Virus record (IMG/VR): IMGVR_UViG_3300024496_000030
Location: 1 to 64,000 of that record
DNA from: a virus
Direction: 5' to 3' (one strand)
Length of the DNA: 64,000 nucleotides
The position numbers and the translations under genes are program-made. Below are positions 1 through 64,000 of this stretch, one piece after another; positions within the stretch are counted from its first letter, which is position 1; each line of letters begins with the position of its first letter. The notes below the pieces were generated by a model, which was not told the DNA's origin, made no database searches, and saw only the letters and a program-made list of their open reading frames with translations.

Positions 1-65
1 ACAAGGTTAGGGTCGGTAGCTGCGCCTGCAAGAAGAAGAGATATTGCGCTTCCTGGGATAGTCAT
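1..65 (-). CDS. 5' end of a probable tail-fibre/receptor-binding protein (runs off the window)
   Basis: ATG at 65-63 preceded by GGAGG; reads MTIPGSAISLLLAGAATDPNL, similar to the N-termini of neighbouring fibre ORFs. Confidence 0.55.
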   Translation of the reverse strand, partial: MTIPGSAISLLLAGAATDPNL

Positions 66-202
66 TTTGCTGCCTCCTGTGTATTACAAAGGTTTTGCCA
101 CAAGTCACTGTCACTACTGTTGAAACGTAAGCTGCGTTCTACGTTATAAGCTGTTGCAGTGCTACCAAGTAGCAGGGGAATAACGCTTCCTGGTGTTGAC
201 AT
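62..202 (-). pseudogene. 46-aa truncated tail-fibre N-terminal stub
   Basis: MSTPGSVIPLLLGSTATAYNVERSLRFNSSDS-DLWQ...stop; YNVxRSLRFNSSDS matches the N-terminus of the 903-aa fibre (2336-5047), then similarity ends. Confidence 0.6.
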
Positions 203-203
203 A

Positions 204-1004
204 TCAGCTTAAGTTAGTGAGCAGTTGAGTAGTAATCCGTGTAGAAGATTGAACTGCGTACAGCAAACAACTCACAGCACCAGCTGTTGAAGTAACAGTT
301 GGTGCAGTACCACCACTGAAATCCCAGTAGCTGTCATAAGCAAGCGTACGTCCACCGGTACCATCTTGCGTAATCCAGATAGCACCAGATTGACCAGCAA
401 CCATATTGGTTGGATTACCTAAGGTTCTGTTCCCACCCAGGGTAACAGAGAAATGGTTAGATAGTGCAAAGTTAACAGCAATCGTAGAAGCATCTGTCAA
501 TGCAGTAACAGCACCACGGGTTGCTGCATCAAATGTACCAATGCCAGTGACATCAAGGGTGCCAGGTACATCAATGTTAGATGCCCACTCAACACCTGTA
601 CCTGCTGCATCGGTCTGCAGCAACTGGCGAGCAGTACCATCAGCAAGCTTACTGACTGCAATTTCAGCATTAGCTGCAATTTTTGCATCTGTAATGGTGC
701 CATCACCAATAGTGCTAACATTTAATGCATCACCTGCAAGGATGCCAAAGAATGATAAGCCTGCAGCAGGTGCAGTCGTAAATGTAATACTATTTGTACT
801 AACCGTGTAGTCAACCCCTGGCTCTTGGATAACACCACCAAGGGAGATAATTAACTGGTTAGGAGTTGCAGCTGTAACGTAATATTGACTGGTGCCAGGA
901 GGAACTGAGGTTGTAAATGTGGTTGTTGAACCGTTGAAACTTCCAGAGATATCTGTTAATTTACGCCATTCACCTCGTGCAGGAGAATTACCAACGTATG
1001 CCAC
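204..1004 (-). CDS. tail fibre/adaptor protein
   Basis: MAYVGN start, DISGSFN, GGVIQEP and C-terminal VTLGGNRTLGNPTN...GQSG.I...QD.TGGRT domain; paralogue of 5063-5995. Confidence 0.75.
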   Translation of the reverse strand: MAYVGNSPARGEWRKLTDISGSFNGSTTTFTTSVPPGTSQYYVTAATPNQLIISLGGVIQEPGVDYTVSTNSITFTTAPAAGLSFFGILAGDALNVSTIGDGTITDAKIAANAEIAVSKLADGTARQLLQTDAAGTGVEWASNIDVPGTLDVTGIGTFDAATRGAVTALTDASTIAVNFALSNHFSVTLGGNRTLGNPTNMVAGQSGAIWITQDGTGGRTLAYDSYWDFSGGTAPTVTSTAGAVSCLLYAVQSSTRITTQLLTNLS

Positions 1005-1044
1005 GTTTTACCAACCAAAGCTATTTATATTTTAGTTTACCTCA

Positions 1045-1575
1045 TTAGAAGACTGTTGGCTCTTCTTCAGAAGATGCAACAGGCTCATCACCAGCAGGTA
1101 CATCAGCTGGAGGAGTAGGAGGATTCAGCTGGGGCCAAGCGGAGTAATCAGGACCGGTGACATAAGCAGCAAGCTCATCGGTTGTCTTGGTCTGCTCCAG
1201 TTCATAAACTTTGCTACCAGCAGCCAAACGAAGGGATTCCCGCCAGGTCTTGTACTCAGCCAGCATGGGAATCCCGTTATCCATCTCACGGATCACCATC
1301 CAGTCGGAGGGAGAGAGTAGGGTATTGGCAGTAGTGCGGGTCTGATCACTCCACTGTTGCACCAGCTGGGCGTGATCTTTAGGAATGAGCTGACCGTCTT
1401 GATCGTAACCCCAATAGAAACGTTGATCGTAGGAAGGCGGGTCAGGAACTTCTTGGATTCCAATTGCCGTGCGTTCTTCTGGAGTTGCTAAACGCAGCCA
1501 GTTAGCAGGATAGTGAACACCGTCATGAGTAAACGCCACATCTGGCGATAACGGACGGCCATCCAAGATAAACAT
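1045..1575 (-). CDS. tail fibre assembly/chaperone-like protein
   Basis: YPANWLRL...ERTAIGI...YDQRFYW and LLSPSDWMVIR motifs common downstream of cyanophage fibres. Confidence 0.65.
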   Translation of the reverse strand: MFILDGRPLSPDVAFTHDGVHYPANWLRLATPEERTAIGIQEVPDPPSYDQRFYWGYDQDGQLIPKDHAQLVQQWSDQTRTTANTLLSPSDWMVIREMDNGIPMLAEYKTWRESLRLAAGSKVYELEQTKTTDELAAYVTGPDYSAWPQLNPPTPPADVPAGDEPVASSEEEPTVF

Positions 1576-1611
1576 AAAACGCGTGCTCCTAATGTACTTA
1601 TTGTACCGCAG

Positions 1612-2346
1612 TTAAATAAAAGCCAGCAGGTGAGTAACCGTGTTCACTTGTGGGGCGGGTTGGAAACACTCAGTCCAGCCCCCAAAATCAATAGTTGGCG
1701 TGTAGCGGTAGCGTCTGATCGCTTGCTTCAGATCTTTCTCCAGTAAGTACGCACAGTAGAAAGTGGTTTCGACGTACTCGCTTTCCACCAGTTCGTACGG
1801 GATTTGATACATCCGCTTTTCAACGGTGCGGCGAGTGATGCCAATCTTCCAAAATTCTTCACCGTCTTGACGTAGCCTCAGCAAGTACACCTTGCAGGGC
1901 ACATTCTTAAGGTCTGGGCGAGCATCAAAAAACTCCTCAGTCAAATAGCCGTGGCTGCCGATGCTGCACTGCGGACACTGGTTGACGCCATAAATTGCTT
2001 TTTCGGCTTTGGTTTCAAACTCGTGCTCGCACTCTTGGCAACGGAACCAAGCATCTTTCTGGATGCCGTTGAAGCCACGCAGGTAGTCGAAGCCGAACTC
2101 AGCGCACTTTTGGCGCACTTGGTCTTCCGTAAGTTTTGCTTTTGCGTTGTTAGTACGTCGTGTTTCTTCCGCCCCACAGCCGCAGCTTTTGCTTTTGCCG
2201 GTGGTCAAGTTACTGGCTTGCATTACTTTTGCATTACCGCAATCACACTCGCAGTGCCATCTGGTTTGCCAGCGAGGACCACTGGGCGCACGACGCAAAA
2301 CGCGTAGCCTGCCAAAACGTTGTCCAGCGAGATCGTTAACGGGCAC
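1612..2346 (-). mobile_element. free-standing homing-endonuclease-like gene (GIY-YIG/T5orf172-like C-terminus)
   Basis: Probable GTG start at 2346; DLAGQRFGRL..WHCECDCG..KSCGC N-domain, CxxC..CPxC zinc ribbon, KVYLLRL..WKIGITRRTVEKR..GWTECF. Confidence 0.65.
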
Positions 2347-5047
2347 GACTGTAATTAAACGGACTTTCCGCCCAAGCAAAACCAATATAAGTAGCTGCGT
2401 TGGAGTTGACGCTTGCGTCAGTTGTCCGCAGCTTGAAGCCGTTACTGGTGATGTCAAGCAGATCGGCGGTGCCTTCTGCGTCGGACAAGTTTGGATACAG
2501 CGGATCGTTGTCCACGTTGTAACCTTCGCGGGCTGTGTCTACCAATGTCCAGTTGCCAGTTGTACTGGAACATTTCAAAAGAATTAGACGCGGACGGAAT
2601 CCCAGATACACAAAGCTGCCATCTGTCGATCCATTGCCTGTGTAACTGAACCCATTACTGTACCCGACTACTGTGCTCCAGAGATATGCAATGTAATTCG
2701 TACTTGCAGCGTTTAAGTTATTCGTTGCGTTGTTGGTCACCATGAACTGGGTCGATGACCAGTTGCCGGTGCCAAACGGTGAGTTGGTGTTGGTGGACGA
2801 TGCCGTGCCATCCGTCTGGTTGCACTTCAGAAAATGGGTGGTGCTGGCCAGAGACCGGTGCCAGATGTAGAAGCTGCCGCTGCTGCGAGACTTGATCCAT
2901 GCCATGTCCACGGCCACGCCAAGAGAATGGCTGATGTTGCGGTTGCTGGTGTTGTCGCCTGCATACCCAACAATGTCAAACCCAGCCGTAACGCTCTCGT
3001 TCCAGCACCAGGCCACGCTGTTACCTGATGGAGCCGAGTAGGTGCCTTCTGCCGCATCGCTACTGGTGCTGATGATGGCGTTACCGCCACGGGTGGTGTC
3101 GAGCAACTGATGGTTGGTGCTGTTGTTGGCGCGGTCCTTAATCCAGATCAGGTCACCACCAAAGGTGAGCGCTTCTGCCGTCGAGCGGATATTGGCACCC
3201 GTGTCGGTAACAACTTGGAATTGCGTAGAAGGCTTTGTGACTAGTGGCGCCGGGAGGTTTGCGGTGCAGAGGGCTTTGAAGCCGCTGGGAGCGGTGTAGG
3301 CGAAACTACGAGCGCCTGTGTTTAACACGCAGCTTGTGCTCACATAGTCGTCTTTACCCCAAGAGGGGAAATAGGTTCCCGACAATCCTGAGTATGCAGG
3401 GTTAGTGCCAGTAGCAGGGTTTCCGCTTTCTTGCCAGGTTCCATTCTTTGAGAAGAATATCCTGCCAGCATCAAGATCAAGGGCCACCCCAACTACGTCA
3501 CCGTTAGTGTAAGTGCTGTAGCCTGTAGTTGTGTTGCTATTGTTATTTGCCTTGTAGCCACCTGATGCGTAAGCGTAAGCCGTTGAAGCACTGCCGAGAA
3601 AAGTCGAAAGGCTGCTGTCGCTTCTAGTGACACCAGTGCGGCAGGTTCCAGTAGATGTGATCGCAACCTCGAAATACCATTTCCCGCTACTCACTCCAAT
3701 TGTTCCCTGGGCTAGCGCATAGGAAGCAGTATTGGATTGACTCAGATCAAGATTGCCATTGCTGTAAGTTAGCTGGGCTGCAGAGTTAGCAAGCGGATTC
3801 CAAGTGCAATAGTTTCCCCTCACTTCCCCGCCCGCACCCGTATCAGTGCCGCTCGTAGTGGGAACGTCTACGAGGCTGTCGTTGCCAGCGGGAGTAATTC
3901 TAACCAACAAACTTCCATTGACATAAACTTCAAAAATGCCTGATTCGTGGCTACCTCCGACCCCGGCACTCATTCCTAAGCTGGTGAGTGTGCCGGGAGT
4001 ATTGGTTTGGTAATATTTATTATAGGCAGAGCTGTACCCATTCAGCCCATATGTCCCCGTTGCAGTTACTGCGGATCCATTGACAGATAGCACCGCTCCG
4101 GTGGCCGGATTGCCTAGCGCCCCATTGGCCATATTGCCATAGACAATTAGTAGTGAGTTGTAGGCTATAGGGGCAGTGAATGTAGCCGTGTAAGCCTGAT
4201 TGGTAGTGGAGGAATTACCCACTATTCCATCGAGTGCTCTATCAAGGTAATCTCCAGCGCCCGTGTAAGTATTTTGACTTGTGGTGGAAACACTAATATT
4301 GTTCGGCGTCCAGTTGTTGCCGTTGTTCGAGCCGTCCTTGCCCAGCGTGGTCGCGGTGTTAGACGAATTGTCCGCGAAATCGAGTTTGAACCCGTTGGTC
4401 CCGTAGGTGCCGGTGTACGCCTTGGGCACCCATACGCCTGTGGTGGCGTCGAATTGGCCAAAGCTGGTGGGGTCTAGGGCTTGGCCATCCACCAGATGCA
4501 CATCGGCCAGATAGGCATCGCAATAGCTATAGCCACTGGATCCCCATGTAGTCCCTATACGATTGTTTGAGTTCGCATAAATAAATCGACCAGTATCGTT
4601 TTGAGAGGGATAGACCGCCGTTGAAAAAGCTGTAACCCTAACCCCATTGACAAATAGCCGATAGCGATTGCTGCTTGTTGCATTAGTTGTGTCCCATACA
4701 AGGACGAAGTGATACCAGGCAGAAGGATCGCGGAATACTTGGCTTGTGGTCAGTGCAACATTGTAGCCAGGGTTTGTGACCGTAAAAGTATCGCCGGCAT
4801 CAAACTGAATGTAAGTCGCGTAGGTCGATGACCCGTCGTAGCCAGAGAATAAACAGCTTGTGGCTCCCAGTTTTGTCCGCTTGCACCACCATGAAAGTGT
4901 TGACGTTGTGTTGCTGGTGTTTGCGGATGAAACGGTGCGCCCGCAGTAGGCACTGTCACTACTATTAAATCGTAAGCTCCTGCTAACGTTGTACCCTGTG
5001 CTTTGACCGCCTGCACCCAGTAATGCAGGATTATGAAAAATCGACAT
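2336..5047 (-). CDS. tail fibre/receptor-binding protein with LamG/ConA-like and SPRY-like domains
   Basis: 903 aa, S/T/G/N-rich; FRDPSAWYHFV (LamG-like), SSGKWYFEV..GDVVGVALDLDAGRIFFSKNG (SPRY-like), C-terminal FAWAESPF. Confidence 0.8.
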   Translation of the reverse strand: MSIFHNPALLGAGGQSTGYNVSRSLRFNSSDSAYCGRTVSSANTSNTTSTLSWWCKRTKLGATSCLFSGYDGSSTYATYIQFDAGDTFTVTNPGYNVALTTSQVFRDPSAWYHFVLVWDTTNATSSNRYRLFVNGVRVTAFSTAVYPSQNDTGRFIYANSNNRIGTTWGSSGYSYCDAYLADVHLVDGQALDPTSFGQFDATTGVWVPKAYTGTYGTNGFKLDFADNSSNTATTLGKDGSNNGNNWTPNNISVSTTSQNTYTGAGDYLDRALDGIVGNSSTTNQAYTATFTAPIAYNSLLIVYGNMANGALGNPATGAVLSVNGSAVTATGTYGLNGYSSAYNKYYQTNTPGTLTSLGMSAGVGGSHESGIFEVYVNGSLLVRITPAGNDSLVDVPTTSGTDTGAGGEVRGNYCTWNPLANSAAQLTYSNGNLDLSQSNTASYALAQGTIGVSSGKWYFEVAITSTGTCRTGVTRSDSSLSTFLGSASTAYAYASGGYKANNNSNTTTGYSTYTNGDVVGVALDLDAGRIFFSKNGTWQESGNPATGTNPAYSGLSGTYFPSWGKDDYVSTSCVLNTGARSFAYTAPSGFKALCTANLPAPLVTKPSTQFQVVTDTGANIRSTAEALTFGGDLIWIKDRANNSTNHQLLDTTRGGNAIISTSSDAAEGTYSAPSGNSVAWCWNESVTAGFDIVGYAGDNTSNRNISHSLGVAVDMAWIKSRSSGSFYIWHRSLASTTHFLKCNQTDGTASSTNTNSPFGTGNWSSTQFMVTNNATNNLNAASTNYIAYLWSTVVGYSNGFSYTGNGSTDGSFVYLGFRPRLILLKCSSTTGNWTLVDTAREGYNVDNDPLYPNLSDAEGTADLLDITSNGFKLRTTDASVNSNAATYIGFAWAESPFNYSRAR

Positions 5048-5062
5048 GATATAAATTCCTAA

Positions 5063-5995
5063 TCAAGAATAGTTAGCAGTAAACACAGTATGGATACTGG
5101 TGCTGCTACGAACCACATAATCTACGCGATCTACTGCATTAGCACTACTGGAAAGAGTAGGCGCTGCCCCTGCCGGGAAATCCCAGTAGCTTCCCCAGGT
5201 CACAGTTCGTCCGCCAGTTGCATCCTGCACTAGGAAGATAGATCCGCTTTGCCCTGCTGTCAAGTTCGTTGGGTTAGCAATAGATCGGTTGCCGCCAAGT
5301 GTAACCGTGAAGTTGCAATTAGCTGCAAAGTCAGGAGTAATAGTTGCACCATCTGTCAAAGTTCCAATTTCTGCAACAGCTCCATTCTTAACTGTTACAA
5401 CACCGCTGGAGCCAACACTAAAACGCAGGCTGCCACCAGTAGCAATGCCAATCTGATCAGCACCAGGGCTGTACAAACCTGTATTAACATCACCAGTAAA
5501 CGTATAAGATGGTGCACCAGCAGTGCCTAAGTTATTAGAAAGCTGACCTGCGCTACTAACACTAAACCTTAAAACACCAGCTGTACTGAACCCAAGTTCG
5601 TTAGCAGCAGGGTTATAGATGCCCGTATCAAGGTCTGCATCAAAGGTAATACTAGGAACTGCTGCACTACCACTTGGGAAATTTGCTCCTACGTTAACAT
5701 AATCAGAACCAGCAAGGATAACACCGAAGAAATCAGCACCCGTACTTGGAGCCGATGCAAAAATAATATTGCCACCACTTAAACGGAACCCTTCTGTACC
5801 GCTATCATCAGGACGCTGTACAACACCACCAACAGAAATTAAACATTGTTGGGAGTTTAACGGAGGTGGAACTGGAGCAGCCCCGTTAACACGTAAAGGA
5901 AAACTGGTAGTACTACTGTTAAACGATCCACTAATATCGTCAATATTCCGATAGGTAGGATATGCTACCTGCAGGTCGTTACCAAGATACGCCAC
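5063..5995 (-). CDS. tail fibre/adaptor protein
   Basis: Paralogue of 204-1004; PS.TF..D.(D/N)TG.Y.P.A repeats. Confidence 0.75.
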   Translation of the reverse strand: MAYLGNDLQVAYPTYRNIDDISGSFNSSTTSFPLRVNGAAPVPPPLNSQQCLISVGGVVQRPDDSGTEGFRLSGGNIIFASAPSTGADFFGVILAGSDYVNVGANFPSGSAAVPSITFDADLDTGIYNPAANELGFSTAGVLRFSVSSAGQLSNNLGTAGAPSYTFTGDVNTGLYSPGADQIGIATGGSLRFSVGSSGVVTVKNGAVAEIGTLTDGATITPDFAANCNFTVTLGGNRSIANPTNLTAGQSGSIFLVQDATGGRTVTWGSYWDFPAGAAPTLSSSANAVDRVDYVVRSSTSIHTVFTANYS

Positions 5996-6018
5996 AGTTT
6001 TTCTTTAGTCAATAATTG

Positions 6019-6366
6019 TTATTCTACTGGAGTTGTATTAGGACCAGCAGTAGAAGGTGCTTCAGGCCACTTGATCTGTTGTGGCTCATATCCTTTATAG
6101 GTTTGAGGAAGATCACGTAGGATTTGCCGATATCGTGACCACTCTCGTTGATCAACCGTGCATCCTGTTGTCATGGTCCAATCGGTTTGCTCCAGCAGAA
6201 CATCCCGTTTAATTCGGACTTCCTCCCAAGTGGCTGGTTCAGCTGCTACAGCTGCATCATCAGCTTGCAGTTTACCTAATTGGAAATAGATGATCTTTAA
6301 TTCAGCTTCTATTTCTTGTAAACGTTGTTCTAAAACTGCAATGCCGTAATTAGTTGTTAGGCCCAT
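6019..6366 (-). CDS. phage tail (fibre) assembly chaperone
   Basis: WEEVRIKRDVLLEQTDWT...WSRYRQILRDLPQ...WP motif. Confidence 0.75.
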   Translation of the reverse strand: MGLTTNYGIAVLEQRLQEIEAELKIIYFQLGKLQADDAAVAAEPATWEEVRIKRDVLLEQTDWTMTTGCTVDQREWSRYRQILRDLPQTYKGYEPQQIKWPEAPSTAGPNTTPVE

Positions 6367-6368
6367 TG

Positions 6369-6713
6369 TTATGGCGTTTGCTCAAGGTAGCTAACAACAA
6401 CATCAAGAGCTGATGCTGTATCAGAACGCGCCTGTAATTTATCGCCTGACTGCAAAATAACTTTATTACCGTTGACCAATTCTAAGGAGGAACCCGCAGG
6501 CACTGGTGCGTTCCGAATTAAGTAAACATCGTCACCACTGTTTCGGTTTAAATAAACATCAACATTGGCACTGCTTCCAGTCTTATTGGAAACTAGAACA
6601 CTGAGGATGATCAGTGTTGCAGTGCCACCTGACGTAACGACAACAGCAGTCGGATCTGTAATGACAGCAGTAACCAGACTGGATTTGGTGTCGTTTTTAA
6701 ACGTATTTGCCAT
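6369..6713 (-). CDS. small beta-rich virion structural protein
   Basis: MANTFKN..VPAGSSLELV.GNKVIL..GD.L..S.LE family; located in the tail module. Confidence 0.6.
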   Translation of the reverse strand: MANTFKNDTKSSLVTAVITDPTAVVVTSGGTATLIILSVLVSNKTGSSANVDVYLNRNSGDDVYLIRNAPVPAGSSLELVNGNKVILQSGDKLQARSDTASALDVVVSYLEQTP

Positions 6714-6714
6714 G

Positions 6715-7119
6715 TCAACCTAAGGCAACAATAAGAGGAATGTTGTCAACGTTTGTGAACGAACCGCTAACTGTCAAGCTACCGGCAATCGAAACGTTCC
6801 CGCTAAACAGTGCGGTACCTGATGAATCTATTGTAACGCGGGCAACACCACCCGTTACGATAGAGATTTGGTCAGGACCACTGCTCAGTAAGCCTGTATT
6901 GGGATCATTTGCAAACTTCAAGGCACAGCTTGACAGGCTGCCTGGTGAGAGGCGCATGTTGGTGCCATCCTCCCGGAGGAGAGGAAAGCCACCAGCACTT
7001 ACACCATCATGAACAACACAAATGTTCTGTGATGTATCAACGGTAACTTCACCTAAGGCACCAATAAAGCCAGCTGTTTCAGCTGTTGTGCCTCTTCTGA
7101 ACTGTACTTGTGTTGACAT
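6715..7119 (-). CDS. virion protein with Mtd-N-like domain
   Basis: MSTQVQFRRGTTAE..F.GA.GEVTVDT..VHDG..GGFPL; ends IVALG. Confidence 0.65.
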   Translation of the reverse strand: MSTQVQFRRGTTAETAGFIGALGEVTVDTSQNICVVHDGVSAGGFPLLREDGTNMRLSPGSLSSCALKFANDPNTGLLSSGPDQISIVTGGVARVTIDSSGTALFSGNVSIAGSLTVSGSFTNVDNIPLIVALG

Positions 7120-7123
7120 AGTT

Positions 7124-8563
7124 TTATCCTAATGCAATTGCAATTGCAGTAGCAAAGTCCTGAGTAGCGGCAGTACCTGTTTCATCAGGCAGCGTAAATG
7201 TGCGATCAGCCGTTGGATTTGCTGGAGCTAATACCGTTTCAAAGGCATCAACACCAGAACCTTCAAAGGTGATGCCAGAAGAATCCAGAACAATGCTGTT
7301 AGCTGTACCAACAGCCTTAACATAAATAGCATCTGAAGTTAACGAAAGTAAACCCGCAACTGTTGTGGTTGTACTGCCTAATGCAACAGATGTTGAACCA
7401 AGCGTAAAGCTGGAGTTCTGCAGTTGGCTGTTGGGAATGGCGCTGGTGCCAAACTCACCTGTGCTGCTGTTGTAGGTTAAACCGGAACCAACAGCAACAC
7501 TGAAGTGAGCGCGTGCTTCGCTAGCAGATGGACCTGTGTATGTAATAACGCCAGTGGTGTTGTTATAGCTAAGAGAACCATCACCACCGCTGTCTGTAAC
7601 GCTAATTGCCAGGCGGGAGCGGGTATTGGTGTAATAAAGATTGGTGTTCTCAGGAACAACGCTGGTATCTAAAGTTGTTGCAACAGCTTGATTACTGACA
7701 TTACCTAAAAAGATACGTCCACTATTGAGGTTGGGAGTAGCGTTAGTACGACCCGGACCAAGAACAAGAACACGACCATTAACACCAACATCAGTAACCT
7801 TACCGATGTTTTGAATTAAGTTTCCCTCTCCAGTTGGAGGCGTTGTTGTAAACGTACCTGGTGTTGTGCCGACATAAATTGTCTGGCCAACAGTGTAAGT
7901 ACTGGTATCAATTTGTTTTGCAATACCAATAGCAACAACACTGCCGTTATTGCCACTAGGAATCTGCTCATAGGCCAGGCCAATGGCTGGCATCTTGGCA
8001 GGATTACTGGCGTCAGCAGGGGCTACAAGCGGACGGCCGGAGGCATAACCTGCAATGTAAACTGGAGTACCACGAGGAATGGCAGAGCCAGTTTCATTAC
8101 GAACTAGCTCAATGATGGTGGCAGCAGGGCCAACGTCATAAGCAGGAGAGTTACCAAGAGCAACAGCTGTTGTAATACCAAACGCATCAATAATGTTAAT
8201 AACACTATTGGTTAACGAGGCATTTGGAATATTTGCTAAAGAATATTGGCCAGTGCTGCTGTTATAAGTAATACCCGTTGCTGTTGATGCGCTAAACAAC
8301 CCACGAACAACAGAGTCGGTAACCTGAGTAAAGGTAAAGGCGCCAGTACTGGAGTTATAAGTTAAGCTTCCAAGTCCAGTATTAGGAGCTGGATTTGTCG
8401 TTGATAACGAGATAGACCCGCGTGCACGAGTATCTGTGTAGTAAAGATTAGTACCTTCTGCTAGATCAGTTGTAGTATTACCAGCAAGATCAAGCTTATC
8501 TGTAGGAGTATTGACCTCCTGAAAATAACCGTTGACTAATGCTAGGGCTTTACGTGTTGCCAT
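7124..8563 (-). CDS. tail/fibre-like structural protein
   Basis: Repeats of EGTNLYYT..R and L.YNSSTG; ends AIALG. Confidence 0.65.
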   Translation of the reverse strand: MATRKALALVNGYFQEVNTPTDKLDLAGNTTTDLAEGTNLYYTDTRARGSISLSTTNPAPNTGLGSLTYNSSTGAFTFTQVTDSVVRGLFSASTATGITYNSSTGQYSLANIPNASLTNSVINIIDAFGITTAVALGNSPAYDVGPAATIIELVRNETGSAIPRGTPVYIAGYASGRPLVAPADASNPAKMPAIGLAYEQIPSGNNGSVVAIGIAKQIDTSTYTVGQTIYVGTTPGTFTTTPPTGEGNLIQNIGKVTDVGVNGRVLVLGPGRTNATPNLNSGRIFLGNVSNQAVATTLDTSVVPENTNLYYTNTRSRLAISVTDSGGDGSLSYNNTTGVITYTGPSASEARAHFSVAVGSGLTYNSSTGEFGTSAIPNSQLQNSSFTLGSTSVALGSTTTTVAGLLSLTSDAIYVKAVGTANSIVLDSSGITFEGSGVDAFETVLAPANPTADRTFTLPDETGTAATQDFATAIAIALG

Positions 8564-8567
8564 CTTA

Positions 8568-9095
8568 TTAGCTCAGAAGGATAGGAACTTCGGGTTTAAT
8601 GCAGAGTTGGGCAGTGCTTCCTGCCTCTCCAACCCGCGTAACAAATTGACCTGCTGTAGAAGGCGGCGTCAAGGTAATGGATCCTGCACTGGCAGCAGAT
8701 AAGAAATAAATTTCACCTTCATTCAAGCCAGAAACTGACAAAACTCCACCAACTTGAATAGTAATTGTTAGGCCAGTGCCTTTATTTTCTTTTGCAAATC
8801 CAAGGACAGTTGCTTGATCTACCGTGCCACTAGCAATTGCTTTATAAACTTTTCCGTCTGCAGAGCTAACATAAACAGCTTGACCTTGTACTAATGTTTC
8901 TCCTGCAATCAGATCAATCTCCAGGCTACCTGCACGCCTGGTAGGAAAACCTTCTTTTAAATCAATGAGAGCATCGACAAGACCACGGTAGTTTGGTGCA
9001 TAAGGTTCTCGTGCCATTGTTACACCTTCTCCAATCATCAGGTCAACAAGGACCGCCAGAGCACCTTCAATATTAGGTTCGTATCCGGTAGCCAC
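8568..9095 (-). CDS. virion structural protein (cement/decoration-like beta domain)
   Basis: AGETLVQGQAVYV..A..VLGFA..G.IYFLS..G motif; module context. Confidence 0.5.
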   Translation of the reverse strand: MATGYEPNIEGALAVLVDLMIGEGVTMAREPYAPNYRGLVDALIDLKEGFPTRRAGSLEIDLIAGETLVQGQAVYVSSADGKVYKAIASGTVDQATVLGFAKENKGTGLTITIQVGGVLSVSGLNEGEIYFLSAASAGSITLTPPSTAGQFVTRVGEAGSTAQLCIKPEVPILLS

Positions 9096-9168
9096 AAATT
9101 AGCCCTGCCTTAAATGTTATTCTAATTCGTTAAACCCTTTAGAATAAGTAGAGGAAAAAATTCTGTAG

Positions 9169-9417
9169 ATGACACCTGAGGTAATCATTGCAGCCATTAC
9201 CGCAGGGCTTGCGGCATTTACTGGGTTGTCAAAATCGCTTTCAACCTTTAACGAACGGATTAATGCCAGGTTTGAAAAGATTGAAAATAACTATGACCGC
9301 CTAGAGAACACGATCATTCGTGATTACGTTCTTAAGCAAGATTTTCTCAGAGAGATGCAAGCTGTTCATCAGAAACTTGATCGCATCTGGGACCATATGA
9401 TGAACCACAAGATTTAA
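9169..9417 (+). CDS. small membrane/coiled-coil protein, holin-like
   Basis: N-terminal hydrophobic helix plus coiled coil (YVLKQDF..KLDRI); own TAGAAT -10 upstream; opposite strand to the module. Confidence 0.45.
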   Translation: MTPEVIIAAITAGLAAFTGLSKSLSTFNERINARFEKIENNYDRLENTIIRDYVLKQDFLREMQAVHQKLDRIWDHMMNHKI

Positions 9418-9836
9418 ACAGCAACCCAACTAGCACTGGTGCTGTTATAGATATAGAGACCTGGAGCAGACTTGTCGTAGTGAAGCTGACCATCAACGGG
9501 GCTGCTTGGGAAACCGCTAGCTGACGTGGACACTACAGCTTTAGGCAACCGCCAGGTGCTGCCGTCATACACCTTAAAGATCTGCGTGCTTGCTGTATCT
9601 AACCAGCTTTCCCCTTTTGAAAGAGAAGTGTAACCAGTAGGTACAGCGTTAGGAGCAGTGTTGCCAACATGGATGGGGCCAACCTTAATGAGGTTGGGTG
9701 TTCCCGCGTTATCACGGAAGTACAGGCCAGGCTCAGTAGCGTTGTAATTGAGCGCAAGTTCTGCATCACCTAAACGACTGGGAAACACCCTGTCATAAAG
9801 AAGACTAGAACGTAAACGTAGGATTTGAACTGCCAT
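9414..9836 (-). CDS. tail-associated structural protein
   Basis: GESWLDT..KVYDGSTW and GQLHYD..IYN..W fibre-type motifs. Confidence 0.55.
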   Translation of the reverse strand: MAVQILRLRSSLLYDRVFPSRLGDAELALNYNATEPGLYFRDNAGTPNLIKVGPIHVGNTAPNAVPTGYTSLSKGESWLDTASTQIFKVYDGSTWRLPKAVVSTSASGFPSSPVDGQLHYDKSAPGLYIYNSTSASWVAV

Positions 9837-9838
9837 GT

Positions 9839-12211
9839 TTAGTTATTCAGATAAACGCCACAATCAATCTGTGTAAAGGGCGGTGTTGTCGGTACACCGT
9901 TGACATATGTACCGCAGTCTAGAACATCTGGTGTTCTTGTTCCTGTAGCAGGATTGTAATCAAGTGGAGTTCCATTTAAGTAGGTACCGCAATCAATCTC
10001 ACCAAAGCGGAAGTCAGAGCTGTAGTCTGTTAATGGTTGATCAAGCATACCAAATTTGGCAGTCTTGATCAGGTCCATATCAATGTTGAGCATCTTCTGC
10101 ATGACCGTCAACATTGTGTTGGTAACGTTTAACGGAGTGCCTGTAAAGCTAAAGCGATCACTATTGGGATCATTGGGATCGTATTGAGCATTGCGGCGGA
10201 TGTTATCTGTCACCAGCTGAGTCACCAGGTTGGGGTCATAGTTACCTACCTGTGTTGGCTGGTTGCGGTCCCCACTGATGGATTTAGCGCCAGTCCAGGG
10301 CATCCCGTAGCCCATCATTTGCAAGCGTTCAGCCGATACCCGAAGCCGTTCATTCTCTTTCTCTAGACGCTTGAGGAAGATTTCAATGGACTCACCAGCT
10401 GGCGGGTCATTGGGTTCAAGCAACCAAGTGCCAATATATTCGTGTGGTTTTAAGTTGGTTACTTTGCAATAACCACCCGTTGTTTGACTAAAGGGATAGA
10501 TAATAACAAAGTTATTAGCATCAATAATCTGACTAACAATATACTCACCAGTAAGAGCATTTCCGCTTGTAAACTCAACATTAACGCGGGTATTTAAGCC
10601 TAAACCGTGAGGCTCATCCGTTGTAATCGTGATGTTAGGACCTGATTGTGTGTAGCGTCCGCTCAGGTTTAAGGGATCATTCCCTTCATCATGAACAATG
10701 GACCACATGGCAGCATAAATATGTTTACACCACCGCAGTTGATAGTACGCCAGTAAAGGTCTAGACTGCTCAGCACTATCTTCATATGTGGGAAGCTGAT
10801 AAAAATTATTGATTACAACATAGCCAAAATCTGAATAAACACCAACATCATCTCTGGTTTCAATCAGATTGCCATCACGATCTAATCGGTAACCAGGTCG
10901 AACCGACCCTGCAAGTGTATTAGGAAACTTGCGACGCTCCTGCTCTTTATAAAAATCAAATGTTTCCCGCTTTAAATAGTCTTGGCAAGTGCATTGATAA
11001 CGTATCTCTGTTGTTAGAAACCGGCCTACAGTAAATCCTCGATGAGCAGGAACAACTGTCTTTGGCACGCCTTGACTGGTGTTAGATGGAAGATTAGTAA
11101 CTGGATCAAATAAACGCGTTCCATAACTATCATCACGTTGGAACAACACTTCATTGGTTGATAAATCAACACCAGTAACGGTATAGCCGACATAATCATC
11201 ATAGTTATATCCACGGATTCTGCGATTAACAACCAATCCACCAGATGTAACGCCGCTGCTTAAAGTTGTAATGGTGAACTGAGTACTATTTAAAACAGTT
11301 ACTGTGTACAAACCAGAGGTTACTGCACCGCTGGTTACAGCCACAAACACTTCATTTCCGCTGGCAAGTCCATGGGCAGCAGTGCAGGTTACGGTGACTG
11401 TAGATCCTGCTCGTGAGTAGGTGGAAAAGATGCCAGGGTCACGCTCAATAACCCTGTCTACCAGGCGCTCACCGGCAAAGAAGGTCACTGGTGTTAGGAT
11501 AGAGCGTAGACGCACCCGTTGCTGAACCCAGTTTGGATCTGTAAACGTGGTGACCTTAAAGAGCGTTACATTGCCACTGGTACTAATTGAGCTTGCTGCT
11601 GTACAAGTAAAGGTATTGGTTGTGGTGCTAGTAATGGTTAACGTGGCATCAAGTGCTGCGCCACTGCTGAAATCCAGATAGATAGAATCACCAACTTTAT
11701 ACCCATGCTCAACGCTCGTAATTGTTAAGGTCGTCCCACTTTGTAAATAAGTTCCATTCTTTGCTGCTTGCATGTAGCGCACAGCAAGAATAGGTAAACC
11801 AAAGTTATAAAAATTAAATGAGTTGGCATCACGCACACCAACCATTTGCTCTCCAATCTCGCTATGTGTACTTGGAAAAGTAAACATTCGAGCAGGAATA
11901 AATACTCCAGGGAACTGCTGAAATGCGCAGTACATCCTGAAGTCACCACGGGTATTGCGGCCTGTTGCTCCGCTTCCCAAATAAGTTTGGGTTAGCGTGT
12001 ACAGCTCATAACCACGCCTCCAGCGGTTCCACATGGAGTCATGATTGTAGAAACGAATTCGACTGACCTGATTACGATCAGCCGGTTCAAAATCAAACGG
12101 ATTAGTATCTATTCCTAATTGATATTTAGTTGGTTTTTTATTGATCTTGTCGGAGAAGTTTTTGAAACTACTATCGAATCTTCCACCAAAACTATCTTTA
12201 CGCCTAGGCAT
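9839..12211 (-). CDS. 790-aa structural-module protein with repeated beta domains and a SWIM-like Zn finger
   Basis: Three T.TIT...HG...G..V repeats; YQCTCQDY ... WCKHIYAA. Confidence 0.6.
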   Translation of the reverse strand: MPRRKDSFGGRFDSSFKNFSDKINKKPTKYQLGIDTNPFDFEPADRNQVSRIRFYNHDSMWNRWRRGYELYTLTQTYLGSGATGRNTRGDFRMYCAFQQFPGVFIPARMFTFPSTHSEIGEQMVGVRDANSFNFYNFGLPILAVRYMQAAKNGTYLQSGTTLTITSVEHGYKVGDSIYLDFSSGAALDATLTITSTTTNTFTCTAASSISTSGNVTLFKVTTFTDPNWVQQRVRLRSILTPVTFFAGERLVDRVIERDPGIFSTYSRAGSTVTVTCTAAHGLASGNEVFVAVTSGAVTSGLYTVTVLNSTQFTITTLSSGVTSGGLVVNRRIRGYNYDDYVGYTVTGVDLSTNEVLFQRDDSYGTRLFDPVTNLPSNTSQGVPKTVVPAHRGFTVGRFLTTEIRYQCTCQDYLKRETFDFYKEQERRKFPNTLAGSVRPGYRLDRDGNLIETRDDVGVYSDFGYVVINNFYQLPTYEDSAEQSRPLLAYYQLRWCKHIYAAMWSIVHDEGNDPLNLSGRYTQSGPNITITTDEPHGLGLNTRVNVEFTSGNALTGEYIVSQIIDANNFVIIYPFSQTTGGYCKVTNLKPHEYIGTWLLEPNDPPAGESIEIFLKRLEKENERLRVSAERLQMMGYGMPWTGAKSISGDRNQPTQVGNYDPNLVTQLVTDNIRRNAQYDPNDPNSDRFSFTGTPLNVTNTMLTVMQKMLNIDMDLIKTAKFGMLDQPLTDYSSDFRFGEIDCGTYLNGTPLDYNPATGTRTPDVLDCGTYVNGVPTTPPFTQIDCGVYLNN

Positions 12212-12386
12212 TTAAAGATAACCCTTCGCGGGGATCTCCTGGATAAGGATAATCTACTTCTTTTATACCCATCATGCGTCGCCAGTGATTGGCCATTTGC
12301 ACAGCAAGTGACCAATTCAAACGATTTTGTTCTTTTGACCAGGATTCAATATCCTTCACGATCAATAGAAGCCGCCTTGCACACAA
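12204..12386 (-). CDS. small hypothetical protein (start may be the internal GTG)
   Basis: Fills the gap between two structural genes and overlaps the next start. Confidence 0.35.
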   Translation of the reverse strand: MCARRLLLIVKDIESWSKEQNRLNWSLAVQMANHWRRMMGIKEVDYPYPGDPREGLSLNA

Positions 12387-13135
12387 ACATAGAAACCGTT
12401 GGTCAGTGCTGTAGTACCGCTAACAGCTGCATAGAGGGCTTGCCCACGCTCCATTACCAGACCGCGCATCTTGGGCGACACTTCGTTGTTTGCAGAACCG
12501 AAGTTGGCACCAGCATGGGGCACAGGGTGGTTGATCAGAGGCAGCACTTCATTGAGCGTTAAGCTATAAGTTTGGCTAGCAGCAACAGCAGGAACGCTGA
12601 CAGTAAAGATAGGGAAGAACTGGTTGGTGTTGGTAATAGAAGAAGTACCAACCACATAAAAACAAATGTCAATGGGTTGATAAACATTGACGTTACCAGA
12701 CGTTGTTAATGTGCCAGCGCTGGTAACAGTGAAGTTTGTGGAAGTAACAGCAGTGACAACAGCAGTTTCATCAACAGCTGTACCACTGGTGTAATCCAAA
12801 TAAACGGATTGACCAACTTTTAAGTTGTGGTTTGCCAGGGTAACAACCACAGAGGTGGTACCGGTTTGATCGTAGGTACCAGCTGCAGGAGATGCTGCAT
12901 CCAAGAACACATTACGTTCTTTGGTATAACGCAGCCAGATCTCATCAACGTAGGCGCCGCTAATCGAAGTATCTGTTAAGGAGCTATCAACATCAAGAAC
13001 GTTGGTTGCGTTACCCACAGCTGTTGGGATCAAGCTTGTGGAAAACAATTGGCCAGAAGCAACAGTTAATAGAGTGCTGTTGAGAAATGGCCGGTCAATC
13101 ATTGCCGGCTGTTTATTGGTAGAAGAACTAGCCAT
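12362..13135 (-). CDS. virion structural protein
   Basis: MASSSTNKQP..DRP; one copy of the same NHNL..G..VYLD beta repeat; ends QGGFY. Confidence 0.6.
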   Translation of the reverse strand: MASSSTNKQPAMIDRPFLNSTLLTVASGQLFSTSLIPTAVGNATNVLDVDSSLTDTSISGAYVDEIWLRYTKERNVFLDAASPAAGTYDQTGTTSVVVTLANHNLKVGQSVYLDYTSGTAVDETAVVTAVTSTNFTVTSAGTLTTSGNVNVYQPIDICFYVVGTSSITNTNQFFPIFTVSVPAVAASQTYSLTLNEVLPLINHPVPHAGANFGSANNEVSPKMRGLVMERGQALYAAVSGTTALTNGFYVCVQGGFY

Positions 13136-13179
13136 TCCTTCTGGTTAACGTTATTTGCTAAAGCTATTGTAGCGCAGGT

Positions 13180-13389
13180 TCAGGCAAACAGCTTCTTAAA
13201 GATCATTGGATCAAGTTGCTGCATCCCTTTAATCTTGCTCCCTGCCATCCGATAATCACCAGGGAGGGGGCGAGTTCCTGGAGCACCGTCACCAGGTAGA
13301 GGCCTTAGCCCTGGCTCATAGTCACCTGCTCGTGCACCAAGGCCGCGTCCCCTTGGCGTTACATCACGTCCCTGGAGTGGATCAATCAT
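13180..13389 (-). CDS. hypothetical protein
   Basis: Coupled to the upstream gene; RPLPGD repeat. Confidence 0.5.
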   Translation of the reverse strand: MIDPLQGRDVTPRGRGLGARAGDYEPGLRPLPGDGAPGTRPLPGDYRMAGSKIKGMQQLDPMIFKKLFA

Positions 13390-13598
13390 TGTCCTTTATG
13401 TTTGGTAGCAAGTTCAACAGCACGCCGTGCTTTTTTTGCAGCAGGTGTGTTTTCTACAAATTGTTTACCGCTGCGGGACTCCCGCTGTTTCTTTTCATCC
13501 GTTTGCTTGCGCTCTTCTGGAGACAGACGTGCCCATGCTGCTTTGGGTAAGTAACGCTCTGTGCTTTTCTTACCCGGCTCAATTGCTTTATCAGCCAT
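13386..13598 (-). CDS. DUF5872-like protein, C-terminal half
   Basis: MADKAIEPGKKSTERYLPKAAW..GKQFVENT. Confidence 0.55.
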   Translation of the reverse strand: MADKAIEPGKKSTERYLPKAAWARLSPEERKQTDEKKQRESRSGKQFVENTPAAKKARRAVELATKHKGQ

Positions 13599-14016
13599 CG
13601 TTAATTGGTCCTCCGTAGAGCCACGCATCACAGGTCCGTGCTGCAGCACACTTGAACTTAAAAAGCTGGCAATAACCTAAGTTGGAATGATCTAAAACGT
13701 CATAAGGATCTGCAACACCATTCTCATTGATGCCTTCAATGATGCAATCCAACACCAAACCGGATTGATCAAATGCTGCACAGTTACCGCAACGGGCAGA
13801 CATCACAGTGTCAACATCACTGTGCCACATGTCTGCTTTCTTCTCCCAGAACCCAGGGTCAGGTTCATCGGGATTTAAAGGACCATAAGCAAAGTTATCA
13901 ATGGTCCAATTGCGGTTTTTGATATTTTCTTTAATATCAGTTGTAGCACGAGGACATGACTGCCCTACAGCAGTAGCAGTTTTACCAAGCAGAGCTTTTG
14001 CTTTGAACTCTTGCAT
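13591..14016 (-). CDS. Cys-rich conserved phage protein
   Basis: CPRAT..YGPLNP..RCGNCAAF..GYC..FKCAAARTCDAW. Confidence 0.65.
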   Translation of the reverse strand: MQEFKAKALLGKTATAVGQSCPRATTDIKENIKNRNWTIDNFAYGPLNPDEPDPGFWEKKADMWHSDVDTVMSARCGNCAAFDQSGLVLDCIIEGINENGVADPYDVLDHSNLGYCQLFKFKCAAARTCDAWLYGGPINDG

Positions 14017-14249
14017 TATCCTTTGTTCTTCTCGTACTCAGATTTGGTCATCCACTTCTGCTCACCCCAACGCTTCAAGGATTTTTGTCCTTCTGTTTTT
14101 TCTCCTTTGTAACCACCACCTTTCTTCTTGTATTCTTGCGCCAGGAGTTGAGCTTTACGGGCACTCCACTGACCTGGCTTACCACCTTTGGAGCCAGCCA
14201 TGATGCGATCTTTAATGCGTTCACGCATTTCTGGTTTGGTATATGCCAT
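14016..14249 (-). CDS. DUF5872-like protein, N-terminal half
   Basis: MAYTKPEMRERIK..GSKGGKPGQWSARKAQLLAQEY..GGGY. Confidence 0.65.
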   Translation of the reverse strand: MAYTKPEMRERIKDRIMAGSKGGKPGQWSARKAQLLAQEYKKKGGGYKGEKTEGQKSLKRWGEQKWMTKSEYEKNKG

Positions 14250-14530
14250 CAGAACTGATTTTGAATTGGTCTTTTATTAAGAATAACAGGAGGCACTGCA
14301 TCCGTTGCAGAACGATCTACCTCACGCATGTAAGCAGGATTGTTTAGCTGATAGCGTGGATCATTGCTACCGTTGTAACCTACAACATAAGAACAAGGGC
14401 TGTGTTGTTCTTTCATTTGGGGTTGAAACGGATCAGCAAAACCAGCTGTGGTCATGCTGTAATCCTGATACATATTACTGTAATTAACAGGATAAGCAGA
14501 GCTGTAACCGGGAACGTTTGCGAATCTCAT
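14249..14530 (-). CDS. hypothetical protein
   Basis: Coupled on both sides; MRFAN start shared with 28449-29657. Confidence 0.55.
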   Translation of the reverse strand: MRFANVPGYSSAYPVNYSNMYQDYSMTTAGFADPFQPQMKEQHSPCSYVVGYNGSNDPRYQLNNPAYMREVDRSATDAVPPVILNKRPIQNQF

Positions 14531-15180
14531 GCAAAGTAATTGGTAACAGGTTGGCTCTGCATCATCTTAACCAAACTGTTTACAGAGAAAGGAGAAGTCT
14601 TTTTCTCAGACATCTTTGCAATGTAGTTCTTCAGATACTGCTCAGGTGTTTGTTGTTCTTCTTCTTTCTTACCAGTTTGAATAACGATGTTAATGGACTG
14701 AGGCAGATCACCACCAGCAGGTTGCTGCCCTGGCTGTACCTGTGGAGATTGCTGATTACCTAAAGAGGCTTCCTGCCCACCTTTGGTATGGAGCAATTCA
14801 ATCTCATAACCCTCTGGTGTTTGAATAGTTCCTAAACCTTTGCCAGGTTTAAAAGCACCTGCTCCTTTCCAATAGAGCGGGGTGCCACCGGGAACACCAA
14901 AGTCAATTCCCTTGTGAAATGTTGAGGCACCAGCAGTGGGTGCAGACCGTGGGCCAAAGCCCGAGGTGATAGGGAAGGACGGTTTAAATCCGTCTTGTGT
15001 TTGCTGGTAAAGGGGAGTTTTTGCCTCCCCTACAACCAAGTTTTGCAGGCCACTGCGCCATGTGCTGGGGTCAATATACTGCCCACCTTTTTTAACACGA
15101 ACATCAAGGTGAGGTCCGGTTGTTGGAAAGATATCCTCTCCAGGTTTTGCAACATAGCCAGTATGGATGATGCCTGCCAT
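14527..15180 (-). CDS. M23-family peptidase-like protein, circularly permuted
   Basis: ITSGFGPR..HKGIDFGVPGGTP (HxxxD); the TGPHLD..YIDP segment is at the N-terminus. Confidence 0.7.
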   Translation of the reverse strand: MAGIIHTGYVAKPGEDIFPTTGPHLDVRVKKGGQYIDPSTWRSGLQNLVVGEAKTPLYQQTQDGFKPSFPITSGFGPRSAPTAGASTFHKGIDFGVPGGTPLYWKGAGAFKPGKGLGTIQTPEGYEIELLHTKGGQEASLGNQQSPQVQPGQQPAGGDLPQSINIVIQTGKKEEEQQTPEQYLKNYIAKMSEKKTSPFSVNSLVKMMQSQPVTNYFA

Positions 15181-15182
15181 AA

Positions 15183-15902
15183 CTATTTAAAGTAATTAGT
15201 AGGCTCTGTTGTTACCATCTGTTGCGCCAACTCCATTGGAGATGGGATAGATGAGCGCCTATTCTTTTGATATTCTAATAGGAAACTTAAAGGATCACTA
15301 GCTGCTGTTTGTGTGGTCTTAGCTCCATCGGCAATAATGATGTTAATGTTTGGCATTCCTGCCTGTTGCATTTGCTGCTGTTGAGGTTGCTCGCTAGCAA
15401 TACTTCCTGTTCCAGCTTTTTGTTTTTGTTGCTCGTAGTATTGATACAGGTCACCGAGTTTTTTAGAAGGTTGCCCGTAGTAACTTCCTCCACTAGATGT
15501 TGGCAATGCAGCCCACTCTGGAGCAAGCTTGTTAAGAACAGTTCCAAATTTTTCTCCTTTTAGGAAGGGGTCTAATGCGCCTCGCTTTTTATCAATCAAA
15601 TAAAGAGCAGCAAGGTCTTGGGATTTGGGATCAAACTGAGTTAAACCAAGTGCTTTTGCTGTGCCCTGCCAGGTAGGTTGCAGAAACTGATAGGCGCCAG
15701 CAGCAGTACTGGTGTAACCACCACTTGAAATAGCTTTATTAGGATGTTGCCATCCTTTGGAGGTGTCGAATTTGCTACCACCAAACATGGTTTGATAGCC
15801 AGCTTCCCCTGGCGTGCCCTCTGCATAGCGAATGGTATTGAGCAGAGCACGTACCTGAGGACGTTGAAGCAGTTCTTCGTAGCGTTGGTGCAGATCCGAC
15901 AT
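15183..15902 (-). CDS. lambda-type lysozyme/lytic transglycosylase (GH104-like)
   Basis: ALLNTIRYAEGT..Y..MFGG..STAAGAYQFL..TW..QD..A..EWAALP. Confidence 0.85.
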   Translation of the reverse strand: MSDLHQRYEELLQRPQVRALLNTIRYAEGTPGEAGYQTMFGGSKFDTSKGWQHPNKAISSGGYTSTAAGAYQFLQPTWQGTAKALGLTQFDPKSQDLAALYLIDKKRGALDPFLKGEKFGTVLNKLAPEWAALPTSSGGSYYGQPSKKLGDLYQYYEQQKQKAGTGSIASEQPQQQQMQQAGMPNINIIIADGAKTTQTAASDPLSFLLEYQKNRRSSIPSPMELAQQMVTTEPTNYFK

Positions 15903-15906
15903 GGGC

Positions 15907-16386
15907 TTACCGGTAGTTGTACTCGAAGTAGAAGCGGGTACCGATGGCCACGTCTGCTGGTCCGGGTAGAGCTTGGATAAATTCAGCGCCTTCCCGCTCG
16001 AAGCGATAACGGGCTTGCATAGGATTCCTATAGTTAGCCACGTATAAGTGCAGAGCTAAGCGATCCGTTTCATACAGATAAATCTCCGTCCAGGTTTTAA
16101 GTGTTTCTTTGAAATCAGTCGTTGTGATAGTACGGTCAACATCACCAGCGATGTTTTCTAACCGGTTACGAGGAACTGAATTATTATTCACACTACCTGT
16201 CATGTCGGTGCGTTTCTCCGCCTCATCGCACCGACCGACTTGTTCGACCAATTTCGCGTACCAGAAAGAATCCGGTACATTGTTCAAAGCTTCCTCAAGC
16301 CTAGCAAGATCACCAGCAGGAATAGATGTGGTGTTATATCCTAGGTGCCAGCGAATCTTTGACTTGAGGAAGTTATCAAGTTGCAT
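15907..16386 (-). CDS. putative head-completion/adaptor protein
   Basis: KIRWHLGY; helical; position after capsid genes. Confidence 0.4.
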   Translation of the reverse strand: MQLDNFLKSKIRWHLGYNTTSIPAGDLARLEEALNNVPDSFWYAKLVEQVGRCDEAEKRTDMTGSVNNNSVPRNRLENIAGDVDRTITTTDFKETLKTWTEIYLYETDRLALHLYVANYRNPMQARYRFEREGAEFIQALPGPADVAIGTRFYFEYNYR

Positions 16387-16826
16387 TATTCAACTCGAAT
16401 AAGATTTTCTTTGATAATTTCGTCCCAATCAACACGCTTGATAGCTTTAAGTTGATCTAAACGGACAAACTTTTCGCCGGGCATTGAGGTTTGTAAATCC
16501 TTAATATCCCGTGCTGTTTTCAATCCTACTCCAGGTAAATGGTCTGCAATCTGCCTGGCACTCGCAGTATTGAGGTTAATGCGAGTATCCAGTGGGAAAG
16601 TTTCTTTATTGGTAGGAATAGGAGGATTAACGCCTTCTTCTTTTAGCTGCTCAGTGAGGCGTTCTTCCGTCCGATCCTTCTCATTGGTAGCACCAATGTG
16701 GGGAACCAGATCATCGCGTTCAATGTACAAGACTTCATCTTGTGCATCAATACACATCATGATCCCATCACCGTGGTGAGAAATCATTTCAACGAGTTGG
16801 CCAGTTGGTTTGTATTGGTAGAGCAT
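16386..16826 (-). CDS. helix-hairpin-helix (ComEA-like) DNA-binding protein
   Basis: RINLNTASARQIADHLPGVGLKTARDI..F..LDQL..I. Confidence 0.7.
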   Translation of the reverse strand: MLYQYKPTGQLVEMISHHGDGIMMCIDAQDEVLYIERDDLVPHIGATNEKDRTEERLTEQLKEEGVNPPIPTNKETFPLDTRINLNTASARQIADHLPGVGLKTARDIKDLQTSMPGEKFVRLDQLKAIKRVDWDEIIKENLIRVE

Positions 16827-16885
16827 TCAAGAGAAATGACAACTACCAATACAATACCAACCTCAACTCAGCTAATCAATACAGA

Positions 16886-17704
16886 TCAGCTATCGGTGCC
16901 ACCCACCTGAGAAGCAAAATCAATGAACTCATTGATATCTTCCCAAGCCACAGCAGCAGCCGGACGCAGGTAGTTCACGCGGCAGATAATGTAGCCAGCT
17001 TTGCCAGCATCCTTATCGGTCGAGCTGATGAACACACCGTCACCATCCACGGTGGTGGAGGTCACACCGTTCACGTTGAACACCTTGAAGGTGGTGTCCG
17101 AGGTGACGCGGTAGAACATCGAGTTGGCAAAGTCACCTGCCACGATGCCGCCAGTGGTCACGCTAGTGGTGAAAGGCAGGTCAGCAATGGTGGTGTCGCT
17201 CAGACCCTGAGCAAACAGGGAGCTGGTAGCAGACACAATGGAGCTAGCAGCAGCCAGACCATTTGCTTGAGTTGCAGGCACACCGAACGGAGCGCCAGCG
17301 TTGTTAGGACCGAGCAGCAGACCCTCAGTGCTGGTACCACCGATATCAGCGGTAACAGGCGAGGCAGGGAAACCAGCCAAGCCGCCAGCAGGGATGTCCT
17401 GAGCAATGGCGATAGAAGCACCGTAGATATAAGCAGGACGTGCCGAGGAGGCAGACACTACCAGGGAAGTGCGGTTATCGCGGACCCGATCATCAGGACG
17501 ACGATCAGGAGAAGGAACAGTAATATCAAAGCTCTTGTAGCTAGCTTTGTCAGCAGCGAGGTTGTCGATTTTGACGTAGCCAATCAGCTCAAAAGCTTCA
17601 ACACCAGGCCAGCCATACACACCTTCGGTGTTGTAGGAGGAGAGGCGGTTGATTTGGTTACCGGGCTGGAGAATAGCACCAGCGTTGGACTTGTAAGTAG
17701 CCAT
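16886..17704 (-). CDS. abundant virion protein (minor capsid/decoration candidate)
   Basis: Directly after the MCP, strong GGAGG RBS, codon usage like the MCP. Confidence 0.55.
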   Translation of the reverse strand: MATYKSNAGAILQPGNQINRLSSYNTEGVYGWPGVEAFELIGYVKIDNLAADKASYKSFDITVPSPDRRPDDRVRDNRTSLVVSASSARPAYIYGASIAIAQDIPAGGLAGFPASPVTADIGGTSTEGLLLGPNNAGAPFGVPATQANGLAAASSIVSATSSLFAQGLSDTTIADLPFTTSVTTGGIVAGDFANSMFYRVTSDTTFKVFNVNGVTSTTVDGDGVFISSTDKDAGKAGYIICRVNYLRPAAAVAWEDINEFIDFASQVGGTDS

Positions 17705-17722
17705 TGTTAATTACCTCCTTCC

Positions 17723-18865
17723 TCAAACGATGGTGAACGCAGTGGTCACAAAGTCCTTGTTCAGGTTGGCGAAGCCAGCGTACAGCTGCCAAATCAGGAT
17801 GATAAAGCGGCTGAAGTCATCATTGTTATTGATGAGCACCTGAGCGTTAGGACCACCAATGCCCACACCCACGGCTTGAGGACCGAAGAACAGTGCAGGA
17901 GGAGTGTCGTGAGAAACAGCACCAGCGCCGTCGCCAATGTCAACGGTGATGGTCTTGGAGGGGAAGTTGGTGGACTCGAAGAAACGCACACCTTCAAACA
18001 CGAAGCCAGAAGGCATGGTGGGCTCACCACCAACGAATTGAGCTTGGCCGTACTGACCACCGCCATAGATGGCAGCGTTAGGGTTCATGCCGCTCATCAG
18101 CGGGTTACCAGCGGCAAAGCCGGGGTAACGAGCCACTTCACGGAAGCCCTGATCAGCACGCAGATCCTTCATGAAAGAGGGATCAGCAATACAACGGTAG
18201 TAACCGTCAGCAAACACGGGGACGTTACGCTTGCGGAGGCTCTTCACCACCTCAAGCAGGTCGGTCTTCACGTTGAACTTATAACGCTCAGAGGCATACT
18301 CAGTAGCGGTATAAGCAGTCAGCGTGGTAGCGCCGGTCTTTGCTTTGTTGTTGGGATAGTAGTAACCACCCTGGGTGTCGGAGGACTGACCACGGGACTC
18401 GGACTTGAACAGTTCGTCCAGGAACACACGGTCGCGCCAGCGGCGGTAGTCATCCAGCAGGGTCAGCGAACCGATGGACTGGTGGAACATGTTGAGGTTC
18501 CCGGTGTCCAGCAGCAGACGCTGAGCGGTCATCAGAGTCTCACGAGCAATCTTGAAGGTGCTCGGGAGGTTGGCGTTGTTCGGATCTGCAGGACCGGTGT
18601 ACTCACGCAGAGACACCAGCACCTTGTCCTTAACGATGGACCGGCTGTTAGCAGTACCGATGGTTTGATCCTGGGTACGCTCACGGTTGGTCTTGGTACC
18701 AGGGTTACCCCAGAAGCGGTACCGGTCTAACTGAACCGTTTGGCCGGGCTGTTTGGTGAAATCGTGGACAACCACAGGCTCGCAAGCCATTTCCACGATA
18801 TAAGCTGGGTGGGGACGGTACAGCTCCGCGCCCAACAGCTTGGGAAAGTCGTTATCAATAAACAT
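17723..18865 (-). CDS. major capsid protein
   Basis: 380 aa; HDFTKQPGQTVQLDRY, LREY, Y.CI.DP..DLR, GVRFFES, DDFSRF..W; follows portal and scaffold. Confidence 0.8.
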   Translation of the reverse strand: MFIDNDFPKLLGAELYRPHPAYIVEMACEPVVVHDFTKQPGQTVQLDRYRFWGNPGTKTNRERTQDQTIGTANSRSIVKDKVLVSLREYTGPADPNNANLPSTFKIARETLMTAQRLLLDTGNLNMFHQSIGSLTLLDDYRRWRDRVFLDELFKSESRGQSSDTQGGYYYPNNKAKTGATTLTAYTATEYASERYKFNVKTDLLEVVKSLRKRNVPVFADGYYRCIADPSFMKDLRADQGFREVARYPGFAAGNPLMSGMNPNAAIYGGGQYGQAQFVGGEPTMPSGFVFEGVRFFESTNFPSKTITVDIGDGAGAVSHDTPPALFFGPQAVGVGIGGPNAQVLINNNDDFSRFIILIWQLYAGFANLNKDFVTTAFTIV

Positions 18866-18976
18866 GTTGGTTATTCAGCGTAGTTTTAGCTGACACCGGA
18901 GATCCAGAAAGATCCCTGACTTGTGGCAAAGAGCCACGGTAAATCTGGGAACTTCCGCCCCATTAATAAAATTATA
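18866..18976 (-). promoter_or_regulatory. MCP promoter (TATAAT at 18976-18971) and structured ~100-nt leader
   Basis: Hairpins GTGGC/GCCAC, GGGATC/GATCTC and TCAGC/GCTGA on the minus strand. Confidence 0.5.
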
Positions 18977-18999
18977 GCAATACTTACTTATTGCCTTTA

Positions 19000-19671
19000 T
19001 TAATTTTGCCCAATTTGCTGGACAAAGGAACGCAAAAACCTACCTGCACCAAGGCCGCCTAATGCTGCAGCCGCTGGAGCGATTACATAACCTGCAGCTT
19101 GGAATGCGCCAGGGGCAGGGGATACGGGATAACCAGCCTGGTTAACAAGTTGCGTGCCACGACGGCTGGCCTCAATCTCAGAAAGAATGCGACCACTGTT
19201 ATTGAGATAGTTCATCCCTAAAGCAAGGGATGCAGCACGACGCGCAGAAGGAATAGCAGCACTAACACCAATCGTGGCTAACCCTATCACATTAGGATTG
19301 ACGCCACCATAGGTATGACGTTGGATCCATTGGAGTGGGCCACCACCTGCTTCAATGGACTGGTGGCCAAGCTCATGGCCAAGGGTAAACTTACTTGCTT
19401 TATCAACGTTCAAAGAAATTGCATTCTCACCTAGCTTTGAATAGCTGGCGCCAGATGGCTGAACGTTTGCAGTAATGGTTGGATTTAATCCTGTTTGTTG
19501 AGTATATTGACCAACAATTTGATTAAGGGCTGGCTGCTCAAAAGCAGATCCAGTCTCCTGCATTCCACGTTGTTGATATTGTTTAATGGCACCACGTTGT
19601 AAAGCACGTGCACCAGCCATGCCAGCTAGTGCAACGCCACTTTGCAATGCTGTTTTAGCAGCTTGATTCAC
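19000..19671 (-). CDS. zincin-type metallopeptidase with hydrophobic segments
   Basis: LGHELGH and downstream EIEASRRG. Confidence 0.6.
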   Translation of the reverse strand: MNQAAKTALQSGVALAGMAGARALQRGAIKQYQQRGMQETGSAFEQPALNQIVGQYTQQTGLNPTITANVQPSGASYSKLGENAISLNVDKASKFTLGHELGHQSIEAGGGPLQWIQRHTYGGVNPNVIGLATIGVSAAIPSARRAASLALGMNYLNNSGRILSEIEASRRGTQLVNQAGYPVSPAPGAFQAAGYVIAPAAAALGGLGAGRFLRSFVQQIGQN

Positions 19672-19871
19672 TCGGGATCAAAGTATGGTTCAACATCTTG
19701 GTAACCGGCAGAACGGTTCCAATAGTTGTAGCTATTAGGAGGCAGAGGACCAATCCGTTCATACGGGTTGTAGTCCATTGGTTGCAGTGTTGCCATTTCA
19801 GAGCGGATCTCTGGGATCAATTGCTCTGTATAAGCTTTTAATTGTTGCTTTGCTTTATCAGCTTTAGACAT
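19668..19871 (-). CDS. hypothetical protein
   Basis: Coupled on both sides. Confidence 0.5.
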   Translation of the reverse strand: MSKADKAKQQLKAYTEQLIPEIRSEMATLQPMDYNPYERIGPLPPNSYNYWNRSAGYQDVEPYFDPE

Positions 19872-20428
19872 CAGGATTCAGCCTCAGGTCCGTTGTTGTA
19901 CATGGCCTCTGGCCCCATTGCAGCACGCAGTAAACGCTGACGCTCTTGCGCAGTCTTCATGTCATAGGACATGCGCATCTGTTGCATACCCAGTGGAGAA
20001 CCGGGTTGGTTTAAAGCGATATAGCTTGTTTGTAAATCAGAAGGCATTACGTTACCGCCCATGCGTCCTGCTTCGGGTGGAACGCGGTTACGGGGATCAG
20101 TGATGTGATACCCCATCAAGGCATTCATGCCAGCATTAGCACCCATGCCACCAACAAAGGCACCAGTCATTGCAGCGCCAGCAGCGGCAAGACCGACATC
20201 ACGTTTTTTGATAGCACCTTTCATTCCAACAGAACTACCAAATTGTTGAGCCTGGCTACCCATGGTCTGCAAGAATTGTCCTACTTTCTGACCAACACCA
20301 CTGCTTGCAGATTCTGCTGCTTTCATTCCTGCTTGTGCAACTTGTGCACCCTTTTGTTCAATGCCACGTGCAATGCCGCCTCCTAAATAAGCAGCTGCAG
20401 TACGTGCAGATTCTGGAAGCATTGCCAT
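19871..20428 (-). CDS. Gly/Ala-rich putative internal virion protein
   Basis: Low complexity with a hydrophobic GLAAAGAAM segment. Confidence 0.5.
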   Translation of the reverse strand: MAMLPESARTAAAYLGGGIARGIEQKGAQVAQAGMKAAESASSGVGQKVGQFLQTMGSQAQQFGSSVGMKGAIKKRDVGLAAAGAAMTGAFVGGMGANAGMNALMGYHITDPRNRVPPEAGRMGGNVMPSDLQTSYIALNQPGSPLGMQQMRMSYDMKTAQERQRLLRAAMGPEAMYNNGPEAES

Positions 20429-20439
20429 ATCTTTAAAAT

Positions 20440-20466
20440 AAAAAAGGGGCAGTAATCACTACCCCT
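20440..20466 (-). terminator. intrinsic terminator after the scaffold gene
   Basis: GGGGTAGT-GATT-ACTGCCCC-TTTTTT on the minus strand. Confidence 0.65.
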
Positions 20467-20493
20467 TATTCTAAACTCAATTGTTTTTAAAGA

Positions 20494-21468
20494 TCAGTCC
20501 ATCACCAGGAGTTTCTGGCGGAACACACCGGGATTGCGCTGAGCCTGCGACAGATAACGCCAAGCATTTGCAGGGTCACGTTCAGCCACGTTGCCAAAGT
20601 TATCCCAGAAGTTTTGCGAATCCATGTCTAGCTGAGGACTGGGAGGAACTGGCATATTGGCCCGCTCCAGAGAGGGGTTGTAGTACTCCTGCTCAGGATA
20701 AGCTTGCTGCTCTTGATAACCATAAGCAGGTTGCTCATCTTTAACGGGGTAGGGACCGTTCTCACCGAAGAACTCACAGGTGTAATCAGCCAGTACATCA
20801 GGATCAGTCAAGATCCGTTCGTAAGCTTGATGTTCCTGGGCCAGTTCTTCCAGCAGTTGAACAGCTTCTGTCAGTTGCTCATAACGAGCAATCAAAGCAT
20901 CTTCAACGGTGCAGGCATATTCATTGAGAACAGCAGGAGCATCGGCACCGAAGTGATCAATAACCTCAAGACTTTGAGGACTTACCCCGTTTGCGAGGAG
21001 CTGCTGCGTTGTTATTTCCTGCGATGTTTGGGAAGAGTTGGGCGAGTAACCCTGGCTGGACGGATAGATCGGGGCTGCCGAATTGTTGCTGTACCCCACG
21101 CTCTGTTGGGAACTGAAGCTGGCCGGGTCGATTCCTTGTGTCGGTGCGGACTGTTGACCCTGGAACGGGAATTGAACTGGTGAACTCAGGAGTGACACCA
21201 CCCGGTTGAACGCTTCCTTGTACGGGTTCTCCGCTGTAGGTTGGGACGGCTGGTACGACTGGATAGGGGCGTAAGGTGCCGCCGAGATCTGCGCCTGCAT
21301 CTGGGGCGCTGGTGCTTGGGCCGGCTGGTAAGGTGCCACCCACTGGCTGGTTGTTGCCACCGGAGCCTGCGCTGCCGTCTGTTGTGCTACCGGCGCCGCG
21401 TAGCTGCTCGGCGGGGTCGAATACTGTTGGGGTACCGATTGGATCGGCGCTGCGGTATCGGCCTGCAT
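20494..21468 (-). CDS. capsid scaffolding protein (putative)
   Basis: Q/P/A-rich N-half, acidic coiled coil; lies between portal and MCP; GAGG RBS. Confidence 0.6.
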   Translation of the reverse strand: MQADTAAPIQSVPQQYSTPPSSYAAPVAQQTAAQAPVATTSQWVAPYQPAQAPAPQMQAQISAAPYAPIQSYQPSQPTAENPYKEAFNRVVSLLSSPVQFPFQGQQSAPTQGIDPASFSSQQSVGYSNNSAAPIYPSSQGYSPNSSQTSQEITTQQLLANGVSPQSLEVIDHFGADAPAVLNEYACTVEDALIARYEQLTEAVQLLEELAQEHQAYERILTDPDVLADYTCEFFGENGPYPVKDEQPAYGYQEQQAYPEQEYYNPSLERANMPVPPSPQLDMDSQNFWDNFGNVAERDPANAWRYLSQAQRNPGVFRQKLLVMD

Positions 21469-23200
21469 AAGTTACCTCTTTCTGGAGACTTTCGAGTGTT
21501 CTGTAAAGGAATGGCGTCAGATCAAGACGCGGATCAGCTGCCAGAGGGAGATCTGGGCGCTGGGGGTGAGGAGTGCGCATCTCTTGATTAATGAGATCAA
21601 GGAACGATGCATACGCTCGTTGCACTTGGCCAACCATCCGGAAGGGATAACCAGAGAGCATTTCTGCTACCTCGTCATCCGTCTTGGACGGGAACAAGTA
21701 CTTAAGTGCCTCAATACTATCAACACCCAATTCTTGTAAGTTACGGGTAAAGATAGATTGATTAACTTTGTCCTGTGGCGTGTCTTCATAAACAGGACCC
21801 ATCCAGCGCCAAAGCACTGTGCGGTCGCCGTCAGGGGCAAGACCAATGACACCATTAGGAATTTCTTTGGTTTCAAAAGCTTTATCGAGAGCTTTCTCTA
21901 AACCCTTCTCATACTTTTCTTTTGCTTTTTGATGTTTCTCTAATGCTGCTTCATCTGCATTCTCAGGCAATATCGGATATGTTAACCCAGATGCAACTGC
22001 TAATGATTTACGGAAGAGCTGTTCTTCCTGATAGATCATCAACTCAAAGCAACGGCAGATGCCATAGGTATAGAGCTGCAGACACTTTTTCTTTGCTGTG
22101 GCGCTAACACGTCCGTAAGCTGATTTGATTTCAGTTGCGGTGACGTTAGTAATCGACAGGTCATCAATACCACCAAGCGCCAGGCGAATCTCAGAACGCA
22201 ACTGATCCACATAGCGGGACTGGTCTGTACTGATGGCGTTAGGTGTAATGAAACCAACGCGATCAGTCGGCTCCAGGTTGGCAATCACCCGTGGCACACG
22301 TAGGCCGCCACCAGGAAGTCCGATGTAGCCAGCTTGCTTGCGCTCTGTTGGATCCTGTTTAAAGGTGGAGCTAGAGAGGGAGAACTCAGATTGGAAACCA
22401 GATTGGCTTGCAATGCTGGGGCGTTGTACTGCACCTTCCTGTGACGACTCAACAATGTCGTGCTTTGGACGGGAGGACAGCAGTGTGGGGTTACCAAAGA
22501 ACGACAGGTTTGCCCTGATGTTCTTGACCATCTCATCGTGAGCAATGATCTGGTTAGCTAACCATTCAAACTCACCGCTGCCATCAGTACCAAAAGCGTC
22601 AGGGTTATTGAGAACTTCTACGCATGGAATAAAGCCCAGCGTGTTCTCAAGTACTTTGTTATCGTTGAAATTAAGTGTCGTCTCCAGGGAATCAAACGAC
22701 AGTTCTTGTTCACTGTGGAGTTCGTGAATCTCACTTGGCGTGATACGGAGCCGCACATAACGCTTATCAGTAACCAGGCCTACGCCACCAAATCCACGAC
22801 TGGATTTAACCTTATATGCATAGATGATGATGACTTCTTCTAGATCACCATCTGGAGAGTAATAAGTACGGTAAGCATCTTTATCAAACCAATACAAACG
22901 ATAGGTTTTCTTTGTTGGCCTGATGTAAAACAGTCCTTTACCGTAAGATAAAAACCGATCCCAAATAGAATCTAAGCGTGCATCTAAACGATTGAACTTG
23001 ATAACTTGTTGGATAAAATCAAAACGTTGCGTTCCAAAGTTATCTTGATTGGGATAAAACTCGACGCCCTGCCGAATCCCAAACATTTTCATTTGGGAGA
23101 GGTGGGCATTGATGAGCATCGTGTCTGCCGTGCCCGTGGACTCACGGTTCACAACAGCTTTGAGCATTCCTTCTAAAACGGATTGGCTCTGGGTGCTCAT
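20966..23200 (-). CDS. portal protein (putative) with overprinted C-terminal extension
   Basis: Follows TerL; NTLGFIPCVEV.N, G.GEFEW, TATEIK; last ~167 codons overlap the scaffold gene. Confidence 0.7.
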   Translation of the reverse strand: MSTQSQSVLEGMLKAVVNRESTGTADTMLINAHLSQMKMFGIRQGVEFYPNQDNFGTQRFDFIQQVIKFNRLDARLDSIWDRFLSYGKGLFYIRPTKKTYRLYWFDKDAYRTYYSPDGDLEEVIIIYAYKVKSSRGFGGVGLVTDKRYVRLRITPSEIHELHSEQELSFDSLETTLNFNDNKVLENTLGFIPCVEVLNNPDAFGTDGSGEFEWLANQIIAHDEMVKNIRANLSFFGNPTLLSSRPKHDIVESSQEGAVQRPSIASQSGFQSEFSLSSSTFKQDPTERKQAGYIGLPGGGLRVPRVIANLEPTDRVGFITPNAISTDQSRYVDQLRSEIRLALGGIDDLSITNVTATEIKSAYGRVSATAKKKCLQLYTYGICRCFELMIYQEEQLFRKSLAVASGLTYPILPENADEAALEKHQKAKEKYEKGLEKALDKAFETKEIPNGVIGLAPDGDRTVLWRWMGPVYEDTPQDKVNQSIFTRNLQELGVDSIEALKYLFPSKTDDEVAEMLSGYPFRMVGQVQRAYASFLDLINQEMRTPHPQRPDLPLAADPRLDLTPFLYRTLESLQKEVTYAGRYRSADPIGTPTVFDPAEQLRGAGSTTDGSAGSGGNNQPVGGTLPAGPSTSAPDAGADLGGTLRPYPVVPAVPTYSGEPVQGSVQPGGVTPEFTSSIPVPGSTVRTDTRNRPGQLQFPTERGVQQQFGSPDLSVQPGLLAQLFPNIAGNNNAAAPRKRGKSSKS

Positions 23201-23216
23201 AGTGGGAAAAAATTAA

Positions 23217-23402
23217 TTAGTTGTCTTCGATCTCGTAACCAGTTTGCAGGCGCCGTAAGGTAATTACGTCATCCTCTACCTCAATATCAAACTCAGTTCC
23301 TGGTTGGAGCGCCATGTCGTGACACAGCTCATCAGGTAAAGGAATGATAGCTGAACCGTAAGCATCTTGCTCAAGTTCAACAACAAAGTAACCGGTGCTC
23401 AT
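23217..23402 (-). CDS. AbrB/MazE-like DNA-binding protein
   Basis: IIPLPDELCHDMALQPGTEFDIEVEDD.ITLR; TAGACT -10 at 23422-23417. Confidence 0.65.
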   Translation of the reverse strand: MSTGYFVVELEQDAYGSAIIPLPDELCHDMALQPGTEFDIEVEDDVITLRRLQTGYEIEDN

Positions 23403-23442
23403 TTGGACGTAGTATCAGTCTAATTCCGACAATACTCTAACC

Positions 23443-24966
23443 TTAATATTCCAACTCCAACTTGCCCCGTGTCATCAGGCCATTGCAGAGCCAGACCATG
23501 GCATCCACACAATCGTCGTGAGAGCTAACGCCAAAGTTAATGATCTCATCATGGAGCGCTTGGAACTTGCGATACTTGTTGAAGAAGATCTTGCGCTGCT
23601 CAAACAGACCCATGATGCCCCGGAAGCGTGCCAGTTTGTCGCCACGGAATCCTTTGACTGGATGCCAGATCATGTTGTAGAGACCGTGCTCACCTAAACA
23701 GATGCGCTTGAAGTCCGCCTCCAGAGATGCTTGGTAGGCCACCGCTTCTGACCAAATATCCACGTTGGATCCAGTGGGGAAATATTTGTCACCATCTTTA
23801 TAAACAATTCCCCATTCATACATCATTTCCATCATGGCTTCTAGCTTCTCCAGGTTGCCCATCAACCGGAGGCGCTTGGTATCAATGATGTAGATCTTGT
23901 CCCCAACCCTACCCCCTAGTACAAACACACTATAGTCATTACGTTCACGGACACCAGCTGATAGGTCAACACCAACGCCCAACGTGTCGAACTCAGTTGG
24001 GATCTTGCTCTTGATTAGCAGCTCAGGAGAAACCGACAGCTCACTGGTTTGGATAATCTGGTTTTGATACTGGAAACTAAAACTGATGGGAGCCTGGCGC
24101 TTACGATCTTGCAAGTATTCCAGTGACCACATCTCAGGCCAGTAGGATTTATCGTCACCATTCTCATCAACTGTAATGGCAGATTGAACAATCTGCACCC
24201 AATCATTGGCTGGCGTAAAGGTTGTGTTGTGAATGTCGTCATGGCGGAATCGGGTGCCAAGACAGATAGCCCGAGCACCTTCAAACATGGTCGGAACAAT
24301 AACTGAGTTCCAGTTATCTTCCATGGCTGCACGAATATCTTTGTTCTTAATATCGTCTGCACTCTTGATAGCGTCATCAATAATACAAAGGTGCGAACGT
24401 TTTGAGGTCACAGCACCTTTCAAACCTGCACAACAAACAGTAAATTCTTCTTCACCAGTTGATCTAATCCCTGCAAACTTCCAATCAATACTCCAATATT
24501 CGTTAGAGTTGATCCCTTTGGCAATCTTAACCATTGGGAAGATTTCTTTATAGTGCTTATTCTCTTCAATGATTCGTTTAATGGCTGCACTCTTAGGACG
24601 TGCAACATCAACTGTGTAAGAAATATAGAGAATCTTTAGCGGTTTCTTGTGCAGTGCATGGATACCAATCGACCACGCTGTAAACAAACCAAGCACCGTG
24701 GATTTTGCTGAACCCCGTGGCGCCAGGATGTCTACATTGGGGCCAGCAATACCAATCAAACATTCAGAGTTGTTGCCTGTGCAAAGGTGCTCATGCCATA
24801 GGCGCATGTGCGTTGCAGGTGGTTTCTCACCTACAACATCACAGAAGTAAGAAAAATCAACCCGTGCTCTTTCAATATCAATATCGCTGGTCTTCTTAAC
24901 AACCTGTTGCTTTGCACCGGCACGGGCAGTCCGCCTGTAAACAGCGTAAAGGGATGTGTTTGCCAT
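23443..24966 (-). CDS. terL: terminase large subunit
   Basis: APRGSAKST (Walker A), CIIDD (Walker B), GTRFRHDD, GVDLS, HDDCVDA. Confidence 0.92.
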   Translation of the reverse strand: MANTSLYAVYRRTARAGAKQQVVKKTSDIDIERARVDFSYFCDVVGEKPPATHMRLWHEHLCTGNNSECLIGIAGPNVDILAPRGSAKSTVLGLFTAWSIGIHALHKKPLKILYISYTVDVARPKSAAIKRIIEENKHYKEIFPMVKIAKGINSNEYWSIDWKFAGIRSTGEEEFTVCCAGLKGAVTSKRSHLCIIDDAIKSADDIKNKDIRAAMEDNWNSVIVPTMFEGARAICLGTRFRHDDIHNTTFTPANDWVQIVQSAITVDENGDDKSYWPEMWSLEYLQDRKRQAPISFSFQYQNQIIQTSELSVSPELLIKSKIPTEFDTLGVGVDLSAGVRERNDYSVFVLGGRVGDKIYIIDTKRLRLMGNLEKLEAMMEMMYEWGIVYKDGDKYFPTGSNVDIWSEAVAYQASLEADFKRICLGEHGLYNMIWHPVKGFRGDKLARFRGIMGLFEQRKIFFNKYRKFQALHDEIINFGVSSHDDCVDAMVWLCNGLMTRGKLELEY

Positions 24967-24989
24967 CCCCTTACCCTAACTCCCTACAC

Positions 24990-25475
24990 TCAGGATTCTT
25001 CCGCCAGGATTTTTGTCCACACAGCCATGACTGCATCCTGGAGTGGACCTTCAATGGGATCATCCTTAAAGATCAAAACAATCTCACGCAACGCCCGATC
25101 AGCACCAGCAAGGATCAAACCTTGCTTATCACCAACGTAGCGTTCATCTTGAATTTGCTTGATGGCACCACGCAGTTCTTTCTGGAGCATGGCGATACGA
25201 GCAGTGCCGTTATCTTGTTTCACCATGCCCAGATCAATGGCTTGACGTAGCTTCTCTACGTCTTCTCGCATACTGCCTACTTCAATCTCCAGGATCTGTT
25301 GGAGATTAGTTTTCTTAAAGGTGGACTGCTGCCACTGGTCACAATCAACGATGCTACCTGTATACCCAAGAAAACGGGCATACAGGTACATTTGGATCGG
25401 AGAACTGTGCTTTTTACAGAATGTAAGGAACGCTTCTTTTTCGTTAGGAGTTAAAGTTTCTAGCCAATCAATCAT
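24990..25475 (-). CDS. terminase small subunit (putative)
   Basis: Helical 161-aa ORF immediately upstream of terL. Confidence 0.45.
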   Translation of the reverse strand: MIDWLETLTPNEKEAFLTFCKKHSSPIQMYLYARFLGYTGSIVDCDQWQQSTFKKTNLQQILEIEVGSMREDVEKLRQAIDLGMVKQDNGTARIAMLQKELRGAIKQIQDERYVGDKQGLILAGADRALREIVLIFKDDPIEGPLQDAVMAVWTKILAEES

Positions 25476-26443
25476 GCACGGAATGCGCTGCGTGCTTGAC
25501 TATAATCCTTCTCCTCTCTATAGCGACGATAGAGTTCCTGTTGCAGTTCGGTTTCCCGCTGTTCTTGAGCTTGCTTGCCAACAGTCAAACGTTCTTCTGC
25601 ACCCGTTAATCCAATCTGACGTTCTTGACCGGCAAGCAATTCAGATTGTGTTTTACGTTGCTCTCCACCTGTTAAACCGATTTGACGCTCTGCACTTTCA
25701 GAAGCAAGACGTTGAGTTTCAATCTGACCACGCGTTGATTCGGTGGCAGCAAAACGTGTGGCGCCAGCAGATTGTTCAGAAGCATATTTAGTTGCTTCTG
25801 CTTGTGCTTGAGCACCTTGCAGGTTAAATTCACCCAAACGCTCGTTGGATTTGTTTTCGAGCATCTGCTCATCCAAGCGATATTGACCCTCTAGCTCATT
25901 AAAGGTTTCTGCTTGGGAAGAACCAAGCACATCCATAATGCTGCCAAAGACGCTTTCAATATCGCCAAGATCAACAAAAGTGCCTGCAGGTGTTTTTGTT
26001 ATTTGGGTTTTACCACCATCTTTGCCTTTTCCATCTTTACCTTTATCTTTACCTTTTAAACTAATCGTGCCACTTTGAATGCCTTGCTTTAGAAGATCTT
26101 TACCTTGGCTGCCAAACTTTTGAATTAACTGATCTTTTTCTTTAGGACTAATTGTAGATCCAAGACCAGATAGGAAAGTCTGTGCTTTTTGAATTGAAGT
26201 TTTTTGAGTACCGCCACCAGACTTTGGCGTGCCAGAACTGGACGCTTTAGGCACACCGCCTGCTGGTGTTGGTTTTGGGGCAGAGCTAGAAGGCCCTGTG
26301 CGCGGTGCCGTTGGGGTTGTTGCCCGCGCTGTTGATGCAGCAGGAGCGGGCGGGGGAGACGGACGTGGTGCTGACGGTGGAGATCCACCTCCACTCCGTG
26401 CACCGCTGCCACCTTTGGATCCGCCACCTCCTTTTGCTGCCAT
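25472..26443 (-). CDS. putative internal/ejection protein
   Basis: G/P/K-rich N-terminus; two ERQIGLTG.E.R repeats, coiled coil. Confidence 0.5.
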   Translation of the reverse strand: MAAKGGGGSKGGSGARSGGGSPPSAPRPSPPPAPAASTARATTPTAPRTGPSSSAPKPTPAGGVPKASSSGTPKSGGGTQKTSIQKAQTFLSGLGSTISPKEKDQLIQKFGSQGKDLLKQGIQSGTISLKGKDKGKDGKGKDGGKTQITKTPAGTFVDLGDIESVFGSIMDVLGSSQAETFNELEGQYRLDEQMLENKSNERLGEFNLQGAQAQAEATKYASEQSAGATRFAATESTRGQIETQRLASESAERQIGLTGGEQRKTQSELLAGQERQIGLTGAEERLTVGKQAQEQRETELQQELYRRYREEKDYSQARSAFRA

Positions 26444-26486
26444 GAAAAATCCTGTTTAAACTGCTTTAACTATTATAGAGTTGTTA

Positions 26487-27068
26487 TCAACGACGATAAC
26501 GGAAAGGCTCAACCGTTGCACGCTTGAGATCACCAAATGCACGACGCTTTTCAGCTTGTGCAGATGCTGCTAAACCAAGTTGTTGTTGCATCGACAGGTT
26601 GCGTGCAGCTTGAGCAGTAGGAGATAACTCCTTCGTTTCAAAAGCTTGCATCTGACGATTCAGCTCCTGGTTGCGCATGTACTCTGTGAAGGGGAGTGAT
26701 GCAGCACCAAACGCTGTAGCAGCGCCAAGGTTTAAAACGTTTTGCTTAGCTTCTGACTCCAGGAGATCTTGTTGTAGTGCTCTGGATAATTCCTTATAAG
26801 CATCTACATTTAAACCAGTTGGAGACAAATCCTGTGCACCAGCAACAGAAGGTGGTTGCGCAAAATATTGAAAAGGTTTGGCAACATCGCCAATTGTCTT
26901 TTTATATTCTTCTAAAGCAAGATCAATCGTTTTGCCAGTATTAAAATCAATTCCTTTGTATTTACCAAAAGCAGCTTTTAATTTATCAAGATCAATTTTA
27001 TTACTAGCCGTTGCTCCAAAATAATTTGGTGTCGTGGACTGATAAAAGCTGTTGAAATCTTGAGGCAT
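26487..27068 (-). CDS. putative internal virion protein
   Basis: Q/A-rich; module context. Confidence 0.45.
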   Translation of the reverse strand: MPQDFNSFYQSTTPNYFGATASNKIDLDKLKAAFGKYKGIDFNTGKTIDLALEEYKKTIGDVAKPFQYFAQPPSVAGAQDLSPTGLNVDAYKELSRALQQDLLESEAKQNVLNLGAATAFGAASLPFTEYMRNQELNRQMQAFETKELSPTAQAARNLSMQQQLGLAASAQAEKRRAFGDLKRATVEPFRYRR

Positions 27069-27083
27069 GATCAGCCCCTCCTA

Positions 27084-27890
27084 TCAGAAGTAACGGTACT
27101 GGGTAGCACCAGCTTGACCAATGTTGCTCATGAAACCTTCTGCCATTCGCTGAGCGCCAAGCTGACCTTGCTGACGCATTGCAGCATCAGTAGCCAGAGC
27201 AGTCGCCAGTTGAGCAGCCTTAGCACCACGGATCAGATCAGCTTCTTTCGAACGCTGCTGATAAGCTTCTTGGTAAGGGGCATAACGCAGAGCATTCTGC
27301 AGACTTTGCATGTACTGCTGTTGTTCAAAACGCAGCTGACTTTGAATAGCACCAAGAGGATCAGCGTAACCAGCAGTACCTGGAGGGCCGAACTGACCGA
27401 GGTTAGAGGGGGTCATCTGACCAGACTCATAACCAGGCACATCAGGAAGCTGGGGCATACCTGCACCCGTTGCTTGCTGAGTTAAGCCAACAGCTTTGGA
27501 GATTGGAGTAACAGCCTTACCTGCAAGACTTGCGCCGCCAGCAGCAAGGGCAGGAACAGCTAAGCCACCGCCAATCAGCGCAGCACCGCCAAGACCTTTA
27601 GCAAGGGCAGCTTTACCAAGAGCTTGCTGGCCAATCGGGTTAAGGGTGCTGGCGCCACTACGAGCAAACAATTGAGACGCTTTATAAGCTTCTGGAGCAA
27701 CTTTTGCTGCAAGGCCTGTACCAGCAAGCCGTGTACCAATAGCACCGGCCGCACCAGGAAGAATAGCACCTAAACCCGTACCAAGGAGGCCACCGCCAAT
27801 CGTTTGACCAATATCACCACCACTACGTTTGTAAGCTTCTGCTGCGCCTAGTCCGCCTCCGAATAAAGCACTAATCAATAACGGGTTCAT
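27084..27890 (-). CDS. Gly-zipper-rich putative ejection/membrane-pore protein
   Basis: Multiple GxxxG hydrophobic helices, Q-rich C-terminus. Confidence 0.5.
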   Translation of the reverse strand: MNPLLISALFGGGLGAAEAYKRSGGDIGQTIGGGLLGTGLGAILPGAAGAIGTRLAGTGLAAKVAPEAYKASQLFARSGASTLNPIGQQALGKAALAKGLGGAALIGGGLAVPALAAGGASLAGKAVTPISKAVGLTQQATGAGMPQLPDVPGYESGQMTPSNLGQFGPPGTAGYADPLGAIQSQLRFEQQQYMQSLQNALRYAPYQEAYQQRSKEADLIRGAKAAQLATALATDAAMRQQGQLGAQRMAEGFMSNIGQAGATQYRYF

Positions 27891-27939
27891 GAAATTAAAT
27901 CCTCTTAATTGTTATTTTAGAAGAACTATGCTCAACATC

Positions 27940-28446
27940 TTATGCGCCAAACATGCTTGCTGCTCTGCCACCTGCAGCAAGAAGTCCAGCAGCAACTTGT
28001 CCTCCGGGAATAATACCTGCAATTGGTGCAGCAATGCTGGCAATACTGCTGATAACTCCGGGGCCTCCTCCAGACTGTGTGGTTTTTTGAGTAGCACCGG
28101 GCATGTACATTGTGTAGCCACGCCCACGTGCGGCAGTACCTGCATTAGATGCGTAGCCACGATAATCTTTGGAGTTGCTATAACCACTATTTTGTTGTTT
28201 ATAAGCAAGCGCTTTATTTAAAGCACTAACTCCTGCACTTAACCAATCTGGTTGATCAGAACGGGATCCTAATGCACCAGTTCCACTTAAACCTGGCAAA
28301 TTTAAAGAGCCACCCCAATCAACACCTGGCGTTTGTCCCCAGTCAGTGCCGCCACCTGCAGAGCCCCAATCGTAACCACCAATGGTAGGTGCTTGGCCTT
28401 TAAAGATATTATCTGTTTGAACGTAATTGTCGTAAAGTCCAGCCAT
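27940..28446 (-). CDS. Gly-rich putative internal protein
   Basis: Likely start MAGLY coupled to the upstream stop; DWG repeats, hydrophobic C-terminus. Confidence 0.5.
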   Translation of the reverse strand: MAGLYDNYVQTDNIFKGQAPTIGGYDWGSAGGGTDWGQTPGVDWGGSLNLPGLSGTGALGSRSDQPDWLSAGVSALNKALAYKQQNSGYSNSKDYRGYASNAGTAARGRGYTMYMPGATQKTTQSGGGPGVISSIASIAAPIAGIIPGGQVAAGLLAAGGRAASMFGA

Positions 28447-28448
28447 TA

Positions 28449-29657
28449 CTAATTCATGTATGGAGTAAGTTCTTGCCAACTAGAAACAGGGGGTTGTCCC
28501 ATGGCTTCTGTTGCAGATTGAAAAGAACCGTATTTGTGCTTTAGGTATTCTACTGGTTGTTCTTTCTTTAACCGTTCCTCTGCCTGCTTATTAAACAGTG
28601 CTTGCGATCCTTTCTTTGCTAAGTAGCCAGCACCAAGGCCAGCAGCTACGATGCCAGCAGCTGTTGCAAGTTTGGGTGCACCAATCGCTTCTTTCTGTGC
28701 AACATCTTCCATCAAGCTGGTGAGATACTGCACACCTCCCCTAGTTCCCTTGTTGATTGGAATACCAGCTTTTTCTACAGCAACTTCACGCCCCAGCTGT
28801 TTAACAGCCTTCTCCATTTCTGGAGTACGTGCCATTACTGTTTGTGCATAGCGCATCTTTTCTGGCAATGCTTTTTGCAATGCTCCTGTTGTTCCAATAG
28901 CAGCTGCAGTACCAATAGCTGTGGATGCCGTAACAGGGAAACCAAAATACTGGATCTCGGGTTCATTCAATCCTTTTGCAGTGCCACGAATAATACCCAG
29001 AGGTCCAACAAAAGATTGTGATTGTGGATCAATCTTTCCAAAACCTTCTGGCTTCATGTGCTTGTAGCGCAGATACTGTTGGTATGTAGGATAAGCAATC
29101 TCAGGACGTTCTTCCTTAAACGTGGAGTAAGGAAGTGGATCACCACGCCGGCCTGTGAAGTAACGCAGAACAGATTCCGCCATGGGGTTAGCGGATGTGC
29201 GTCCTGTTGGATCCTCTTCTTTTGAGACTGGCAAGATGCTCTTGAAGCCAGCAGGGCGAGCACCTTGAAGCGGATTACCAACAGCACCACCTAAAGCAGC
29301 AATAGCAAACGGAGTGCTACGGCCAAGGAGATCTGTGGTGATGGGATCAAGTCCCATCTTTTCTCCAGCAGCACGACCTACGTTACGGCCAACAGCTAAC
29401 GTGTGGTTCAAGAACCAATAGGTTCCGCGTGATGCATCTGTTAAAACATCAAGGGCACCAGTGGCAGCAGCCAATGGCAGATTACCTTGCTTAGCATATT
29501 TAACTGCTTCTTTTACTCCACCGTAAACAGCGCGTGGTCCTGATGCTCCACGCCCAAGGTTTAAACCTTGCTCAACGTAATTGCTAAATTCACTGCCAAA
29601 CTTTCCAGCAGCAGCAATGCTATTGGAGAGATAATTCGGGATATTTGCAAAGCGCAT
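28449..29657 (-). CDS. putative internal/ejection protein
   Basis: 402 aa, G/A-rich with hydrophobic helices. Confidence 0.5.
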   Translation of the reverse strand: MRFANIPNYLSNSIAAAGKFGSEFSNYVEQGLNLGRGASGPRAVYGGVKEAVKYAKQGNLPLAAATGALDVLTDASRGTYWFLNHTLAVGRNVGRAAGEKMGLDPITTDLLGRSTPFAIAALGGAVGNPLQGARPAGFKSILPVSKEEDPTGRTSANPMAESVLRYFTGRRGDPLPYSTFKEERPEIAYPTYQQYLRYKHMKPEGFGKIDPQSQSFVGPLGIIRGTAKGLNEPEIQYFGFPVTASTAIGTAAAIGTTGALQKALPEKMRYAQTVMARTPEMEKAVKQLGREVAVEKAGIPINKGTRGGVQYLTSLMEDVAQKEAIGAPKLATAAGIVAAGLGAGYLAKKGSQALFNKQAEERLKKEQPVEYLKHKYGSFQSATEAMGQPPVSSWQELTPYMN

Positions 29658-30346
29658 CAGAAGTACCGAGTTGTTGGCGTACTTAACATCTGATTTGCAA
29701 TCTCAAAGGGATTAGCGGTGCCACCTTGAGAAACATGGTAGATGTAGCTAGGGAACTTATAGTTCCTGGCGTAAGTTAATTCTAAACGACGTTGGTGCTC
29801 TAAAGCAGCAGGATCTGTTCCAACAATTGCTTCTGGTGTAGCTGCTAATTGGGCACCAGTAATATCAGCTTGCGTTGAAGTTTGTGTATTGCGCCCGCCA
29901 CTATATCCCTCAGGGAATACAGCGCTGGTTACTGCTTTGGTAATTGGTTCAGTTACTGCGACCATGCCAGCAAGACCCAAACCAAACTTCCCTGTAGCAG
30001 CTGCGCCACCTGCCAGTCCACCAGCAATAGCTTCTGGAATGTAAGGATTGCTAGCTAAGCGTTCCTGAAGCCGGCCTTGCATGCCAGCCAGGCGAGGACT
30101 CAGCTGTTTAGCGCCAGCAAGGACTCCGCGTTCAACAGGACCGCTTAATCCACCAATCAGAGCAGAACGCAACAGCGTCTTTTCAATTGGCGGTGCTTCT
30201 CCTCCAGTAATGATGGGCAAGCCCTGTTCAGCAGCAATGGTTAGCGCAGCGTTAATGGCTGTTTCTTTTGCTAACGCTCTGCCGCCAGATGGAGCAACAA
30301 TGGGGAGCAGGCGTTGTCCTGCAAAACGTAAGGCTGTTCCAATCAT
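29657..30346 (-). CDS. putative internal virion protein
   Basis: G/A-rich; C-terminal ..PTTRYF motif shared with the hydrolases. Confidence 0.5.
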   Translation of the reverse strand: MIGTALRFAGQRLLPIVAPSGGRALAKETAINAALTIAAEQGLPIITGGEAPPIEKTLLRSALIGGLSGPVERGVLAGAKQLSPRLAGMQGRLQERLASNPYIPEAIAGGLAGGAAATGKFGLGLAGMVAVTEPITKAVTSAVFPEGYSGGRNTQTSTQADITGAQLAATPEAIVGTDPAALEHQRRLELTYARNYKFPSYIYHVSQGGTANPFEIANQMLSTPTTRYF

Positions 30347-30762
30347 GAGATGCTTGTACCTTCTGAACCTGGGAACTCTTTTCCTTTCTCAGCTTTTTGT
30401 TGAATGATTGCAGTTAGTCCGCCAGGATTAACACGTTCTTCTGGTGCGAGAACAGGACTTTGATCGTATCGTGCAAGAAAAGATTGCAGGTAACCAGGAC
30501 CACTAATTGCAAATGGATCTTTACCAGTATTAGGAACAATCTGTTTTGTACCTGGATACGTTGTTAGATCAAGATCTTCTTGGAAAGATCCGTATTGTTT
30601 AGCAGGAAATACAGGGTTTGTATCACGCAGGTTTGCTAAGTACTTGTTGAGAAACGCTTTCTCACCTGCCATCTGTTGATCAACAAATGGACCCAAAGAA
30701 TCACCCGCTTCTTTAGAAGCAGTTTTAACTCTATTGAGATACGGGATTTGCGTTTTAAACAC
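30343..30762 (-). CDS. hypothetical protein
   Basis: Coupled; FLNKYL motif. Confidence 0.5.
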   Translation of the reverse strand: MFKTQIPYLNRVKTASKEAGDSLGPFVDQQMAGEKAFLNKYLANLRDTNPVFPAKQYGSFQEDLDLTTYPGTKQIVPNTGKDPFAISGPGYLQSFLARYDQSPVLAPEERVNPGGLTAIIQQKAEKGKEFPGSEGTSIS

Positions 30763-30767
30763 AGTAA

Positions 30768-30974
30768 TTAGCTACCTTTCTTTTTCTTGCGCAGGCCAGC
30801 AAGAGTCTTTGCTAACTGCGCACGCTTTACAGTTTTTTCACTGTAGTCGCCAGGGTTCTTAGTAACAGCTTCTGCAAACTCAGCTGTACTCATTCCTTCT
30901 TTCTCTGCTTGAGCAGAAAAGGCGCCAGGCTTTTTGATGGCGCCCTTGATCCAATTACCTTTACTTTCAGCCAT
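30768..30974 (-). CDS. small basic conserved phage protein
   Basis: NWIKGAIKKPGAF..KRAQLAKTL. Confidence 0.65.
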   Translation of the reverse strand: MAESKGNWIKGAIKKPGAFSAQAEKEGMSTAEFAEAVTKNPGDYSEKTVKRAQLAKTLAGLRKKKKGS

Positions 30975-31408
30975 TACTTAAGCAGTGCTTTTACTTTGTT
31001 GATTGTTTCTTCTTTACGAGCTTGGCCAGAGACCACATCCGTCAGAAGGTCAGCAGCAACCATCACCTTAGGACGGTCAGCCATTGCTTCGTACTTACGC
31101 ACTCTATCTGCAGCAACCTGGGGCAACCAACGCTTGGTTACTTCCAGAGTCATCTCTTTTAATTCAGCTGCACTGATATGACCATCAGCAACAGACTCAA
31201 TTGCAAGTTCAACTGCAAACTCAACATCAGAGCCACTCCATGAACGCATGTTGCGCTCCAGCAGTGGGTCTAACACGTCATAAACACGGGTCAGAATCGG
31301 ACCGTATTTAACTAAGTTGCGTGCAGCAATCAGCCGCGACAACCAACCGGCGCCAGCAGTTAAACCAGCACCAATCAGCAAGGCAATGATTGGCTCTAGG
31401 GTTGTCAT
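30974..31408 (-). CDS. membrane-anchored protein (holin-like candidate)
   Basis: N-terminal TM helix, GGAGG RBS, TAGAAT -10. Confidence 0.45.
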   Translation of the reverse strand: MTTLEPIIALLIGAGLTAGAGWLSRLIAARNLVKYGPILTRVYDVLDPLLERNMRSWSGSDVEFAVELAIESVADGHISAAELKEMTLEVTKRWLPQVAADRVRKYEAMADRPKVMVAADLLTDVVSGQARKEETINKVKALLK

Positions 31409-31439
31409 AATACCTCCCTAATAATCATCATTCTAAATG

Positions 31440-33890
31440 TCATAACTCATATGGGTTGCCTACAAAACGAGCATAACGGCTAACTGCTTTTTGCACTGGG
31501 CTTGCAGTACCACGTTTTGTACCTTGTGGATAAGAAAGGGGAACTGGAACAACTTCTGTAGAAGGTGTAGTTGGAAGGGTCACTTCACCTGACAATACTT
31601 GCTTTACTAATTCAGCCCGTTGACGCAGAACCTCTGCTTCTTGAGCGCGGGGGCTACCAGGAGCAGGTGGTTGCCAGGTGGAGAAGCGTGTTCCCATTGC
31701 AGCCGGTGCACCACTTTCACTGATGGCACGGCCTTCGCGGATGCTTGCAGGAATGGTGGCGCCAGGGGTAACGCGACTTGCTACACGACGACCACTTGCA
31801 CGGGTAGCCTCAATACGGCGACGGGCTTGAGCAGCTTGCTGACCACCCATGGCTTGTTGGCTATAAGCAAGACCCGTGGTGGGATCAAGCACTTCAGGTG
31901 CTGCTTCTGCCAGTTGAGCTAAAGCAGCAGGATCAAAAGAGCGTGGATCAATGACTTCAGCACTAACGCCTTTAAACGTGCGGCCTTCACGTCCCATAAT
32001 TCGTTGGGGTTCTACAGCAGTGCCGCGTACTGCGCGGACTGCACCACCCAATAGGTCTTCCCGCTTGACCTGGCCTTCTGTCAGGATCTCGCCAGTGTCC
32101 ACATTTTTGTAGAGGAAGGGAGTTGCTTCAATGGCACTGCCCTCTCCAGCAGTAAATCCTTCTGCAGCCAGTGCTTCGCGGCGACGACCAACACCACCAA
32201 CTTCCTGACGACCTGCACCACCAGCAGCACGCATCCGGTAGTACTGACTTGTGGGCATCCCTTCCACTTCAGGAACTACACGCGATCCCACAACTTCACC
32301 AGTGGTTTCACTGATGACGGGAACTTCACGGATGCCTTGAGTAACTTCAGGGCGCAATTTATAAAGAACACCCGTTGCTTCTGCTTGCGCTAGGCGATTG
32401 CGTGCCGCTTCACTTGCAGCAGCTGTTTCACCCAGCAACTTCTTGGTGCGTGGATCTAAGGTTGCAAGTTCTGCTTGAGATGGTTGATAGGTAGAAGGAA
32501 CACCAAGTTGTTCTAATGCACGAGCTTTCATCTTGCTCTGCATGTTTAATGCAGCCTGCAGAGATTCAGCACGGCCCGTTGTAACAGGAACACCGGTTTG
32601 TGGATTGACGGTTTGGCCAAAAGCTTCGTAGAGAGAACCAGTTGGAACACTTTCACCAGAAGGAAGTGTTACACGAATCGGTAAACCCGGTGCTTCGCTG
32701 TAGGCAGAACGGATTACGCCAGGGTCACCCGTTGCTTGGAAGATTGCTTCTGCTTGTTTCTGTACAGTGGCTGCACGTGGATCAGCAGAAAACACACGTT
32801 GCACACCAGAAAGAGAACCCTGTGGGATAGGACGTTGCGTTCCTAACAATCCCCTAAGCGTTTCACCAGATTCCACAAAATTTTCTGGAGGCATCTGGCG
32901 AATGTTGCGTTCAATGTTGGTAAAGAACGGAGCATTAGCTGCTTCTGTCACGCGACCCGTCATTGGGTCCAGCACAGAACCTGGCGACAGACGTTGCCGC
33001 ATTTGTTGCATGGATGCAGTCTCTAATGCTGGGCTGCTGTATCCAATCTTCTGCGTGAACTGCAAAATGCGGGATTGAATGTCAGGATCAACGCCAGTAC
33101 CTGTGGTCTGCGTTCCAATGATGCTTTGTTCTGCTGGAGCAACCATGGTTTGACCGGCGCTACCAAGAGCAGATTCACTCCAGGGGTCTGGAATCCGTGA
33201 TTTCAGGGACTGATGAACACGAACTTCCGCAGGAACCACGTTTTGCGCCCGCACAATGCCGGGTGCAGTGTCATCAATCGCAGAAATGCCGTGTTGTGCT
33301 ACAGCAAGAACGTTTTCTGCACCTTCACGGGTAACAAAACTAGGTTCAGCTGCTTCTTTGGCTAGGCCAAGCGCGGATTTAACCTTTGCCTTAGCGCGTT
33401 GACCCAGATCACGCACCATTCCACCGACGCGTCCCACGCCAAGGTCAGTGCCGGTCAGTTTTTGGGCACCATACACGCCAGCAGCAACAGCACCGACCCC
33501 TAACGCCCCTAATGCAGCCTTTTCAAGGAGTGATTTTGGCTGCTCAGTACCACCAAACCCAGTTTCATAGGCATCATCAGCGTGATGCTGGACATAATGC
33601 TGCCCCGTCAGGCTGTTATTGAGCTGTCCTGCAACCTTTGGGATGTTGTTATCCGGTGTAATAGGCGACTGCAGGAGCGTATTGTCCCCATAATGCCGCA
33701 CAGAGATGGGTTGATCGTAAACAATATCTCCTTGAAAGCCTTGAACCTCATCAAAACCGCGAAATTTACCAAATCCTCGGTTGAAATCATACACTTCAGG
33801 AGCTAAACGTGCCTTTTCCTGTGCAGTTTTAGGGTATGGATTGCCAGTTGCAGCTGCCCACAGTGCATAATCTTGCGGAGAAACGGGCAT
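31440..33890 (-). CDS. large low-complexity putative internal/ejection protein
   Basis: Likely start MPVSPQDYALWA; one TM-like segment; first gene of the minus-strand module. Confidence 0.5.
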   Translation of the reverse strand: MPVSPQDYALWAAATGNPYPKTAQEKARLAPEVYDFNRGFGKFRGFDEVQGFQGDIVYDQPISVRHYGDNTLLQSPITPDNNIPKVAGQLNNSLTGQHYVQHHADDAYETGFGGTEQPKSLLEKAALGALGVGAVAAGVYGAQKLTGTDLGVGRVGGMVRDLGQRAKAKVKSALGLAKEAAEPSFVTREGAENVLAVAQHGISAIDDTAPGIVRAQNVVPAEVRVHQSLKSRIPDPWSESALGSAGQTMVAPAEQSIIGTQTTGTGVDPDIQSRILQFTQKIGYSSPALETASMQQMRQRLSPGSVLDPMTGRVTEAANAPFFTNIERNIRQMPPENFVESGETLRGLLGTQRPIPQGSLSGVQRVFSADPRAATVQKQAEAIFQATGDPGVIRSAYSEAPGLPIRVTLPSGESVPTGSLYEAFGQTVNPQTGVPVTTGRAESLQAALNMQSKMKARALEQLGVPSTYQPSQAELATLDPRTKKLLGETAAASEAARNRLAQAEATGVLYKLRPEVTQGIREVPVISETTGEVVGSRVVPEVEGMPTSQYYRMRAAGGAGRQEVGGVGRRREALAAEGFTAGEGSAIEATPFLYKNVDTGEILTEGQVKREDLLGGAVRAVRGTAVEPQRIMGREGRTFKGVSAEVIDPRSFDPAALAQLAEAAPEVLDPTTGLAYSQQAMGGQQAAQARRRIEATRASGRRVASRVTPGATIPASIREGRAISESGAPAAMGTRFSTWQPPAPGSPRAQEAEVLRQRAELVKQVLSGEVTLPTTPSTEVVPVPLSYPQGTKRGTASPVQKAVSRYARFVGNPYEL

Positions 33891-34116
33891 TTTTATAAAT
33901 ATACCTAGATATAACGATTTTAGGTGCAATCAATACAGTACCAACGCCAGGAGAAACCCCCTAACTGCCTTAGAAATACCCATTTCATGGTAAAAATCCG
34001 GGCAGACATCAAGCTCGCTCTGCTCGCAGGCGGGTGCGAGAGGAAAAAAAGAAAGGGGCGGGGGATATGCTCCCTCCGGTCGCGTTAACAGCCGGAAGAG
34101 AGAGTTCTATTCGGTT

Positions 34117-35345
34117 GTGTTCTTTATTTTATTTATCGTCATGATCTACAGCGTGGAGATCAAGGAAGCGGGCGATGATTTTAGCCAGGCGTATATGTCT
34201 GGCTGCGAGGAGAAGTTTCATTCGGAGAAGGAAGCAGAAGAATATCTGCTGACGTTCGAAGAATGGGAACGTCCGATGCTTTGCATTCGGAAGTACGAAT
34301 GAAGATTAGGGGGAGCAACCGCTCCCTCCGGTCGCTTTTTGAGTTTTCCACAGGCTATTTTTACCCTATTTCCACCCTATTTTCCCTCAAATCCCTGTCA
34401 TACCAAGGCTTCTGACTACTATTTGCCTGGACATGTGTCACAACATGGCTTGCACTTTTTCCACAGGCATCAAATCTTTTTACTGGGATCTCAGCGACGA
34501 TTTGAAGGCTGTTTGGCTGTTTGTCAGCCTTATCTTCAACCCTGATTTTTATATAACTAGAAATACTTTTAGCAAGATTACCCAGAAGATTGCCTCCAGG
34601 AGCTATTTATTCCTCCTAGATGCAGTCCTCAGACTGCTGTTCTTTGCTTGTTTTCTCATGGAGAAGTTCGGTGCTGCAGTGTGCTGCGTTGCTATCGGCA
34701 TGGCAGCTTTCACTCAGTTAACGCTTCACTTGCTTGATCAAGCTACGGCTGAGCAATGCAAGAACCATGCGTGGCCTGCACACGCTGACCAGGTGCACCG
34801 TGACTGGTGCATCGCTAACAACTACGAACTCTGATCTCATGATCACGATTACTACTGAAGAAGGTCTCCTTCTCACTGATCAACGTGGCAACTATCTATA
34901 CGATGGGCGCCAGGGTGATCCTGTTCTCATCGAAGCGCCAGCAGGTCCAATCCGCTTTGGGTTGGAGGACATGCTGCGTTTCTGGACGACGTACTGCCAG
35001 TACGGCGACTATCAACTTCACCTGTGGTGAGTTTCCGCTCCCTACGGTCGCTTTCATACTGTATTAATCAGTAGAGAAAGTTCAGAACAAATTGTCCATC
35101 ATTACCTTCTCATTCCAATGAATCTCTTTAACAACCTTGTCAAGGCCAGCATTGCCGGTGGCGTTGTCATCGGTGGTGCTGTTGCCTACGCCAAGCTGAA
35201 TGACGAGCAGCGTCAGAAGCTCAACTCTGGTGTCAACAGACTGCGCCGCAAGGTGTCAGATCTAATTGCACCAAATGATGGTGTTTATACCATCCCCAAG
35301 GAAGTCGAAGCGGAGCTAGAAGCTCTGCTCAACGACGACAATTGA
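34117..35345 (+). CDS. cluster of small early hypothetical genes (34141-34302, 34658-34834, 34839-35030, 35118-35345)
   Basis: Short plus-strand ORFs separated by hairpins; starts approximate. Confidence 0.5.
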
Positions 35346-35419
35346 TGGTCCCTCAGAGGGAAGCGCCATGCTTCCTTCTCTGTGATCTTCATTGATCACG
35401 TTCTTCGCATATTCCATCC

Positions 35420-35644
35420 ATGGAATCTTTCATCTACGAGAAGGGCAACGACGGTTATCTCGTCACCATCCGTGGTGATTTTGCAGAGATGACCAAGGTT
35501 GACCTTGACCGTCAGGTGTCCAAGTACATCCGCTTGGAGGCACCTGTCGAGCATATCCGCTCCAGTGTGAAGAAGCTGCTGCACCAGGGTTATAAGCTGA
35601 GCAATCAGCTAGAACTTGGTTGGCAGCGTTTCATCGAAGCGTAG
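35420..35644 (+). CDS. early hypothetical protein
   Basis: ORF track; its stop codon abuts the hammerhead. Confidence 0.55.
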   Translation: MESFIYEKGNDGYLVTIRGDFAEMTKVDLDRQVSKYIRLEAPVEHIRSSVKKLLHQGYKLSNQLELGWQRFIEA

Positions 35645-35710
35645 GACGAAACCGGAGGGTGCTATCCGCTCCCTTCGGTCGCTCCCTGCTATGGGGAGCC
35701 TGATGAGTCC
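35644..35710 (+). ncRNA. type II hammerhead ribozyme
   Basis: GGAC-GAAA-[CCGGAGGG/CCCTTCGG]-TC^-[GCTCCCT/GGGGAGC]-CTGATGA-GTCC; all core nucleotides present; predicted cut after C35680. Confidence 0.9.
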
Positions 35711-35724
35711 CTGCTTTGCTCACC

Positions 35725-36576
35725 ATGTCACTTTCTGCTTTCCTCATTAACTTCATGAACCGCCACCGTGATCAGCTACCTGCTTACGTTGGCATTACTC
35801 TTGGCATGGGTATCGGCGGACTCCTGTGCGTTAGCTTGAACAAAGCGATTAATGCCAGGATCCTTGCAACCTGTGACAAGAACCTGAATCAAATCATCTA
35901 TATCAAGACAGCAGTAGGTGATAGCTACGGCTGTGTATCCAAGATGGTATTGAACGGGCCACCAGCTCCGATCAAACCATGAGAAAGATTTTATTCAATT
36001 CATTGATCTTAACGATCATCTTTTTGTTCTTCTGCCTCTAGTCATGACTGAACAAATGTATAGCCACGACACAATCTGGCTTCTTCTGCACAACATTCCT
36101 CTCATGGATTATGCACGCCAGGAGGAGCCAAAGCTGTGGAGAAAGTTCATGGAACTTGTTTCCAATGAAACTGCTCAAGGCTATCCCGATACATGGAACA
36201 CTACTTTCCTAATCAATAAGATTGCGGAAGATCTAGGTTCCTATCAACTGCTTCTAAATATCTGGTTGCAGATAGAGGAGCCGTTGAATGATGTTCTTAA
36301 TCCCATCCAGCGTGACTGGATTGATGCTCAACTATGAACAACTACACCTTTTATCTGCCTGGAATCAACAAGCTGACTGGTGTAAGCCAGGAGGATTGGG
36401 ATTTCCTTTGCGAACGTGCAGCAGAGAACAACGTTCTACCTGCCACGCTTGCCGCCAGGATTATCGCCAACGAGTTGGCTCAATGGCGTGATGAGATTCA
36501 TTACGCCGATCAACAGGAAGGGCTTCGTGCAAATGAAGCCATGAACCAAGAGAAAGTTATTGAAGAGATTGTTTAA
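35725..36576 (+). CDS. three early hypothetical genes (35725-35982, 36044-36337, 36334-36576)
   Basis: ORF track, coupled organisation. Confidence 0.5.
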
Positions 36577-36684
36577 TCTTTTCTTTATCTTTCCAGATGT
36601 CTGCACTTTGGGATCTAGGCCTTAGCTTAGTTCCCTTTCTGCAGGCTTCACTTGCCTGCTTTGTACACCTACCTAGACAACACC

Positions 36685-37134
36685 ATGTCTGCTGCTAACA
36701 ACGGAAACCTGGTCGGTACCATCGTGTCCGACATCATGACCAAGAATCCCAACGATTCTCTTTCGGTCACACAGTTCCGTGTTGCTCCGCTCGATGCCAG
36801 GGAAGAGGATTCTCCGCTGCCTGTCATCGCTTACAACGGTATCGGTGACAACATCGCCAAGCGCTACAACAAGGGTGACACTGTTGCCCTGACGACGCGC
36901 CTGCGTTATGTGACCTGGATGACGCCAGAAGGTGAGCCCCGTGGCCGCATGGAAGTTATTGTGACTTCCGTAAACACGGTTCGCCTTGGTCAGATCTCAA
37001 CAGCCCAACGGACTGCTGAAGCTGCTGGTGTCATTGAAGCGAATACGGTCAACAAATCGCTTCATCCTGTCGCCGCCGCTGCCACCAGGGCTCCTTATGC
37101 GCAGGAACCAACCGCTGAGGTTGTTCCTTTCTGA
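36685..37134 (+). CDS. ssb: single-stranded DNA-binding protein
   Basis: NNGNLVGTI..F.VA..KGDTV..RLRY..W...G..R..EV; C-terminal EVVPF. Confidence 0.75.
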   Translation: MSAANNGNLVGTIVSDIMTKNPNDSLSVTQFRVAPLDAREEDSPLPVIAYNGIGDNIAKRYNKGDTVALTTRLRYVTWMTPEGEPRGRMEVIVTSVNTVRLGQISTAQRTAEAAGVIEANTVNKSLHPVAAAATRAPYAQEPTAEVVPF

Positions 37135-37246
37135 GCAGAAGGTCAGTCCGACTCTTGCACTTAAACCTTCCGGGTTGGTACAGCTGTACTAGCCCGGTGG
37201 TTTTTCTGCAGGATTCATCTCCTGCACAATCCTTTGCACATCACCA

Positions 37247-37636
37247 ATGGGCCTCGATCAGTACGCCTACATCAAGTTTCAACCTGAGTATGAGAACTGG
37301 TTGTTCCTTGCGGAATGGCGCAAACATCCCAACCTCCAGGGTTGGATGGAACGCCTATGGCGCAAGAAGACGAACAGCAGTGAATCATACGAGAAAGATA
37401 CATCAATTAATGATGAATTCAATGGAGTTGAGCTTGAACTCACCCTTCAAGACATTCTTCAACTCCAAATGGACATCAGAGATAACAATCTTGATGGCGG
37501 TTTTGGCACCACAACAGGATTCTTCTTCGGTTGTAATGCCGATGATGAATACAAGTGGAAAGATCTTAGCTTCTGTGATAGAGCTAAGGTTGCTCTCAAG
37601 AATAACCACACTGTTTATTACAACAGTTCTTGGTAA
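37247..37636 (+). CDS. conserved phage protein (MGLDQY/WRKHPNLQGWM family)
   Basis: Recognisable motif, ..GFFFG..VYYNSSW. Confidence 0.7.
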   Translation: MGLDQYAYIKFQPEYENWLFLAEWRKHPNLQGWMERLWRKKTNSSESYEKDTSINDEFNGVELELTLQDILQLQMDIRDNNLDGGFGTTTGFFFGCNADDEYKWKDLSFCDRAKVALKNNHTVYYNSSW

Positions 37637-37721
37637 TCTCTCCATCAATCAAACTCACTTACCTTTCATGAACCATGAACAAATCTCTACAAGATCTCCA
37701 CCCGGTTGAGTTCATTCTTGT

Positions 37722-39123
37722 TTGCATCCTCTTTGTTGCAGCAACAATCCTCAACCTATGCACACCCTCCAAACCTACCGAAGCGAAACACCTATCGAAC
37801 GAACCGAAAGGTTCAACGAATGGTACGAACGCTACACCGAATACGAAGGTGAGCCGCTCACCATCACGGTCCACCAGGTCTACGAAAACTATGGTGGACC
37901 AGAAGAAGGAGGCTGGACCTTCCGTTGCGGTTACCCAATCGAAACCGTCTGCATCTTCTCGAAAGCGCAAGCCCTCAGGGTTCTCCACGAACTCCACGAG
38001 AAGTACGACACAGAAGAGTATGACGACGGAACCTACGACATCTGCTTAGCCCAGGGCTACGCTGAGTTCTACCCTACGGTCCGTCCTCACTACGAATGAT
38101 CTCTTTGCCTGCACCAATCATGACGATTCCTGAGAACATCTTCAAGCTTCAGCTTGATTCCATGCCTACAGAGAAAGACGCTGATCCATACGGTGATGTT
38201 CTGTTCTTCTCCAAGAAGAGTGGATGGATCATCACCAAGCTGGAGGATGCACAGGACATGATCGAGGAGTACAACTGTACTCATTGGACATGGACTCCTG
38301 AAATCCCGTCAGCTGACGACTATGAACTGGATTCCACCAGGACTGAGCAGCTTAGAAATACAGGCTGGTTGAAAGATTAATAGGATTCTCAATAAACTTC
38401 AGTTATCAAGAATCCAACTAAACCTACTCACTTCTTGAGTACATATGAACTAGCGGGCGTCATGTTTTCTTTCATGGCGTCCGCTTTATCTTGACGAATT
38501 GCATACCAAGTCTGCTTATCGCTACGGATTGCCGTAGCCTTGACTTTGCTCAGGTAGGTGATCAGTGCGCTTTGCATGACTTCCTCGTGGGATCTGTATC
38601 TATTTATACAGTACCAAGAGGTCCAGGGTATGCATAGTTCACATCGTTACACAATCATGAACGAATCTCCGTACATGGGTTGGGTTGTTCCTTATTCCTG
38701 GCAAGAGCCAGAGTATGAGGACGATGAACTCGATCAAGTTCCAGAAGATGAAAGTGATTTTGATGACGAAGGGTTATTCACTCTTCGTTAATCACACCAT
38801 CTTCATTACCACTCTGCACACTCAACATGTCCTACAACATTACCGAGATCAAGGACTTCTATACCTTGATCTACGCCATGGAGAAGCGGGTCAAGCAGCT
38901 TCTCATTGACGACAGTAAGAAGCATCAAATGGATGCAGAACCTTCCTGGTCCATGGAGATCATTGAGGATGAAATCATTCCAGCACTGGAGAAGTTCTTG
39001 GAAGTCTGGGATGATGATCCAACTCCTCAGTATCTCTACGACAACACAGGTGGTGAGCCTCCAGTGACTGCCAATGAGATGCTCAACGCAGCATGGAAGC
39101 AGCACCTGGAGATGCGCTCCTGA
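37722..39123 (+). CDS. early hypothetical genes (~37758-38099, 38096-38380, ~38657-38791, 38827-39123)
   Basis: YGGPEEGGW motif in the first; acidic small proteins. Confidence 0.55.
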
Positions 39124-39193
39124 CTACCCTTACAATATCTACATAACACAGGGCATTGGTACATCCTTACTAGTGCCCTTCTCTTTTATTCCC

Positions 39194-39472
39194 ATGAAGA
39201 CTTTCCTCACTTCTCTGTTCAGCGCCAGCATCCTCTTACTTGGTTCCTTGCCTGCCCAAGCGCAGTGGGCAATGACTTGCACCAGAGATCCAGGTTCCAG
39301 CGTCAACCTACGCAATGGCCCAAGTAAGAACAACTATGTCATCGCGTCCATCCCCAACAGTGAGTACATCCGTGCACTCAACTGGGTGTGGGGTAGCGAT
39401 CAACTCAAATGGTACCGAGTTGAATACAACGGACTCGTTGGTTGGATGCGTTCAGATTACCTTTGCCGCTAA
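39194..39472 (+). CDS. exported SH3b-domain protein
   Basis: Signal peptide ..LPAQA; VNLRNGPS..WYRVEYNGLVGWMRSDYL. Confidence 0.75.
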   Translation: MKTFLTSLFSASILLLGSLPAQAQWAMTCTRDPGSSVNLRNGPSKNNYVIASIPNSEYIRALNWVWGSDQLKWYRVEYNGLVGWMRSDYLCR

Positions 39473-39474
39473 TC

Positions 39475-39873
39475 ATGGTTAAGAAGTTAATCATTGGAGC
39501 AGCAGGACTCGGTGCCTTCATTGTTGCAGCTGCTCTTGTCTCCATCATCTCTTCCATGGTGTCAGCTTTGATACCAGGGCGCAGTCCTGATGCACCTGGC
39601 AAGCTTGATCCACCTATCGAAGAGAAGAGCAAGCAAGAGTATGCATCAACTCTCAATCCTAAAGAAGAACCTAAGACTGATGAGTCTCCTAATGAGACAC
39701 CACCATCTGCTCAACCTCAAGAAGTTTCTCCACCACAAGAAACTGCACCATCACCTGATCCTTTTCTTGTTGCATCGCCTGCCCCACGCAGCAGTGGACC
39801 TGGCAACTTTGATGCGCCGCCTGCTCCTTATGCAGGTGGTGGCATCTACCCAACTGGCCCAGGTAACATGTGA
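39475..39873 (+). CDS. membrane-anchored Pro-rich protein
   Basis: N-terminal TM helix, P/E-rich tail. Confidence 0.55.
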   Translation: MVKKLIIGAAGLGAFIVAAALVSIISSMVSALIPGRSPDAPGKLDPPIEEKSKQEYASTLNPKEEPKTDESPNETPPSAQPQEVSPPQETAPSPDPFLVASPAPRSSGPGNFDAPPAPYAGGGIYPTGPGNM

Positions 39874-39919
39874 CCTGAGCAGATGATCCCTATGCATCTG
39901 TTCCTTTGCTTTGCACCCC

Positions 39920-40708
39920 ATGAATAAACAGATGATCTTCCTTGCTCTTGCAGCTGGTTCCATTACAGCCATCACCCAGCACGGTGTGTCGCAAGTGCTC
40001 CTTGCTCACCATCAAGGACAGCACCCGACACCCTATGACCTGATGGCAAATCAGCCCCATCCTCAACCTCTCGAACAGATTGCTCCAGAGGAGGCCAATG
40101 CCACAGGGTCACTCCCCGTTGCGCCTCCTCCTGCCGTCCTTCCTGCTGACGCTGATTCAGGTCCAGGAACCATTGATGAGCCTGGATCAGCTCGTCCACA
40201 GATCCGTATAAAACAGGGTTGGTCTTGGAAGAATCTTCTTCCACAGCCAGCATCTCGTCCATCTGCATCTCTTGTCCTCACCAGGACGAAAGAACAGGTG
40301 AAGACTACCAAAGATCCGATTTGGGAACTGCAACTTGTCGATAGTAAAGGAACAGTTCTCCAAACGTTACCTGCCTTAACAGGTCGCTCCTATCGTCAAA
40401 CCGTTGATCGCCATGTCGCTGGTAACAAATCGCCTCTGCCTCGTGGCGTGTACAGCATTGACCGTTACGGCATTGCTCGTGGTCCGTTTAGTGATCCAGA
40501 ACTCGGTCAAGGTTACTGGATTCCCGTCGTCCCCTTGTTTTCCACAGGTCGCAGTGCTCTTGGATTCCATCAAGACCCCAGCTGGGGAAAACTTAACGGT
40601 GAATCCGGTACCTCAGGCTGTATCGGCCTAGAAAACAAGGAGGCAACAGCCACACTCGTTGAATGGATTCGTCACTTCAACGTTACCAAACTGACTGTCA
40701 ATTCTTGA
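39920..40708 (+). CDS. L,D-transpeptidase (YkuD/Tlde1-like) domain protein
   Basis: Signal/TM N-terminus; PLPRGVY, RSALGFHQD...GTSGCIG catalytic His/Cys motif. Confidence 0.7.
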   Translation: MNKQMIFLALAAGSITAITQHGVSQVLLAHHQGQHPTPYDLMANQPHPQPLEQIAPEEANATGSLPVAPPPAVLPADADSGPGTIDEPGSARPQIRIKQGWSWKNLLPQPASRPSASLVLTRTKEQVKTTKDPIWELQLVDSKGTVLQTLPALTGRSYRQTVDRHVAGNKSPLPRGVYSIDRYGIARGPFSDPELGQGYWIPVVPLFSTGRSALGFHQDPSWGKLNGESGTSGCIGLENKEATATLVEWIRHFNVTKLTVNS

Positions 40709-40713
40709 ATGCC

Positions 40714-42989
40714 ATGAAGACTTCATACATCAAGATTGCTTACCGTAATGAAGGTGAATGGCAAACCACAACCTTCAGGACAGATGATCCTCAGTGGCGT
40801 GAAACATTCTTGACTCTGCGCAACAGCTTTCAATCTGTCCGTATTCTGTACAGCTAACCATCGCCATGGGTAAGAAGAAAGACAAGAAGAAGCAAGAGAA
40901 GGAACAGCTTCCTGTTTCTAATCATGCTCTCAAAATTAAATACATCCTGGATCATTTCAACTTTGCCAAAGTTCAAGAGGCAATGGTTGCATTGAACTGG
41001 GTATGGCAACACATGGATGATCCAGATGATCAAACCATGCGCGTTCCTACCATTGAACGCATGAAACAAACTGCTGCACATCTCCTTTACAGCGCAGCTA
41101 CTAGCAAGGAACGTTACTTTGCAACGGGTGGATTCCATGCTCAGCGTTATGAGTATGGCGATCTCTCCTTGCAATTTGTAGTAGCTGAGTACGATACATG
41201 TGATGACACCATGTAATCATGCAAAACTATCCTCGTTTTTTTCTGCATCGAAACTCCGACAAAACACGCATTGCTAAAGCCATGAACAACATTGAATGGG
41301 AATCCAACGACAGCACCAAGGATCTCAGCAAGACTGATGCTCCTACCATGCGTCAACTAGCTGGGATGCAGCTCGTCGCCAGGATGAAAGAAGCTGCAGA
41401 CAAAGTTGGTGCTGGCTTTGTTGGTGGCTTCATTGATGAGAATGGCAACCGCTTCATGATGTCCAACATGGGCGAAGGCCACATGAAAGAACATCAAATC
41501 ATGGAGCAACTAGAACAATACAAACGTGAAGTAGAAGGAGATGCTACAGACTGGAAGTAGCTCTCAGTTACATCCTCCATGTACAACATCTGGAATGCAG
41601 CAGCCTATGAAATAACAAACATCCTCATTGATTACAACAGAAAACTAGAACTCAACCCATGGATCAAAGCAATCCGTCTCCACTGCTTCCCAGATTGGGT
41701 AGCATGGAAGACCGAACGCACCATGGGTCGAGTCGATCAACAAATTGAGCAGCTCCAGAAGGAGATGCAAATTGAACACGATAAGAAATATGTCACACCC
41801 ATCATCAGGGAGCATCAACCTGATGAGTCCAAGACGCAGCAGCTTCTAGGTGGTACTCTGCAGATCACAGCTCCCTGGTACAAACCAGAGGAGAAAAACT
41901 AATTGCGTGTACACTGCATTGAACCTGCATACAATTTACGTTAGAACCATGAAGATGCGCCAGTCCCCAGCTGATCAGAAGCAAGAACAATTCATCGAAG
42001 TACTTCGTAATGTCCATGCCACACTTACGAACCTCCTTGAGGATCCTCTCTTTATTGATAGTATTCATGGTGAACAGGAAATGGGTCTCGACCTTTCTCT
42101 TGAACTCATTGACAACATCATTGCTCGGATCGACCCCAAGGACCACAGCGCTCAGGCCGAACTGATGGATCGCCTTGAACTCACCGCTGTTGATGCTGAT
42201 TGAGTCTCATCAGACTTATTACACTGTCCAACAAGAGCCGTCTGCTTCTAGCTAGTGCTTCTAAGCTATTCATGCCGTGGTCCTCCCTGTCATGGGTGTT
42301 GGATCACGGCTTCTTTTTGCACACCATCCAATGTTCTCACCCTCAGAATACTTAACAAACCTTAGGCAGATCAGTCTCCTCAATGGACTGGTCACGCCAG
42401 TAGGTCAACTCCCTTCCATTCCTCCCATCCCAAAGATGGAATCAGCTACAGCAGGAATCCCTGTTGTAGCAACTGTTCCAGCAGCGCCAGAATGTAATGA
42501 CATCATCAATGCTGTTGCATCCTCTCCTCTTGCAATCAATCTGGCAGCACTGTTTGCAGCTGGATTGATTCTTACCATTCTTATCAAGAAGTACGGACCA
42601 TCCATCCTTGCCTGGTTCCGTGACAAGATGCAGCGCTTCCTTGCTTCTATCCGTAGCAAGATCAGTAAGCGACGTAGCAATCTGCTACAACCTTCTGTCT
42701 GCACTGTCGTGGTGATGGGCTGATGTACCGCACAAAAGCACATCACTTTTACAAAGGAAACCAGAAGTTCCTCAGGACTAAACAGTTCTGGACTGTCTGG
42801 CGCAAGGTCAGGATGGTCATTGGCATCATCTATGACAGTTGCTCCGTCATTTTGGTACTCATGAGTCTCGACCGTGTGTACAAATTCAAGAGCTGGAGGG
42901 TTGTTAAACCCTGGCAGATCGCTACTTTGGTCGAGCGTTTACCCAAGCTGTTCCGTACCCTTAGACACCACTTCACCTATGGGATCTAA
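40714..42989 (+). CDS. run of small hypothetical genes (40714-40857, 40866-41216, 41219-41560, 41579-41902, ~41949-42203, 42331-42723, 42723-42989)
   Basis: ORF track, tight packing. Confidence 0.5.
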
Positions 42990-43052
42990 CCGCTTCCAGG
43001 GTTCATAAACTGATAGGAAAAACTTAAGGTTACCTACAGCTTTTCTTATCGT

Positions 43053-43098
43053 TCCATTGCTACGCTGGTTTGCCTACAAACCCTGTCGTAGCAATGGA
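43053..43098. repeat. imperfect inverted repeat
   Basis: TCCATTGCTACG (43053-64) / CGTAGCAATGGA (43087-98), inner GGTTTG/CAAACC. Confidence 0.7.
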
Positions 43099-43370
43099 TT
43101 TCAGTCTTACAAGACACTGCACTTGGATAGGTTTGTGCCCTTCATAATTAATTACCGGATGGAAAATATTTACCATGGAATCCAATATGTCGCCAGCAGG
43201 AAAACTTGCCTGGGCAATCCTTGCTCAACGTCCTGACGGCAAGAGTGAAGTCATCAAGATCACCAATCACGAAGAAGCCGATCAAGCTGTCAAAGAGAAT
43301 CCCACTCTTTGGTACAAGAGCGGCCCATTCATGCTAGTTTGAATCCACTCCAGGACACATCCTCGTCACT

Positions 43371-44166
43371 GTGTCCTGGGGAATCCCCTTCATTCCAATG
43401 AAACTTCCTGTGACTGCTTACATCGTCATGCTTCATCATGCTGATGTAGGTACATTTGCTCCAGCTTTCCCCAATCTTGACGACGCTATTGAGTTCTCCA
43501 ATGCAATGCGCTTGGTCAACGATCAACTTGCTGTAGCTGAACCGGTGCCTTTGGTCTCCACGATGGCTCCAGGAGGAAGCAAAGTTTTAGATTGGGTCGA
43601 GCATTGATTCAACCTAATTAAATACATAAGAATCTGTGTTATCTTGTATCGAGGTAACACAGATTTTTTATGGCCGTCGTTCTATCAGTTAGTATCCCCG
43701 ATGAGATGCACGCCAGGTGGAAATCATCTGGATTTGATATTAGCCCCAGTGCGATTTTCCAAAATGCTTTGGAGTCACAGCTCACTGAAACCAATCAACA
43801 TCTCACCTACTGGAGCAATCGTGCCTTGTCTGCAGAAAAGAAACTAAAGACCATCGAGAAGTTACTGTCTGCTAGTGAGAAGGAGATTAAAAAATTCCTT
43901 TACTTTGAAGACATGTGATCTTCCTAACAATTGATTGGTAACCTGTTCGGTAGACTACAATTAACAAATGCATCTGCATTTCTATGCCTGACAGAGGTTA
44001 CCTTTTCTTAAGCGACGATCAGCGACTTGATGTTGCAAGCTTGCTAACAACGCTTAAAGGTCTCGGTATTGTCCGAGATGAAACAGATTTTCAAAGGTTT
44101 GTCACTGGTTGTTTCTTCCGTGGTCTTTATGATTACAAAAGAGATCTAACTCGCAGCGACTGCTGA
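43371..44166 (+). CDS. hypothetical genes (~43398-43607, 43670-43918 possible RHH/CcdA-like, 43984-44166)
   Basis: 43670: VVLSVSIPDEMH..ISPSAIFQNAL resembles a ribbon-helix-helix. Confidence 0.45.
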
Positions 44167-44394
44167 ACAACTAACCAAGAGAATCATTAAGACAATATAA
44201 ATAATACGATAAACAATTGAATCCATTTGATCAAGCTACCAGTACTGCTGCGTAGCTTCATTTTATTTTGCAAATAAATTTAGAAAAGCTTCTCTTGGAG
44301 AACGGCCCACCGCCACGTAAGAATATTAGATATATACAAAGTAATAACTATACCAATAACACCTAACTAAATACATATGTACCATCCCATAGAT

Positions 44395-44472
44395 AAAAAA
44401 ATGGACCGGGCACCACCCCAGTCCAGAATCTGCTTTGCACACACAGCCTTCAGGATTCCTTTCTGAAGCTGC
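44395..44472 (-). ncRNA. candidate trans-acting sRNA (~78 nt)
   Basis: TAGACT -10 at 44484-44479; 5' hairpin GCAGC-TTCAG/CTGAA-G-GCTGT; unpaired GUGUGCAAAGCAGAUUC; terminator TGGACTGGG-GTGGTG-CCCGGTCCA-T7 with a G-U pair valid only on the minus strand. Confidence 0.7.
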
Positions 44473-44473
44473 G

Positions 44474-44502
44474 TTGTCAGTCTAGTCAAGTCCCGCTAGT
44501 AT
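44474..44502 (+). promoter_or_regulatory. sigma70-type promoter for the 44541 operon
   Basis: TTGTCA (44474-79) - 17 nt - TAGTAT (44497-502). Confidence 0.6.
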
Positions 44503-44540
44503 GCGCAAGCAAACGGCGCAACCTCATTTGCACACCCACC

Positions 44541-44966
44541 ATGTCTCCATTTAATTTCCAGCCTGTTCAACTGCTTGAACTCTCCGACGCTGACACTCCG
44601 AGCATTGATGTGCAGGATGGACAGCTGATCCTCACCGCTCAACGTGGTGAAGAGAAGATCCGAATCACTGCTCCTCTGCGTCAGGTTCTTCCCCAGGTGG
44701 CAGCAACAACTGTCAAGGGTCCGTCTCGATTGAAAGGGCTTCACCTACCTGGTGGCGATAAGCGTGTTGGTGAGCTGAACGGCATGGCCAAGCTCAACGA
44801 ACAAGCAGTTCGTGAAATCCGTCTCATGATCAGCGATCCGAAGTTTATCAAGAGCTTCCGCACACGCCACGCTCTCTGCTTAGAAATTGCTAAGGCTTAT
44901 AACGTTCATCCCGCTACGGTGAAGAACGTTATTGATAACGTCAGCTGGAAGCACGTCAAGATCTAA
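44541..44966 (+). CDS. DNA-binding protein with NUMOD-like/HTH C-terminus
   Basis: GELNGMAKLNEQAVREIR..IAKAYNV...V..VI....WKHV. Confidence 0.6.
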   Translation: MSPFNFQPVQLLELSDADTPSIDVQDGQLILTAQRGEEKIRITAPLRQVLPQVAATTVKGPSRLKGLHLPGGDKRVGELNGMAKLNEQAVREIRLMISDPKFIKSFRTRHALCLEIAKAYNVHPATVKNVIDNVSWKHVKI

Positions 44967-45358
44967 TGGAAAAGACTTACAGCATCTTGATCCAATTTGG
45001 TGATGGAAAGCCTGTAGCTTCTAAGATCAAAGCAAAGGATGGAGTCGATGCTCAGGACAAAGCATTACGCTTAAACCCTGGTGCACGCTCCATCCGCATC
45101 ACCGGTGTCTTAGAAGTCCACCTTCCAAAGCTAAAGCCTCTTCCTAAACCAAAACCAAAGGCTGCTGTTCATCCACTCTTTACAGATGTTGATGATGCAG
45201 TGGTTACGGATTACGTTAGGAACACTTCTCCTGATGTGCGGTTACAGATTTGTCACCAGCTGCGGAAGGAAGGCCTGACCTATAAGGCCATCGCTAAACA
45301 ATTGGATATGGGTGAGACAACAGTTCGCACCTGGATCAAAAACACACTGCCCTCCTAG
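44966..45358 (+). CDS. HTH-domain protein
   Basis: LRKEGLTYKAIAKQLDMGETTVRTWI. Confidence 0.7.
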   Translation: MEKTYSILIQFGDGKPVASKIKAKDGVDAQDKALRLNPGARSIRITGVLEVHLPKLKPLPKPKPKAAVHPLFTDVDDAVVTDYVRNTSPDVRLQICHQLRKEGLTYKAIAKQLDMGETTVRTWIKNTLPS

Positions 45359-45371
45359 TGAGGGCTTTTTC
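45349..45371 (+). terminator. intrinsic terminator
   Basis: GCCCTC-CTAGT-GAGGGC-TTTTT. Confidence 0.6.
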
Positions 45372-45388
45372 TTTGCACATTTCACACC

Positions 45389-46969
45389 ATGGAATTCCGT
45401 CTTCCCACTGAACTTGCAAACAAACTGGTTGATTATGACCAGACCCTCAAACAAATCAAACCCAAGAAGGAACCAAAAGAAGCCAGCACCAGGCTCAAGC
45501 GCAGAACAAAGCTAGCCTTCCCTTGTCCTGACATCTTCTTTGATCTCACAGTAGATGAGATCCATGAGATCTACGAAGAGTTCTGCTTTCGCCCTGCTCC
45601 GATGCGTTATCACACGGTACGCAGCAATGTAAATCCCATGCTTACTCGTTATCTCGTTGCATGGGATAAGTGTTCACAAACTAAACAAGAGATCTGGTAT
45701 TGCTGGAAGGTTGGTGATAAAGATTGTCCCATCATATTTAGAACATGGGATGAATCAGATCTAGATGATGAGTACCACGAATTCCGTGCTGATCAATCAT
45801 TGAAAGCTTTAAATAAAGCTCAAGATAATCCTTTTACTGTTAGATATAAAGCAGAACAAGAACGTTATGAAGCAGTCTCTTGTTTTATATCTGCTGTCTG
45901 TAATCAAGTTGAATTGCCTGAAATCAATAGAGCTTTACATGTAACAGGTAAATTAAATATGTACGGTATTACTAAATTCTTTTATGAGATGTTTTTCTCT
46001 GCTAAAGATGAGCAATCTTTTTATCCTGCTCAGTGGTTATCAAAACAGAGAATGCACGCTATGACTGAGTGCATGATTGATCTTAAAACAAATAGCACCA
46101 TCATTAATAGTAAGTTTTACCAGAACGAAGTAAGAAAAGAAGCTAAGTGTTTAGAGGAAAAAGTATTAACTGGATATATTAATCCTCAGTCTCTTGTTCA
46201 TAAACTAAGTTACATTTATTTGTTTCTTACTGTATTTCCTGATGAGTATGATCGTTCCATTAATCTTTATACTCAACTAAGTCAATATCATTTTTCTTCT
46301 CATTGGTCTACTTGGGCAATCTTTGATCGAATTACACGTGTAAGAATTGGATTTAGATCTAAATTTATGCAGTGGTTTACTTCTAAAGTTACACCACAAA
46401 TGTTTATCAATTGGATCCTTGAAGAAGTAGAAATTAAACAGAAGCGTGACTATGACACTACCATCCGCGACACAATGGAAATGTTGATTAAAGCTAGAGA
46501 ACGAATTGATTACCTAAGTAATCCCAATCCTGAGTATCTCAAAAAACCTAAGCGCTGGCGTCTCCAGGAGGTTCATGATCATTACGTTGGCATCACTCTT
46601 CAGATGGATAACCAGATGAAGAATCTACCAACAGATTTGATTCCAGAACCAATTACTTTTGAAACAGAGCTTGGAACCATCCGTATGTTCCAGCCTTCCA
46701 CCAATCACGAGGTCATCCGCTGGGGTAAAGCAGTCCGTAACTGCGTTGGTTCAGCTGGCTATGACGAGCGAGTGCTCAAGCGCAGCGCTTTCCTTGTGTT
46801 TGCTGAACGCAACGAGAAGCCATGGCTAACCTCTTTGCTTACCCTCAACATGGGGATGCTCCACGTGGGACAGACGGTCTCACCGTTCAATGCCAACCTA
46901 GAACCTGGTGAGCGCCAGGTGTATGAGCGGTGTTTACAGCAAGCCATTGGTATTACTGAGCAACAGTAA
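45389..46969 (+). CDS. PcfJ-like domain protein
   Basis: LQEVHDH...WGKAVRNCVGSAGY C-terminal motif. Confidence 0.6.
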   Translation: MEFRLPTELANKLVDYDQTLKQIKPKKEPKEASTRLKRRTKLAFPCPDIFFDLTVDEIHEIYEEFCFRPAPMRYHTVRSNVNPMLTRYLVAWDKCSQTKQEIWYCWKVGDKDCPIIFRTWDESDLDDEYHEFRADQSLKALNKAQDNPFTVRYKAEQERYEAVSCFISAVCNQVELPEINRALHVTGKLNMYGITKFFYEMFFSAKDEQSFYPAQWLSKQRMHAMTECMIDLKTNSTIINSKFYQNEVRKEAKCLEEKVLTGYINPQSLVHKLSYIYLFLTVFPDEYDRSINLYTQLSQYHFSSHWSTWAIFDRITRVRIGFRSKFMQWFTSKVTPQMFINWILEEVEIKQKRDYDTTIRDTMEMLIKARERIDYLSNPNPEYLKKPKRWRLQEVHDHYVGITLQMDNQMKNLPTDLIPEPITFETELGTIRMFQPSTNHEVIRWGKAVRNCVGSAGYDERVLKRSAFLVFAERNEKPWLTSLLTLNMGMLHVGQTVSPFNANLEPGERQVYERCLQQAIGITEQQ

Positions 46970-46993
46970 GATAAAGCAACATTCATTGTTGCT

Positions 46994-48288
46994 ATGGAAA
47001 CCTCCACTGATGCAGGTCTCACCGTTACCTTTGACGATGAGACCGGCGTTTTTTCTTTTGAATGGGATGAGGAGACTCATCCTGAGTACAACTTTATTAA
47101 AGATTTCACCGATGAAAGTTTTGCTACCATGATGCGCAACTACATGGAGAGCTTGGATCTCCCTCCCAATGTCACGGAAGCCAGCGACGATTCAACCGAA
47201 GTTTCAGCCGGGTGATCGGGTAGCAGAGCGCCCAAAAGCATCCCTCATCTCTGCTATCCGCAAAGAAGCACGGGAGATTGTTAAAAAGTACACAGGTCAC
47301 CGCCGTGGTGTTGTAGTTGGCAACACCATCAAGGTGTTGACTTCAAGCAATGGCCGCACCAGCAGGGTGTGCTACGTCAGCATCTTGTGGGACGGATTGA
47401 AAAGTCCTTCTGAACATTCACAGATGCGAATTTGTTTAGAAGAAGAGTACGACAAAATCCGTCAGGATCACTATGCATTGACTGAGTAGATCTACACACT
47501 TCTCTTTCTCATGACTGACAACAATCATCCGATTACTCCTCCGCCTGAGCTGTTACGAGAATGGGTAGGCAGTCAGCACGGCTACCTCAATGCTGCCCGC
47601 TGGGGCGCTGATCAGGAGCTGGAGGCGTGCTGTGCGGACCTGCGAATGGTTCTTGGACCCAACCAAGCTGATTGGCTGCGCTCCGTGCGCCGCCCCAAGC
47701 CGCCGAGCTTGAAGGAGCAGGCGTTAGGAGCCCTCTATGCCATAGCCACAGGGGCTGATGACACCAGAGAGTTTCACCAAGATCTGGAAACCATTAAGCA
47801 AGCTCTTGAATCCCTGCCCGATTAGTCAACATCACTTCTATGCGTAATTACTTTCTTGCCACACTCGCAATCCTTACCCTTGTGGTCGGATACGTATTTC
47901 TTCTGCAGTCTGCCAATGATCGCATTGAAGCCAGGTGTGCTGCCAATGGCGGTCAAGTGCTAACGCAACCTGGCGATGTGTCCAGATGTTTGCGCCCTGC
48001 CCAGTAGTCAGACCCACTTATCACTTTTCAATCATGAGCGGCAACGCTAAGCGTGAGTTTAAAGTTGGTGACCGTGTTAAGTACAACAAGAAAGGAATGG
48101 CTGGTCCTCTTTCTAACAACAAACCACACCAAGTGTTTGCTCCACGGTTAGGAGAAGTGAAGGGCATCTTCATTAAAGAAGATGGCAAAGGTTACAAACG
48201 CAAGTGGATTCAGGTTCTCTGGGATGGAGCAGTACGCCCCAGTGATCACGCCAGTCAGCGGCTGGTGTTTGAGCATGAAGAATGTTGA
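46994..48288 (+). CDS. hypothetical genes (46994-47215, 47169-47489, 47511-47825, 48034-48288)
   Basis: 47169 and 48034 are paralogues (F..GDRV ... LWDG..PS.H..R); 47511 has the cyanophage HPITPPPEL motif. Confidence 0.55.
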
Positions 48289-48327
48289 CTAACCCTGTAA
48301 GCTAGGTAACAACGAAGGAATGAACCA

Positions 48328-48981
48328 ATGAGCATTGTTGAACTTGTTTGGGCTACACCAGATGCTGAAGCACTGATCACTAAGATGGCACGCGTTTCAG
48401 CGCCAGCCAATGAGAACAACATGGAGACTGCTCCTAAGTTGCTCCGTTACTTAATCAAACATGCTCATTGGTCGCCATTTGAAATGGCAAACATGTGTAT
48501 AGAGATTCATACAACTCGTGCAATCTCAGCCCAGATCATCCGTCACCGTTCATTTTCCTTTCAAGAATTTAGTCAGCGCTATGCAGATATCAATCTGTTA
48601 GGTTCAACTTACGTGCCGCACTTGCGTCGCCAGGATACAAAAAATAGGCAGAACTCTGTTGATGATCTTGATGCAGAGATGACCGGTCAATATTACCGGC
48701 GCATCAGTACTCTCTTTGAAGAAGCTGAGCATCTGTATAAAGAGATGGTGAGTTCTGGTGTAGCAAAAGAATGTGCACGTAACATTCTTCCGCTTGCATC
48801 TCCTACCCGTATTTATATGAATGGCTCCTTGCGTTCATGGATTACTTATATTGCTCTGCGCGAAAAGCACGGAACGCAGATGGAGCATATGCAAATTGCA
48901 AAAGATGCTAAGAAGATCTTCTGTGGTCAGTTTCCTACGATTGCAGAAGCTCTAGGTGGCTCTGAAGAATGGACCATCTAA
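48328..48981 (+). CDS. thyX: FAD-dependent thymidylate synthase
   Basis: HWSPFE, RHRSFSFQEFSQRY, AKECAR.ILP, GSLRSW..Y..LR. Confidence 0.95.
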   Translation: MSIVELVWATPDAEALITKMARVSAPANENNMETAPKLLRYLIKHAHWSPFEMANMCIEIHTTRAISAQIIRHRSFSFQEFSQRYADINLLGSTYVPHLRRQDTKNRQNSVDDLDAEMTGQYYRRISTLFEEAEHLYKEMVSSGVAKECARNILPLASPTRIYMNGSLRSWITYIALREKHGTQMEHMQIAKDAKKIFCGQFPTIAEALGGSEEWTI

Positions 48982-49067
48982 AAGATAAAGTATAAAGATT
49001 AATAACATTTAATTACCTGGGCACCGCAAGGGTAAGTCCCAGCTTTGTTGTATTTGCACACACCACG

Positions 49068-50012
49068 ATGGACAACAAACTACCCAAAGTTCCTGAGAAA
49101 GCTCTTGAAGCTTTGAAGGATGGCATTCAATCTGTTCTTGATTCTAAAGATTGGACTGGTTTTCTTTCTGCTATTCGGTGCATACATGACTATAGTTTCA
49201 ACAATAAGTTGTTGATTATGATGGCGCAACACAAGCGTGGATGGGCGTTTAGTCCATTTGTTGCTGGCGCCAGGAAGTGGAACGACAAGTTCAATCGGCA
49301 ACTTAAGAAAGGTGAGTTCACCAATCCCATCTGGATCCTTGCTCCAGTACTCATTAAGAAGACGGACGAGAATGGACAAGTCCTTTGTCGTGCGGATGGA
49401 ACGCCTGAGCAAGTGCCAATTCGCTTTCGTGGGGTGAAGGTCTATGACCATCATCAAACAGAGGGAGATCCAATCCCTGAACCAGACACCACTGGCATGA
49501 TGGCACAGCTAGAGGGAAACATCTCCTCCCATGTCATGGATGGTATGGTTGCCGTTGCTAAGCGCCGTAGCGTTGAGGTGCAGCGTTGTTCTGCAGCTGA
49601 TCTTGGTGCTGCGCTAGGCCGCTGCTGGTTTGCCAATCAAGGGCGGGCCAGCAAGATTGAGATCAGTTCAGAACTGAATGAGATCACTGCTGTCAGTGTC
49701 ATGGCCCATGAGCTGGGTCACGCCATCCTCCACAACCGTGATGAGTACCAGGAACATGACTCCTCCTCCATCAAAGAACTGGAAGCTGAGTCAGTTGCTT
49801 ATCTGGTTTGTTCTCATTACGGCGTGGATCTTGGTTGTCGCAGCTTTCAGTACATTGTTCATCACAACACTGCGTCTGATGATGTCGTTGCAGATCTTTT
49901 GAAGTCAGGTGATCGGATCTTCCGTGCCTACGAGGAGATCATTAAGACCACTGATGAATACCTCACGACAGGGCCAGCTCCAGTGGAAGCTAAGATGCTG
50001 GCTGCTGTCTGA
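49068..50012 (+). CDS. ArdC-like ssDNA-binding/metalloprotease-fold protein
   Basis: YSFNN.LLI..Q, W...RQLKKGE..IWILAP, VYDHHQTEG, AHELGH..ELEAESVAY. Confidence 0.75.
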   Translation: MDNKLPKVPEKALEALKDGIQSVLDSKDWTGFLSAIRCIHDYSFNNKLLIMMAQHKRGWAFSPFVAGARKWNDKFNRQLKKGEFTNPIWILAPVLIKKTDENGQVLCRADGTPEQVPIRFRGVKVYDHHQTEGDPIPEPDTTGMMAQLEGNISSHVMDGMVAVAKRRSVEVQRCSAADLGAALGRCWFANQGRASKIEISSELNEITAVSVMAHELGHAILHNRDEYQEHDSSSIKELEAESVAYLVCSHYGVDLGCRSFQYIVHHNTASDDVVADLLKSGDRIFRAYEEIIKTTDEYLTTGPAPVEAKMLAAV

Positions 50013-50111
50013 GTTCAGATCAAGCCAGGCTTCACGAGGCCTGGCTCTAACCGCTTCTGAAGTGCGGGTAACGCCTCATGAAGTAAATCAAAAGGCAACG
50101 AAACTCTACCA

Positions 50112-50411
50112 TTGATGAAAGGTTTTGTCAGCTCAACGCAACCCACACGCACTGCTAGTTATTGGGTTGCCTGTTACTCAAAAGAAGATGAAGATGTTCC
50201 GATGGGTATTCACAAAAAAGTTTTGAAGTATAAGGTAGGACAGGATAAAGAGAAACTTATTATTCGGTACTGCCACCAGTTGTTTGATCTCAACCGCACC
50301 ATCTGGGATGTGCTTGTGCACCAGGGGCCATCAGAAGTTCCAGAACACGGCGATCAAGTCGTGATGCGCATGAGTCGTGATCAGTTCCGTGGCTCGACAA
50401 TTGTTCGTTAA
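50112..50411 (+). CDS. hypothetical protein
   Basis: ORF track. Confidence 0.5.
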   Translation: MMKGFVSSTQPTRTASYWVACYSKEDEDVPMGIHKKVLKYKVGQDKEKLIIRYCHQLFDLNRTIWDVLVHQGPSEVPEHGDQVVMRMSRDQFRGSTIVR

Positions 50412-50428
50412 TCCTTTATAATTTTTTT

Positions 50429-50716
50429 GGTTCTGATCAGACCCTCGTGGCCACGAGAACGTCCAGTTACTTTCAGGCGTAACTGGATACCTGATATCAC
50501 AGAGTGGAAGCTGTGATGTCAACGATGAAGCAGAAAGAGGAATGGGGGCCGACCCTCATTTAAAACCCGTGAACGGGATCCTCTTCTGTTAAAAATTTTT
50601 GTAGGGGCGCAGCCCCACCGATAGCTACACGGCAGGGCTGTTCACTTACCAGCAGAAGGAAACCACAAAAACTTCTGCTCCCCAGGGCCTGCCGTGGTTC
50701 TTCTACGGCCCCATCC
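50429..50716 (+). ncRNA. candidate large structured RNA
   Basis: TATAAT at 50417-22; at least 7 helices with plus-strand G-U pairs; no plus-strand ORF in the track. Confidence 0.55.
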
Positions 50717-50752
50717 TATAATAGGTTCTATGCGCTTTACAAGAACCTCACC

Positions 50753-52378
50753 ATGGCCGTATTATGCAAACCAAAAATCATAGGGACAGTTGCCTGTGAT
50801 TCCGGTTCAATCGCTCTTGTTGATCCATCTCATCTCGAAGTATCGGATGCAGATACTGTTCAGCTTCCTCATTGGAATCTGTTTACTTCTGTGGATACTG
50901 AAACAGGAGATGGAGAATTTGTTGTTTACGCTCAACGTGACAACCGTGGTTGTTTGCGTCGAGTCATCATTGAAATTGAATGATCTCTACAACTATCTTT
51001 CTGATCTGGGTTCTCATCAATATCATCTTCTTATTTAACTTTAATCTTCCAGTTGGTTACCTTGTTATTGTCAACCTATCCTTTATAGTGGCGAGTATCC
51101 TTTCAGATGCTGAGCCCCACAATCGGATATGAGCAACCTGCTAGACCCCAGGCGCGAGCCCAACCGTTGGCTTGCTGCTATGTTTGATCACCTTCTTCAG
51201 GTAGGCGATTCTGACTCTCTTGATTCTCTTCGTTCTGGTTATTATCAACTTTGTAATGTTGTTGAGCCTGGTTTGATTGACAGTCTGTTTCAACCTTGGA
51301 TTGAAGCATATCTTCAAGGACTCCAGGATGAGGATGGAACAGAAAACATTCAAAATATCCAGCGTCCACCGCAGGGGCTAGAGGATCTGCCGGAACCACT
51401 CCAATAATTTTCCCCAGTTCATATAACGGTTCAGCTGCATATGGCGGTCTGTGCCACCAAAACTTCAAGGCTTCCCAATCCACTGACCAGTCCGGGTGGT
51501 ACGCCAACCACCTGGACCATGCCTTGAATTGCTTTTCTGGATGCCGCGAGGTGCAATCCAAATACAAGCAGTCGCCAGGTTCCAGTTGCCAACGTGCTAC
51601 CAATAGGTGCTTAAAGCCTTGGTTAATTGATTTGAATCCACCTTTACCTGTTAGGTGGCTGCGCATATTGCTAGCACGTTTGTTCTTTTTATTTCGGTAC
51701 CAATCATTAAGTTGCCGCTTTGATTTGCTGATGGCATAAGCGACACGCCATACCCAATGATCACCAGTAAAGCAAAACTCTGGCGTTAGGAAGAGTTTGC
51801 AATACTGATCATTGATTTTAAACGTAGTAGTGCTACGCTTGCGGCATACTTTATAGGTCATGGCGTGGACGATCTTATCATCGCTATCCAACAAGATCCC
51901 GAACTATGGGAGATTGTTGAGAAGCTGAAAAGTCCTGATGAAGATCTAGAAGATTTCCTGCTCAGCATAGCGCATATGCTGTCGATTGAATTCCAGGAAC
52001 TTCATAAGACAGATCTTTCTGACAAACTTGCTTCCCTTTTCGGTGGTCTTCCTAACAAGTCACTGATCATGGCACCGATGCTTCTGCATATTGCACTGGA
52101 TATTTTTCTGATGCGTGCCATTCCTCATCAAATGGAGGGGTGAAATGCAACGCGGTTACGTGCTCTGTAACTATGATCTCTCCCAGGTGTTGTGTTTGAC
52201 ACCAGGGAAAGACGGTGTGATGCTGCAAGATGTGGACAGTACAAAGGTACTCAACAAAGCAGTGTGCCTGCCGGATTTGACTGAAGCTAAAAATGTTTCA
52301 CAAAGGCTTCAGAATAAAGAGATGACAGGTGACCTTGAGATTGTTAATGTGGCTCGGCTTTATAAGAAATTTTTCTAA
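50753..52378 (+). CDS. hypothetical genes (50753-50983, 51129-51407, 51865-52143, ~52145-52378)
   Basis: ORF track; TATAAT at 50717-22. Confidence 0.5.
51178..51861 (-). CDS. hypothetical protein on the opposite strand
   Basis: Likely start MTYKVCRK; 3' part overlaps 51129-51407 antisense. Confidence 0.45.
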   Translation of the reverse strand: MTYKVCRKRSTTTFKINDQYCKLFLTPEFCFTGDHWVWRVAYAISKSKRQLNDWYRNKKNKRASNMRSHLTGKGGFKSINQGFKHLLVARWQLEPGDCLYLDCTSRHPEKQFKAWSRWLAYHPDWSVDWEALKFWWHRPPYAAEPLYELGKIIGVVPADPLAPAVDAGYFECFLFHPHPGVLEDMLQSKVETDCQSNQAQQHYKVDNNQNEENQESQNRLPEEGDQT

Positions 52379-52390
52379 GGTGATCTCCTT

Positions 52391-54238
52391 ATGAGATTGG
52401 TATTGGACCTTGAGAGCAATGGGTTGTTGCCAGTAATGGACACAATCCATTGCATTGTGCTACGTAATGTTGATACTGGTAACTTAATTAGCTGTGCAGA
52501 TCAACCAGGTCATCACAGCTTAGAAACAGCTCTTGATTTTATAAAAGAAGCAACGTTACTTGTTGGTCATAACATTATTAAGTTTGATCTACCAGCCCTG
52601 AGAAAAATATATCCAGGTTTTCAACTTAGACCTGATGTTCAGTATTACGATACGTTAGTTGTTAGCAGAGTCATGTGGCCTGAATTAGAGCCTGTTGATG
52701 CTGCTAAGTTCTCACATATCCCACGTAAATACTTTGGGCGCCACAGCTTGGCAGCCTGGGGTGAACGCCTCGGTGTTAGTAAGATTAATTTCAAAGAAGA
52801 GAGTAAAAAAGATAATGATGAAGTAGAAGATGTGTGGGAAAGATGGACACCTACAATGCAAACATATTGTGAAGGTGACGTAGAAGTATCGACTAGACTA
52901 TATGAATATCTTTCCTGTCAAGATCTGGACTCCAGGTGTCTGGAACTAGAGCATGAGTTTGCTCTAGTCATGGCACAGCAGGAAACATTTGGGTTTCCCT
53001 TCAATGAAAAGGCAGCCTATGCGTTGGTCAACACGCTCAAAGCTCGACGCTCTGAGCTTGAAGATGAACTCCAAGCAACCTTCCCGCCAATCGAGAAGGA
53101 ACGCTGGTCGGAAAAGACTGGCAAACAACTTAAAACAGAGATTACAGTATTCAATCCTGCCTCCAGGACACAGATCTCGCAGCGTCTACGAGCTAAGTAC
53201 CCTGAGATTACGTTTGAATCCACGGAGAAAGGCAAGCCAAAAGTGGATGATGATGTTCTGGAGTTTCTTGGTCAGAAATATCCAGAAGCCAAGCTCCTTG
53301 CTGAGTACCAACTCTTTAATAAAAGGCTTGGTCAAATTGCTGAAGGGAAGGAAGCATGGCTGAAGCACTGCAGGATTTATAACGATGGCCGTATTCATGG
53401 CGAAGTTATTACTAATGCTTGCATTAGCGGCCGATGCAGCCACAAACGTCCCAACATGGCCCAAGTCCCCAGTGTTGGTCACGCTTTTGGAGCTGAGTGC
53501 AGGGCTCTGTTTTATGCTCCTGATGGTTGGCTGCTGGTTGGTGCTGATGCTTCTGGACTCGAACTCCGGGCGCTAGGTTCCTGGCTTGCTTACTTTGATG
53601 ATGGTGAGTACGCCAGGCTAGTCAGCACCGAGGGTTTTGATATCCACACATACAATGCCAAACTCTTCGGGATCTACGATGGTGTTGGTGAGATCAGCAA
53701 GGCTACCCGTGATCTATCGAAGCGGCTTATTTATTGCATCTTGTATGGTGGCGGTGCAAAAAAGACTGGATCCATTATATCTCCTGACGAAAGTGAAGAT
53801 ACCCAATACAAGCAGGGTAAGAAAACCATTGATACTTTCTATCGGAATCTACCTGCTATCAAGAAGCTTAAAGATCTCATCGACGAACGCATTACGCAAC
53901 GCGGTTATCTTACTGGTATTGATGGCAGACGGCTACAGATTCGCTCTAAACATTCAGCCCTCAACCAGCTCCTCCAATCCACGGGCGCAATCGCGGTAAA
54001 GAAAGCAACAACAATTCTTTATAATGATTTAACTAATGAAGGATTAGTCTTTGCAAAAGACTGGGGATTTGTTGCACACGTGCATGATGAATATCAGGCT
54101 CTAGTTAAACCTGAGTACGTTGATCTTTATACCAAGCTTGCTATTGATTCTTTCCGTAAATCCGGTGAGTACTTCCAGTTAAAATGTCCACTGACAGGTG
54201 AGGCTAGGACAGGAAGGAACTGGCAAGAGACTCACTGA
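52391..54238 (+). CDS. polA: DNA polymerase, family A (T7-like)
   Basis: DLESNGL, GHNIIKFD, YCEGDV (exonuclease); DASGLELR (motif A), KRLIYCILYGGG (motif B), HVHDE (motif C). Confidence 0.95.
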   Translation: MRLVLDLESNGLLPVMDTIHCIVLRNVDTGNLISCADQPGHHSLETALDFIKEATLLVGHNIIKFDLPALRKIYPGFQLRPDVQYYDTLVVSRVMWPELEPVDAAKFSHIPRKYFGRHSLAAWGERLGVSKINFKEESKKDNDEVEDVWERWTPTMQTYCEGDVEVSTRLYEYLSCQDLDSRCLELEHEFALVMAQQETFGFPFNEKAAYALVNTLKARRSELEDELQATFPPIEKERWSEKTGKQLKTEITVFNPASRTQISQRLRAKYPEITFESTEKGKPKVDDDVLEFLGQKYPEAKLLAEYQLFNKRLGQIAEGKEAWLKHCRIYNDGRIHGEVITNACISGRCSHKRPNMAQVPSVGHAFGAECRALFYAPDGWLLVGADASGLELRALGSWLAYFDDGEYARLVSTEGFDIHTYNAKLFGIYDGVGEISKATRDLSKRLIYCILYGGGAKKTGSIISPDESEDTQYKQGKKTIDTFYRNLPAIKKLKDLIDERITQRGYLTGIDGRRLQIRSKHSALNQLLQSTGAIAVKKATTILYNDLTNEGLVFAKDWGFVAHVHDEYQALVKPEYVDLYTKLAIDSFRKSGEYFQLKCPLTGEARTGRNWQETH

Positions 54239-55185
54239 GGATTAACTTTTACGTTTCCAGCTGAATCAACATCTAAATTATACTTATAAGGTTTGCCATA
54301 TCCTTGGGTTACGATGCCGCGACCAATCATGTCAGGGCTAACAGGCATGAAAAGTGGACGTTTCCAAAAACTTGTATCAGTTAGAAATCCTCCTTTATTT
54401 TTAGGTGCATAACCAAAGTTATATGTTTCATCTTTGATTGTATATTTACTATCTGTTATTGTAGGCTCTACCCAGACGCTTCCTAGTGAGTTGCGTAATT
54501 GCCACTGTTCACCAGTAGTGCCAGTATGCATAGCTTTGTATGCAGATTTTTGTTCTGATGGAGTTGCATCTCCAAAGCGTCTTTGTAAAACTGTTTCTGG
54601 CCCTACATCTCCCGATGCATAATATAAAGGAACATAGCCTTCTTTAAGTTTTTCTCCATACCAAGGTCGTTGTCCTGGTTCACTTAAAGCGCTTTGCATG
54701 AAAGCAGGATCAGAATATTTTTCTTTATTTTGTTTTATATCTGCATAAAGTTGACGCCCAACTGTTTGTGGAATTTGTAAATTATCGGCACCAGTTCCAG
54801 ATAAATACCGAAGGAACATGTTGGTATTTAGATCATATTCATTTTGAATGTCCGGATTAGCTGCGTAATATTCTGATACTTTTTGTATTTCTTTTGGATT
54901 ACTTAAGACCACACCAACAGGATTGGCGCCTGCTTGTGTAATTGCTCTAAGCGCATTCAATGCCTGACCTTGACCAGCAAAACGCCCTGGTTTTCCTTGA
55001 TAATCATAGCTAGCACTTTGTCTTGCTAAACTTTCTTGACGCCGTCTAGCAAGCTCACGTTCACCTTCTTGTTTTGCGCGTGTTAGCGGGGAGGCAGTTC
55101 CACCGCCAGGAAGCCAGCCACCTAAAGCACTGTCTGCTTGGCTCCAAACTTGTCCTGCTTTTCGAAAAAAACTAGATAAAGGCAT
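54232..55185 (-). CDS. hypothetical, virion-protein-like
   Basis: GGWLPGGG N-terminus, RFAGQ motif; antisense insert in the replication region. Confidence 0.5.
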   Translation of the reverse strand: MPLSSFFRKAGQVWSQADSALGGWLPGGGTASPLTRAKQEGERELARRRQESLARQSASYDYQGKPGRFAGQGQALNALRAITQAGANPVGVVLSNPKEIQKVSEYYAANPDIQNEYDLNTNMFLRYLSGTGADNLQIPQTVGRQLYADIKQNKEKYSDPAFMQSALSEPGQRPWYGEKLKEGYVPLYYASGDVGPETVLQRRFGDATPSEQKSAYKAMHTGTTGEQWQLRNSLGSVWVEPTITDSKYTIKDETYNFGYAPKNKGGFLTDTSFWKRPLFMPVSPDMIGRGIVTQGYGKPYKYNLDVDSAGNVKVNPQ

Positions 55186-55295
55186 TACTTTTTCTTTCCG
55201 CCATTCTTGGCTTTACGGGCGTTTGCATTACCGCTGTTCTGTTTAGCATTTTGCTTAGCAGTAGCAGCGGATTTTTTGTTCTTGGCCTGAGCCAT
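55185..55295 (-). CDS. 36-aa basic protein
   Basis: MAQAKNKKSAATAKQNAKQNSGNANARKAKNGGKKK; coupled by TAATG; TAGAAT upstream. Confidence 0.55.
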   Translation of the reverse strand: MAQAKNKKSAATAKQNAKQNSGNANARKAKNGGKKK

Positions 55296-55362
55296 TTTAA
55301 TACTATCTTCTACTTGTCATTCTACGAGAAGTCAGTACAGTAGTTCCGGTGCCCACCTTCTC

Positions 55363-55539
55363 ATGGAACCCCAACGCATCAGCGCTATCAAAGCCTCCCT
55401 GTACGACATGTCCATGGAGGAACTTCAAGATATGAGTGATGATCTCAGTGCTCTCATCTCAGTCTTAATTACACGCCAGGTGGCTATCGAAGATGCCATC
55501 TTGGATCGACTCGAAGCAGCCTTTGCGAAACAGGTATGA
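55363..55539 (+). CDS. 58-aa coiled-coil protein
   Basis: ATGA overlap with the deaminase gene. Confidence 0.5.
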   Translation: MEPQRISAIKASLYDMSMEELQDMSDDLSALISVLITRQVAIEDAILDRLEAAFAKQV

Positions 55540-55991
55540 ACCCTGAGGAGCACAAATGGCACCAGCGTTTTACCTTGCTAGCTAGGCAAGTTGCCAGCTG
55601 GAGTAAGGATCCATCCACTCAAGTTGGTTGCGTACTGACTAACAACAAAAAGGTTTTAAGTGTTGGATATAACGGGTTTCCTAAGAACATTAGTGATGAC
55701 CTAAACCGACTCATTGATCGTGAGCAAAAGTATGAAATCACTGTTCATGCTGAGGTTAATGCAGTCACAACAGCTGCACTTCATGGTGTCAGTACTGAAG
55801 GCGCTAACGCTTACATTACTTTCAATCCATGCTCTCGCTGTGCTGCTGTACTTATCAACGCAGGTATTAACGCCATCTATGTGGATGGCGGTGCCCAAGT
55901 CCCTGAGCGTTGGTTAGAAAACTTTATCTTGGCCAGCAAAATTCTTGCTGAAGCCGGGGTAGAGTACCACACCATTGATCCCACTTCCTAA
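55536..55991 (+). CDS. dCMP deaminase
   Basis: SKDPSTQVG, GYNGFP, HAEVNA, PCSRCA. Confidence 0.9.
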   Translation: MNPEEHKWHQRFTLLARQVASWSKDPSTQVGCVLTNNKKVLSVGYNGFPKNISDDLNRLIDREQKYEITVHAEVNAVTTAALHGVSTEGANAYITFNPCSRCAAVLINAGINAIYVDGGAQVPERWLENFILASKILAEAGVEYHTIDPTS

Positions 55992-55993
55992 TC

Positions 55994-56743
55994 ATGAACA
56001 CTCTGCTTGCTACTGGTATCTACGCCGGTGAGAAATTCATGGATAATGGTTTGCGTTTTGTGCAAATCAATCTTCCTAAAGTAGGTAATTCAGGAGCACA
56101 AGTTCCTCTGCTGGTTGTACCTAACAAAGCAGCAGGTGAAACCTTTGATGTATTCCAACCTGGTGCAACATTGTTAGTTGGCGGTCGTTTGTATCCCAAT
56201 CGTCAAGACTACAAGATGTACTTGGTTCCTAATCAAGTATTCCAAATTGCACCACCTAACTTAACTGTTAACCAGGTTAATCTTGCTGGTGGTGTTGGAT
56301 TTATTCCAGAACAAAACAAAGAAGATTTGTTTACTTTCTCGCTAATGTGCTCAGCCCCAGCGCAGCAGATCCTTGGTCACACCTGGGATGACAGCCTTGC
56401 CTTCCGCATGGAAGCCTGGGGTGATGACGCTAAGCGCATGACTGCAAACCTCCACGTGGGACGGCAGATTGCTGTCAGTGGCGTGCTCCGCTACAACACC
56501 TGGACGACACAGGATGGTCAGCAGCGTGGCATGTACCAGGTTCGCGTCAAAAGTGGTACCTATGCCTTCTTTGGTAAGAACAAGAAGAAGGAAGAGCAGA
56601 ATGAACTGCGGGCCATTAACACTGGCAATCGGTTTGAGTCGCCAGCAGCTGTCACAGCTGAGCCTTACCAGTCTGCTGTGCAACTGCCTCCTCTCCAGCA
56701 GGATGTGCCCGCTGGTGTAACAACTGATGATGTTCCTTTCTGA
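55994..56743 (+). CDS. tandem OB-fold SSB-like protein
   Basis: VNQVNLAG..EAWG..A..L..GRQIAVSGVLRYNTW; acidic DDVPF tail. Confidence 0.7.
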   Translation: MNTLLATGIYAGEKFMDNGLRFVQINLPKVGNSGAQVPLLVVPNKAAGETFDVFQPGATLLVGGRLYPNRQDYKMYLVPNQVFQIAPPNLTVNQVNLAGGVGFIPEQNKEDLFTFSLMCSAPAQQILGHTWDDSLAFRMEAWGDDAKRMTANLHVGRQIAVSGVLRYNTWTTQDGQQRGMYQVRVKSGTYAFFGKNKKKEEQNELRAINTGNRFESPAAVTAEPYQSAVQLPPLQQDVPAGVTTDDVPF

Positions 56744-56748
56744 TTGCC

Positions 56749-56973
56749 ATGCCTCCTCAATTTGAACTTACAGGACAGGATTGTCTTTCTTTAAGAGATG
56801 CTATTGCTTACGAGTTTTATATGGATAATGTAGTTACAACTATGGAACAATGCAAAAGTAATGATGAAGATTATGCAAAGGCACTCGCAACGCTTGCAAG
56901 AGCTTCATACATTGTTGCAGATATATTCTGGGCAGCTCGTGAACAGCAACTCAATCCATCTAGTGAATCATAA
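56749..56973 (+). CDS. hypothetical protein
   Basis: LSLRD..A...AY.VAD....AR-type phage motif. Confidence 0.5.
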   Translation: MPPQFELTGQDCLSLRDAIAYEFYMDNVVTTMEQCKSNDEDYAKALATLARASYIVADIFWAAREQQLNPSSES

Positions 56974-57072
56974 GAAAAAGTAATACGTAACAATGAATTC
57001 AATCCATCTGCCTTAGCTAAGGTAGGGGAGGCGAAGAACCAAGGGTTGCGGGTCACACTGCAACCTTTTTAT

Positions 57073-57134
57073 CCTCAGGTCAGCGCCAGCGGAGCCAACC
57101 CGTTGTGCAGGTGCAACTCCTGTTCTGAGGACCA
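57073..57134 (+). ncRNA. D-armless tRNA-like element ending ACCA
   Basis: Acceptor CCTCAGG/TCTGAGG-A-CCA; stem CAGCGG/CCGTTG with 7-nt loop AGCCAAC; T-arm GCAGG-TGCAACT-CCTGT. Confidence 0.6.
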
Positions 57135-57167
57135 TCTAAACAAACCGACTGCTCTGAACAAACTGAA

Positions 57168-58091
57168 ATGACTTCAATTCTGAACCGCTATCTCAATACT
57201 GAGAAGTACCAGGGTGTCCTGCGTGACTTCTGCAACTGCCAGATCCTGAATGACAAGAGCCAGTGCGGCCTCTTTCTGAAGGACACTGTGCTGGCCCGTA
57301 TTGGTTGGACTGGTGCTCCCGATCAATTCCCTGATGCTGAGGAGTACGAGCACACCTATAACAACGGTGACAGCAACAAAGGAATCTTCTTTAAGACTCC
57401 CCGCATGGTAGTGCTGCACTGCGGTTTCAGGAAAGATGTCACCTTTATCGAGAATTCCGAGAAGGGTGGCATCGAAGGAATCTATCCTCGTGATTCGTTT
57501 CTCTATGACGATTGGCAGGAGAAGAATCCCAACAAGCCTTCGCCCTACAAGCGTCGTCGTCTTGTTCTGATCTTCCTTGTTGATGAGAAGGGCACTCCGG
57601 TTCACAAGAAGCCGCTGCTCCTTTCCATCCACGGTGGTGCTTCCAACCTGTTTACCGATGCTTACGGCACTTTCATCGAGCAGCTGGAGTCTGCGTTTGC
57701 TGAATTTGCTGGGCTGAAAGGTGGCGCTGGCTTTGACCCCAAGCAAGCAGCTGCTGCAATCTTTACTCCCACCTTTGGTTCTCAGCTCTATGGTGAGAAC
57801 AACAAGAGCTGGATTGCATTCCCCAAGCAATGGGTTGTCCCCACGGTCAAGAACATCGAGTCTTTCTTCCCTAAGGGTGAGGATGATATCGACTTCATTG
57901 AGGAAGTGTGGGAGACTTGTCCGCCTGAGGTGTATGCCAAGTCCTTCTTCCAGCAATGTGAGAAGGAGATTGGCTACCACGCCATCAAGCCTGGCCTGGA
58001 TTTCTCCCTGCCTCCTGTTGAATCCTCTGGCTCCAGTGCTCGTGTGCTGACCGGCGCACGGGATCCTGAGACCGGAGAGATCGAACTCTGA
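57168..58091 (+). CDS. DUF5895-like protein (possible recombination/ssDNA protein)
   Basis: RRRLVLIFLVDE.G.PVHKKPLLLSIHG..S..F motif; codon usage typical of high expression. Confidence 0.5.
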   Translation: MTSILNRYLNTEKYQGVLRDFCNCQILNDKSQCGLFLKDTVLARIGWTGAPDQFPDAEEYEHTYNNGDSNKGIFFKTPRMVVLHCGFRKDVTFIENSEKGGIEGIYPRDSFLYDDWQEKNPNKPSPYKRRRLVLIFLVDEKGTPVHKKPLLLSIHGGASNLFTDAYGTFIEQLESAFAEFAGLKGGAGFDPKQAAAAIFTPTFGSQLYGENNKSWIAFPKQWVVPTVKNIESFFPKGEDDIDFIEEVWETCPPEVYAKSFFQQCEKEIGYHAIKPGLDFSLPPVESSGSSARVLTGARDPETGEIEL

Positions 58092-58115
58092 TCTAGACTG
58101 CTTCTGGAATGTTCA

Positions 58116-58140
58116 GCCGCTCCTTCGGGGGCGGTTTTTT
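58116..58140 (+). terminator. intrinsic terminator
   Basis: GCCGCTCC-TTCG-GGGGCGGT-TTTTT. Confidence 0.8.
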
Positions 58141-58384
58141 ATTCTTCGTAGTAGGTTTTGATCACATCAGCCTCCAGGTTGGCAAGCCGTGTAATCAAAC
58201 TTCTAATTACTGCTTGACGTTGAACCGAGAGTTGCAATAGCTTCAGAGCTGCAGACTTCAGAACAATCGGATCGTCAACTGCTTCTATTTCTTTTGTCAG
58301 CTTCGTAAGCAAGAACTCATCTTCTAATGACAGGTTAAAATCATCAGGATTGAACTTAAACTCAATCAGCTCAAAGCCAGACAT
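58139..58384 (-). CDS. nblA: NblA-like phycobilisome degradation protein
   Basis: LSLEDEF..L..I....D...LK...LKLLQ....RQAVIRSLI two-helix pattern; TAGACT -10 at 58410-58405. Confidence 0.55.
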   Translation of the reverse strand: MSGFELIEFKFNPDDFNLSLEDEFLLTKLTKEIEAVDDPIVLKSAALKLLQLSVQRQAVIRSLITRLANLEADVIKTYYEE

Positions 58385-58474
58385 CTTGACATGGCATAAT
58401 GTTTAGTCTAAGCATTAAACATGCGAAGTAAAGTTTGAGTTAGACTATCTTTATATTCTGATCCACTAGCAACT

Positions 58475-59089
58475 GTGGCAATCCCTAAAGCAGATCCCAA
58501 AAGTTTTCTAAACCGTTATATCGGTAAAAACGATCAAGAGTCTGGTAAAGAACGTAGAGAGCGCCGCCAGGAACGACGCGAAAAGAAAAGAGAGCGTCAG
58601 TACAATGCTTCTATTCCTCAGGAATATAAAGATAAGTATGGTTCTACTGCTGGATCTATGTACGAAAGGGATAAGCTTGCCCAACGTGACGTCTCTACTG
58701 CAATGACAAAGCAAGGCGTTACTCCACTAGAAATAGATCGTTATGGTAGTGATGCTTTAAATGTGGCACGTGCACGCCAGTTAAACGAGCAGAAGAAGCA
58801 GATTGCAATGGATACTCTTACTCCAGGGATGGAGGATCGTCAAAAGGCGTTAGATGAAAGCTTCCGTTTAGCACAAACCGCCGGCATTCCAGGTGCTCGT
58901 GACTCTAAGCAAGCAACTAAGGATTTCTACACTAAAGAATTTGCTCGGTTTGGTAATAGCGCAAATGTTTTTGGTATGAAAGATCTGCTTGAAATGCGTA
59001 ACCGGGGCGAAAGCGAAGGAGATATTCGCCGTATTGCTTTAACCATTGGTAGCGTTGGTCCACTTGCTCGTAAAGAGCTTGGAATTTAA
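58475..59089 (+). CDS. charged protein, internal-protein-like
   Basis: Own TAGACT at 58441; SFLNRYI motif. Confidence 0.55.
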   Translation: MAIPKADPKSFLNRYIGKNDQESGKERRERRQERREKKRERQYNASIPQEYKDKYGSTAGSMYERDKLAQRDVSTAMTKQGVTPLEIDRYGSDALNVARARQLNEQKKQIAMDTLTPGMEDRQKALDESFRLAQTAGIPGARDSKQATKDFYTKEFARFGNSANVFGMKDLLEMRNRGESEGDIRRIALTIGSVGPLARKELGI

Positions 59090-59137
59090 TTAACGTCTTG
59101 CTAGACTATTTTCTATAACACATAGACTATAACAACT

Positions 59138-59944
59138 GTGGCTGATACTGCACCAACTACTCCTACCAAGTCACTGTCTCAGCAGTTCCTTGACAAATAC
59201 TTGGCTGATCCTGAGAAGAACCCTTATGGTCAGTTCTACTCTCAAGCAGCTGGTAATTCAGTAGTTGGTCAGTTGCCACGTTCTTTTGAGAAGTACGGAG
59301 CATTACCTGATCCTTTAGCTCTTGCTAAACAGTTGCAAGGAGCAGGTGACTCTCGCGCTGTACTAAAAGCTTCTCAAGCTGCTGTTAATAAATTTAGTGA
59401 GCAACGTGCTGCTAATTATGCAGCTTATGAAGAACCTTACAAAAAAGCTGAAGCATTGTTCCGCCAGCAAAGGCAAACAGGTTTTGCTACTCCAGAAGCA
59501 GAACAAGAAGCTCGTCAAGGTTTAGCTGCTGTTCGTGAAGCCACTTTCATTCCTTACTTAGCCAACCGTGGTTATCTCCAGGCTCAAGAACAGTTGACAA
59601 GAGATGCAAGTACTCTGGCTAAGCGTGAATCCAGGATGTCCCGCATCAGTGAACTGCTGTCTAGCCGTGGTGCTAGTCAAGAAATCATTGATGCAAGTTT
59701 AGATCCTTTCAAGAAAATTCAGAAACGCCAAGAAAAACGAGCAGCTACTCGCTACGGAGCTGTTAAAGATGTTGGACAAGGTGGCACTGTTGAACTTGGT
59801 GATCGTTTAACAGCTGGAGAAAGTATTAAAGGAATGATGAACAAAGCTGTAGATGAAGCATCTGATCGCCGTTGGCGCAAACAATACCGTGATGGTAAAG
59901 CTCCTGGTCAGGGGGCTGGCTACGAATCCCGATCTAAAGCTTGA
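59138..59944 (+). CDS. Ala/Gln-rich protein, internal-protein-like
   Basis: Own TAGACT at 59102; QFLDKYL motif. Confidence 0.55.
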   Translation: MADTAPTTPTKSLSQQFLDKYLADPEKNPYGQFYSQAAGNSVVGQLPRSFEKYGALPDPLALAKQLQGAGDSRAVLKASQAAVNKFSEQRAANYAAYEEPYKKAEALFRQQRQTGFATPEAEQEARQGLAAVREATFIPYLANRGYLQAQEQLTRDASTLAKRESRMSRISELLSSRGASQEIIDASLDPFKKIQKRQEKRAATRYGAVKDVGQGGTVELGDRLTAGESIKGMMNKAVDEASDRRWRKQYRDGKAPGQGAGYESRSKA

Positions 59945-59995
59945 CGGCAACAACTGAAAACCTAGACTGGATCTGGGTTTTCAGCTCTTGCTACA

Positions 59996-60127
59996 ATGGC
60001 AAAGAAATCTTTCAGCGGCACCATTCACAAGGAGTCTGTGCCTAAACGGACTTCTATTGGCCATGGCCGGCGCAAGCGTGGCTCGTTTAAGAACAGCAAA
60101 AAGTACAGGGGGCAAGGAAAAGCATGA
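59996..60127 (+). CDS. 43-aa basic protein (KKYRGQG family)
   Basis: MAKKSF..PKRTSIG.G..KKYRGQGKA; TAGACT at 59963. Confidence 0.65.
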   Translation: MAKKSFSGTIHKESVPKRTSIGHGRRKRGSFKNSKKYRGQGKA

Positions 60128-60183
60128 CCTTCTAGACCTGGAGTAAGTCTTAAAACTGCTCCTGCACACACCACCTGACCGTA

Positions 60184-61056
60184 ATGACCGTAACCGAAGC
60201 GCTGCTTTCCGATGCTCAGCGTCTTGTGTATGGACGCAGAAGAATTATTGACACGCTCTATCAAGAAGATCCAGATAAGTTCAAAGTTTTACAGGCTACT
60301 GATATTCAATCCATCTCACTCCAGGATGATTTGGTTTGTCTGGATCTAGCAGACACCCAACTCTATATAGAGCGGGCAAAAATCCTCAAAAATTTTTGGG
60401 AGCACCGCACGCGTACCCCTTCCTACTTTGATTACAAGGTCTGGAGCCAGGCATTGAGCAGCCGCCCCTGGCAAGGAACACCTGTTGCAGCCTTGGATTA
60501 CGGTCCGTCCCAAGCAATTGATGCGCTGGAGCCTTTGCTGGGACGCCCGCCTCGAATTCAAACGGATCGTGATGGAGTACAGAAGTTGTACTTTGTTATG
60601 GAGAAAGAAGAAATGTGCAGCTGTGAATCATGGAATCAAATGCATGTTCACAGGCATGAACTTTCTGATGAGTTCTCTACTTATACCGACATAAAATTCA
60701 AGCCTATTTGTAAGCATTTACAATGGTGTTCTGCCAACATGTTGCTTCATGCAATTCGGTTTGAATCCAGGCAGAACGATAAAGAATATAACCCAAGAAT
60801 CTGTGTCTACTATTTTGATCATCGTCGCGGTTTGTTACTGTATCGCGTTACTTATGACGGTGTAAAAACAGGTGGTCAGTGGCTACCTGTTGGTGGGTGG
60901 AAAGAAAAAGCTGTCTATGACAGCAACCACATGCCAACCGGAGCTTGCTGGCAAACCTTCACCGATGCTTTAACTCAAGATCCTCCCTTCAAACTATCGC
61001 CCTATTCCCATAGCCTGGGTGCTCTGATGAATAGCACCTGCTCTAAACAGTCCTGA
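60184..61056 (+). CDS. SWIM zinc-finger protein
   Basis: CSCESW...PICKHL. Confidence 0.6.
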   Translation: MTVTEALLSDAQRLVYGRRRIIDTLYQEDPDKFKVLQATDIQSISLQDDLVCLDLADTQLYIERAKILKNFWEHRTRTPSYFDYKVWSQALSSRPWQGTPVAALDYGPSQAIDALEPLLGRPPRIQTDRDGVQKLYFVMEKEEMCSCESWNQMHVHRHELSDEFSTYTDIKFKPICKHLQWCSANMLLHAIRFESRQNDKEYNPRICVYYFDHRRGLLLYRVTYDGVKTGGQWLPVGGWKEKAVYDSNHMPTGACWQTFTDALTQDPPFKLSPYSHSLGALMNSTCSKQS

Positions 61057-61080
61057 TTGCACACCACCGCATTACTCACC

Positions 61081-61677
61081 ATGGCTGACAAGCTTTCCCT
61101 GATCCAGATTGCTGAATCCATCCAGCACATCAGCTTCTTGAAGGACATGCCCGACATCCCCGAAGATGAGCGGGCCATGCTGGAGCAACATCTTCATGAT
61201 CTGGCTTCTCGCCAGGAGTCCAAGTTTGATGCCATCATCGGCATGATTAAAAAGTGCGATGCTTATATCGAGGCATTGCAAACAGAGATGGATGAGATTA
61301 AGGTAAACCTAGATGCATGGAAAAAGAACCGAGAGAAAATGGTTTCCATTGTTAAGTTTGCGTATCAACAGAATCTCATTGATAACAAACCAACAGGCGT
61401 TAAATATCAAGCTACTATTCGTAAAGTTAAGCCACGTCTTGTGGATAACTTTGAACACTGGGAGGAGGAAGATAAGACTGAATTTGGTTTGCGTAAGACC
61501 ACAACAGTAACGCGCATTAAAGACAACACAGTTGTGGATGTGAAGCAAGAGGATATACCTGATAAAGACCGGGTGCGTGATGCACTTGCTACTGATGACG
61601 GCTCAGCGCCAGCAGCAGCCCAGCTTGTTCCTGGATTCTCCTTTGTGTATGAGCGCCGCAAGAGATTAACTACCTGA
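61081..61677 (+). CDS. siphovirus Gp157-like protein
   Basis: ESKFDAII.MIK..D..IEAL..E coiled coil; C-terminal PDKD.V..AL. Confidence 0.55.
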   Translation: MADKLSLIQIAESIQHISFLKDMPDIPEDERAMLEQHLHDLASRQESKFDAIIGMIKKCDAYIEALQTEMDEIKVNLDAWKKNREKMVSIVKFAYQQNLIDNKPTGVKYQATIRKVKPRLVDNFEHWEEEDKTEFGLRKTTTVTRIKDNTVVDVKQEDIPDKDRVRDALATDDGSAPAAAQLVPGFSFVYERRKRLTT

Positions 61678-61758
61678 TAAACTAGATGAGTTCCCCCTCT
61701 CTTTGATGGGGCCTCACGGTTCTGGAGGCGTCCGTTAACGTCTCCCCGACTTCCCCTC

Positions 61759-61929
61759 ATGCGTCGCCAAAAGCTCTGGCACCTCTGGGCAAAAGCACTC
61801 GGAGAAAAGACAGGACGGACAACCTCAGAAGCTGATCAGGTTGCTCTTATCCGTTCCGTCATCTTCTTAACTTACTTCTTAACTAACTGTTTCATTGTGG
61901 CTGGTGTCATTCGCCACTGGAACAACTGA
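61759..61929 (+). CDS. small cyanophage membrane protein
   Basis: WAKALGEK..EADQVALIR..TNCFIVAGVIRHW. Confidence 0.65.
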   Translation: MRRQKLWHLWAKALGEKTGRTTSEADQVALIRSVIFLTYFLTNCFIVAGVIRHWNN

Positions 61930-62019
61930 GTCTCGTGTAAGACTTAACACTTTCTCCCTACCCTCCCTAGTAACCAAGAACAACATCCGCTAATCTTGGT
62001 GCGGCCTTCCGTACCTTCT

Positions 62020-63812
62020 ATGGCTGCTGAGTTCTACTACAGGGATTACGAAACCTATTTCCCCACATTCAGCAAGCACTCTGGCAAAATTGCTGAAATG
62101 ATGGCTCATTTGAACCATCAGATTACTGAATTTAATTTGGCGCCAGTACCCAGTCAGGAACTGTTTCGTATGACTTTGGATCTGATGTATTACGTTGATC
62201 AAAGTTATAAATCAGATCACGGTATTCCTGATCAGTACGAAGTTCTTTCTTTCAAAACTAAAGATGAAATGCTTGATTCAATGCGATCTCTCCTCAAAGA
62301 AGAACTTGATCGGTACCTGGGATCTAGCGATGCAGCCAATCAATGAAACCACTCAGTCCTGGGTCTGTGATGTTGATGAGGACGGTGTTCTTACCTTCCC
62401 CGATGAACTCTGGAACCTCATGGGTTGGCAGGAAGGAGACACTGTGGAGTTTCTTGATCAAGAAGATGGATCATTTATTCTCAGGAAAGTAGACCCTGAA
62501 AGCAATGATCAAGATTGTTAAAGATAAGTTGGTCCGACGTTTGAATGTTCATCTGGTGTCTCACATTGGGGCGCCAGAAACATCAACTGATTGGGTCAAT
62601 GGCTATCAACAAGCCATCAATGATGCTGAAAAGTTTCTTGATCAGCTTGAAGTTTATGAACCTTACACAGAATGAAACTTTCCGAACTTCTCAACAAGCT
62701 GCAACGGTTTCACGATCTGTACCCACAGATTGATCCTGAAATCACGCTGACTGAAGTTGCATATTGTACTTATGATATAAGAAAGACTGATCCCGAGTTT
62801 TACTGTAGAACTGTCAAGGAAATTACTTGTTTTGAGTTGCAAACATTCTTGCATATCCCTGCTGAAAGTTTGTTTTCAGAACGCGGTCCTTACCTAAACA
62901 TCTTCTATGAAGGCGATGTTATTGATAGACCAGAAGACTATTGGAAAAACAATTACTTTGCTCAACATGCAAACAAACAAACTGGAGCAGTTCATTCAAG
63001 CAGCTGCTCAAGCCCAGACCCAGGATCTCCAGTGGATCAGCAACCTGTACCAGAGCAGGCTGAAGAATCTTACGGAGAAAAGTGAGAAATATAATGAAGG
63101 GAAGAATTCTGCTTTCAATGAAAACACACAAACTAATTGACCTCATGCAGCCAGAGTGGGTTTGTACCGACTGTGGTAGGCAATGGGGTCTATGGTGGGA
63201 TGATGGAAAATACGCCGGCCCAGCAAAACACTGTGCTACCTTCCATGACGGAAAGTGTGATGTGTGCGGTAATAAAAAACCTGTAACTGAAGCTCGTGAC
63301 TACGGTTACCTAAAAGAAGGATGGCATGAACCTTTGGTAGAGTAGTACCAATAAAAGTGCTTTGGAATGATGCGTCATCGCAGCGCTCTTAAAGAACAAG
63401 TTCTTGCTGATGCTCGTAAGAAAATGGGCATGAGCGATGAAAAACGTACCGAGTTTCAGCAACGAATGAAAGAAGCTAAGGCCAAGCGTATGGCTAAGCA
63501 AGAGAAGAAGACAGCTTCTGCATAATTGCTTCTTAAATAAAACCTGCTAACTTAGTGCTGTAAGTACCATTTCATATGGCTCGCAGCACTAAACAAGCAC
63601 GCTTTAAAGGTAAGCCTTCGGAAATCCTAGACTCCATTGAGTTCGAGGGTTACACCATTCAGTCTTTACGCCACGGGGTAACGGGACATATTCTCTACCG
63701 TTATCCCAGCGAAGATTATGACTGGGAACCCTGCTGGGGTATGGACCTTGAAACGGCTAAAAAATCGGTGTTGCGCTGTCGAGAAGCAGAGCAACTACAA
63801 TCAAAAGCATAA
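62020..63812 (+). CDS. further hypothetical genes (62020-62346, 62672-63085, ~63118-63345, 63576-63812)
   Basis: ORF track; the 63118 ORF has CxxC..CxxC. Confidence 0.45.
62330..62521 (+). CDS. AbrB/MazE-like protein
   Basis: VDEDGVLTFPDEL...GWQEGDTVEF...DGSFILRK. Confidence 0.65.
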   Translation: MQPINETTQSWVCDVDEDGVLTFPDELWNLMGWQEGDTVEFLDQEDGSFILRKVDPESNDQDC

Positions 63813-64000
63813 TTAGTGTTGTCATGGGACCAGTTAAGAACGACCTTATGGATGACCTTGCATGGTCCATCTATGAGTACTTAGTTGATGAGTCAACCAA
63901 GTACGAGGGTTCTTTGCTGGTCCTCATGCCAATCACCAAGATTGCTAAACAGTTTGAACGTAATCACCGGACTGTCACCAGGCGGTTGAGTGCGCTTAAA

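Follow-up and report, generated by a model that had tools for sequence, protein, structure and literature searches.

The window analysed here is the first 64 kb (64,000 nucleotides) of an 83,116-bp IMG/VR virus record that was judged 97% complete. The genome is that of an uncultured freshwater cyanophage-like virus. Its large terminase shares 64% identity with the terminase of the cultured relative S-EIVl, a Synechococcus phage from polar fresh water. The stretch is present in both DNA and RNA runs from riverine metagenomes. Small genes on the (+) strand start near 34100, and a long (-) block of structural genes lies opposite. Two of these small (+) genes, an ORF for a 74-aa protein (35420-35644) that is encoded in 15 viral loci at 52-96% identity, and an ORF for a hydrophobic 85-aa protein (35725-35982) that is conserved in seven viral loci, are separated by an 80-nt gap. 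Neither protein has a PHROG match, a significant Pfam match or a family assignment; it is plausible, judging from their position, that the genes are early ones. The gap holds an element of 67 bases (35644-35710, (+) strand), which begins inside the stop codon of the 74-aa gene and ends 14 nt before the AUG of the co-directional 85-aa gene. The start of the element in the stop codon, as described in the initial annotation of this stretch, is borne out, since the UAG at 35642-35644 overlaps the first base of stem II.

The element is a complete type II hammerhead, with GAAA, CUGAUGA, GUC, the G10.1-C11.1 pair and three stems. The 5'-proximal strand of stem II, GGAC (35644-35647), ends with C11.1 and can be extended to 35641 with a bulged C. 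It is followed by the core bases G12, A13 and A14 together with A15.1 (35648-35651), which are invariant across the orthologues described below. Stem III (35651-35679, strands 35651-35659 and 35671-35679) is a hairpin of 9 bp when the A15.1-U16.1 pair (A35651-U35679) is included; it contains one G-U pair, a U-U mismatch and two distal G-C pairs, and is closed by the loop UAUCC. The scissile bond predicted from the hammerhead consensus (PMC3088659) lies between C17 and N1.1, at 35680-35681. The stem I hairpin (35681-35699, strands 35681-35687 and 35693-35699) has six Watson-Crick pairs and a closing U35687-G35693 pair around the loop GCUAU, and leads into the core bases C3 to A9 (CUGAUGA, 35700-35706) and the 3'-proximal strand of stem II, GUCC (35707-35710), which starts with G10.1 and forms a 4-bp stem with GGAC. 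The following bases, 35711-35714, are able to lengthen this stem.

These features agree with the accepted definition of the motif. Besides CUGAUGA, the core has GAA at 35648-35650, and H17 is C35680 and not G. The core-adjacent pairs G10.1-C11.1, A15.1-U16.1 and N1.1-N2.1, which form the acceptance rule of Perreault et al. (PMC3088659), are all present (G35707-C35647, A35651-U35679 and G35681-C35699). Loops close stems I and III and stem II is open, which is the type II topology. The earlier identification of an intact type II hammerhead is therefore upheld, every defining feature at the sequence level being found and the helices being backed by covariation among orthologues and across a wider family. 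CUGAUGA, GAAA, GUC, the GGAC/GUCC stem II and the 7-bp stem I were all located correctly in that annotation; its stem III is a genuine helix, and the count of 8 bp differs from ours because it omits the A15.1-U16.1 pair.

Folding of 35640-35715 gives precisely the hammerhead three-way junction as the structure of minimum free energy (-37 kcal/mol, z -3.3); none of 200 shuffled sequences was as stable, and the junction is retained when the site is folded in a 231-nt context. A descriptor covering hammerhead types I, II and III, run on both strands of the 83,116-bp genome, gave 35644-35710 as its sole match. In 300 Markov-shuffled genomes the same descriptor found 0.14 loose matches per genome, and none with at least 4, 6 and 6 bp in stems II, III and I, respectively.

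The equivalent gap carries an intact type II hammerhead in the viral loci L007, L008, L009/L011 and L023. The stem I sequence of L009 is wholly different (GGCCACU/AGUGGCC) and its pairing is kept, L023 replaces a C-G pair of stem I by U-A, and L008 has a compensatory change from G-C to A-U in stem II. N7, the only position that is free in the consensus, is the sole core base that varies among the orthologues (U, C or A). Over five orthologues, 97% of the cells are paired, and none of 500 shuffles was as good; six pairs show double changes, distributed over all three helices (two in stem III and three in stem I), and sliding the partner strand by 1-3 columns lowers the pairing to 33-61%. One further orthologue, otherwise identical, has an A at G10.1 (L010:3214-3283), which breaks the G10.1-C11.1 pair; this allele may be inactive, or the base may have been misread in sequencing. 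In the distant relatives L012-L016 (about 3201-3300), a terminator-like hairpin with a U run replaces the ribozyme in the gap, which would fit a common role of ending or insulating the upstream message. A blastn search with 4 kb found nothing similar in a phage collection.

A covariance model built from the five orthologue sequences, termed R1, scores the window site at 95 bits and gives no other significant score in the genome. The several ribozymes per operon found in some phages were thus not seen here, the descriptor and the R1 model both giving a single copy in 83 kb. In a pattern scan of viral contigs, the motif was found in at least 119 loci, compared with roughly 8 expected by chance according to our own estimate, and 117 of 119 of these loci hold a structurally valid copy. 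R1 has 171 matches in 0.85 Mb of these loci. Among 140 distinct family sequences, in an alignment fitted to the R1 model, 97.6% of the cells pair as against 66% in shuffles, with 725 double-change cells; in this model-fitted alignment the double changes affect 17 of 20 pairs, including seven of the nine in stem III. All but one of 213 family members (212) have C at H17. Cellular genomes (596 Gb), by comparison, gave 82 pattern matches where about 65 are expected by chance, again by our own estimate, and 25 of the 82 are structurally valid. By these counts the R1 subtype is mainly viral, the cellular total lying near the chance level.

The placement of the family follows a consistent rule. For 255 distinct members, the midpoint falls in a same-strand ORF in 13% of cases, compared with 64% of random positions. 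A co-directional stop codon precedes the ribozyme by a median of 4 nt, and the next ATG follows its end at a median distance of 25 nt; copies are spaced about 570 nt apart, with up to 12 per locus. The window site conforms to this rule in being intergenic, between co-directional genes and on the coding strand.

A search with the Rfam hammerhead models, which the initial annotation had put forward as a check, did not confirm the element at the cut-off. No family was reported at the gathering threshold over the whole window, the hammerhead models gave no match at E<=10 in 551 nt around the site, and RF02276, searched over the whole phage genome, picked an unrelated 10.9-bit site and not the ribozyme. 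On a 96-nt slice, the single hammerhead result was a truncated Hammerhead_3 match of 15.1 bits spanning the 3' strand of stem III, GUC, stem I, CUGAUGA and GUCC, as would be expected because a circularly permuted copy would score in this way against a type III model. Against the RF02276 gathering score of 37 bits, the window copy reaches at most 15 bits. The RF02276 model, as aligned to two copies from the viral locus L074 that exceed the cut-off, has a 2-bp stem II, a UGG in loop I and a GCCAA tail, the last two being the type II pseudoknot partners according to Perreault et al. (PMC3088659). Rfam misses the window copy because this architecture of a 2-bp stem II and a pseudoknot is absent from it. 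The failure is a limit of the curated model and not a defect of the motif, and the copy still lies outside the Rfam family as its gathering score defines it.

Most type II members have loop I joined to the tail 3' of stem II by a pseudoknot of at least 4 bp, which is not obligatory (PMC3088659). In the window copy, loop I can form at most one Watson-Crick pair with the 3' tail, and a pseudoknot with the 5' flank is likewise absent, so that a full core occurs here without a recognisable Watson-Crick contact between stem I and stem II. Within the wider family, 18% of 256 members have the loop I/3'-tail pseudoknot, compared with 5% of controls. As the pseudoknot that speeds many type II hammerheads is absent, it is uncertain how fast the window copy would cut at cellular Mg2+. 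Members of the pseudoknot-free subclass that has a 4-bp stem II (viral loci L024-L142) show signatures of their own: an A adjoins the 5' side of stem II in 93% and its 3' side in 70%, and about 90% or more close stem I with a U-G pair that follows six Watson-Crick pairs. The window copy carries A35643 and U35687-G35693, two of these signatures, which may substitute for the missing tertiary contact and possibly form an undescribed one. Hammerheads with and without the pseudoknot are also found together. L009 and L011 each have a second type II hammerhead at 44-101, situated some 3.1 kb upstream of the orthologous copy, in which loop I (UUGACAU) and the 3' tail (UGUCAC) form a pseudoknot of 5 bp. 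The L074 array (2224-2290, 2479-2545 and 3133-3201) combines pseudoknotted type II copies of the Rfam kind with six copies of the R1 subtype, and the two subclasses therefore coexist in a single operon.

In the closest relatives of the window virus, L002-L006, the hammerhead is interrupted. An ORF of 166 aa is inserted in loop I (L002:2682-3182); its product is of the homing-endonuclease type, combining an HNH_3 domain (35.7 bits) with a weak AP2-like one. The insertion has replaced the 3' strand of stem I together with C3, so that the core has become AUGAUGA and stem I can no longer pair. Both the 15-nt repeat discussed below and the 5' two-thirds of the ribozyme are retained. We regard these alleles, as read from their sequence, as natural ribozyme knock-outs, and the insertion suggests a role of the conserved ribozyme DNA as a homing site. 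The R1 model found no match in S-EIVl, although the empty answer of such a search carries little weight. The ribozyme would be dispensable, because close relatives carry a destroyed copy and S-EIVl has no R1 match.

The cleavage strand had been described as a copy of a 15-nt repeat, and this is correct: 35668-35682 is the fourth copy of GCTCCCTNCGGTCGC in the window and supplies the 3' strand of stem III, GUC and the first two bases of stem I. The other (+) copies lie at 34069-34083 and 35037-35051, both without a hammerhead core, and at 34321-34335, where the 15-mer is accompanied by a hairpin, a U-rich tail and a weak R1 alignment. All four are among the first (+) gaps of the window, the gap at 34321-34335 lacking a hammerhead core like the other two, and relatives have two to five copies. 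We considered whether the copy at 34321-34335 is a decayed hammerhead and rejected this, its R1 score of 10.7 bits (E 1.1) not being significant. Cleavage of the other copies in trans was likewise rejected on inspection, since both substrate-binding arms are closed in cis hairpins and the sequence after GUC in those copies would pair with the stem I arm through only 2-3 Watson-Crick pairs, apart from G-U pairs. The repeat appears to be under a constraint of its own, because it is near-invariant apart from its N position, its flanks vary and some copies have no upstream pairing partner, and because stem III covaries freely across the family. In the endonuclease-disrupted alleles, GCTCCCTNCGGTCGC and its hairpin persist with compensated changes. 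These patterns point to a function of the 15-mer beyond the needs of the hammerhead stem.

Directly 3' of the ribozyme, the leader of the 85-aa gene carries a repeated motif, CCTGCTTTG(C/T)(T/A)CACC, that lies upstream of start codons (35711-35723, or about 35710-35724, on the (+) strand), with a second copy at 36655-36669. A candidate small RNA is encoded on the (-) strand at 44395-44472, with a terminator-like hairpin and a U run at its end. Bases 35711-35719 are perfectly complementary to GCAAAGCAG, its seed, near 44425-44433, and the predicted small-RNA target site does follow immediately after the ribozyme. It had further been proposed that processing and antisense control meet on this one leader; the adjacency holds, and the functional link, drawn from adjacency alone, does not follow, because the leader motif also precedes the gene at 36655.

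What we observe is a statistically significant motif that is conserved, shows covariation and has the placement described above; from this we infer cleavage, the nature of the resulting ends and a physiological effect. Most probably, the type II hammerhead cleaves itself after C35680 and separates the 74-aa and 85-aa cistrons. The ribozyme would be transcribed within a (+) polycistronic phage message, the three-way junction would fold once 35644-35710 had been made, and self-cleavage would fall between C35680 and G35681. The 74-aa message, upstream of the cut, would keep its stop codon and have the stable hairpin of stem III at its 3' end, C35680 bearing a 2',3'-cyclic phosphate, and the downstream 85-aa message would start with a 5'-OH on G35681, the stem I hairpin coming first, 44 nt before the AUG. 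As the 4-bp stem II alone joins the two products, they would part readily, and the neighbouring messages would be uncoupled in stability and translation.

The transcript data come from assembled metatranscriptomes. In two studies, the RNA contigs stop at 35628 or 35639 and resume at 35698 or 35714, with no loose ends; a DNA contig runs through, and the RNA contig resuming at 35698 has the bases of the intact allele. RNA contigs also break at other intergenic gaps. In a third RNA library, a 2.7-kb contig spans the site uncut; it may represent carried-over DNA, because it also crosses a divergent intergenic region at flat depth. Given that this evidence consists of assembled contigs, which cannot reveal RNA ends, the breaks around 35680 are a weak hint at cleavage.

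Other explanations of the site have to be weighed against self-cleavage. A chance match to the hammerhead consensus, arising from two ordinary intergenic hairpins, might be invoked because Rfam does not call the site. It is refuted by the lack of comparable stems in shuffles, by the covariation in three helices, by the invariant core of the orthologues and by the score of 95 bits in a 171-member family, and we assign it a vanishingly small probability. The small RNA and the leader motif raise the question of whether the ribozyme is a regulated switch, in which the small RNA bound at 35711-35723, or a terminating ribosome, would alter stem II and so the cutting. Such a switch is compatible with a seed complement that adjoins the 3' side of stem II, where 35711-35714 can extend the helix, and with a stop codon that overlaps stem II here and in the orthologues, in a family with a median distance of 4 nt from stop codon to ribozyme. 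The leader motif, however, precedes other genes that have no ribozyme, so that the adjacency is expected from position, and the small-RNA site leaves the core 4-bp stem II uncovered. We therefore consider regulation of this kind very unlikely.

The 15-mer gives rise to two further possibilities. The stem III hairpin with its 15-mer may itself be the real element, recognised by a protein or a polymerase or acting as a processing signal, at the level of DNA or RNA, the ribozyme being slow, redundant or decaying. The almost invariant 15-mer, with its four window copies and two to five in relatives, in a family whose stem III covaries, speaks for this proposal, as do the copies without a pairing partner, the compensated survival of the 15-mer and hairpin in the disrupted alleles, the missing pseudoknot and the S-EIVl genome without a ribozyme match. 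Yet stems I and II, CUGAUGA and GAAA lie outside the 15-mer and are nevertheless conserved with compensation in L007, L008, L009 and L023, which a bare hairpin signal does not predict. The two readings are compatible, and we judge it quite unlikely that the hairpin and not the ribozyme is what matters at this site. No RNA polymerase was found among five large ORFs, and a role of the 15-mer as a hairpin promoter is therefore without support. It is also conceivable, and in our view unlikely, that the ribozyme deliberately shares its substrate strand with GCTCCCTNCGGTCGC, and that the reader of this sequence, be it a protein, a polymerase or a hairpin-dependent process, controls the cleavage or is controlled by it; as part of this proposal, the other three GCTCCCTNCGGTCGC copies would be the signal without the ribozyme. 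If true, a separate regulatory motif would serve as the foundation of a self-cleaving ribozyme and be coupled to it. Self-cleavage between the two cistrons remains our preferred reading of the locus.

Our analysis adds a well-supported hammerhead to a freshwater cyanophage-like lineage; a literature search found no paper tying hammerheads to cyanophages. Since a large, mostly viral, pseudoknot-free subclass lies below the Rfam cut-off, database annotation undercounts phage ribozymes. The natural knock-out alleles, together with the 15-nt element that shares the substrate strand, offer the most useful leads.

In bacteriophage T7, RNase III processing hairpins are located between early genes. 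The arrangement proposed here resembles the T7 sites in that an early polycistronic message is cut between cistrons and a hairpin is left at the upstream 3' end. The difference lies in the agent of cleavage: in T7 a host protein cuts, whereas here the RNA would cut itself, leaving a 5'-OH and a cyclic phosphate.

The closest known systems are the clustered prophage hammerheads described by Perreault et al. in 2011 (PMC3088659), of which several tandem sets cleave in vitro and in vivo, and for which it was proposed that long phage transcripts are processed into single-gene mRNAs. A later review considered the purpose of such ribozymes to be still unproven (PMC6765202), and the endonuclease-disrupted sister alleles could reveal what an intercistronic ribozyme does for the phage, a question that this review leaves open. 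By its sequence features, the window element is a type II hammerhead of the intercistronic kind known in phages since 2011. It shares with the phage type II hammerheads (PMC3088659; RF02276, clan CL00010) the catalytic core and the permuted topology, as well as the placement between co-directional genes and the proposed role in cutting mRNA. It departs from the RF02276 consensus in having a 4-bp stem II (GGAC/GUCC) in place of 2 bp, a longer stem III and no pseudoknot, and from the clustered phage hammerheads in that the window virus carries one copy per genome rather than an array.

Follow-up and report, generated by a model that had tools for sequence, protein, structure and literature searches.

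Motif sites in the leaders of early phage genes

The window analyzed here is a 64-kb stretch of the 83-kb genome of an uncultured freshwater cyanophage that is kin to Synechococcus phage S-EIV1. A short motif stands before the start codons of approximately 11 early genes in this genome, and its occurrence is confirmed: all 11 strings listed in an earlier, sequence-only reading are present, each with the ATG that had been assigned to it downstream. The distance between motif and ATG ranges from 1 to 16 nt, and the start codons concerned are backed by conservation. Two of the gene calls were doubtful, but the encoded proteins are conserved in relatives in a way that supports both: the frame starting at 37247 has 92 and 82% identity (versus 76 and 54% for the overlapping 37155 frame) and the plus-strand frame starting at 38827 has 83, 83 and 66% (versus 61-65 and 49% for the antisense ORF).

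Each of the 11 leader sites is a sub-window of a single "master" copy, CTGCTTTGCACACAC, located at 44430-44444 on the plus strand. All sites are likewise on the plus strand, and they are described below with their pairing to the complement of the master and with the corresponding duplex energies. The first site (35711-35723; −21.8 kcal/mol) lies 1 nt before the ATG at 35725 for an 85-aa protein, forms 9 contiguous pairs and 3 more past a mismatch, is directly preceded by a hammerhead-like self-cleaving element, and is conserved in the relatives G001, G006 and G007. The site for SSB (36656-36668; 13 pairs, one of them G-U; −21.8 kcal/mol) is 16 nt before the ATG at 36685. Two sites are each placed 5 nt before an ATG, one at 37232-37241 (−17.2 kcal/mol), which serves a 129-aa protein starting at 37247 and is preceded by a strong terminator-like hairpin at 37170-37197, and the other at 38812-38821 (−14.0 kcal/mol), which serves a 98-aa protein starting at 38827. 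The latter is the weakest target, with 7 contiguous pairs; its G001 ortholog has 10. A YkuD-like protein (ATG 39920) has its site 3 nt upstream (39905-39916; 12 pairs, one G-U; −18.8 kcal/mol), and the G007 ortholog forms 13 pairs with that genome's own master. The site at 42315-42324 (−19.5 kcal/mol) follows a hairpin plus T-run and is 6 nt before the ATG at 42331 for a 130-aa protein.

The site at 44527-44535 (−15.0 kcal/mol) is 5 nt before the ATG at 44541. The gene starting there leads a pair that encodes small, putatively DNA-binding proteins, for which the helix-turn-helix assignment is weak. This site is conserved in seven genomes, with its own variant in each. A terminator (45349-45365) and T5 run directly precede the site at 45371-45380 (−16.9 kcal/mol), which is 8 nt before the ATG at 45389 for a PcfJ-like protein of 526 aa. 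An ArdC-like anti-restriction protein (ATG 49068) has a site of 11 pairs 4 nt upstream (49053-49063; −20.3 kcal/mol). The site that had been noted at 60163 was correctly positioned, but its true extent reaches upstream over a small bulge to 60158 (60158-60171; 9 pairs plus 5 across the bulge; −22.2 kcal/mol); it is 12 nt before the ATG at 60184 for a 290-aa protein. Finally, a Gam/Gp157-like protein (ATG 61081) has a site of 8 pairs 16 nt upstream (61057-61064; −15.4 kcal/mol). No terminator stands in front of sites 44527, 61057 and 60163.

The sites have no fixed common core; rather, they comprise overlapping, differing parts of a master of 15-20 nt. Site 35711 takes the left part, sites 60163 and 49053 take the right part, and 35711 and 60163 have only TGC in common. 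This sliding of the sites along the master is a better fit to RNA pairing than to a fixed protein site.

The motif is enriched by position and strand

The exact 9-mer TTTGCACAC occurs four times in the 83-kb genome, always on the plus strand, always intergenic and always in the early block, whereas a count over the whole window that allows one mismatch on both strands reveals no enrichment (23 found versus 27 expected). Therefore, the motif signal is positional and strand-specific. We scored leaders (positions −35 to +3) for at least 9 contiguous pairs to the master's complement, of which no more than one could be G-U. Eight of 71 early-strand leaders pass, compared with one of 69 late leaders and nine of 654 windows from early coding regions. 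When the master is shuffled, the mean number of passing leaders is 0.55 and the maximum is 4, such that none of 200 shuffles reaches the observed value of 8. Thus, several unlinked early mRNAs are complementary to the same sequence in their initiation regions at a frequency above chance. Early leaders also pass in the relatives G006 (10/72), G002 (4/48), G003 (4/50), G007 (4/61) and G001 (3/57), and no late leader passes in any of these five genomes. The enrichment is absent from the leaders of G005 (1/67).

The top-ranking k-mers in a de novo count are TTGCACA, TTTGCAC and CACACC in early leaders, and a different set (AATAAC, ATTAGG) in late leaders. Duplex energies at the sites range from −14 to −22 kcal/mol, versus leader means of −8 to −10 kcal/mol. 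An energy cut-off alone separates poorly, with values of −14 kcal/mol or lower in 18% of leaders and 9% of coding windows. The absence of a Shine-Dalgarno (SD) sequence from the motif-bearing genes is also borne out, since none of the 11 motif leaders carries an SD-like tetramer (GGAG, GAGG, AGGA or AAGG). Such tetramers are present in 6 of 55 early leaders versus 14 of 40 late leaders (Fisher p = 0.006). The motif leaders are C/A-rich, and CACC or CACCA is strongly enriched before the ATG in these same leaders.

A predicted small RNA gene carries the complement of the motif

The gap that holds the master copy is free of ORFs and is bounded by two minus-strand elements, a sigma70-like promoter and an intrinsic terminator. 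This arrangement predicts a minus-strand RNA of approximately 78 nt (about 44395-44472) with a linker exactly complementary to the motif. The prediction is based on a terminator scan, the sequence and its folds, and transcription has not been shown. The RNA would comprise a 5′ hairpin (about 44446-44472), a linker that includes the seed (about 44426-44446), a terminator hairpin with a 9-bp stem identified by the scan (44402-44425), and a U7 run (44395-44401). Within the linker lies GUGUGUGCAAAGCAG, which is exactly complementary to the extended motif, and the complement of the master copy constitutes the core of the seed. The only ORF at the locus encodes 40 aa and reads through the terminator, and the strand-specific intrinsic terminator at 44395-44425 has no gene to terminate.

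Conservation of this terminator is directly observed in 12 lineages, where the stem is 99% paired with changes on both sides at all 9 pairs. Its covariation score is 0.78, versus 0.26 in shuffles, none of which reaches 0.78 (0/500). G-U pairs stabilize the minus-strand version of the hairpin relative to the plus-strand version by 1.5-11 kcal/mol in 9 of 9 lineages, and the U-run is present on the minus strand only. In the same 12 lineages the GUGU core of the seed is invariant and the whole seed is nearly so. The seed is located between two hairpins, with a mean unpaired probability of only 0.4-0.6, and in the minimum free energy fold part of it is inside a weak 3-bp mini-hairpin. The 5′ hairpin comes and goes among lineages, and a compensatory change from A-U to G-C is seen in one (L021). 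Model R1 finds a single copy of the gene per genome, and in the 10 relatives that permitted this check, the 44541 ortholog follows directly downstream of the locus. Rfam yields no match at E ≤ 1 for 33000-64000, and only chance-level matches to other families (E ~1-4) for 44350-44560.

A sigma70-like −35/−10 pair is present upstream on the minus strand in every lineage. Here the predicted sRNA promoter (44479-44508, minus strand), which is read from the sequence as a consensus match only, consists of a −35 element TTGCGC (44508-44503), an 18-nt spacer and a −10 element TAGACT (44484-44479), with a start near 44472. Its counterpart is TTGACC-18-TAGATT in G001, G005 and L019, TTGCAG or TTGCAA with TAGATT or TACAGT in G002 and G003, and TTTACA-17-TACAAT in G004. 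A promoter scan also predicts a plus-strand promoter for the 44541 operon (TTGTCA-17-TAGTAT; 44474-44502), for which relatives retain a −10 of the form TAnnnT. The two promoters share the same 35 bp in opposite directions, and the position of the operon promoter places site 44527 in the 5′ UTR. A sigma-54 promoter with TTGCA as its −12 element, which would require a GG at −24 (12 nt before the GC of TTGCA) and a start site about 12 nt further on, was considered and rejected, because no consistent TGGCAC is seen by eye upstream of the aligned sites and the 44541 motif is downstream of a conserved sigma70-type promoter.

In silico, and only there, the locus qualifies as a transcription unit of its own, with a promoter and a Rho-independent terminator. 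The four metatranscriptomes consist of contigs without strand or end information, and none of the pieces listed covers 44395-44528.

Leader sites change in step with the master

The leaders fit the master of their own genome better than the masters of other genomes, as determined by a permutation test in which masters are reassigned to genomes. Only 3 of 40,320 permutations reach the observed diagonal for matches of at least 9 nt, and only 2 of 40,320 do so for at least 10 nt. We observe this covariation for the SSB, 44541 and 60184 orthologs. Specifically, the SSB leader follows the lineage-specific flank of the master in six genomes (G000, G001, G003, G004, G006 and G007), G004 leaders, including that of the 60184 ortholog, carry G004's own master flank ATCCTTTGCAC instead, and G006 leaders carry G006's own flank CCCTTTGCTTT. 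In L019, a 13-nt match is made to its own master variant, ACACACGCACACA. For G001 and G002 the own master is not the best match, and no bias toward G-U-compatible substitutions was found beside the matches (21 versus 19, then 8 versus 4). S-EIV1 has neither the motif nor the sRNA, and its early leaders are C/A-rich too.

Alternative explanations

Might the motif be an operator, in RNA or DNA, to which a phage protein binds, with 44430-44444 merely being one more site? The binding protein could be a RegA/RegB-like repressor or endoribonuclease, or one of the putative DNA-binding proteins encoded at 44541 and 44966. Strand-specific sites near start codons are compatible with this proposal, as are the two motif copies that flank the promoter of the putative DNA-binding operon in the manner of an autoregulatory operator, and there is no evidence of sRNA expression. 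We nevertheless judge it unlikely, because these sites lack a fixed common core, which recognition by a protein would require, and because lineage-specific flanks of up to 14 nt co-vary with the master. Moreover, a six-frame search of the 83-kb genome returned no match to RegA (PF01818) or RegB (PF10715) at E ≤ 1, no Hfq homologue was found in the phage genome, and the conserved minus-strand terminator and promoter would be left unexplained. With neither a fixed core nor a homologue of RegA, RegB or Hfq, the translational regulator and endonuclease offered by the sequence-only reading are disfavored. Its other option, sRNA targets, is the one supported, by the conserved minus-strand unit of promoter, seed and terminator, which carries the exact complement of the motif, and by the leader sites that co-vary with it.

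A proposal of similarly low probability invokes no trans factor at all and regards the motif as a cis feature belonging to early genes that are translated independently: the T-run of an attenuator or terminator, followed by a G-poor, C/A-rich and unstructured leader that permits SD-independent initiation. Resemblance to the master would then result from shared composition or from homogenised leader cassettes, comparable to the PeSL (promoter-early stem-loop) cassettes discussed below. Indeed, terminator-like hairpins are enriched in 33500-50500 (31 found versus 13.6 expected), and several end in the TTTG of the motif, which at several sites is also the T-run of the upstream hairpin. The CACC/CACCA enrichment before the ATG and the C/A-rich early leaders of S-EIV1, which lacks both motif and sRNA, point the same way. 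However, composition does not yield exact 9- to 13-mers (0.55 for shuffled masters versus 8 observed), matches of 8-14 nt with unrelated flanks are too short for gene conversion, orthologous leaders shift in step with the master lineage by lineage, and sites 44527, 61057 and 60163 have no preceding terminator.

The motif could also mark transcript 5′ ends, either as the stretch transcribed first from a phage-specific promoter or as an RNA-processing site. Two RNA contigs from one metatranscriptome begin at motif sites (36656 and 44529), some sites in G001 and G004 directly follow −10-like hexamers (TAAACT, TACTAT), and the hammerhead-like element before site 35711 would be in keeping with processing. 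Contig ends at a depth of 2.5-11 are not equal to transcript ends, however, and other RNA contigs span sites 35711, 39905, 42315 and 49053. The conserved sigma70-type promoter of 44541 places the motif at about +18 to +27, and no conserved −35 or −10 is found upstream of the sites, whose distance to the ATG is variable. We therefore consider this explanation improbable, although it can coexist with the sRNA model, for example through duplex-guided cleavage.

Finally, the motif might recruit ribosomes in place of an SD sequence, by pairing with a part of 16S rRNA other than the anti-SD. In favor of this, it is at the SD position of SD-less leaders, and CACACC complements GGUGUG on the 3′ side of helix 45 in a cyanobacterial 16S rRNA. 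However, helix 45 is base-paired in the ribosome, a Trichodesmium 16S rRNA (not that of the host) gives only G-U-rich matches of 7-8 nt to the motif that are within chance (14 found; shuffled motifs mean 8.9, maximum 27), the spacing to the ATG ranges from 1 to 16 nt, and rRNA is constant, yet the motif differs from one phage lineage to the next together with a phage locus. This explanation is already disfavored and very improbable.

A proposed trans-acting phage RNA

We conclude that the motif copies are probably the target sites of a trans-acting sRNA encoded by the phage, which most likely blocks translation initiation. What has been observed directly is that the motif exists and is enriched by position, that the minus-strand terminator is conserved, that motif and linker are complementary, and that master and leaders covary. 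That the sRNA is made, that it pairs with the leaders in vivo, and that it represses rather than activates are inferences. Similarly, the suggestion that the motif marks a co-regulated gene set is supported in its sRNA branch, and co-regulation itself and its sign are only inferred.

According to this model, an RNA of approximately 78 nt would be transcribed from about 44472 to 44395 on the minus strand, starting from a sigma70-type promoter that overlaps back to back with that of the 44541 operon. In this RNA, a linker that is largely unpaired would connect a 5′ hairpin to an intrinsic terminator. Early mRNAs would each pair with different, overlapping parts of the linker, 7-13 nt in length, at a position 1-16 nt before the start codon in their SD-less, C/A-rich leaders. 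The duplex would most likely exclude the 30S subunit from the leader, and might also trigger decay. Genes turned down in this manner would include those for SSB, the ArdC-like, PcfJ-like, YkuD-like and Gam-like proteins and the two putative DNA-binding proteins, as well as genes translationally coupled to the sRNA targets. One phage RNA from the opposite strand could thus control an entire group of early genes. Against the model, the promoter is no more than a consensus match, a TTTG with a CA-rich tail is also expected from a terminator T-run followed by an unstructured SD-less leader, and homogenisation among the repeated leader cassettes of one genome is possible in principle.

The terminator loop GGUGGUG is invariant while its stem covaries, and in the motif leaders a CACCA(C) element separates the motif from the AUG. 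A more elaborate possibility, which we advance only tentatively, is that recognition has two parts, with the linker seed pairing to the motif and the terminator loop contacting CACCA(C). Together with the fully overlapping promoters of the sRNA and of the operon for two putative DNA-binding proteins, such a regulon might form an RNA-based early-to-late switch that co-evolves with its targets throughout this clade of freshwater cyanophages.

Phage sRNAs known so far are mostly cis-antisense, target the host, or control one or two immunity genes (PMC12197685). If the sRNA model is true, then a single trans-acting RNA governs a dozen early genes of the virulent-looking cyanophage that encodes it, as an RNA equivalent of T4 RegA/RegB, and the co-evolution of seed and targets is visible in uncultured relatives. 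The system would also provide a handle on the control of SD-less leaders in cyanobacterial systems, and on early-gene shut-off in phages without a known protein regulator for this process.

Comparison with known systems

RybB, GcvB and Spot 42 are independent short transcripts with a Rho-independent terminator and a conserved single-stranded seed of approximately 10-15 nt, and sRNAs of this type target many initiation regions through 7-13 bp with overlapping parts of the seed. The predicted unit resembles them in its terminator, its conserved seed and its multi-gene targets on overlapping seed parts. It differs in that regulator and regulon are both phage genes, the leaders are SD-less, there is no phage Hfq, and there is no Rfam family. 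Cyanobacterial Hfq is atypical.

In phage T4, RegA is a translational repressor and RegB is an endoribonuclease that cuts GGAG in early leaders. The logic is alike, in that many early mRNAs share a short signal where ribosomes bind, which would permit their collective post-transcriptional shut-off. Whereas RegA and RegB involve protein recognition of a fixed signal, the signal described here slides along, and co-varies with, a complementary RNA. The PeSL cassettes of T4-type phages are also repeated, hairpin-containing modules between small early genes, but these are repeats of a promoter and hairpin that are thought to drive recombination. In contrast, the conserved part here is a string of 7-13 nt behind varied hairpins that is complementary to a single-copy RNA gene.

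The c4 antisense RNA of P1 and P7 uses short complementary stretches, exposed outside of stems, to block translation at or near the ribosome-binding site of phage mRNA (PMC12197685). The predicted RNA is likewise a small phage RNA with short complementarity to phage mRNAs near the ribosome-binding site, and its locus does not match the Rfam C4 family. The CI RNA of satellite phage P4 is comparable to c4 antisense RNA. Both c4 and CI are processed out of the operon they control and provide immunity in temperate elements through one or two targets, whereas the predicted sRNA would be transcribed from the opposite strand between a promoter and a terminator of its own, its predicted targets are dispersed and number approximately 11 or more, and the window shows no sign of lysogeny functions. 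PreS of lambda, VpdS of VP882 and DicF are short phage-encoded trans-acting RNAs that pair with mRNA leaders (PMC12197685). These RNAs are Hfq-dependent and act mainly on host targets, whereas the predicted targets of the cyanophage RNA are the early genes of the phage itself.

Leader motif of the early genes

The IMG/VR record, of 83,116 bp with the window covering bases 1-64000, is rated 97% complete, and the phage sequence is found in DNA runs from river metagenomes. The closest isolate is the polar freshwater cyanophage S-EIVl, a Synechococcus phage; the large terminases (TerL) of the two share 64% identity. PHROG matches identify a terminase, a portal-like protein, the major head protein and a family A DNA polymerase. 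Structural genes occupy the minus strand up to ~33,900; past that point, and continuing beyond 64,000, replication and "early" genes are on the plus strand. A megablast of 44000-50000 against phage records returned no match, and a search of viral contigs found no relatives of the 526-aa protein. Relatives were collected via the DNA polymerase, at identities from 95% down to 65%, with whole records for nine; these related genomes and lineages carry G and L numbers here, G000 being the window's own genome.

All 11 motif copies that a sequence-only reading had placed just upstream of early-gene ATGs are present, as are the ATGs. Its choice of start codon at two sites with competing, overlapping ORFs is favoured by conservation: the 37247 frame is 92 and 82% identical in relatives versus 76 and 54% for its competitor, and the plus-strand 38827 frame is 83, 83, 66 and 39% identical versus 61-65 and 49% for the antisense ORF. 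A 9-mer searched with one mismatch on both strands of the whole window shows no enrichment. The signal is positional: the genome holds four exact copies of the 9-mer, all of them on the plus strand and in intergenic sequence within the early block. De novo k-mer counts give TTGCACA, TTTGCAC and CACACC as the top early-leader words, and quite different words for late leaders. The motif genes had also been said to lack a Shine-Dalgarno (SD) sequence of the kind found before structural genes, and the counts agree: an SD-like tetramer occurs in 0 of 11 motif leaders, and in 14 of 40 late versus 6 of 55 early leaders (p = 0.006).

In base composition, early leaders are rich in C and poor in G. Many sites, when aligned on the core, come after a hairpin and T-run, and terminator-like hairpins are enriched in 33500-50500 (31 found versus 13.6 +/- 4.9 expected). 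Thus, the "TTTG" of the motif is partly a T-run, and its tail is C/A-rich leader. Fewer than 25 nt separate several of these hairpins from the start codon that follows, which means that the genes downstream must be read via read-through or from processed RNA.

Other words recur upstream of genes. Late genes (1-34000, minus strand; for example before 5995, 9095, 20428, 27890 and 31408) share a TAGAATAA(C)-like word 20-40 nt upstream of their starts, possibly a late promoter -10 region. S-EIVl (L005/L006) was ruled out as an experimental stand-in, having neither the motif upstream of early genes nor the sRNA described below. Its early genes ending at 25869, 29121, 30466, 33554, 38756 and 42957 share an upstream word, approximately ATGAC(A/G)TTAAACTGCT, after which the leader is C/A-rich; the similar word TAAAACTGCT is found ahead of site 60163 in the window and of one site in G001.

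A predicted sRNA on the minus strand

One motif copy, at 44430-44444, stands apart from the rest: it sits in a gap of 374 nt and is not followed by a gene. A terminator scan found a minus-strand hairpin (44425-44402) with a T7 run directly to its left, and no minus-strand gene is near that terminator. Read on the minus strand, the gap holds first a -35/-10 pair (TTGCGC-18-TAGACT), then a 5' hairpin, then GUGUGUGCAAAGCAG and finally the terminator; together these predict an sRNA running from about 44472 to 44395. Its linker, or seed, GUGUGUGCAAAGCAG, complements the extended motif exactly, down to the optional CTGC and the trailing AC.

This unit is present in every lineage covering the region, and lies upstream of the 44541 ortholog in the 10 relatives where this is checkable. 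Across 12 sequences, 99% of cells in the terminator stem are paired, each of the nine pairs has changes on both sides, and the covariation score is 0.78 versus 0.26 in shuffles. Minus-strand folding of the hairpin is favoured by 1.5-11 kcal/mol in 9 of 9 lineages tested, because the G-U pairs of the stem would turn into C-A mismatches on the other strand; the U-run exists on the minus strand only. The -10 element is kept as TAnnnT (TAGACT, TAAACT, TAGATT, TACAGT, TACAAT), and three distant lineages have TTGACC as the -35 element. The 5' hairpin varies: it is missing in G001 and G004, different in G002, G003, G005 and L019, and marked by a compensatory change in L021. Judged from sequence, the seed in the two genomes without it would sit at the very 5' end of an RNA of ~46 nt. 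Seed accessibility was moderate in the four genomes folded (G004-G007 are not among the completed folds).

A covariance model built on seed plus terminator hits each genome exactly once; its hits in the L026/L028/L032 lineage are weaker, and S-EIVl yields none. Rfam gave no match over 33000-64000 at E <= 1, and focused scans of 44350-44560 and 35600-35760 gave chance-level matches only, with no hammerhead family and no C4. Within the latter interval, plus-strand positions 35644-35710, which abut site 35711 on its upstream side, hold a hammerhead-like element with its parts in the order GGAC, GAAAC, 9-bp stem, GUC, stem-loop, CUGAUGA and GUCC. The element is kept in G001 with changes in both stems; it matches no Rfam hammerhead, even in a focused search at E <= 10.

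The predicted sRNA promoter shares the same 35 bp with the promoter of the 44541 operon (TTGTCA-17-TAGTAT, -10 conserved), which points in the opposite direction. These opposed, predicted sigma70-type promoters at 44474-44508, the sRNA reading leftwards and the operon rightwards, keep their arrangement in distant relatives. Left of the sRNA terminator, 44167-44394 is AT-rich and ORF-free, with repeated ATAGATA/ATACATA-like words and similar stretches in relatives; that it is an origin or a promoter cluster is no more than a guess.

The terminator loop GUGGU (within 44402-44425, minus strand) is invariant in 12 of 12 lineages while the stem changes. Its complement, CACCA/ACCAC, occurs in 16 of 28 target leaders versus 22 of 283 non-target leaders that have a genuine intergenic gap (p = 1e-9), and the overlapping word ACACC is equally enriched in target leaders. 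The element could be a second sRNA contact or a favoured initiation context, and these readings cannot be separated.

Covariation of leader sites with the linker

A leader was counted as a match when it offered at least 9 contiguous pairs to the linker, a score used because duplex-energy thresholds discriminate leaders from coding windows poorly. By this measure, 8 of 71 early-strand leaders in G000 match, versus 1 of 69 late leaders and 9 of 654 coding windows. Shuffled linkers are expected to give 0.55 matches, and none of 200 shuffles reaches 8. The association of the motif with early leaders, first noticed from sequence alone, thus stands out from shuffled, coding and late-leader backgrounds. 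The enrichment recurs in G006, G007, G001, G002, G003 and G004 and is absent from early leaders of G005; late leaders score 0 in all relatives.

Lineages vary in the linker sequence to either side of its GCACAC core, so covariation provides an independent test. Only 3 of 40,320 permutations do as well as the own-linker assignment at 9 nt or more, and 2 of 40,320 at 10 nt or more; in the same comparison, the own linker is not individually preferred in 3 of 8 genomes. The SSB leader (site 36656) carries CTGCTTTGtACAC in G000 and CCTGCTTTGCACAC in G007, and, each time in its own genome's version, TGCTTTGtACACTC in G001, TCCTTTGtACAC in G004 and TGTACACAC in G003 (lower-case t, opposite a G in the RNA). 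For the 60184 ortholog, the part of the linker that the site matches is the right one in G000; in G004 it is the left one, together with that genome's private ATCC flank. Similarly, private targets in G006 match that genome's own private CCCTTTGCTTT flank, and in L019 the linker variant ACACACGCACACA is matched over 13 identical nt by a leader site that sits immediately ahead of CCACCATG. Gene conversion between cassettes would need longer tracts than these matches, which span 8-14 nt and have unrelated flanks. G-U-compatible transitions next to the matches show no excess (21 versus 19, then 8 versus 4). Beyond the window, a further candidate target, CAGGATCTGCT at 70705-70715, ends 1 nt before the ATG at 70717; its 11 pairs, one of them G-U, are with the linker's 3' part (dG -17.1).

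A purely cis-acting leader or terminator feature probably explains the T-runs and CA-rich tails around the sites, but the shuffles and covariation argue against it as the whole of the motif. A protein operator or nuclease site is likewise disfavoured. The sites slide along the linker with no fixed core in common, which looks like sRNA regulons rather than protein operators; a homologue search found no RegA, RegB or Hfq encoded in the genome; and the minus-strand unit would remain unexplained. The idea that the motif marks a co-regulated set of sRNA targets is instead favoured by that unit and by the covariation of linker and leaders, with expression of the sRNA not shown.

RNA evidence

The early region is present in RNA libraries as contigs of four metatranscriptomes, which give no strand, ends or level. 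Among the RNA contigs listed, none covers 44395-44528, a gap with no bearing either way on sRNA expression. If the motif were instead a 5'-end or promoter signal, transcripts should begin there, and two RNA contigs do start at 36656 and 44529; these starts are a weak hint only, other RNA contigs bridge four sites, and the 44541 promoter puts the motif at ~+18 to +27. A sigma-54 -12 element was set aside for want of a -24 GG. Pairing with 16S rRNA is disfavoured because matches to a Trichodesmium 16S are at chance level and lineage-specific variation of the motif is incompatible with it.

The highest RNA-contig depth of the region examined (15-26) is at 43112-43598, in three river metatranscriptomes. 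The three contigs there all end at 43598 and carry an identical set of nine differences, suggesting a variant strain; no function is assigned to the small ORFs in this stretch.

Predicted targets and mode of action

Under the sRNA reading, the predicted targets with a named likeness are SSB and YkuD-like, PcfJ-like, ArdC-like anti-restriction and Gam/Gp157-like proteins. Gene 44541, also a predicted target, leads an operon encoding two small proteins that are putatively DNA-binding (a weak assignment), and the remaining targets are five proteins of unknown function.

The predicted duplexes, of -14 to -22 kcal/mol, end 1-16 nt before the AUG, and would thus fall within the region that the 30S subunit must hold, in leaders that lack an SD and are probably held unstructured by their C/A-rich composition. 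For these reasons, the most likely effect of pairing, for an sRNA whose expression is not shown, is to block access to the initiation region, perhaps together with duplex-dependent decay. Activation, or interference with adjacent terminators, cannot be excluded; at 36656, the predicted duplex would take in the last four bases of the hairpin and the T-run. Because the upstream gap is at least 25 nt in 28 of 36 leaders scored as targets in eight genomes, regulation of the first cistron may, by inference, extend to genes coupled to it in translation.

Comparison with known systems

A 2025 review of phage sRNAs (PMC12197685) lists cis-antisense RNAs, host-directed RNAs and c4, and among those given there is no phage sRNA with a regulon of the phage's own early genes. 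The closest known systems include the c4 RNA of P1/P7 and the CI RNA of P4, together with the seed-type sRNA regulons of bacteria, and T4 RegA/RegB is close in logic.

Follow-up and report, generated by a model that had tools for sequence, protein, structure and literature searches.

A candidate small RNA gene in a freshwater cyanophage with an open strand complementary to a leader motif of the phage's own early genes

The window analysed here covers the first 64 kb of an IMG/VR virus record of 83,116 bases and ~97% completeness. Its minus strand carries the structural genes from position 1 to ~34 kb (terminase, portal-like protein, major head protein, tail proteins), and from ~34.4 kb on the plus strand carries early and replication genes—SSB, ThyX, a family A DNA polymerase, and many small ORFs. 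Synechococcus phage S-EIVl, with 52% identity in the portal-like protein, is its sole deposited relative, and the genome is that of an S-EIVl-related uncultured freshwater cyanophage.

Within the early region, a gap of 374 nt separates two plus-strand operons. The upstream operon ends in a terminator-like hairpin with a U-rich run (44233–44269, plus strand; z = -2.3). The downstream operon, which begins at ATG 44541 and encodes a 141-aa protein and a 130-aa HTH protein, is preceded by a promoter-like TTGTCA-17-TAGTAT (44474–44502, plus strand) that is conserved in alignment A1. A candidate sRNA gene lies between them on the minus strand, at 44395–44474. Its position and strand make it convergent with one early operon and divergent from the next and, with a plus-strand terminator on one side and a plus-strand promoter on the other, place it in an insulated gap. 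The two divergent promoters are interlocked: the -10 of the sRNA (44484–44479) overlaps the -35 of the plus-strand promoter, and its -35 (44508–44503) abuts the plus-strand -10. At a related locus, L082, the equivalent plus-strand terminator directly adjoins the terminator of the sRNA.

Two neighbouring features deserve mention. The 141-aa protein (44541–44966) is clade-specific in its N-terminal half, and its C-terminal ~65 residues resemble the C-terminal DNA-binding part of homing-endonuclease-like proteins, a resemblance found in many unrelated phage contigs (L006–L008, L085–L098) at 30–44% identity. Just past the sRNA terminator lies an AT-rich stretch of ~100 nt (44290–44390), kept in all four lineages described below, which contains a GC box (GAACGGCCCACCGCCACG in the window, GCCGCCGCCAGG in L005, L082, and L084) followed by GTAAGARTATA. 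Possible roles of this conserved stretch are those of an origin, a site for protein binding, or a promoter.

An earlier note, made from the letters of this DNA, had read from the minus strand a TAGACT box, a 5′ hairpin, an open stretch, a terminator, and a U7 run, and all of these elements are indeed present. The -10-like hexamer TAGACT (44479–44484) is replaced in relatives by TAAACT, TAAATT, TAGATT, or TACAGT—always TAnAnT—and is always 18 nt from a -35-like hexamer that reads TTGCGC in the window (44503–44508) and TTGCAA or TTGCGA in relatives. The predicted RNA of ~78–80 nt would start 5–8 nt past the -10 and end within the U7 run. It opens with a 5′ hairpin of 10–11 bp with one bulge (44443–44472), which is followed in the fold by the unpaired G/U-rich stretch GUGUGCAAAGCAGAUUC (44442–44426). 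The seed core UGUGUGUGCAAAG, 13 bases long (44433–44445), is invariant in the 11 close variants of alignment A4. Terminator scan and stem comparison delimit an intrinsic terminator, UGGACUGGG/GUGGUG/CCCGGUCCA, of 9 bp with a U-G at pair 6 (44402–44425), and both the sequence and the scan place its U7 tail at 44395–44401.

The 78-nt RNA (44472–44395) folds to -30.6 kcal/mol (z = -3.0), a value equalled by 1 of 200 shuffles, and its terminator is the top site of a consensus terminator scan of the region 40–50 kb. The seed has an unpaired probability of 0.43–0.78, about twice that elsewhere in the RNA (~0.3). That the U-G pair lets the terminator work on the minus strand only, as had been proposed, agrees with the folding energies of -16.4 versus -10.9 kcal/mol. 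The overlapping ORFs at the locus are unconserved TTG/GTG frames of 38–40 codons only. Parts of the locus are contained in 21 river and freshwater metatranscriptome runs; contigs from four of these runs cover 44225–44492 and 44423–44836, at a depth of 2–3, without strand or ends, and possibly derived from DNA.

With a pattern made from the first arm and the loop of the terminator, the whole unit was recovered from IMG/VR and JGI metagenomes in 12 distinct variants. Two further loci, L082 and L084, were reached via a profile of the neighbouring 141-aa protein (53% and 45% identical). Neither matched the RNA pattern and, as both were retrieved through a protein gene, they are independent of this pattern and provide an unbiased view. 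The resulting 14 sequence variants, all from freshwater or river samples, belong to an S-EIVl-related clade and group into four deep lineages, namely L005, L082, L084, and the window type, which comprises 11 of the variants. Common to the four are the promoter geometry, the position of the 5′ hairpin, the G/U-rich strand, the GC-rich terminator stem, and the U-rich tail. The promoter spacer is exactly 18 nt throughout, and its non-overlapping part varies in sequence; a minus-strand promoter-like site of the form TTGCxx-18-TAnAnT is thus found in five sequence versions, whose overlap with the plus-strand promoter may itself constrain the sequence. In L005, L082, and L084 the 5′ hairpin is unrelated in sequence and yet sits at the same position. 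The seed core GUGUGUG(C/U)A is kept in all four lineages. Next to the invariant 13-mer, the linker is hypervariable with 1- and 2-nt indels, which marks the stretch as non-coding.

The changes within the stems are directional with respect to the strand. Each one-sided change in the terminator gives a G-U pair on the minus strand, and changes on both sides occurred at two positions of its stem; the stems of L005 and L082 are further compensated. Counted over four in-register stem types—two of this sRNA family and two of a second family, famB, described below—all 36 stem cells are paired in the minus-strand reading, including four G-U pairs, each at a different position, versus 88.9% on the plus strand, where these four cells read C-A or A-C mismatches. 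The 5′ hairpin contributes two additional G-U pairs that exist on the minus strand only, and the minimum free energy of the minus strand is 5–13 kcal/mol lower than that of the plus strand in 12/12 variants folded. Two-sided covariation is absent among the 11 close variants and confined to the few deep lineages, and the shuffle statistic of the terminator stem alone is not significant (113/500). With so few independent lineages such stem statistics are not significant on their own, and the case is made by the consistent direction of the evidence and not by a single strong statistic. Taken at the level of sequence comparison, the four lineages establish the architecture of the gene, its strand, its non-coding nature, and the conservation of its seed, and they back the earlier reading of the locus as a discrete minus-strand gene for a non-coding RNA in which a hairpin, a single strand, and a terminator follow each other. 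A genuine sRNA gene at 44395–44474 is hence quite probable.

The terminator has a homologue in another setting. FamB is a ~125-nt unit in other viral contigs, one of them of 140 kb (L012:5551–5700, minus strand; also L009, L021, L026, L032, L037, L046, L049, L050, L053, and L054). It has a textbook promoter, TTGACA-18-TAGAAT, an internal hairpin with a compensated pair (GACGG/CCGTC vs GATGG/CCATC), and a terminator that is homologous to the one at 44402–44425, including the GUGGUG loop and in the same strand sense. FamB shows, as far as sequence homology goes, that a homologous hairpin closes small, apparently promoter-driven transcripts in the minus-strand sense. It has no Rfam match. Motifs complementary to the single strand of famB are not enriched in the 140-kb contig that carries it (12/12 vs 14/14 in the control), and no complementary motif was found at starts at the famB loci; a match between seed and own leaders is therefore not a general property of such RNAs.

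No known family accounts for the sRNA. Rfam gave no family at the gathering threshold, either in the window or in 7 related loci, and at E ≤ 10 only chance-level matches around the locus, e.g., McaS with 16 bits versus a cut-off of 42. The covariance model of Yfr1 had no match at the gathering threshold or at E ≤ 10, and that of GcvB had none. Among deposited phages, megablast and blastn found no homologue of the locus, and a protein search with the 526-aa neighbour as single query found no match. A seed-based pattern scan of viral contigs returned one extra match, GC-rich and due to chance, and a pattern scan of representative bacterial genomes returned chance matches only (e.g., within a cyanobacterial coding region) and no host-encoded counterpart. 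S-EIVl has neither the sRNA nor the leader motif at its early starts. Judged from these comparisons, a new phage sRNA family is the best reading.

On the plus strand, the sequence CTGCTTTGCACACAC at 44430–44444 is the complement of the seed, and the proposal that the seed is antisense to a motif near many early ATGs held up: between 35.7 and 61.1 kb, 11 plus-strand ATGs have a related motif 0–20 nt to their 5′ side. The predicted target sites, given with their duplex energies in kcal/mol, begin with CTGCTTTGCTCAC (35711–35723; -20.7) before the ATG of an 85-aa protein at 35725 and CTGCTTTGTACAC (36656–36668; -21.8) before that of SSB (149 aa) at 36685. The motif CTTTGCACAT occurs twice, at 37232–37241 before ATG 37247 (129 aa; -17.1) and at 45371–45380 before ATG 45389 of a PcfJ-like protein of 526 aa (-15.6). 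Between these two copies lie CTCTGCACAC (38812–38821; ATG 38827, 98 aa; -14.0), TTTGCTTTGCAC (39905–39916; ATG 39920, a YkuD-like protein of 262 aa; -19.3), TTTTGCACAC (42315–42324; ATG 42331, 130 aa; -17.3), and, in the leader of the divergent operon itself, TTTGCACAC (44527–44535; ATG 44541; -15.0). Further downstream follow TTTGCACACAC at 49053–49063 (ATG 49068, an ArdC-N/M78-like protein of 314 aa; -19.2), CTGCTCCTGCACACAC at 60156–60171 (ATG 60184, 290 aa; -22.2), and ATTGCACAC at 61056–61064 (ATG 61081, a Gp157-like protein of 198 aa; -15.4). Several of the predicted duplexes are short, with 8–10 bp. The motif-bearing leaders are C/U-rich, have no Shine-Dalgarno sequence, and usually lie 3′ of an intergenic hairpin and U-rich run, and hence mark sites at which ribosomes load de novo.

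The association with starts was quantified with the 9-mer TTTGCACAC, allowing up to one mismatch, on both strands of the 83-kb genome. Its 25 matches genome-wide do not amount to an overall over-representation; nevertheless, 7/25 fall in the -30..-1 region of automatically called starts, where 0.47 were expected (binomial p = 3e-7), and shuffled motif cores reach a mean of 0.4 and a maximum of 3. As the automatic caller chose an earlier TTG or GTG for three genes, the count by eye is higher, at 10–11. Looser scoring, by duplex energy or by ungapped matching, gave the real seed 10 good start-region partners versus 4.5–4.8 for shuffled seeds, whose maxima were 14–15. This energy enrichment of only about two-fold does not exceed what shuffled seeds can reach—G/U-rich oligonucleotides pair easily with early mRNAs, which are C-rich in general—and the signal is the specific contiguous motif, not generic energy. 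Upstream of the full set of 143 called genes, hexamers are only weakly enriched (best uncorrected p = 2e-4), and the signal is confined to the plus-strand early block. Within these limits, the association between motif and starts is a result of the sequence comparison.

Some further observations concern translation starts and early intergenic regions. Leaders of plus-strand starts between 34400 and 62000 are C/U-rich and without Shine-Dalgarno, with a GC skew of ~-0.09, and several late minus-strand genes have GGAG- or AGGA-type sites; early plus-strand and late minus-strand blocks appear to use different translation-initiation signals. A link to 16S rRNA was considered, as the leader motif plus CACCAUGG resembles the 16S sequence around CCUUGUACACACCGCCCGUCACACCAUGG and the best 16S site of the seed is this very region (-17.6 kcal/mol). 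It was rejected as not significant, shuffled seeds being equal or better (mean -19.0; 74/100). A hammerhead-core-like CTGATGAGTCC occurs twice in early intergenic or junction regions (35685–35700 and 41820–41830), with no match to Rfam hammerheads, either window-wide at the gathering threshold or within 34000–38000 at E ≤ 1.

If seed and leaders are functionally coupled, they are expected to change together among relatives. The seed of L005/G002 has no AAA (GUGUGUGCAGGAG), and its leaders read CUGCACAC or UUGCACAC, not UUUGCACAC. The seed of L084/G018, GUGUGUGUACAAAG, has an A in place of the window's G, and GUACAC leaders make up 3/5 of the motif-bearing leaders in G018 versus 1/11 in the window genome (G000). 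In 3/4 lineages, the best mean duplex is obtained with the seed of that same lineage; the fourth is represented by two leaders only. A covariation of seed and target motif, named by the earlier note as a check, is thus seen as a joint shift in composition in G018 and G002, in small numbers. Co-evolution would predict such a joint shift, and so would the concerted drift of a plus-strand element to which the copy at 44430 belongs: read on the opposite strand, each plus-strand copy of a repeated motif is by necessity antisense to all others, and copies that evolve in concert would therefore mimic a co-variation of seed and target.

From these elements, the following mechanism can be proposed. Host RNA polymerase would start at the sigma-70-type TTGCGC-18-TAGACT and stop at the 9-bp hairpin and U7. 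In the resulting RNA, the 5′ hairpin and the terminator hairpin would flank an exposed G/U-rich stretch with the core GUGUGUGCAAAG, which could pair with the C/A-rich motif (CUGC)UUUGCACAC(C) found 0–20 nt before the AUG in about eleven early-region genes without a Shine-Dalgarno sequence. This pairing site is where the 30S subunit would have to load, and the most likely effect of pairing would be a block of translation initiation, possibly accompanied by decay. The roughly eleven genes would be affected as a group, including the divergent operon of the 141-aa and HTH proteins, whose promoter overlaps that of the sRNA. The geometry of these overlapping divergent promoters is conserved, and it suggests that synthesis of the sRNA and of this operon might be mutually exclusive. 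We infer the transcript itself, its pairing in vivo, and the sign and timing of the regulation.

Our main reading is that a stand-alone minus-strand gene encodes a ~78-nt non-coding RNA that pairs with the phage's own early leaders and blocks their translation as a group, to which we give a probability of roughly 0.47; the pairing with these leaders taken by itself likewise has close to an even chance. A more far-reaching picture is correspondingly more tentative. Here, one sRNA of a lytic cyanophage would control about eleven of the phage's own early genes via a C/A-rich leader motif that replaces the Shine-Dalgarno sequence; its promoter would overlap the promoter of a target operon for two DNA-binding proteins, transcriptional exclusion and post-transcriptional repression would combine to a developmental switch, and seed and leaders would co-evolve across the clade.

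Among the competing explanations, the one that survives best, itself rather unlikely, accepts the sRNA and places its targets elsewhere, in host mRNAs or in the neighbouring 44541 operon only, with the match to the phage leaders as a by-product. The RNA gene could then have arisen by inverted use of the standard intergenic module of a hairpin plus TTTGCACAC, and C-rich early mRNAs would be easy partners for its G/U-rich RNA. On its plus strand, the locus is in fact laid out like other intergenic units, with a hairpin and then CTGCTTTGCACAC; the only about two-fold energy enrichment over shuffled seeds points the same way, as does the precedent of the phage sRNAs VpdS and PreS, which act largely on host RNAs (PMC12197685). 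However, the invariant 13-mer equals the consensus of the leader motif, and the compositions of seed and leaders shift together in G018 and G002, both of which speak for targets among the phage's own leaders.

Less probable still is that TTTGCACAC acts as a plus-strand signal—a site for a phage protein such as the adjacent HTH proteins, an RNA-processing signal, or a Shine-Dalgarno-independent ribosome-loading element. The copy at 44430–44444 would be one more such site, e.g., an upstream operator of the divergent promoters, and the minus-strand hairpin and U7 would merely stop stray antisense transcription. This would suit a motif that is strictly plus-stranded and tied to starts after intergenic hairpins, that has two DNA-binding-type proteins encoded immediately downstream, and whose copies, including the one at 44430, all drift together between lineages. 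Against this, the copy at 44430 is the sole one without an ATG after it, and it is framed by a conserved minus-strand promoter (fixed 18-nt spacer, five TAnAnT versions) and by a hairpin that has been preserved, by way of G-U intermediates, in the RNA of the minus strand. In addition, the motif is not palindromic, and a mere insulator would need neither a position-conserved 5′ hairpin nor an invariant single strand.

It is very unlikely, on our analysis, that the short transcript would serve replication by priming or activating an origin in the adjacent AT-rich region (~44290–44390). Promoter-proximal RNAs do prime or activate origins at the T7 primary origin or near lambda ori, and the predicted transcript runs toward a 100-nt AT-rich stretch with a GC box that is kept in all lineages and lies among replication genes; yet the strong terminator and U7 precede this stretch, no iterons or DnaA-type repeats were seen, and the invariant single strand and its leader match would be left without explanation. 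That the locus has no function and its hairpin pair arose by chance in a conserved promoter region is hardly credible, for although the overlapping plus-strand promoter and the 44541 leader could explain part of the conservation, both hairpins (through compensation or replacement), the U-tract, and the G/U strand have persisted in four deep lineages in which linker and loops drift. For the combination of a conserved minus-strand promoter, position-conserved hairpins, an invariant single strand antisense to the leader consensus, and a copy at 44430 with no ATG after it, the first three of these explanations appear less simple than a gene for an RNA that pairs with the phage's own early leaders.

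An RNA of this kind would have several known counterparts. Yfr1 of cyanobacteria represents a cyanobacterial setting and regulation without classical Hfq. It is likewise a short RNA in which two stem-loops flank a conserved single-stranded pairing motif and which ends in a Rho-independent terminator; its motif, however, is C-rich and its targets are host porin mRNAs, whereas the seed described here is G/U-rich and phage-encoded, with predicted targets in phage leaders. In the enterobacterial GcvB, the G/U-rich R1 region targets C/A-rich elements upstream of many start codons. The predicted regulon would similarly pair one G/U-rich strand with C/A-rich leader elements of many mRNAs, here from a single seed; the phage RNA differs in being much shorter and phage-encoded, with targets on the same genome, no known Hfq context, and no similarity to GcvB in sequence or covariance model.

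The base-pairing sRNAs known from phages belong mainly to temperate phages that infect enterobacteria and Vibrio, and host RNAs are their usual targets. Lambda OOP and P22 sar are phage RNAs of 68–77 nt with their own promoter and an intrinsic terminator, which are transcribed against an early operon and act on phage mRNAs (PMC12197685). The candidate resembles them in that it would be short, end in a terminator, and run counter to an early phage operon. Yet OOP and sar overlap a single target in cis, and the sRNA described here is intergenic—no plus-strand ORF or leader lies opposite 44395–44474—and would act in trans on ~11 dispersed sites. VpdS of VP882 and PreS of lambda are described as phage-encoded, seed-based trans regulators in the lytic programme (PMC12197685; bioRxiv 10.1101/2024.10.31.621285). 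They act mainly on host RNAs via Hfq, in contrast to a predicted regulon made of the phage's own early genes with a shared leader motif. In the literature, we found no phage sRNA described as controlling a block of its own early genes through a shared leader tag, and no sRNA described in S-EIVl-like cyanophages. To our knowledge, no phage has been described that governs a whole block of its own early genes with one seed and a dedicated leader motif. If the proposed role is true, it would add an RNA-based layer to the temporal programme of a virus whose hosts, freshwater picocyanobacteria, are of global importance. It would likewise provide a compact seed-and-tag system of natural origin with which many cyanobacterial genes could be co-regulated, and the ~78-nt sRNA family would offer four natural seed variants, each with matching natural leader variants.

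The earlier note had gone further and proposed a late sRNA, and hence an early-to-late switch, as the TAGACT box also precedes late-type genes. The boxes are present at 23417, 58405, 58441, 59102, and 59963 as named, but one also precedes the early-region ORF 43984 (box 43951). The late timing could not be upheld: TAGACT is a generic TAnAnT box with no shared -35 that is also found before an early-region gene, and the genes behind the boxes at 58–60 kb are without recognisable function. TAGACT is under-represented overall (13 vs 25 expected), and its occurrence is consistent with a preferred variant of the generic TAnAnT -10 without a -35 partner. Eight of its 13 copies are intergenic and lie 15–40 nt upstream of starts (23417, 43951, 44479, 58405, 58441, 59102, 59123, 59963), those at 58405 and 58441 as a back-to-back pair. 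The suggestion that the terminator loop GUGGUG contributes to pairing with CACCAC is also weak, as CACCAC lies between motif and ATG in 3/11 sites only and famB, for which such targets are absent, conserves the same loop equally well.

Two observations in relatives might be of further interest. In L084 (2850–2862), the terminator tail reads UCUUUCCUUUGCAC instead of U7 and contains a target-like CUUUGCAC; it is possible that this tail copy pairs with the RNA's own seed, which would make L084 a self-masking variant. In S-EIVl, two hairpin copies with the loop TTTGCAC, each followed by CCCGCTTTGACGGATCAG and a TAnAnT-like box, are found on the plus strand at 43468 and 43762 (L059:4440–4520 and 4735–4815). 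They sit on the strand opposite the early genes of this phage and may represent antisense promoters or RNAs.
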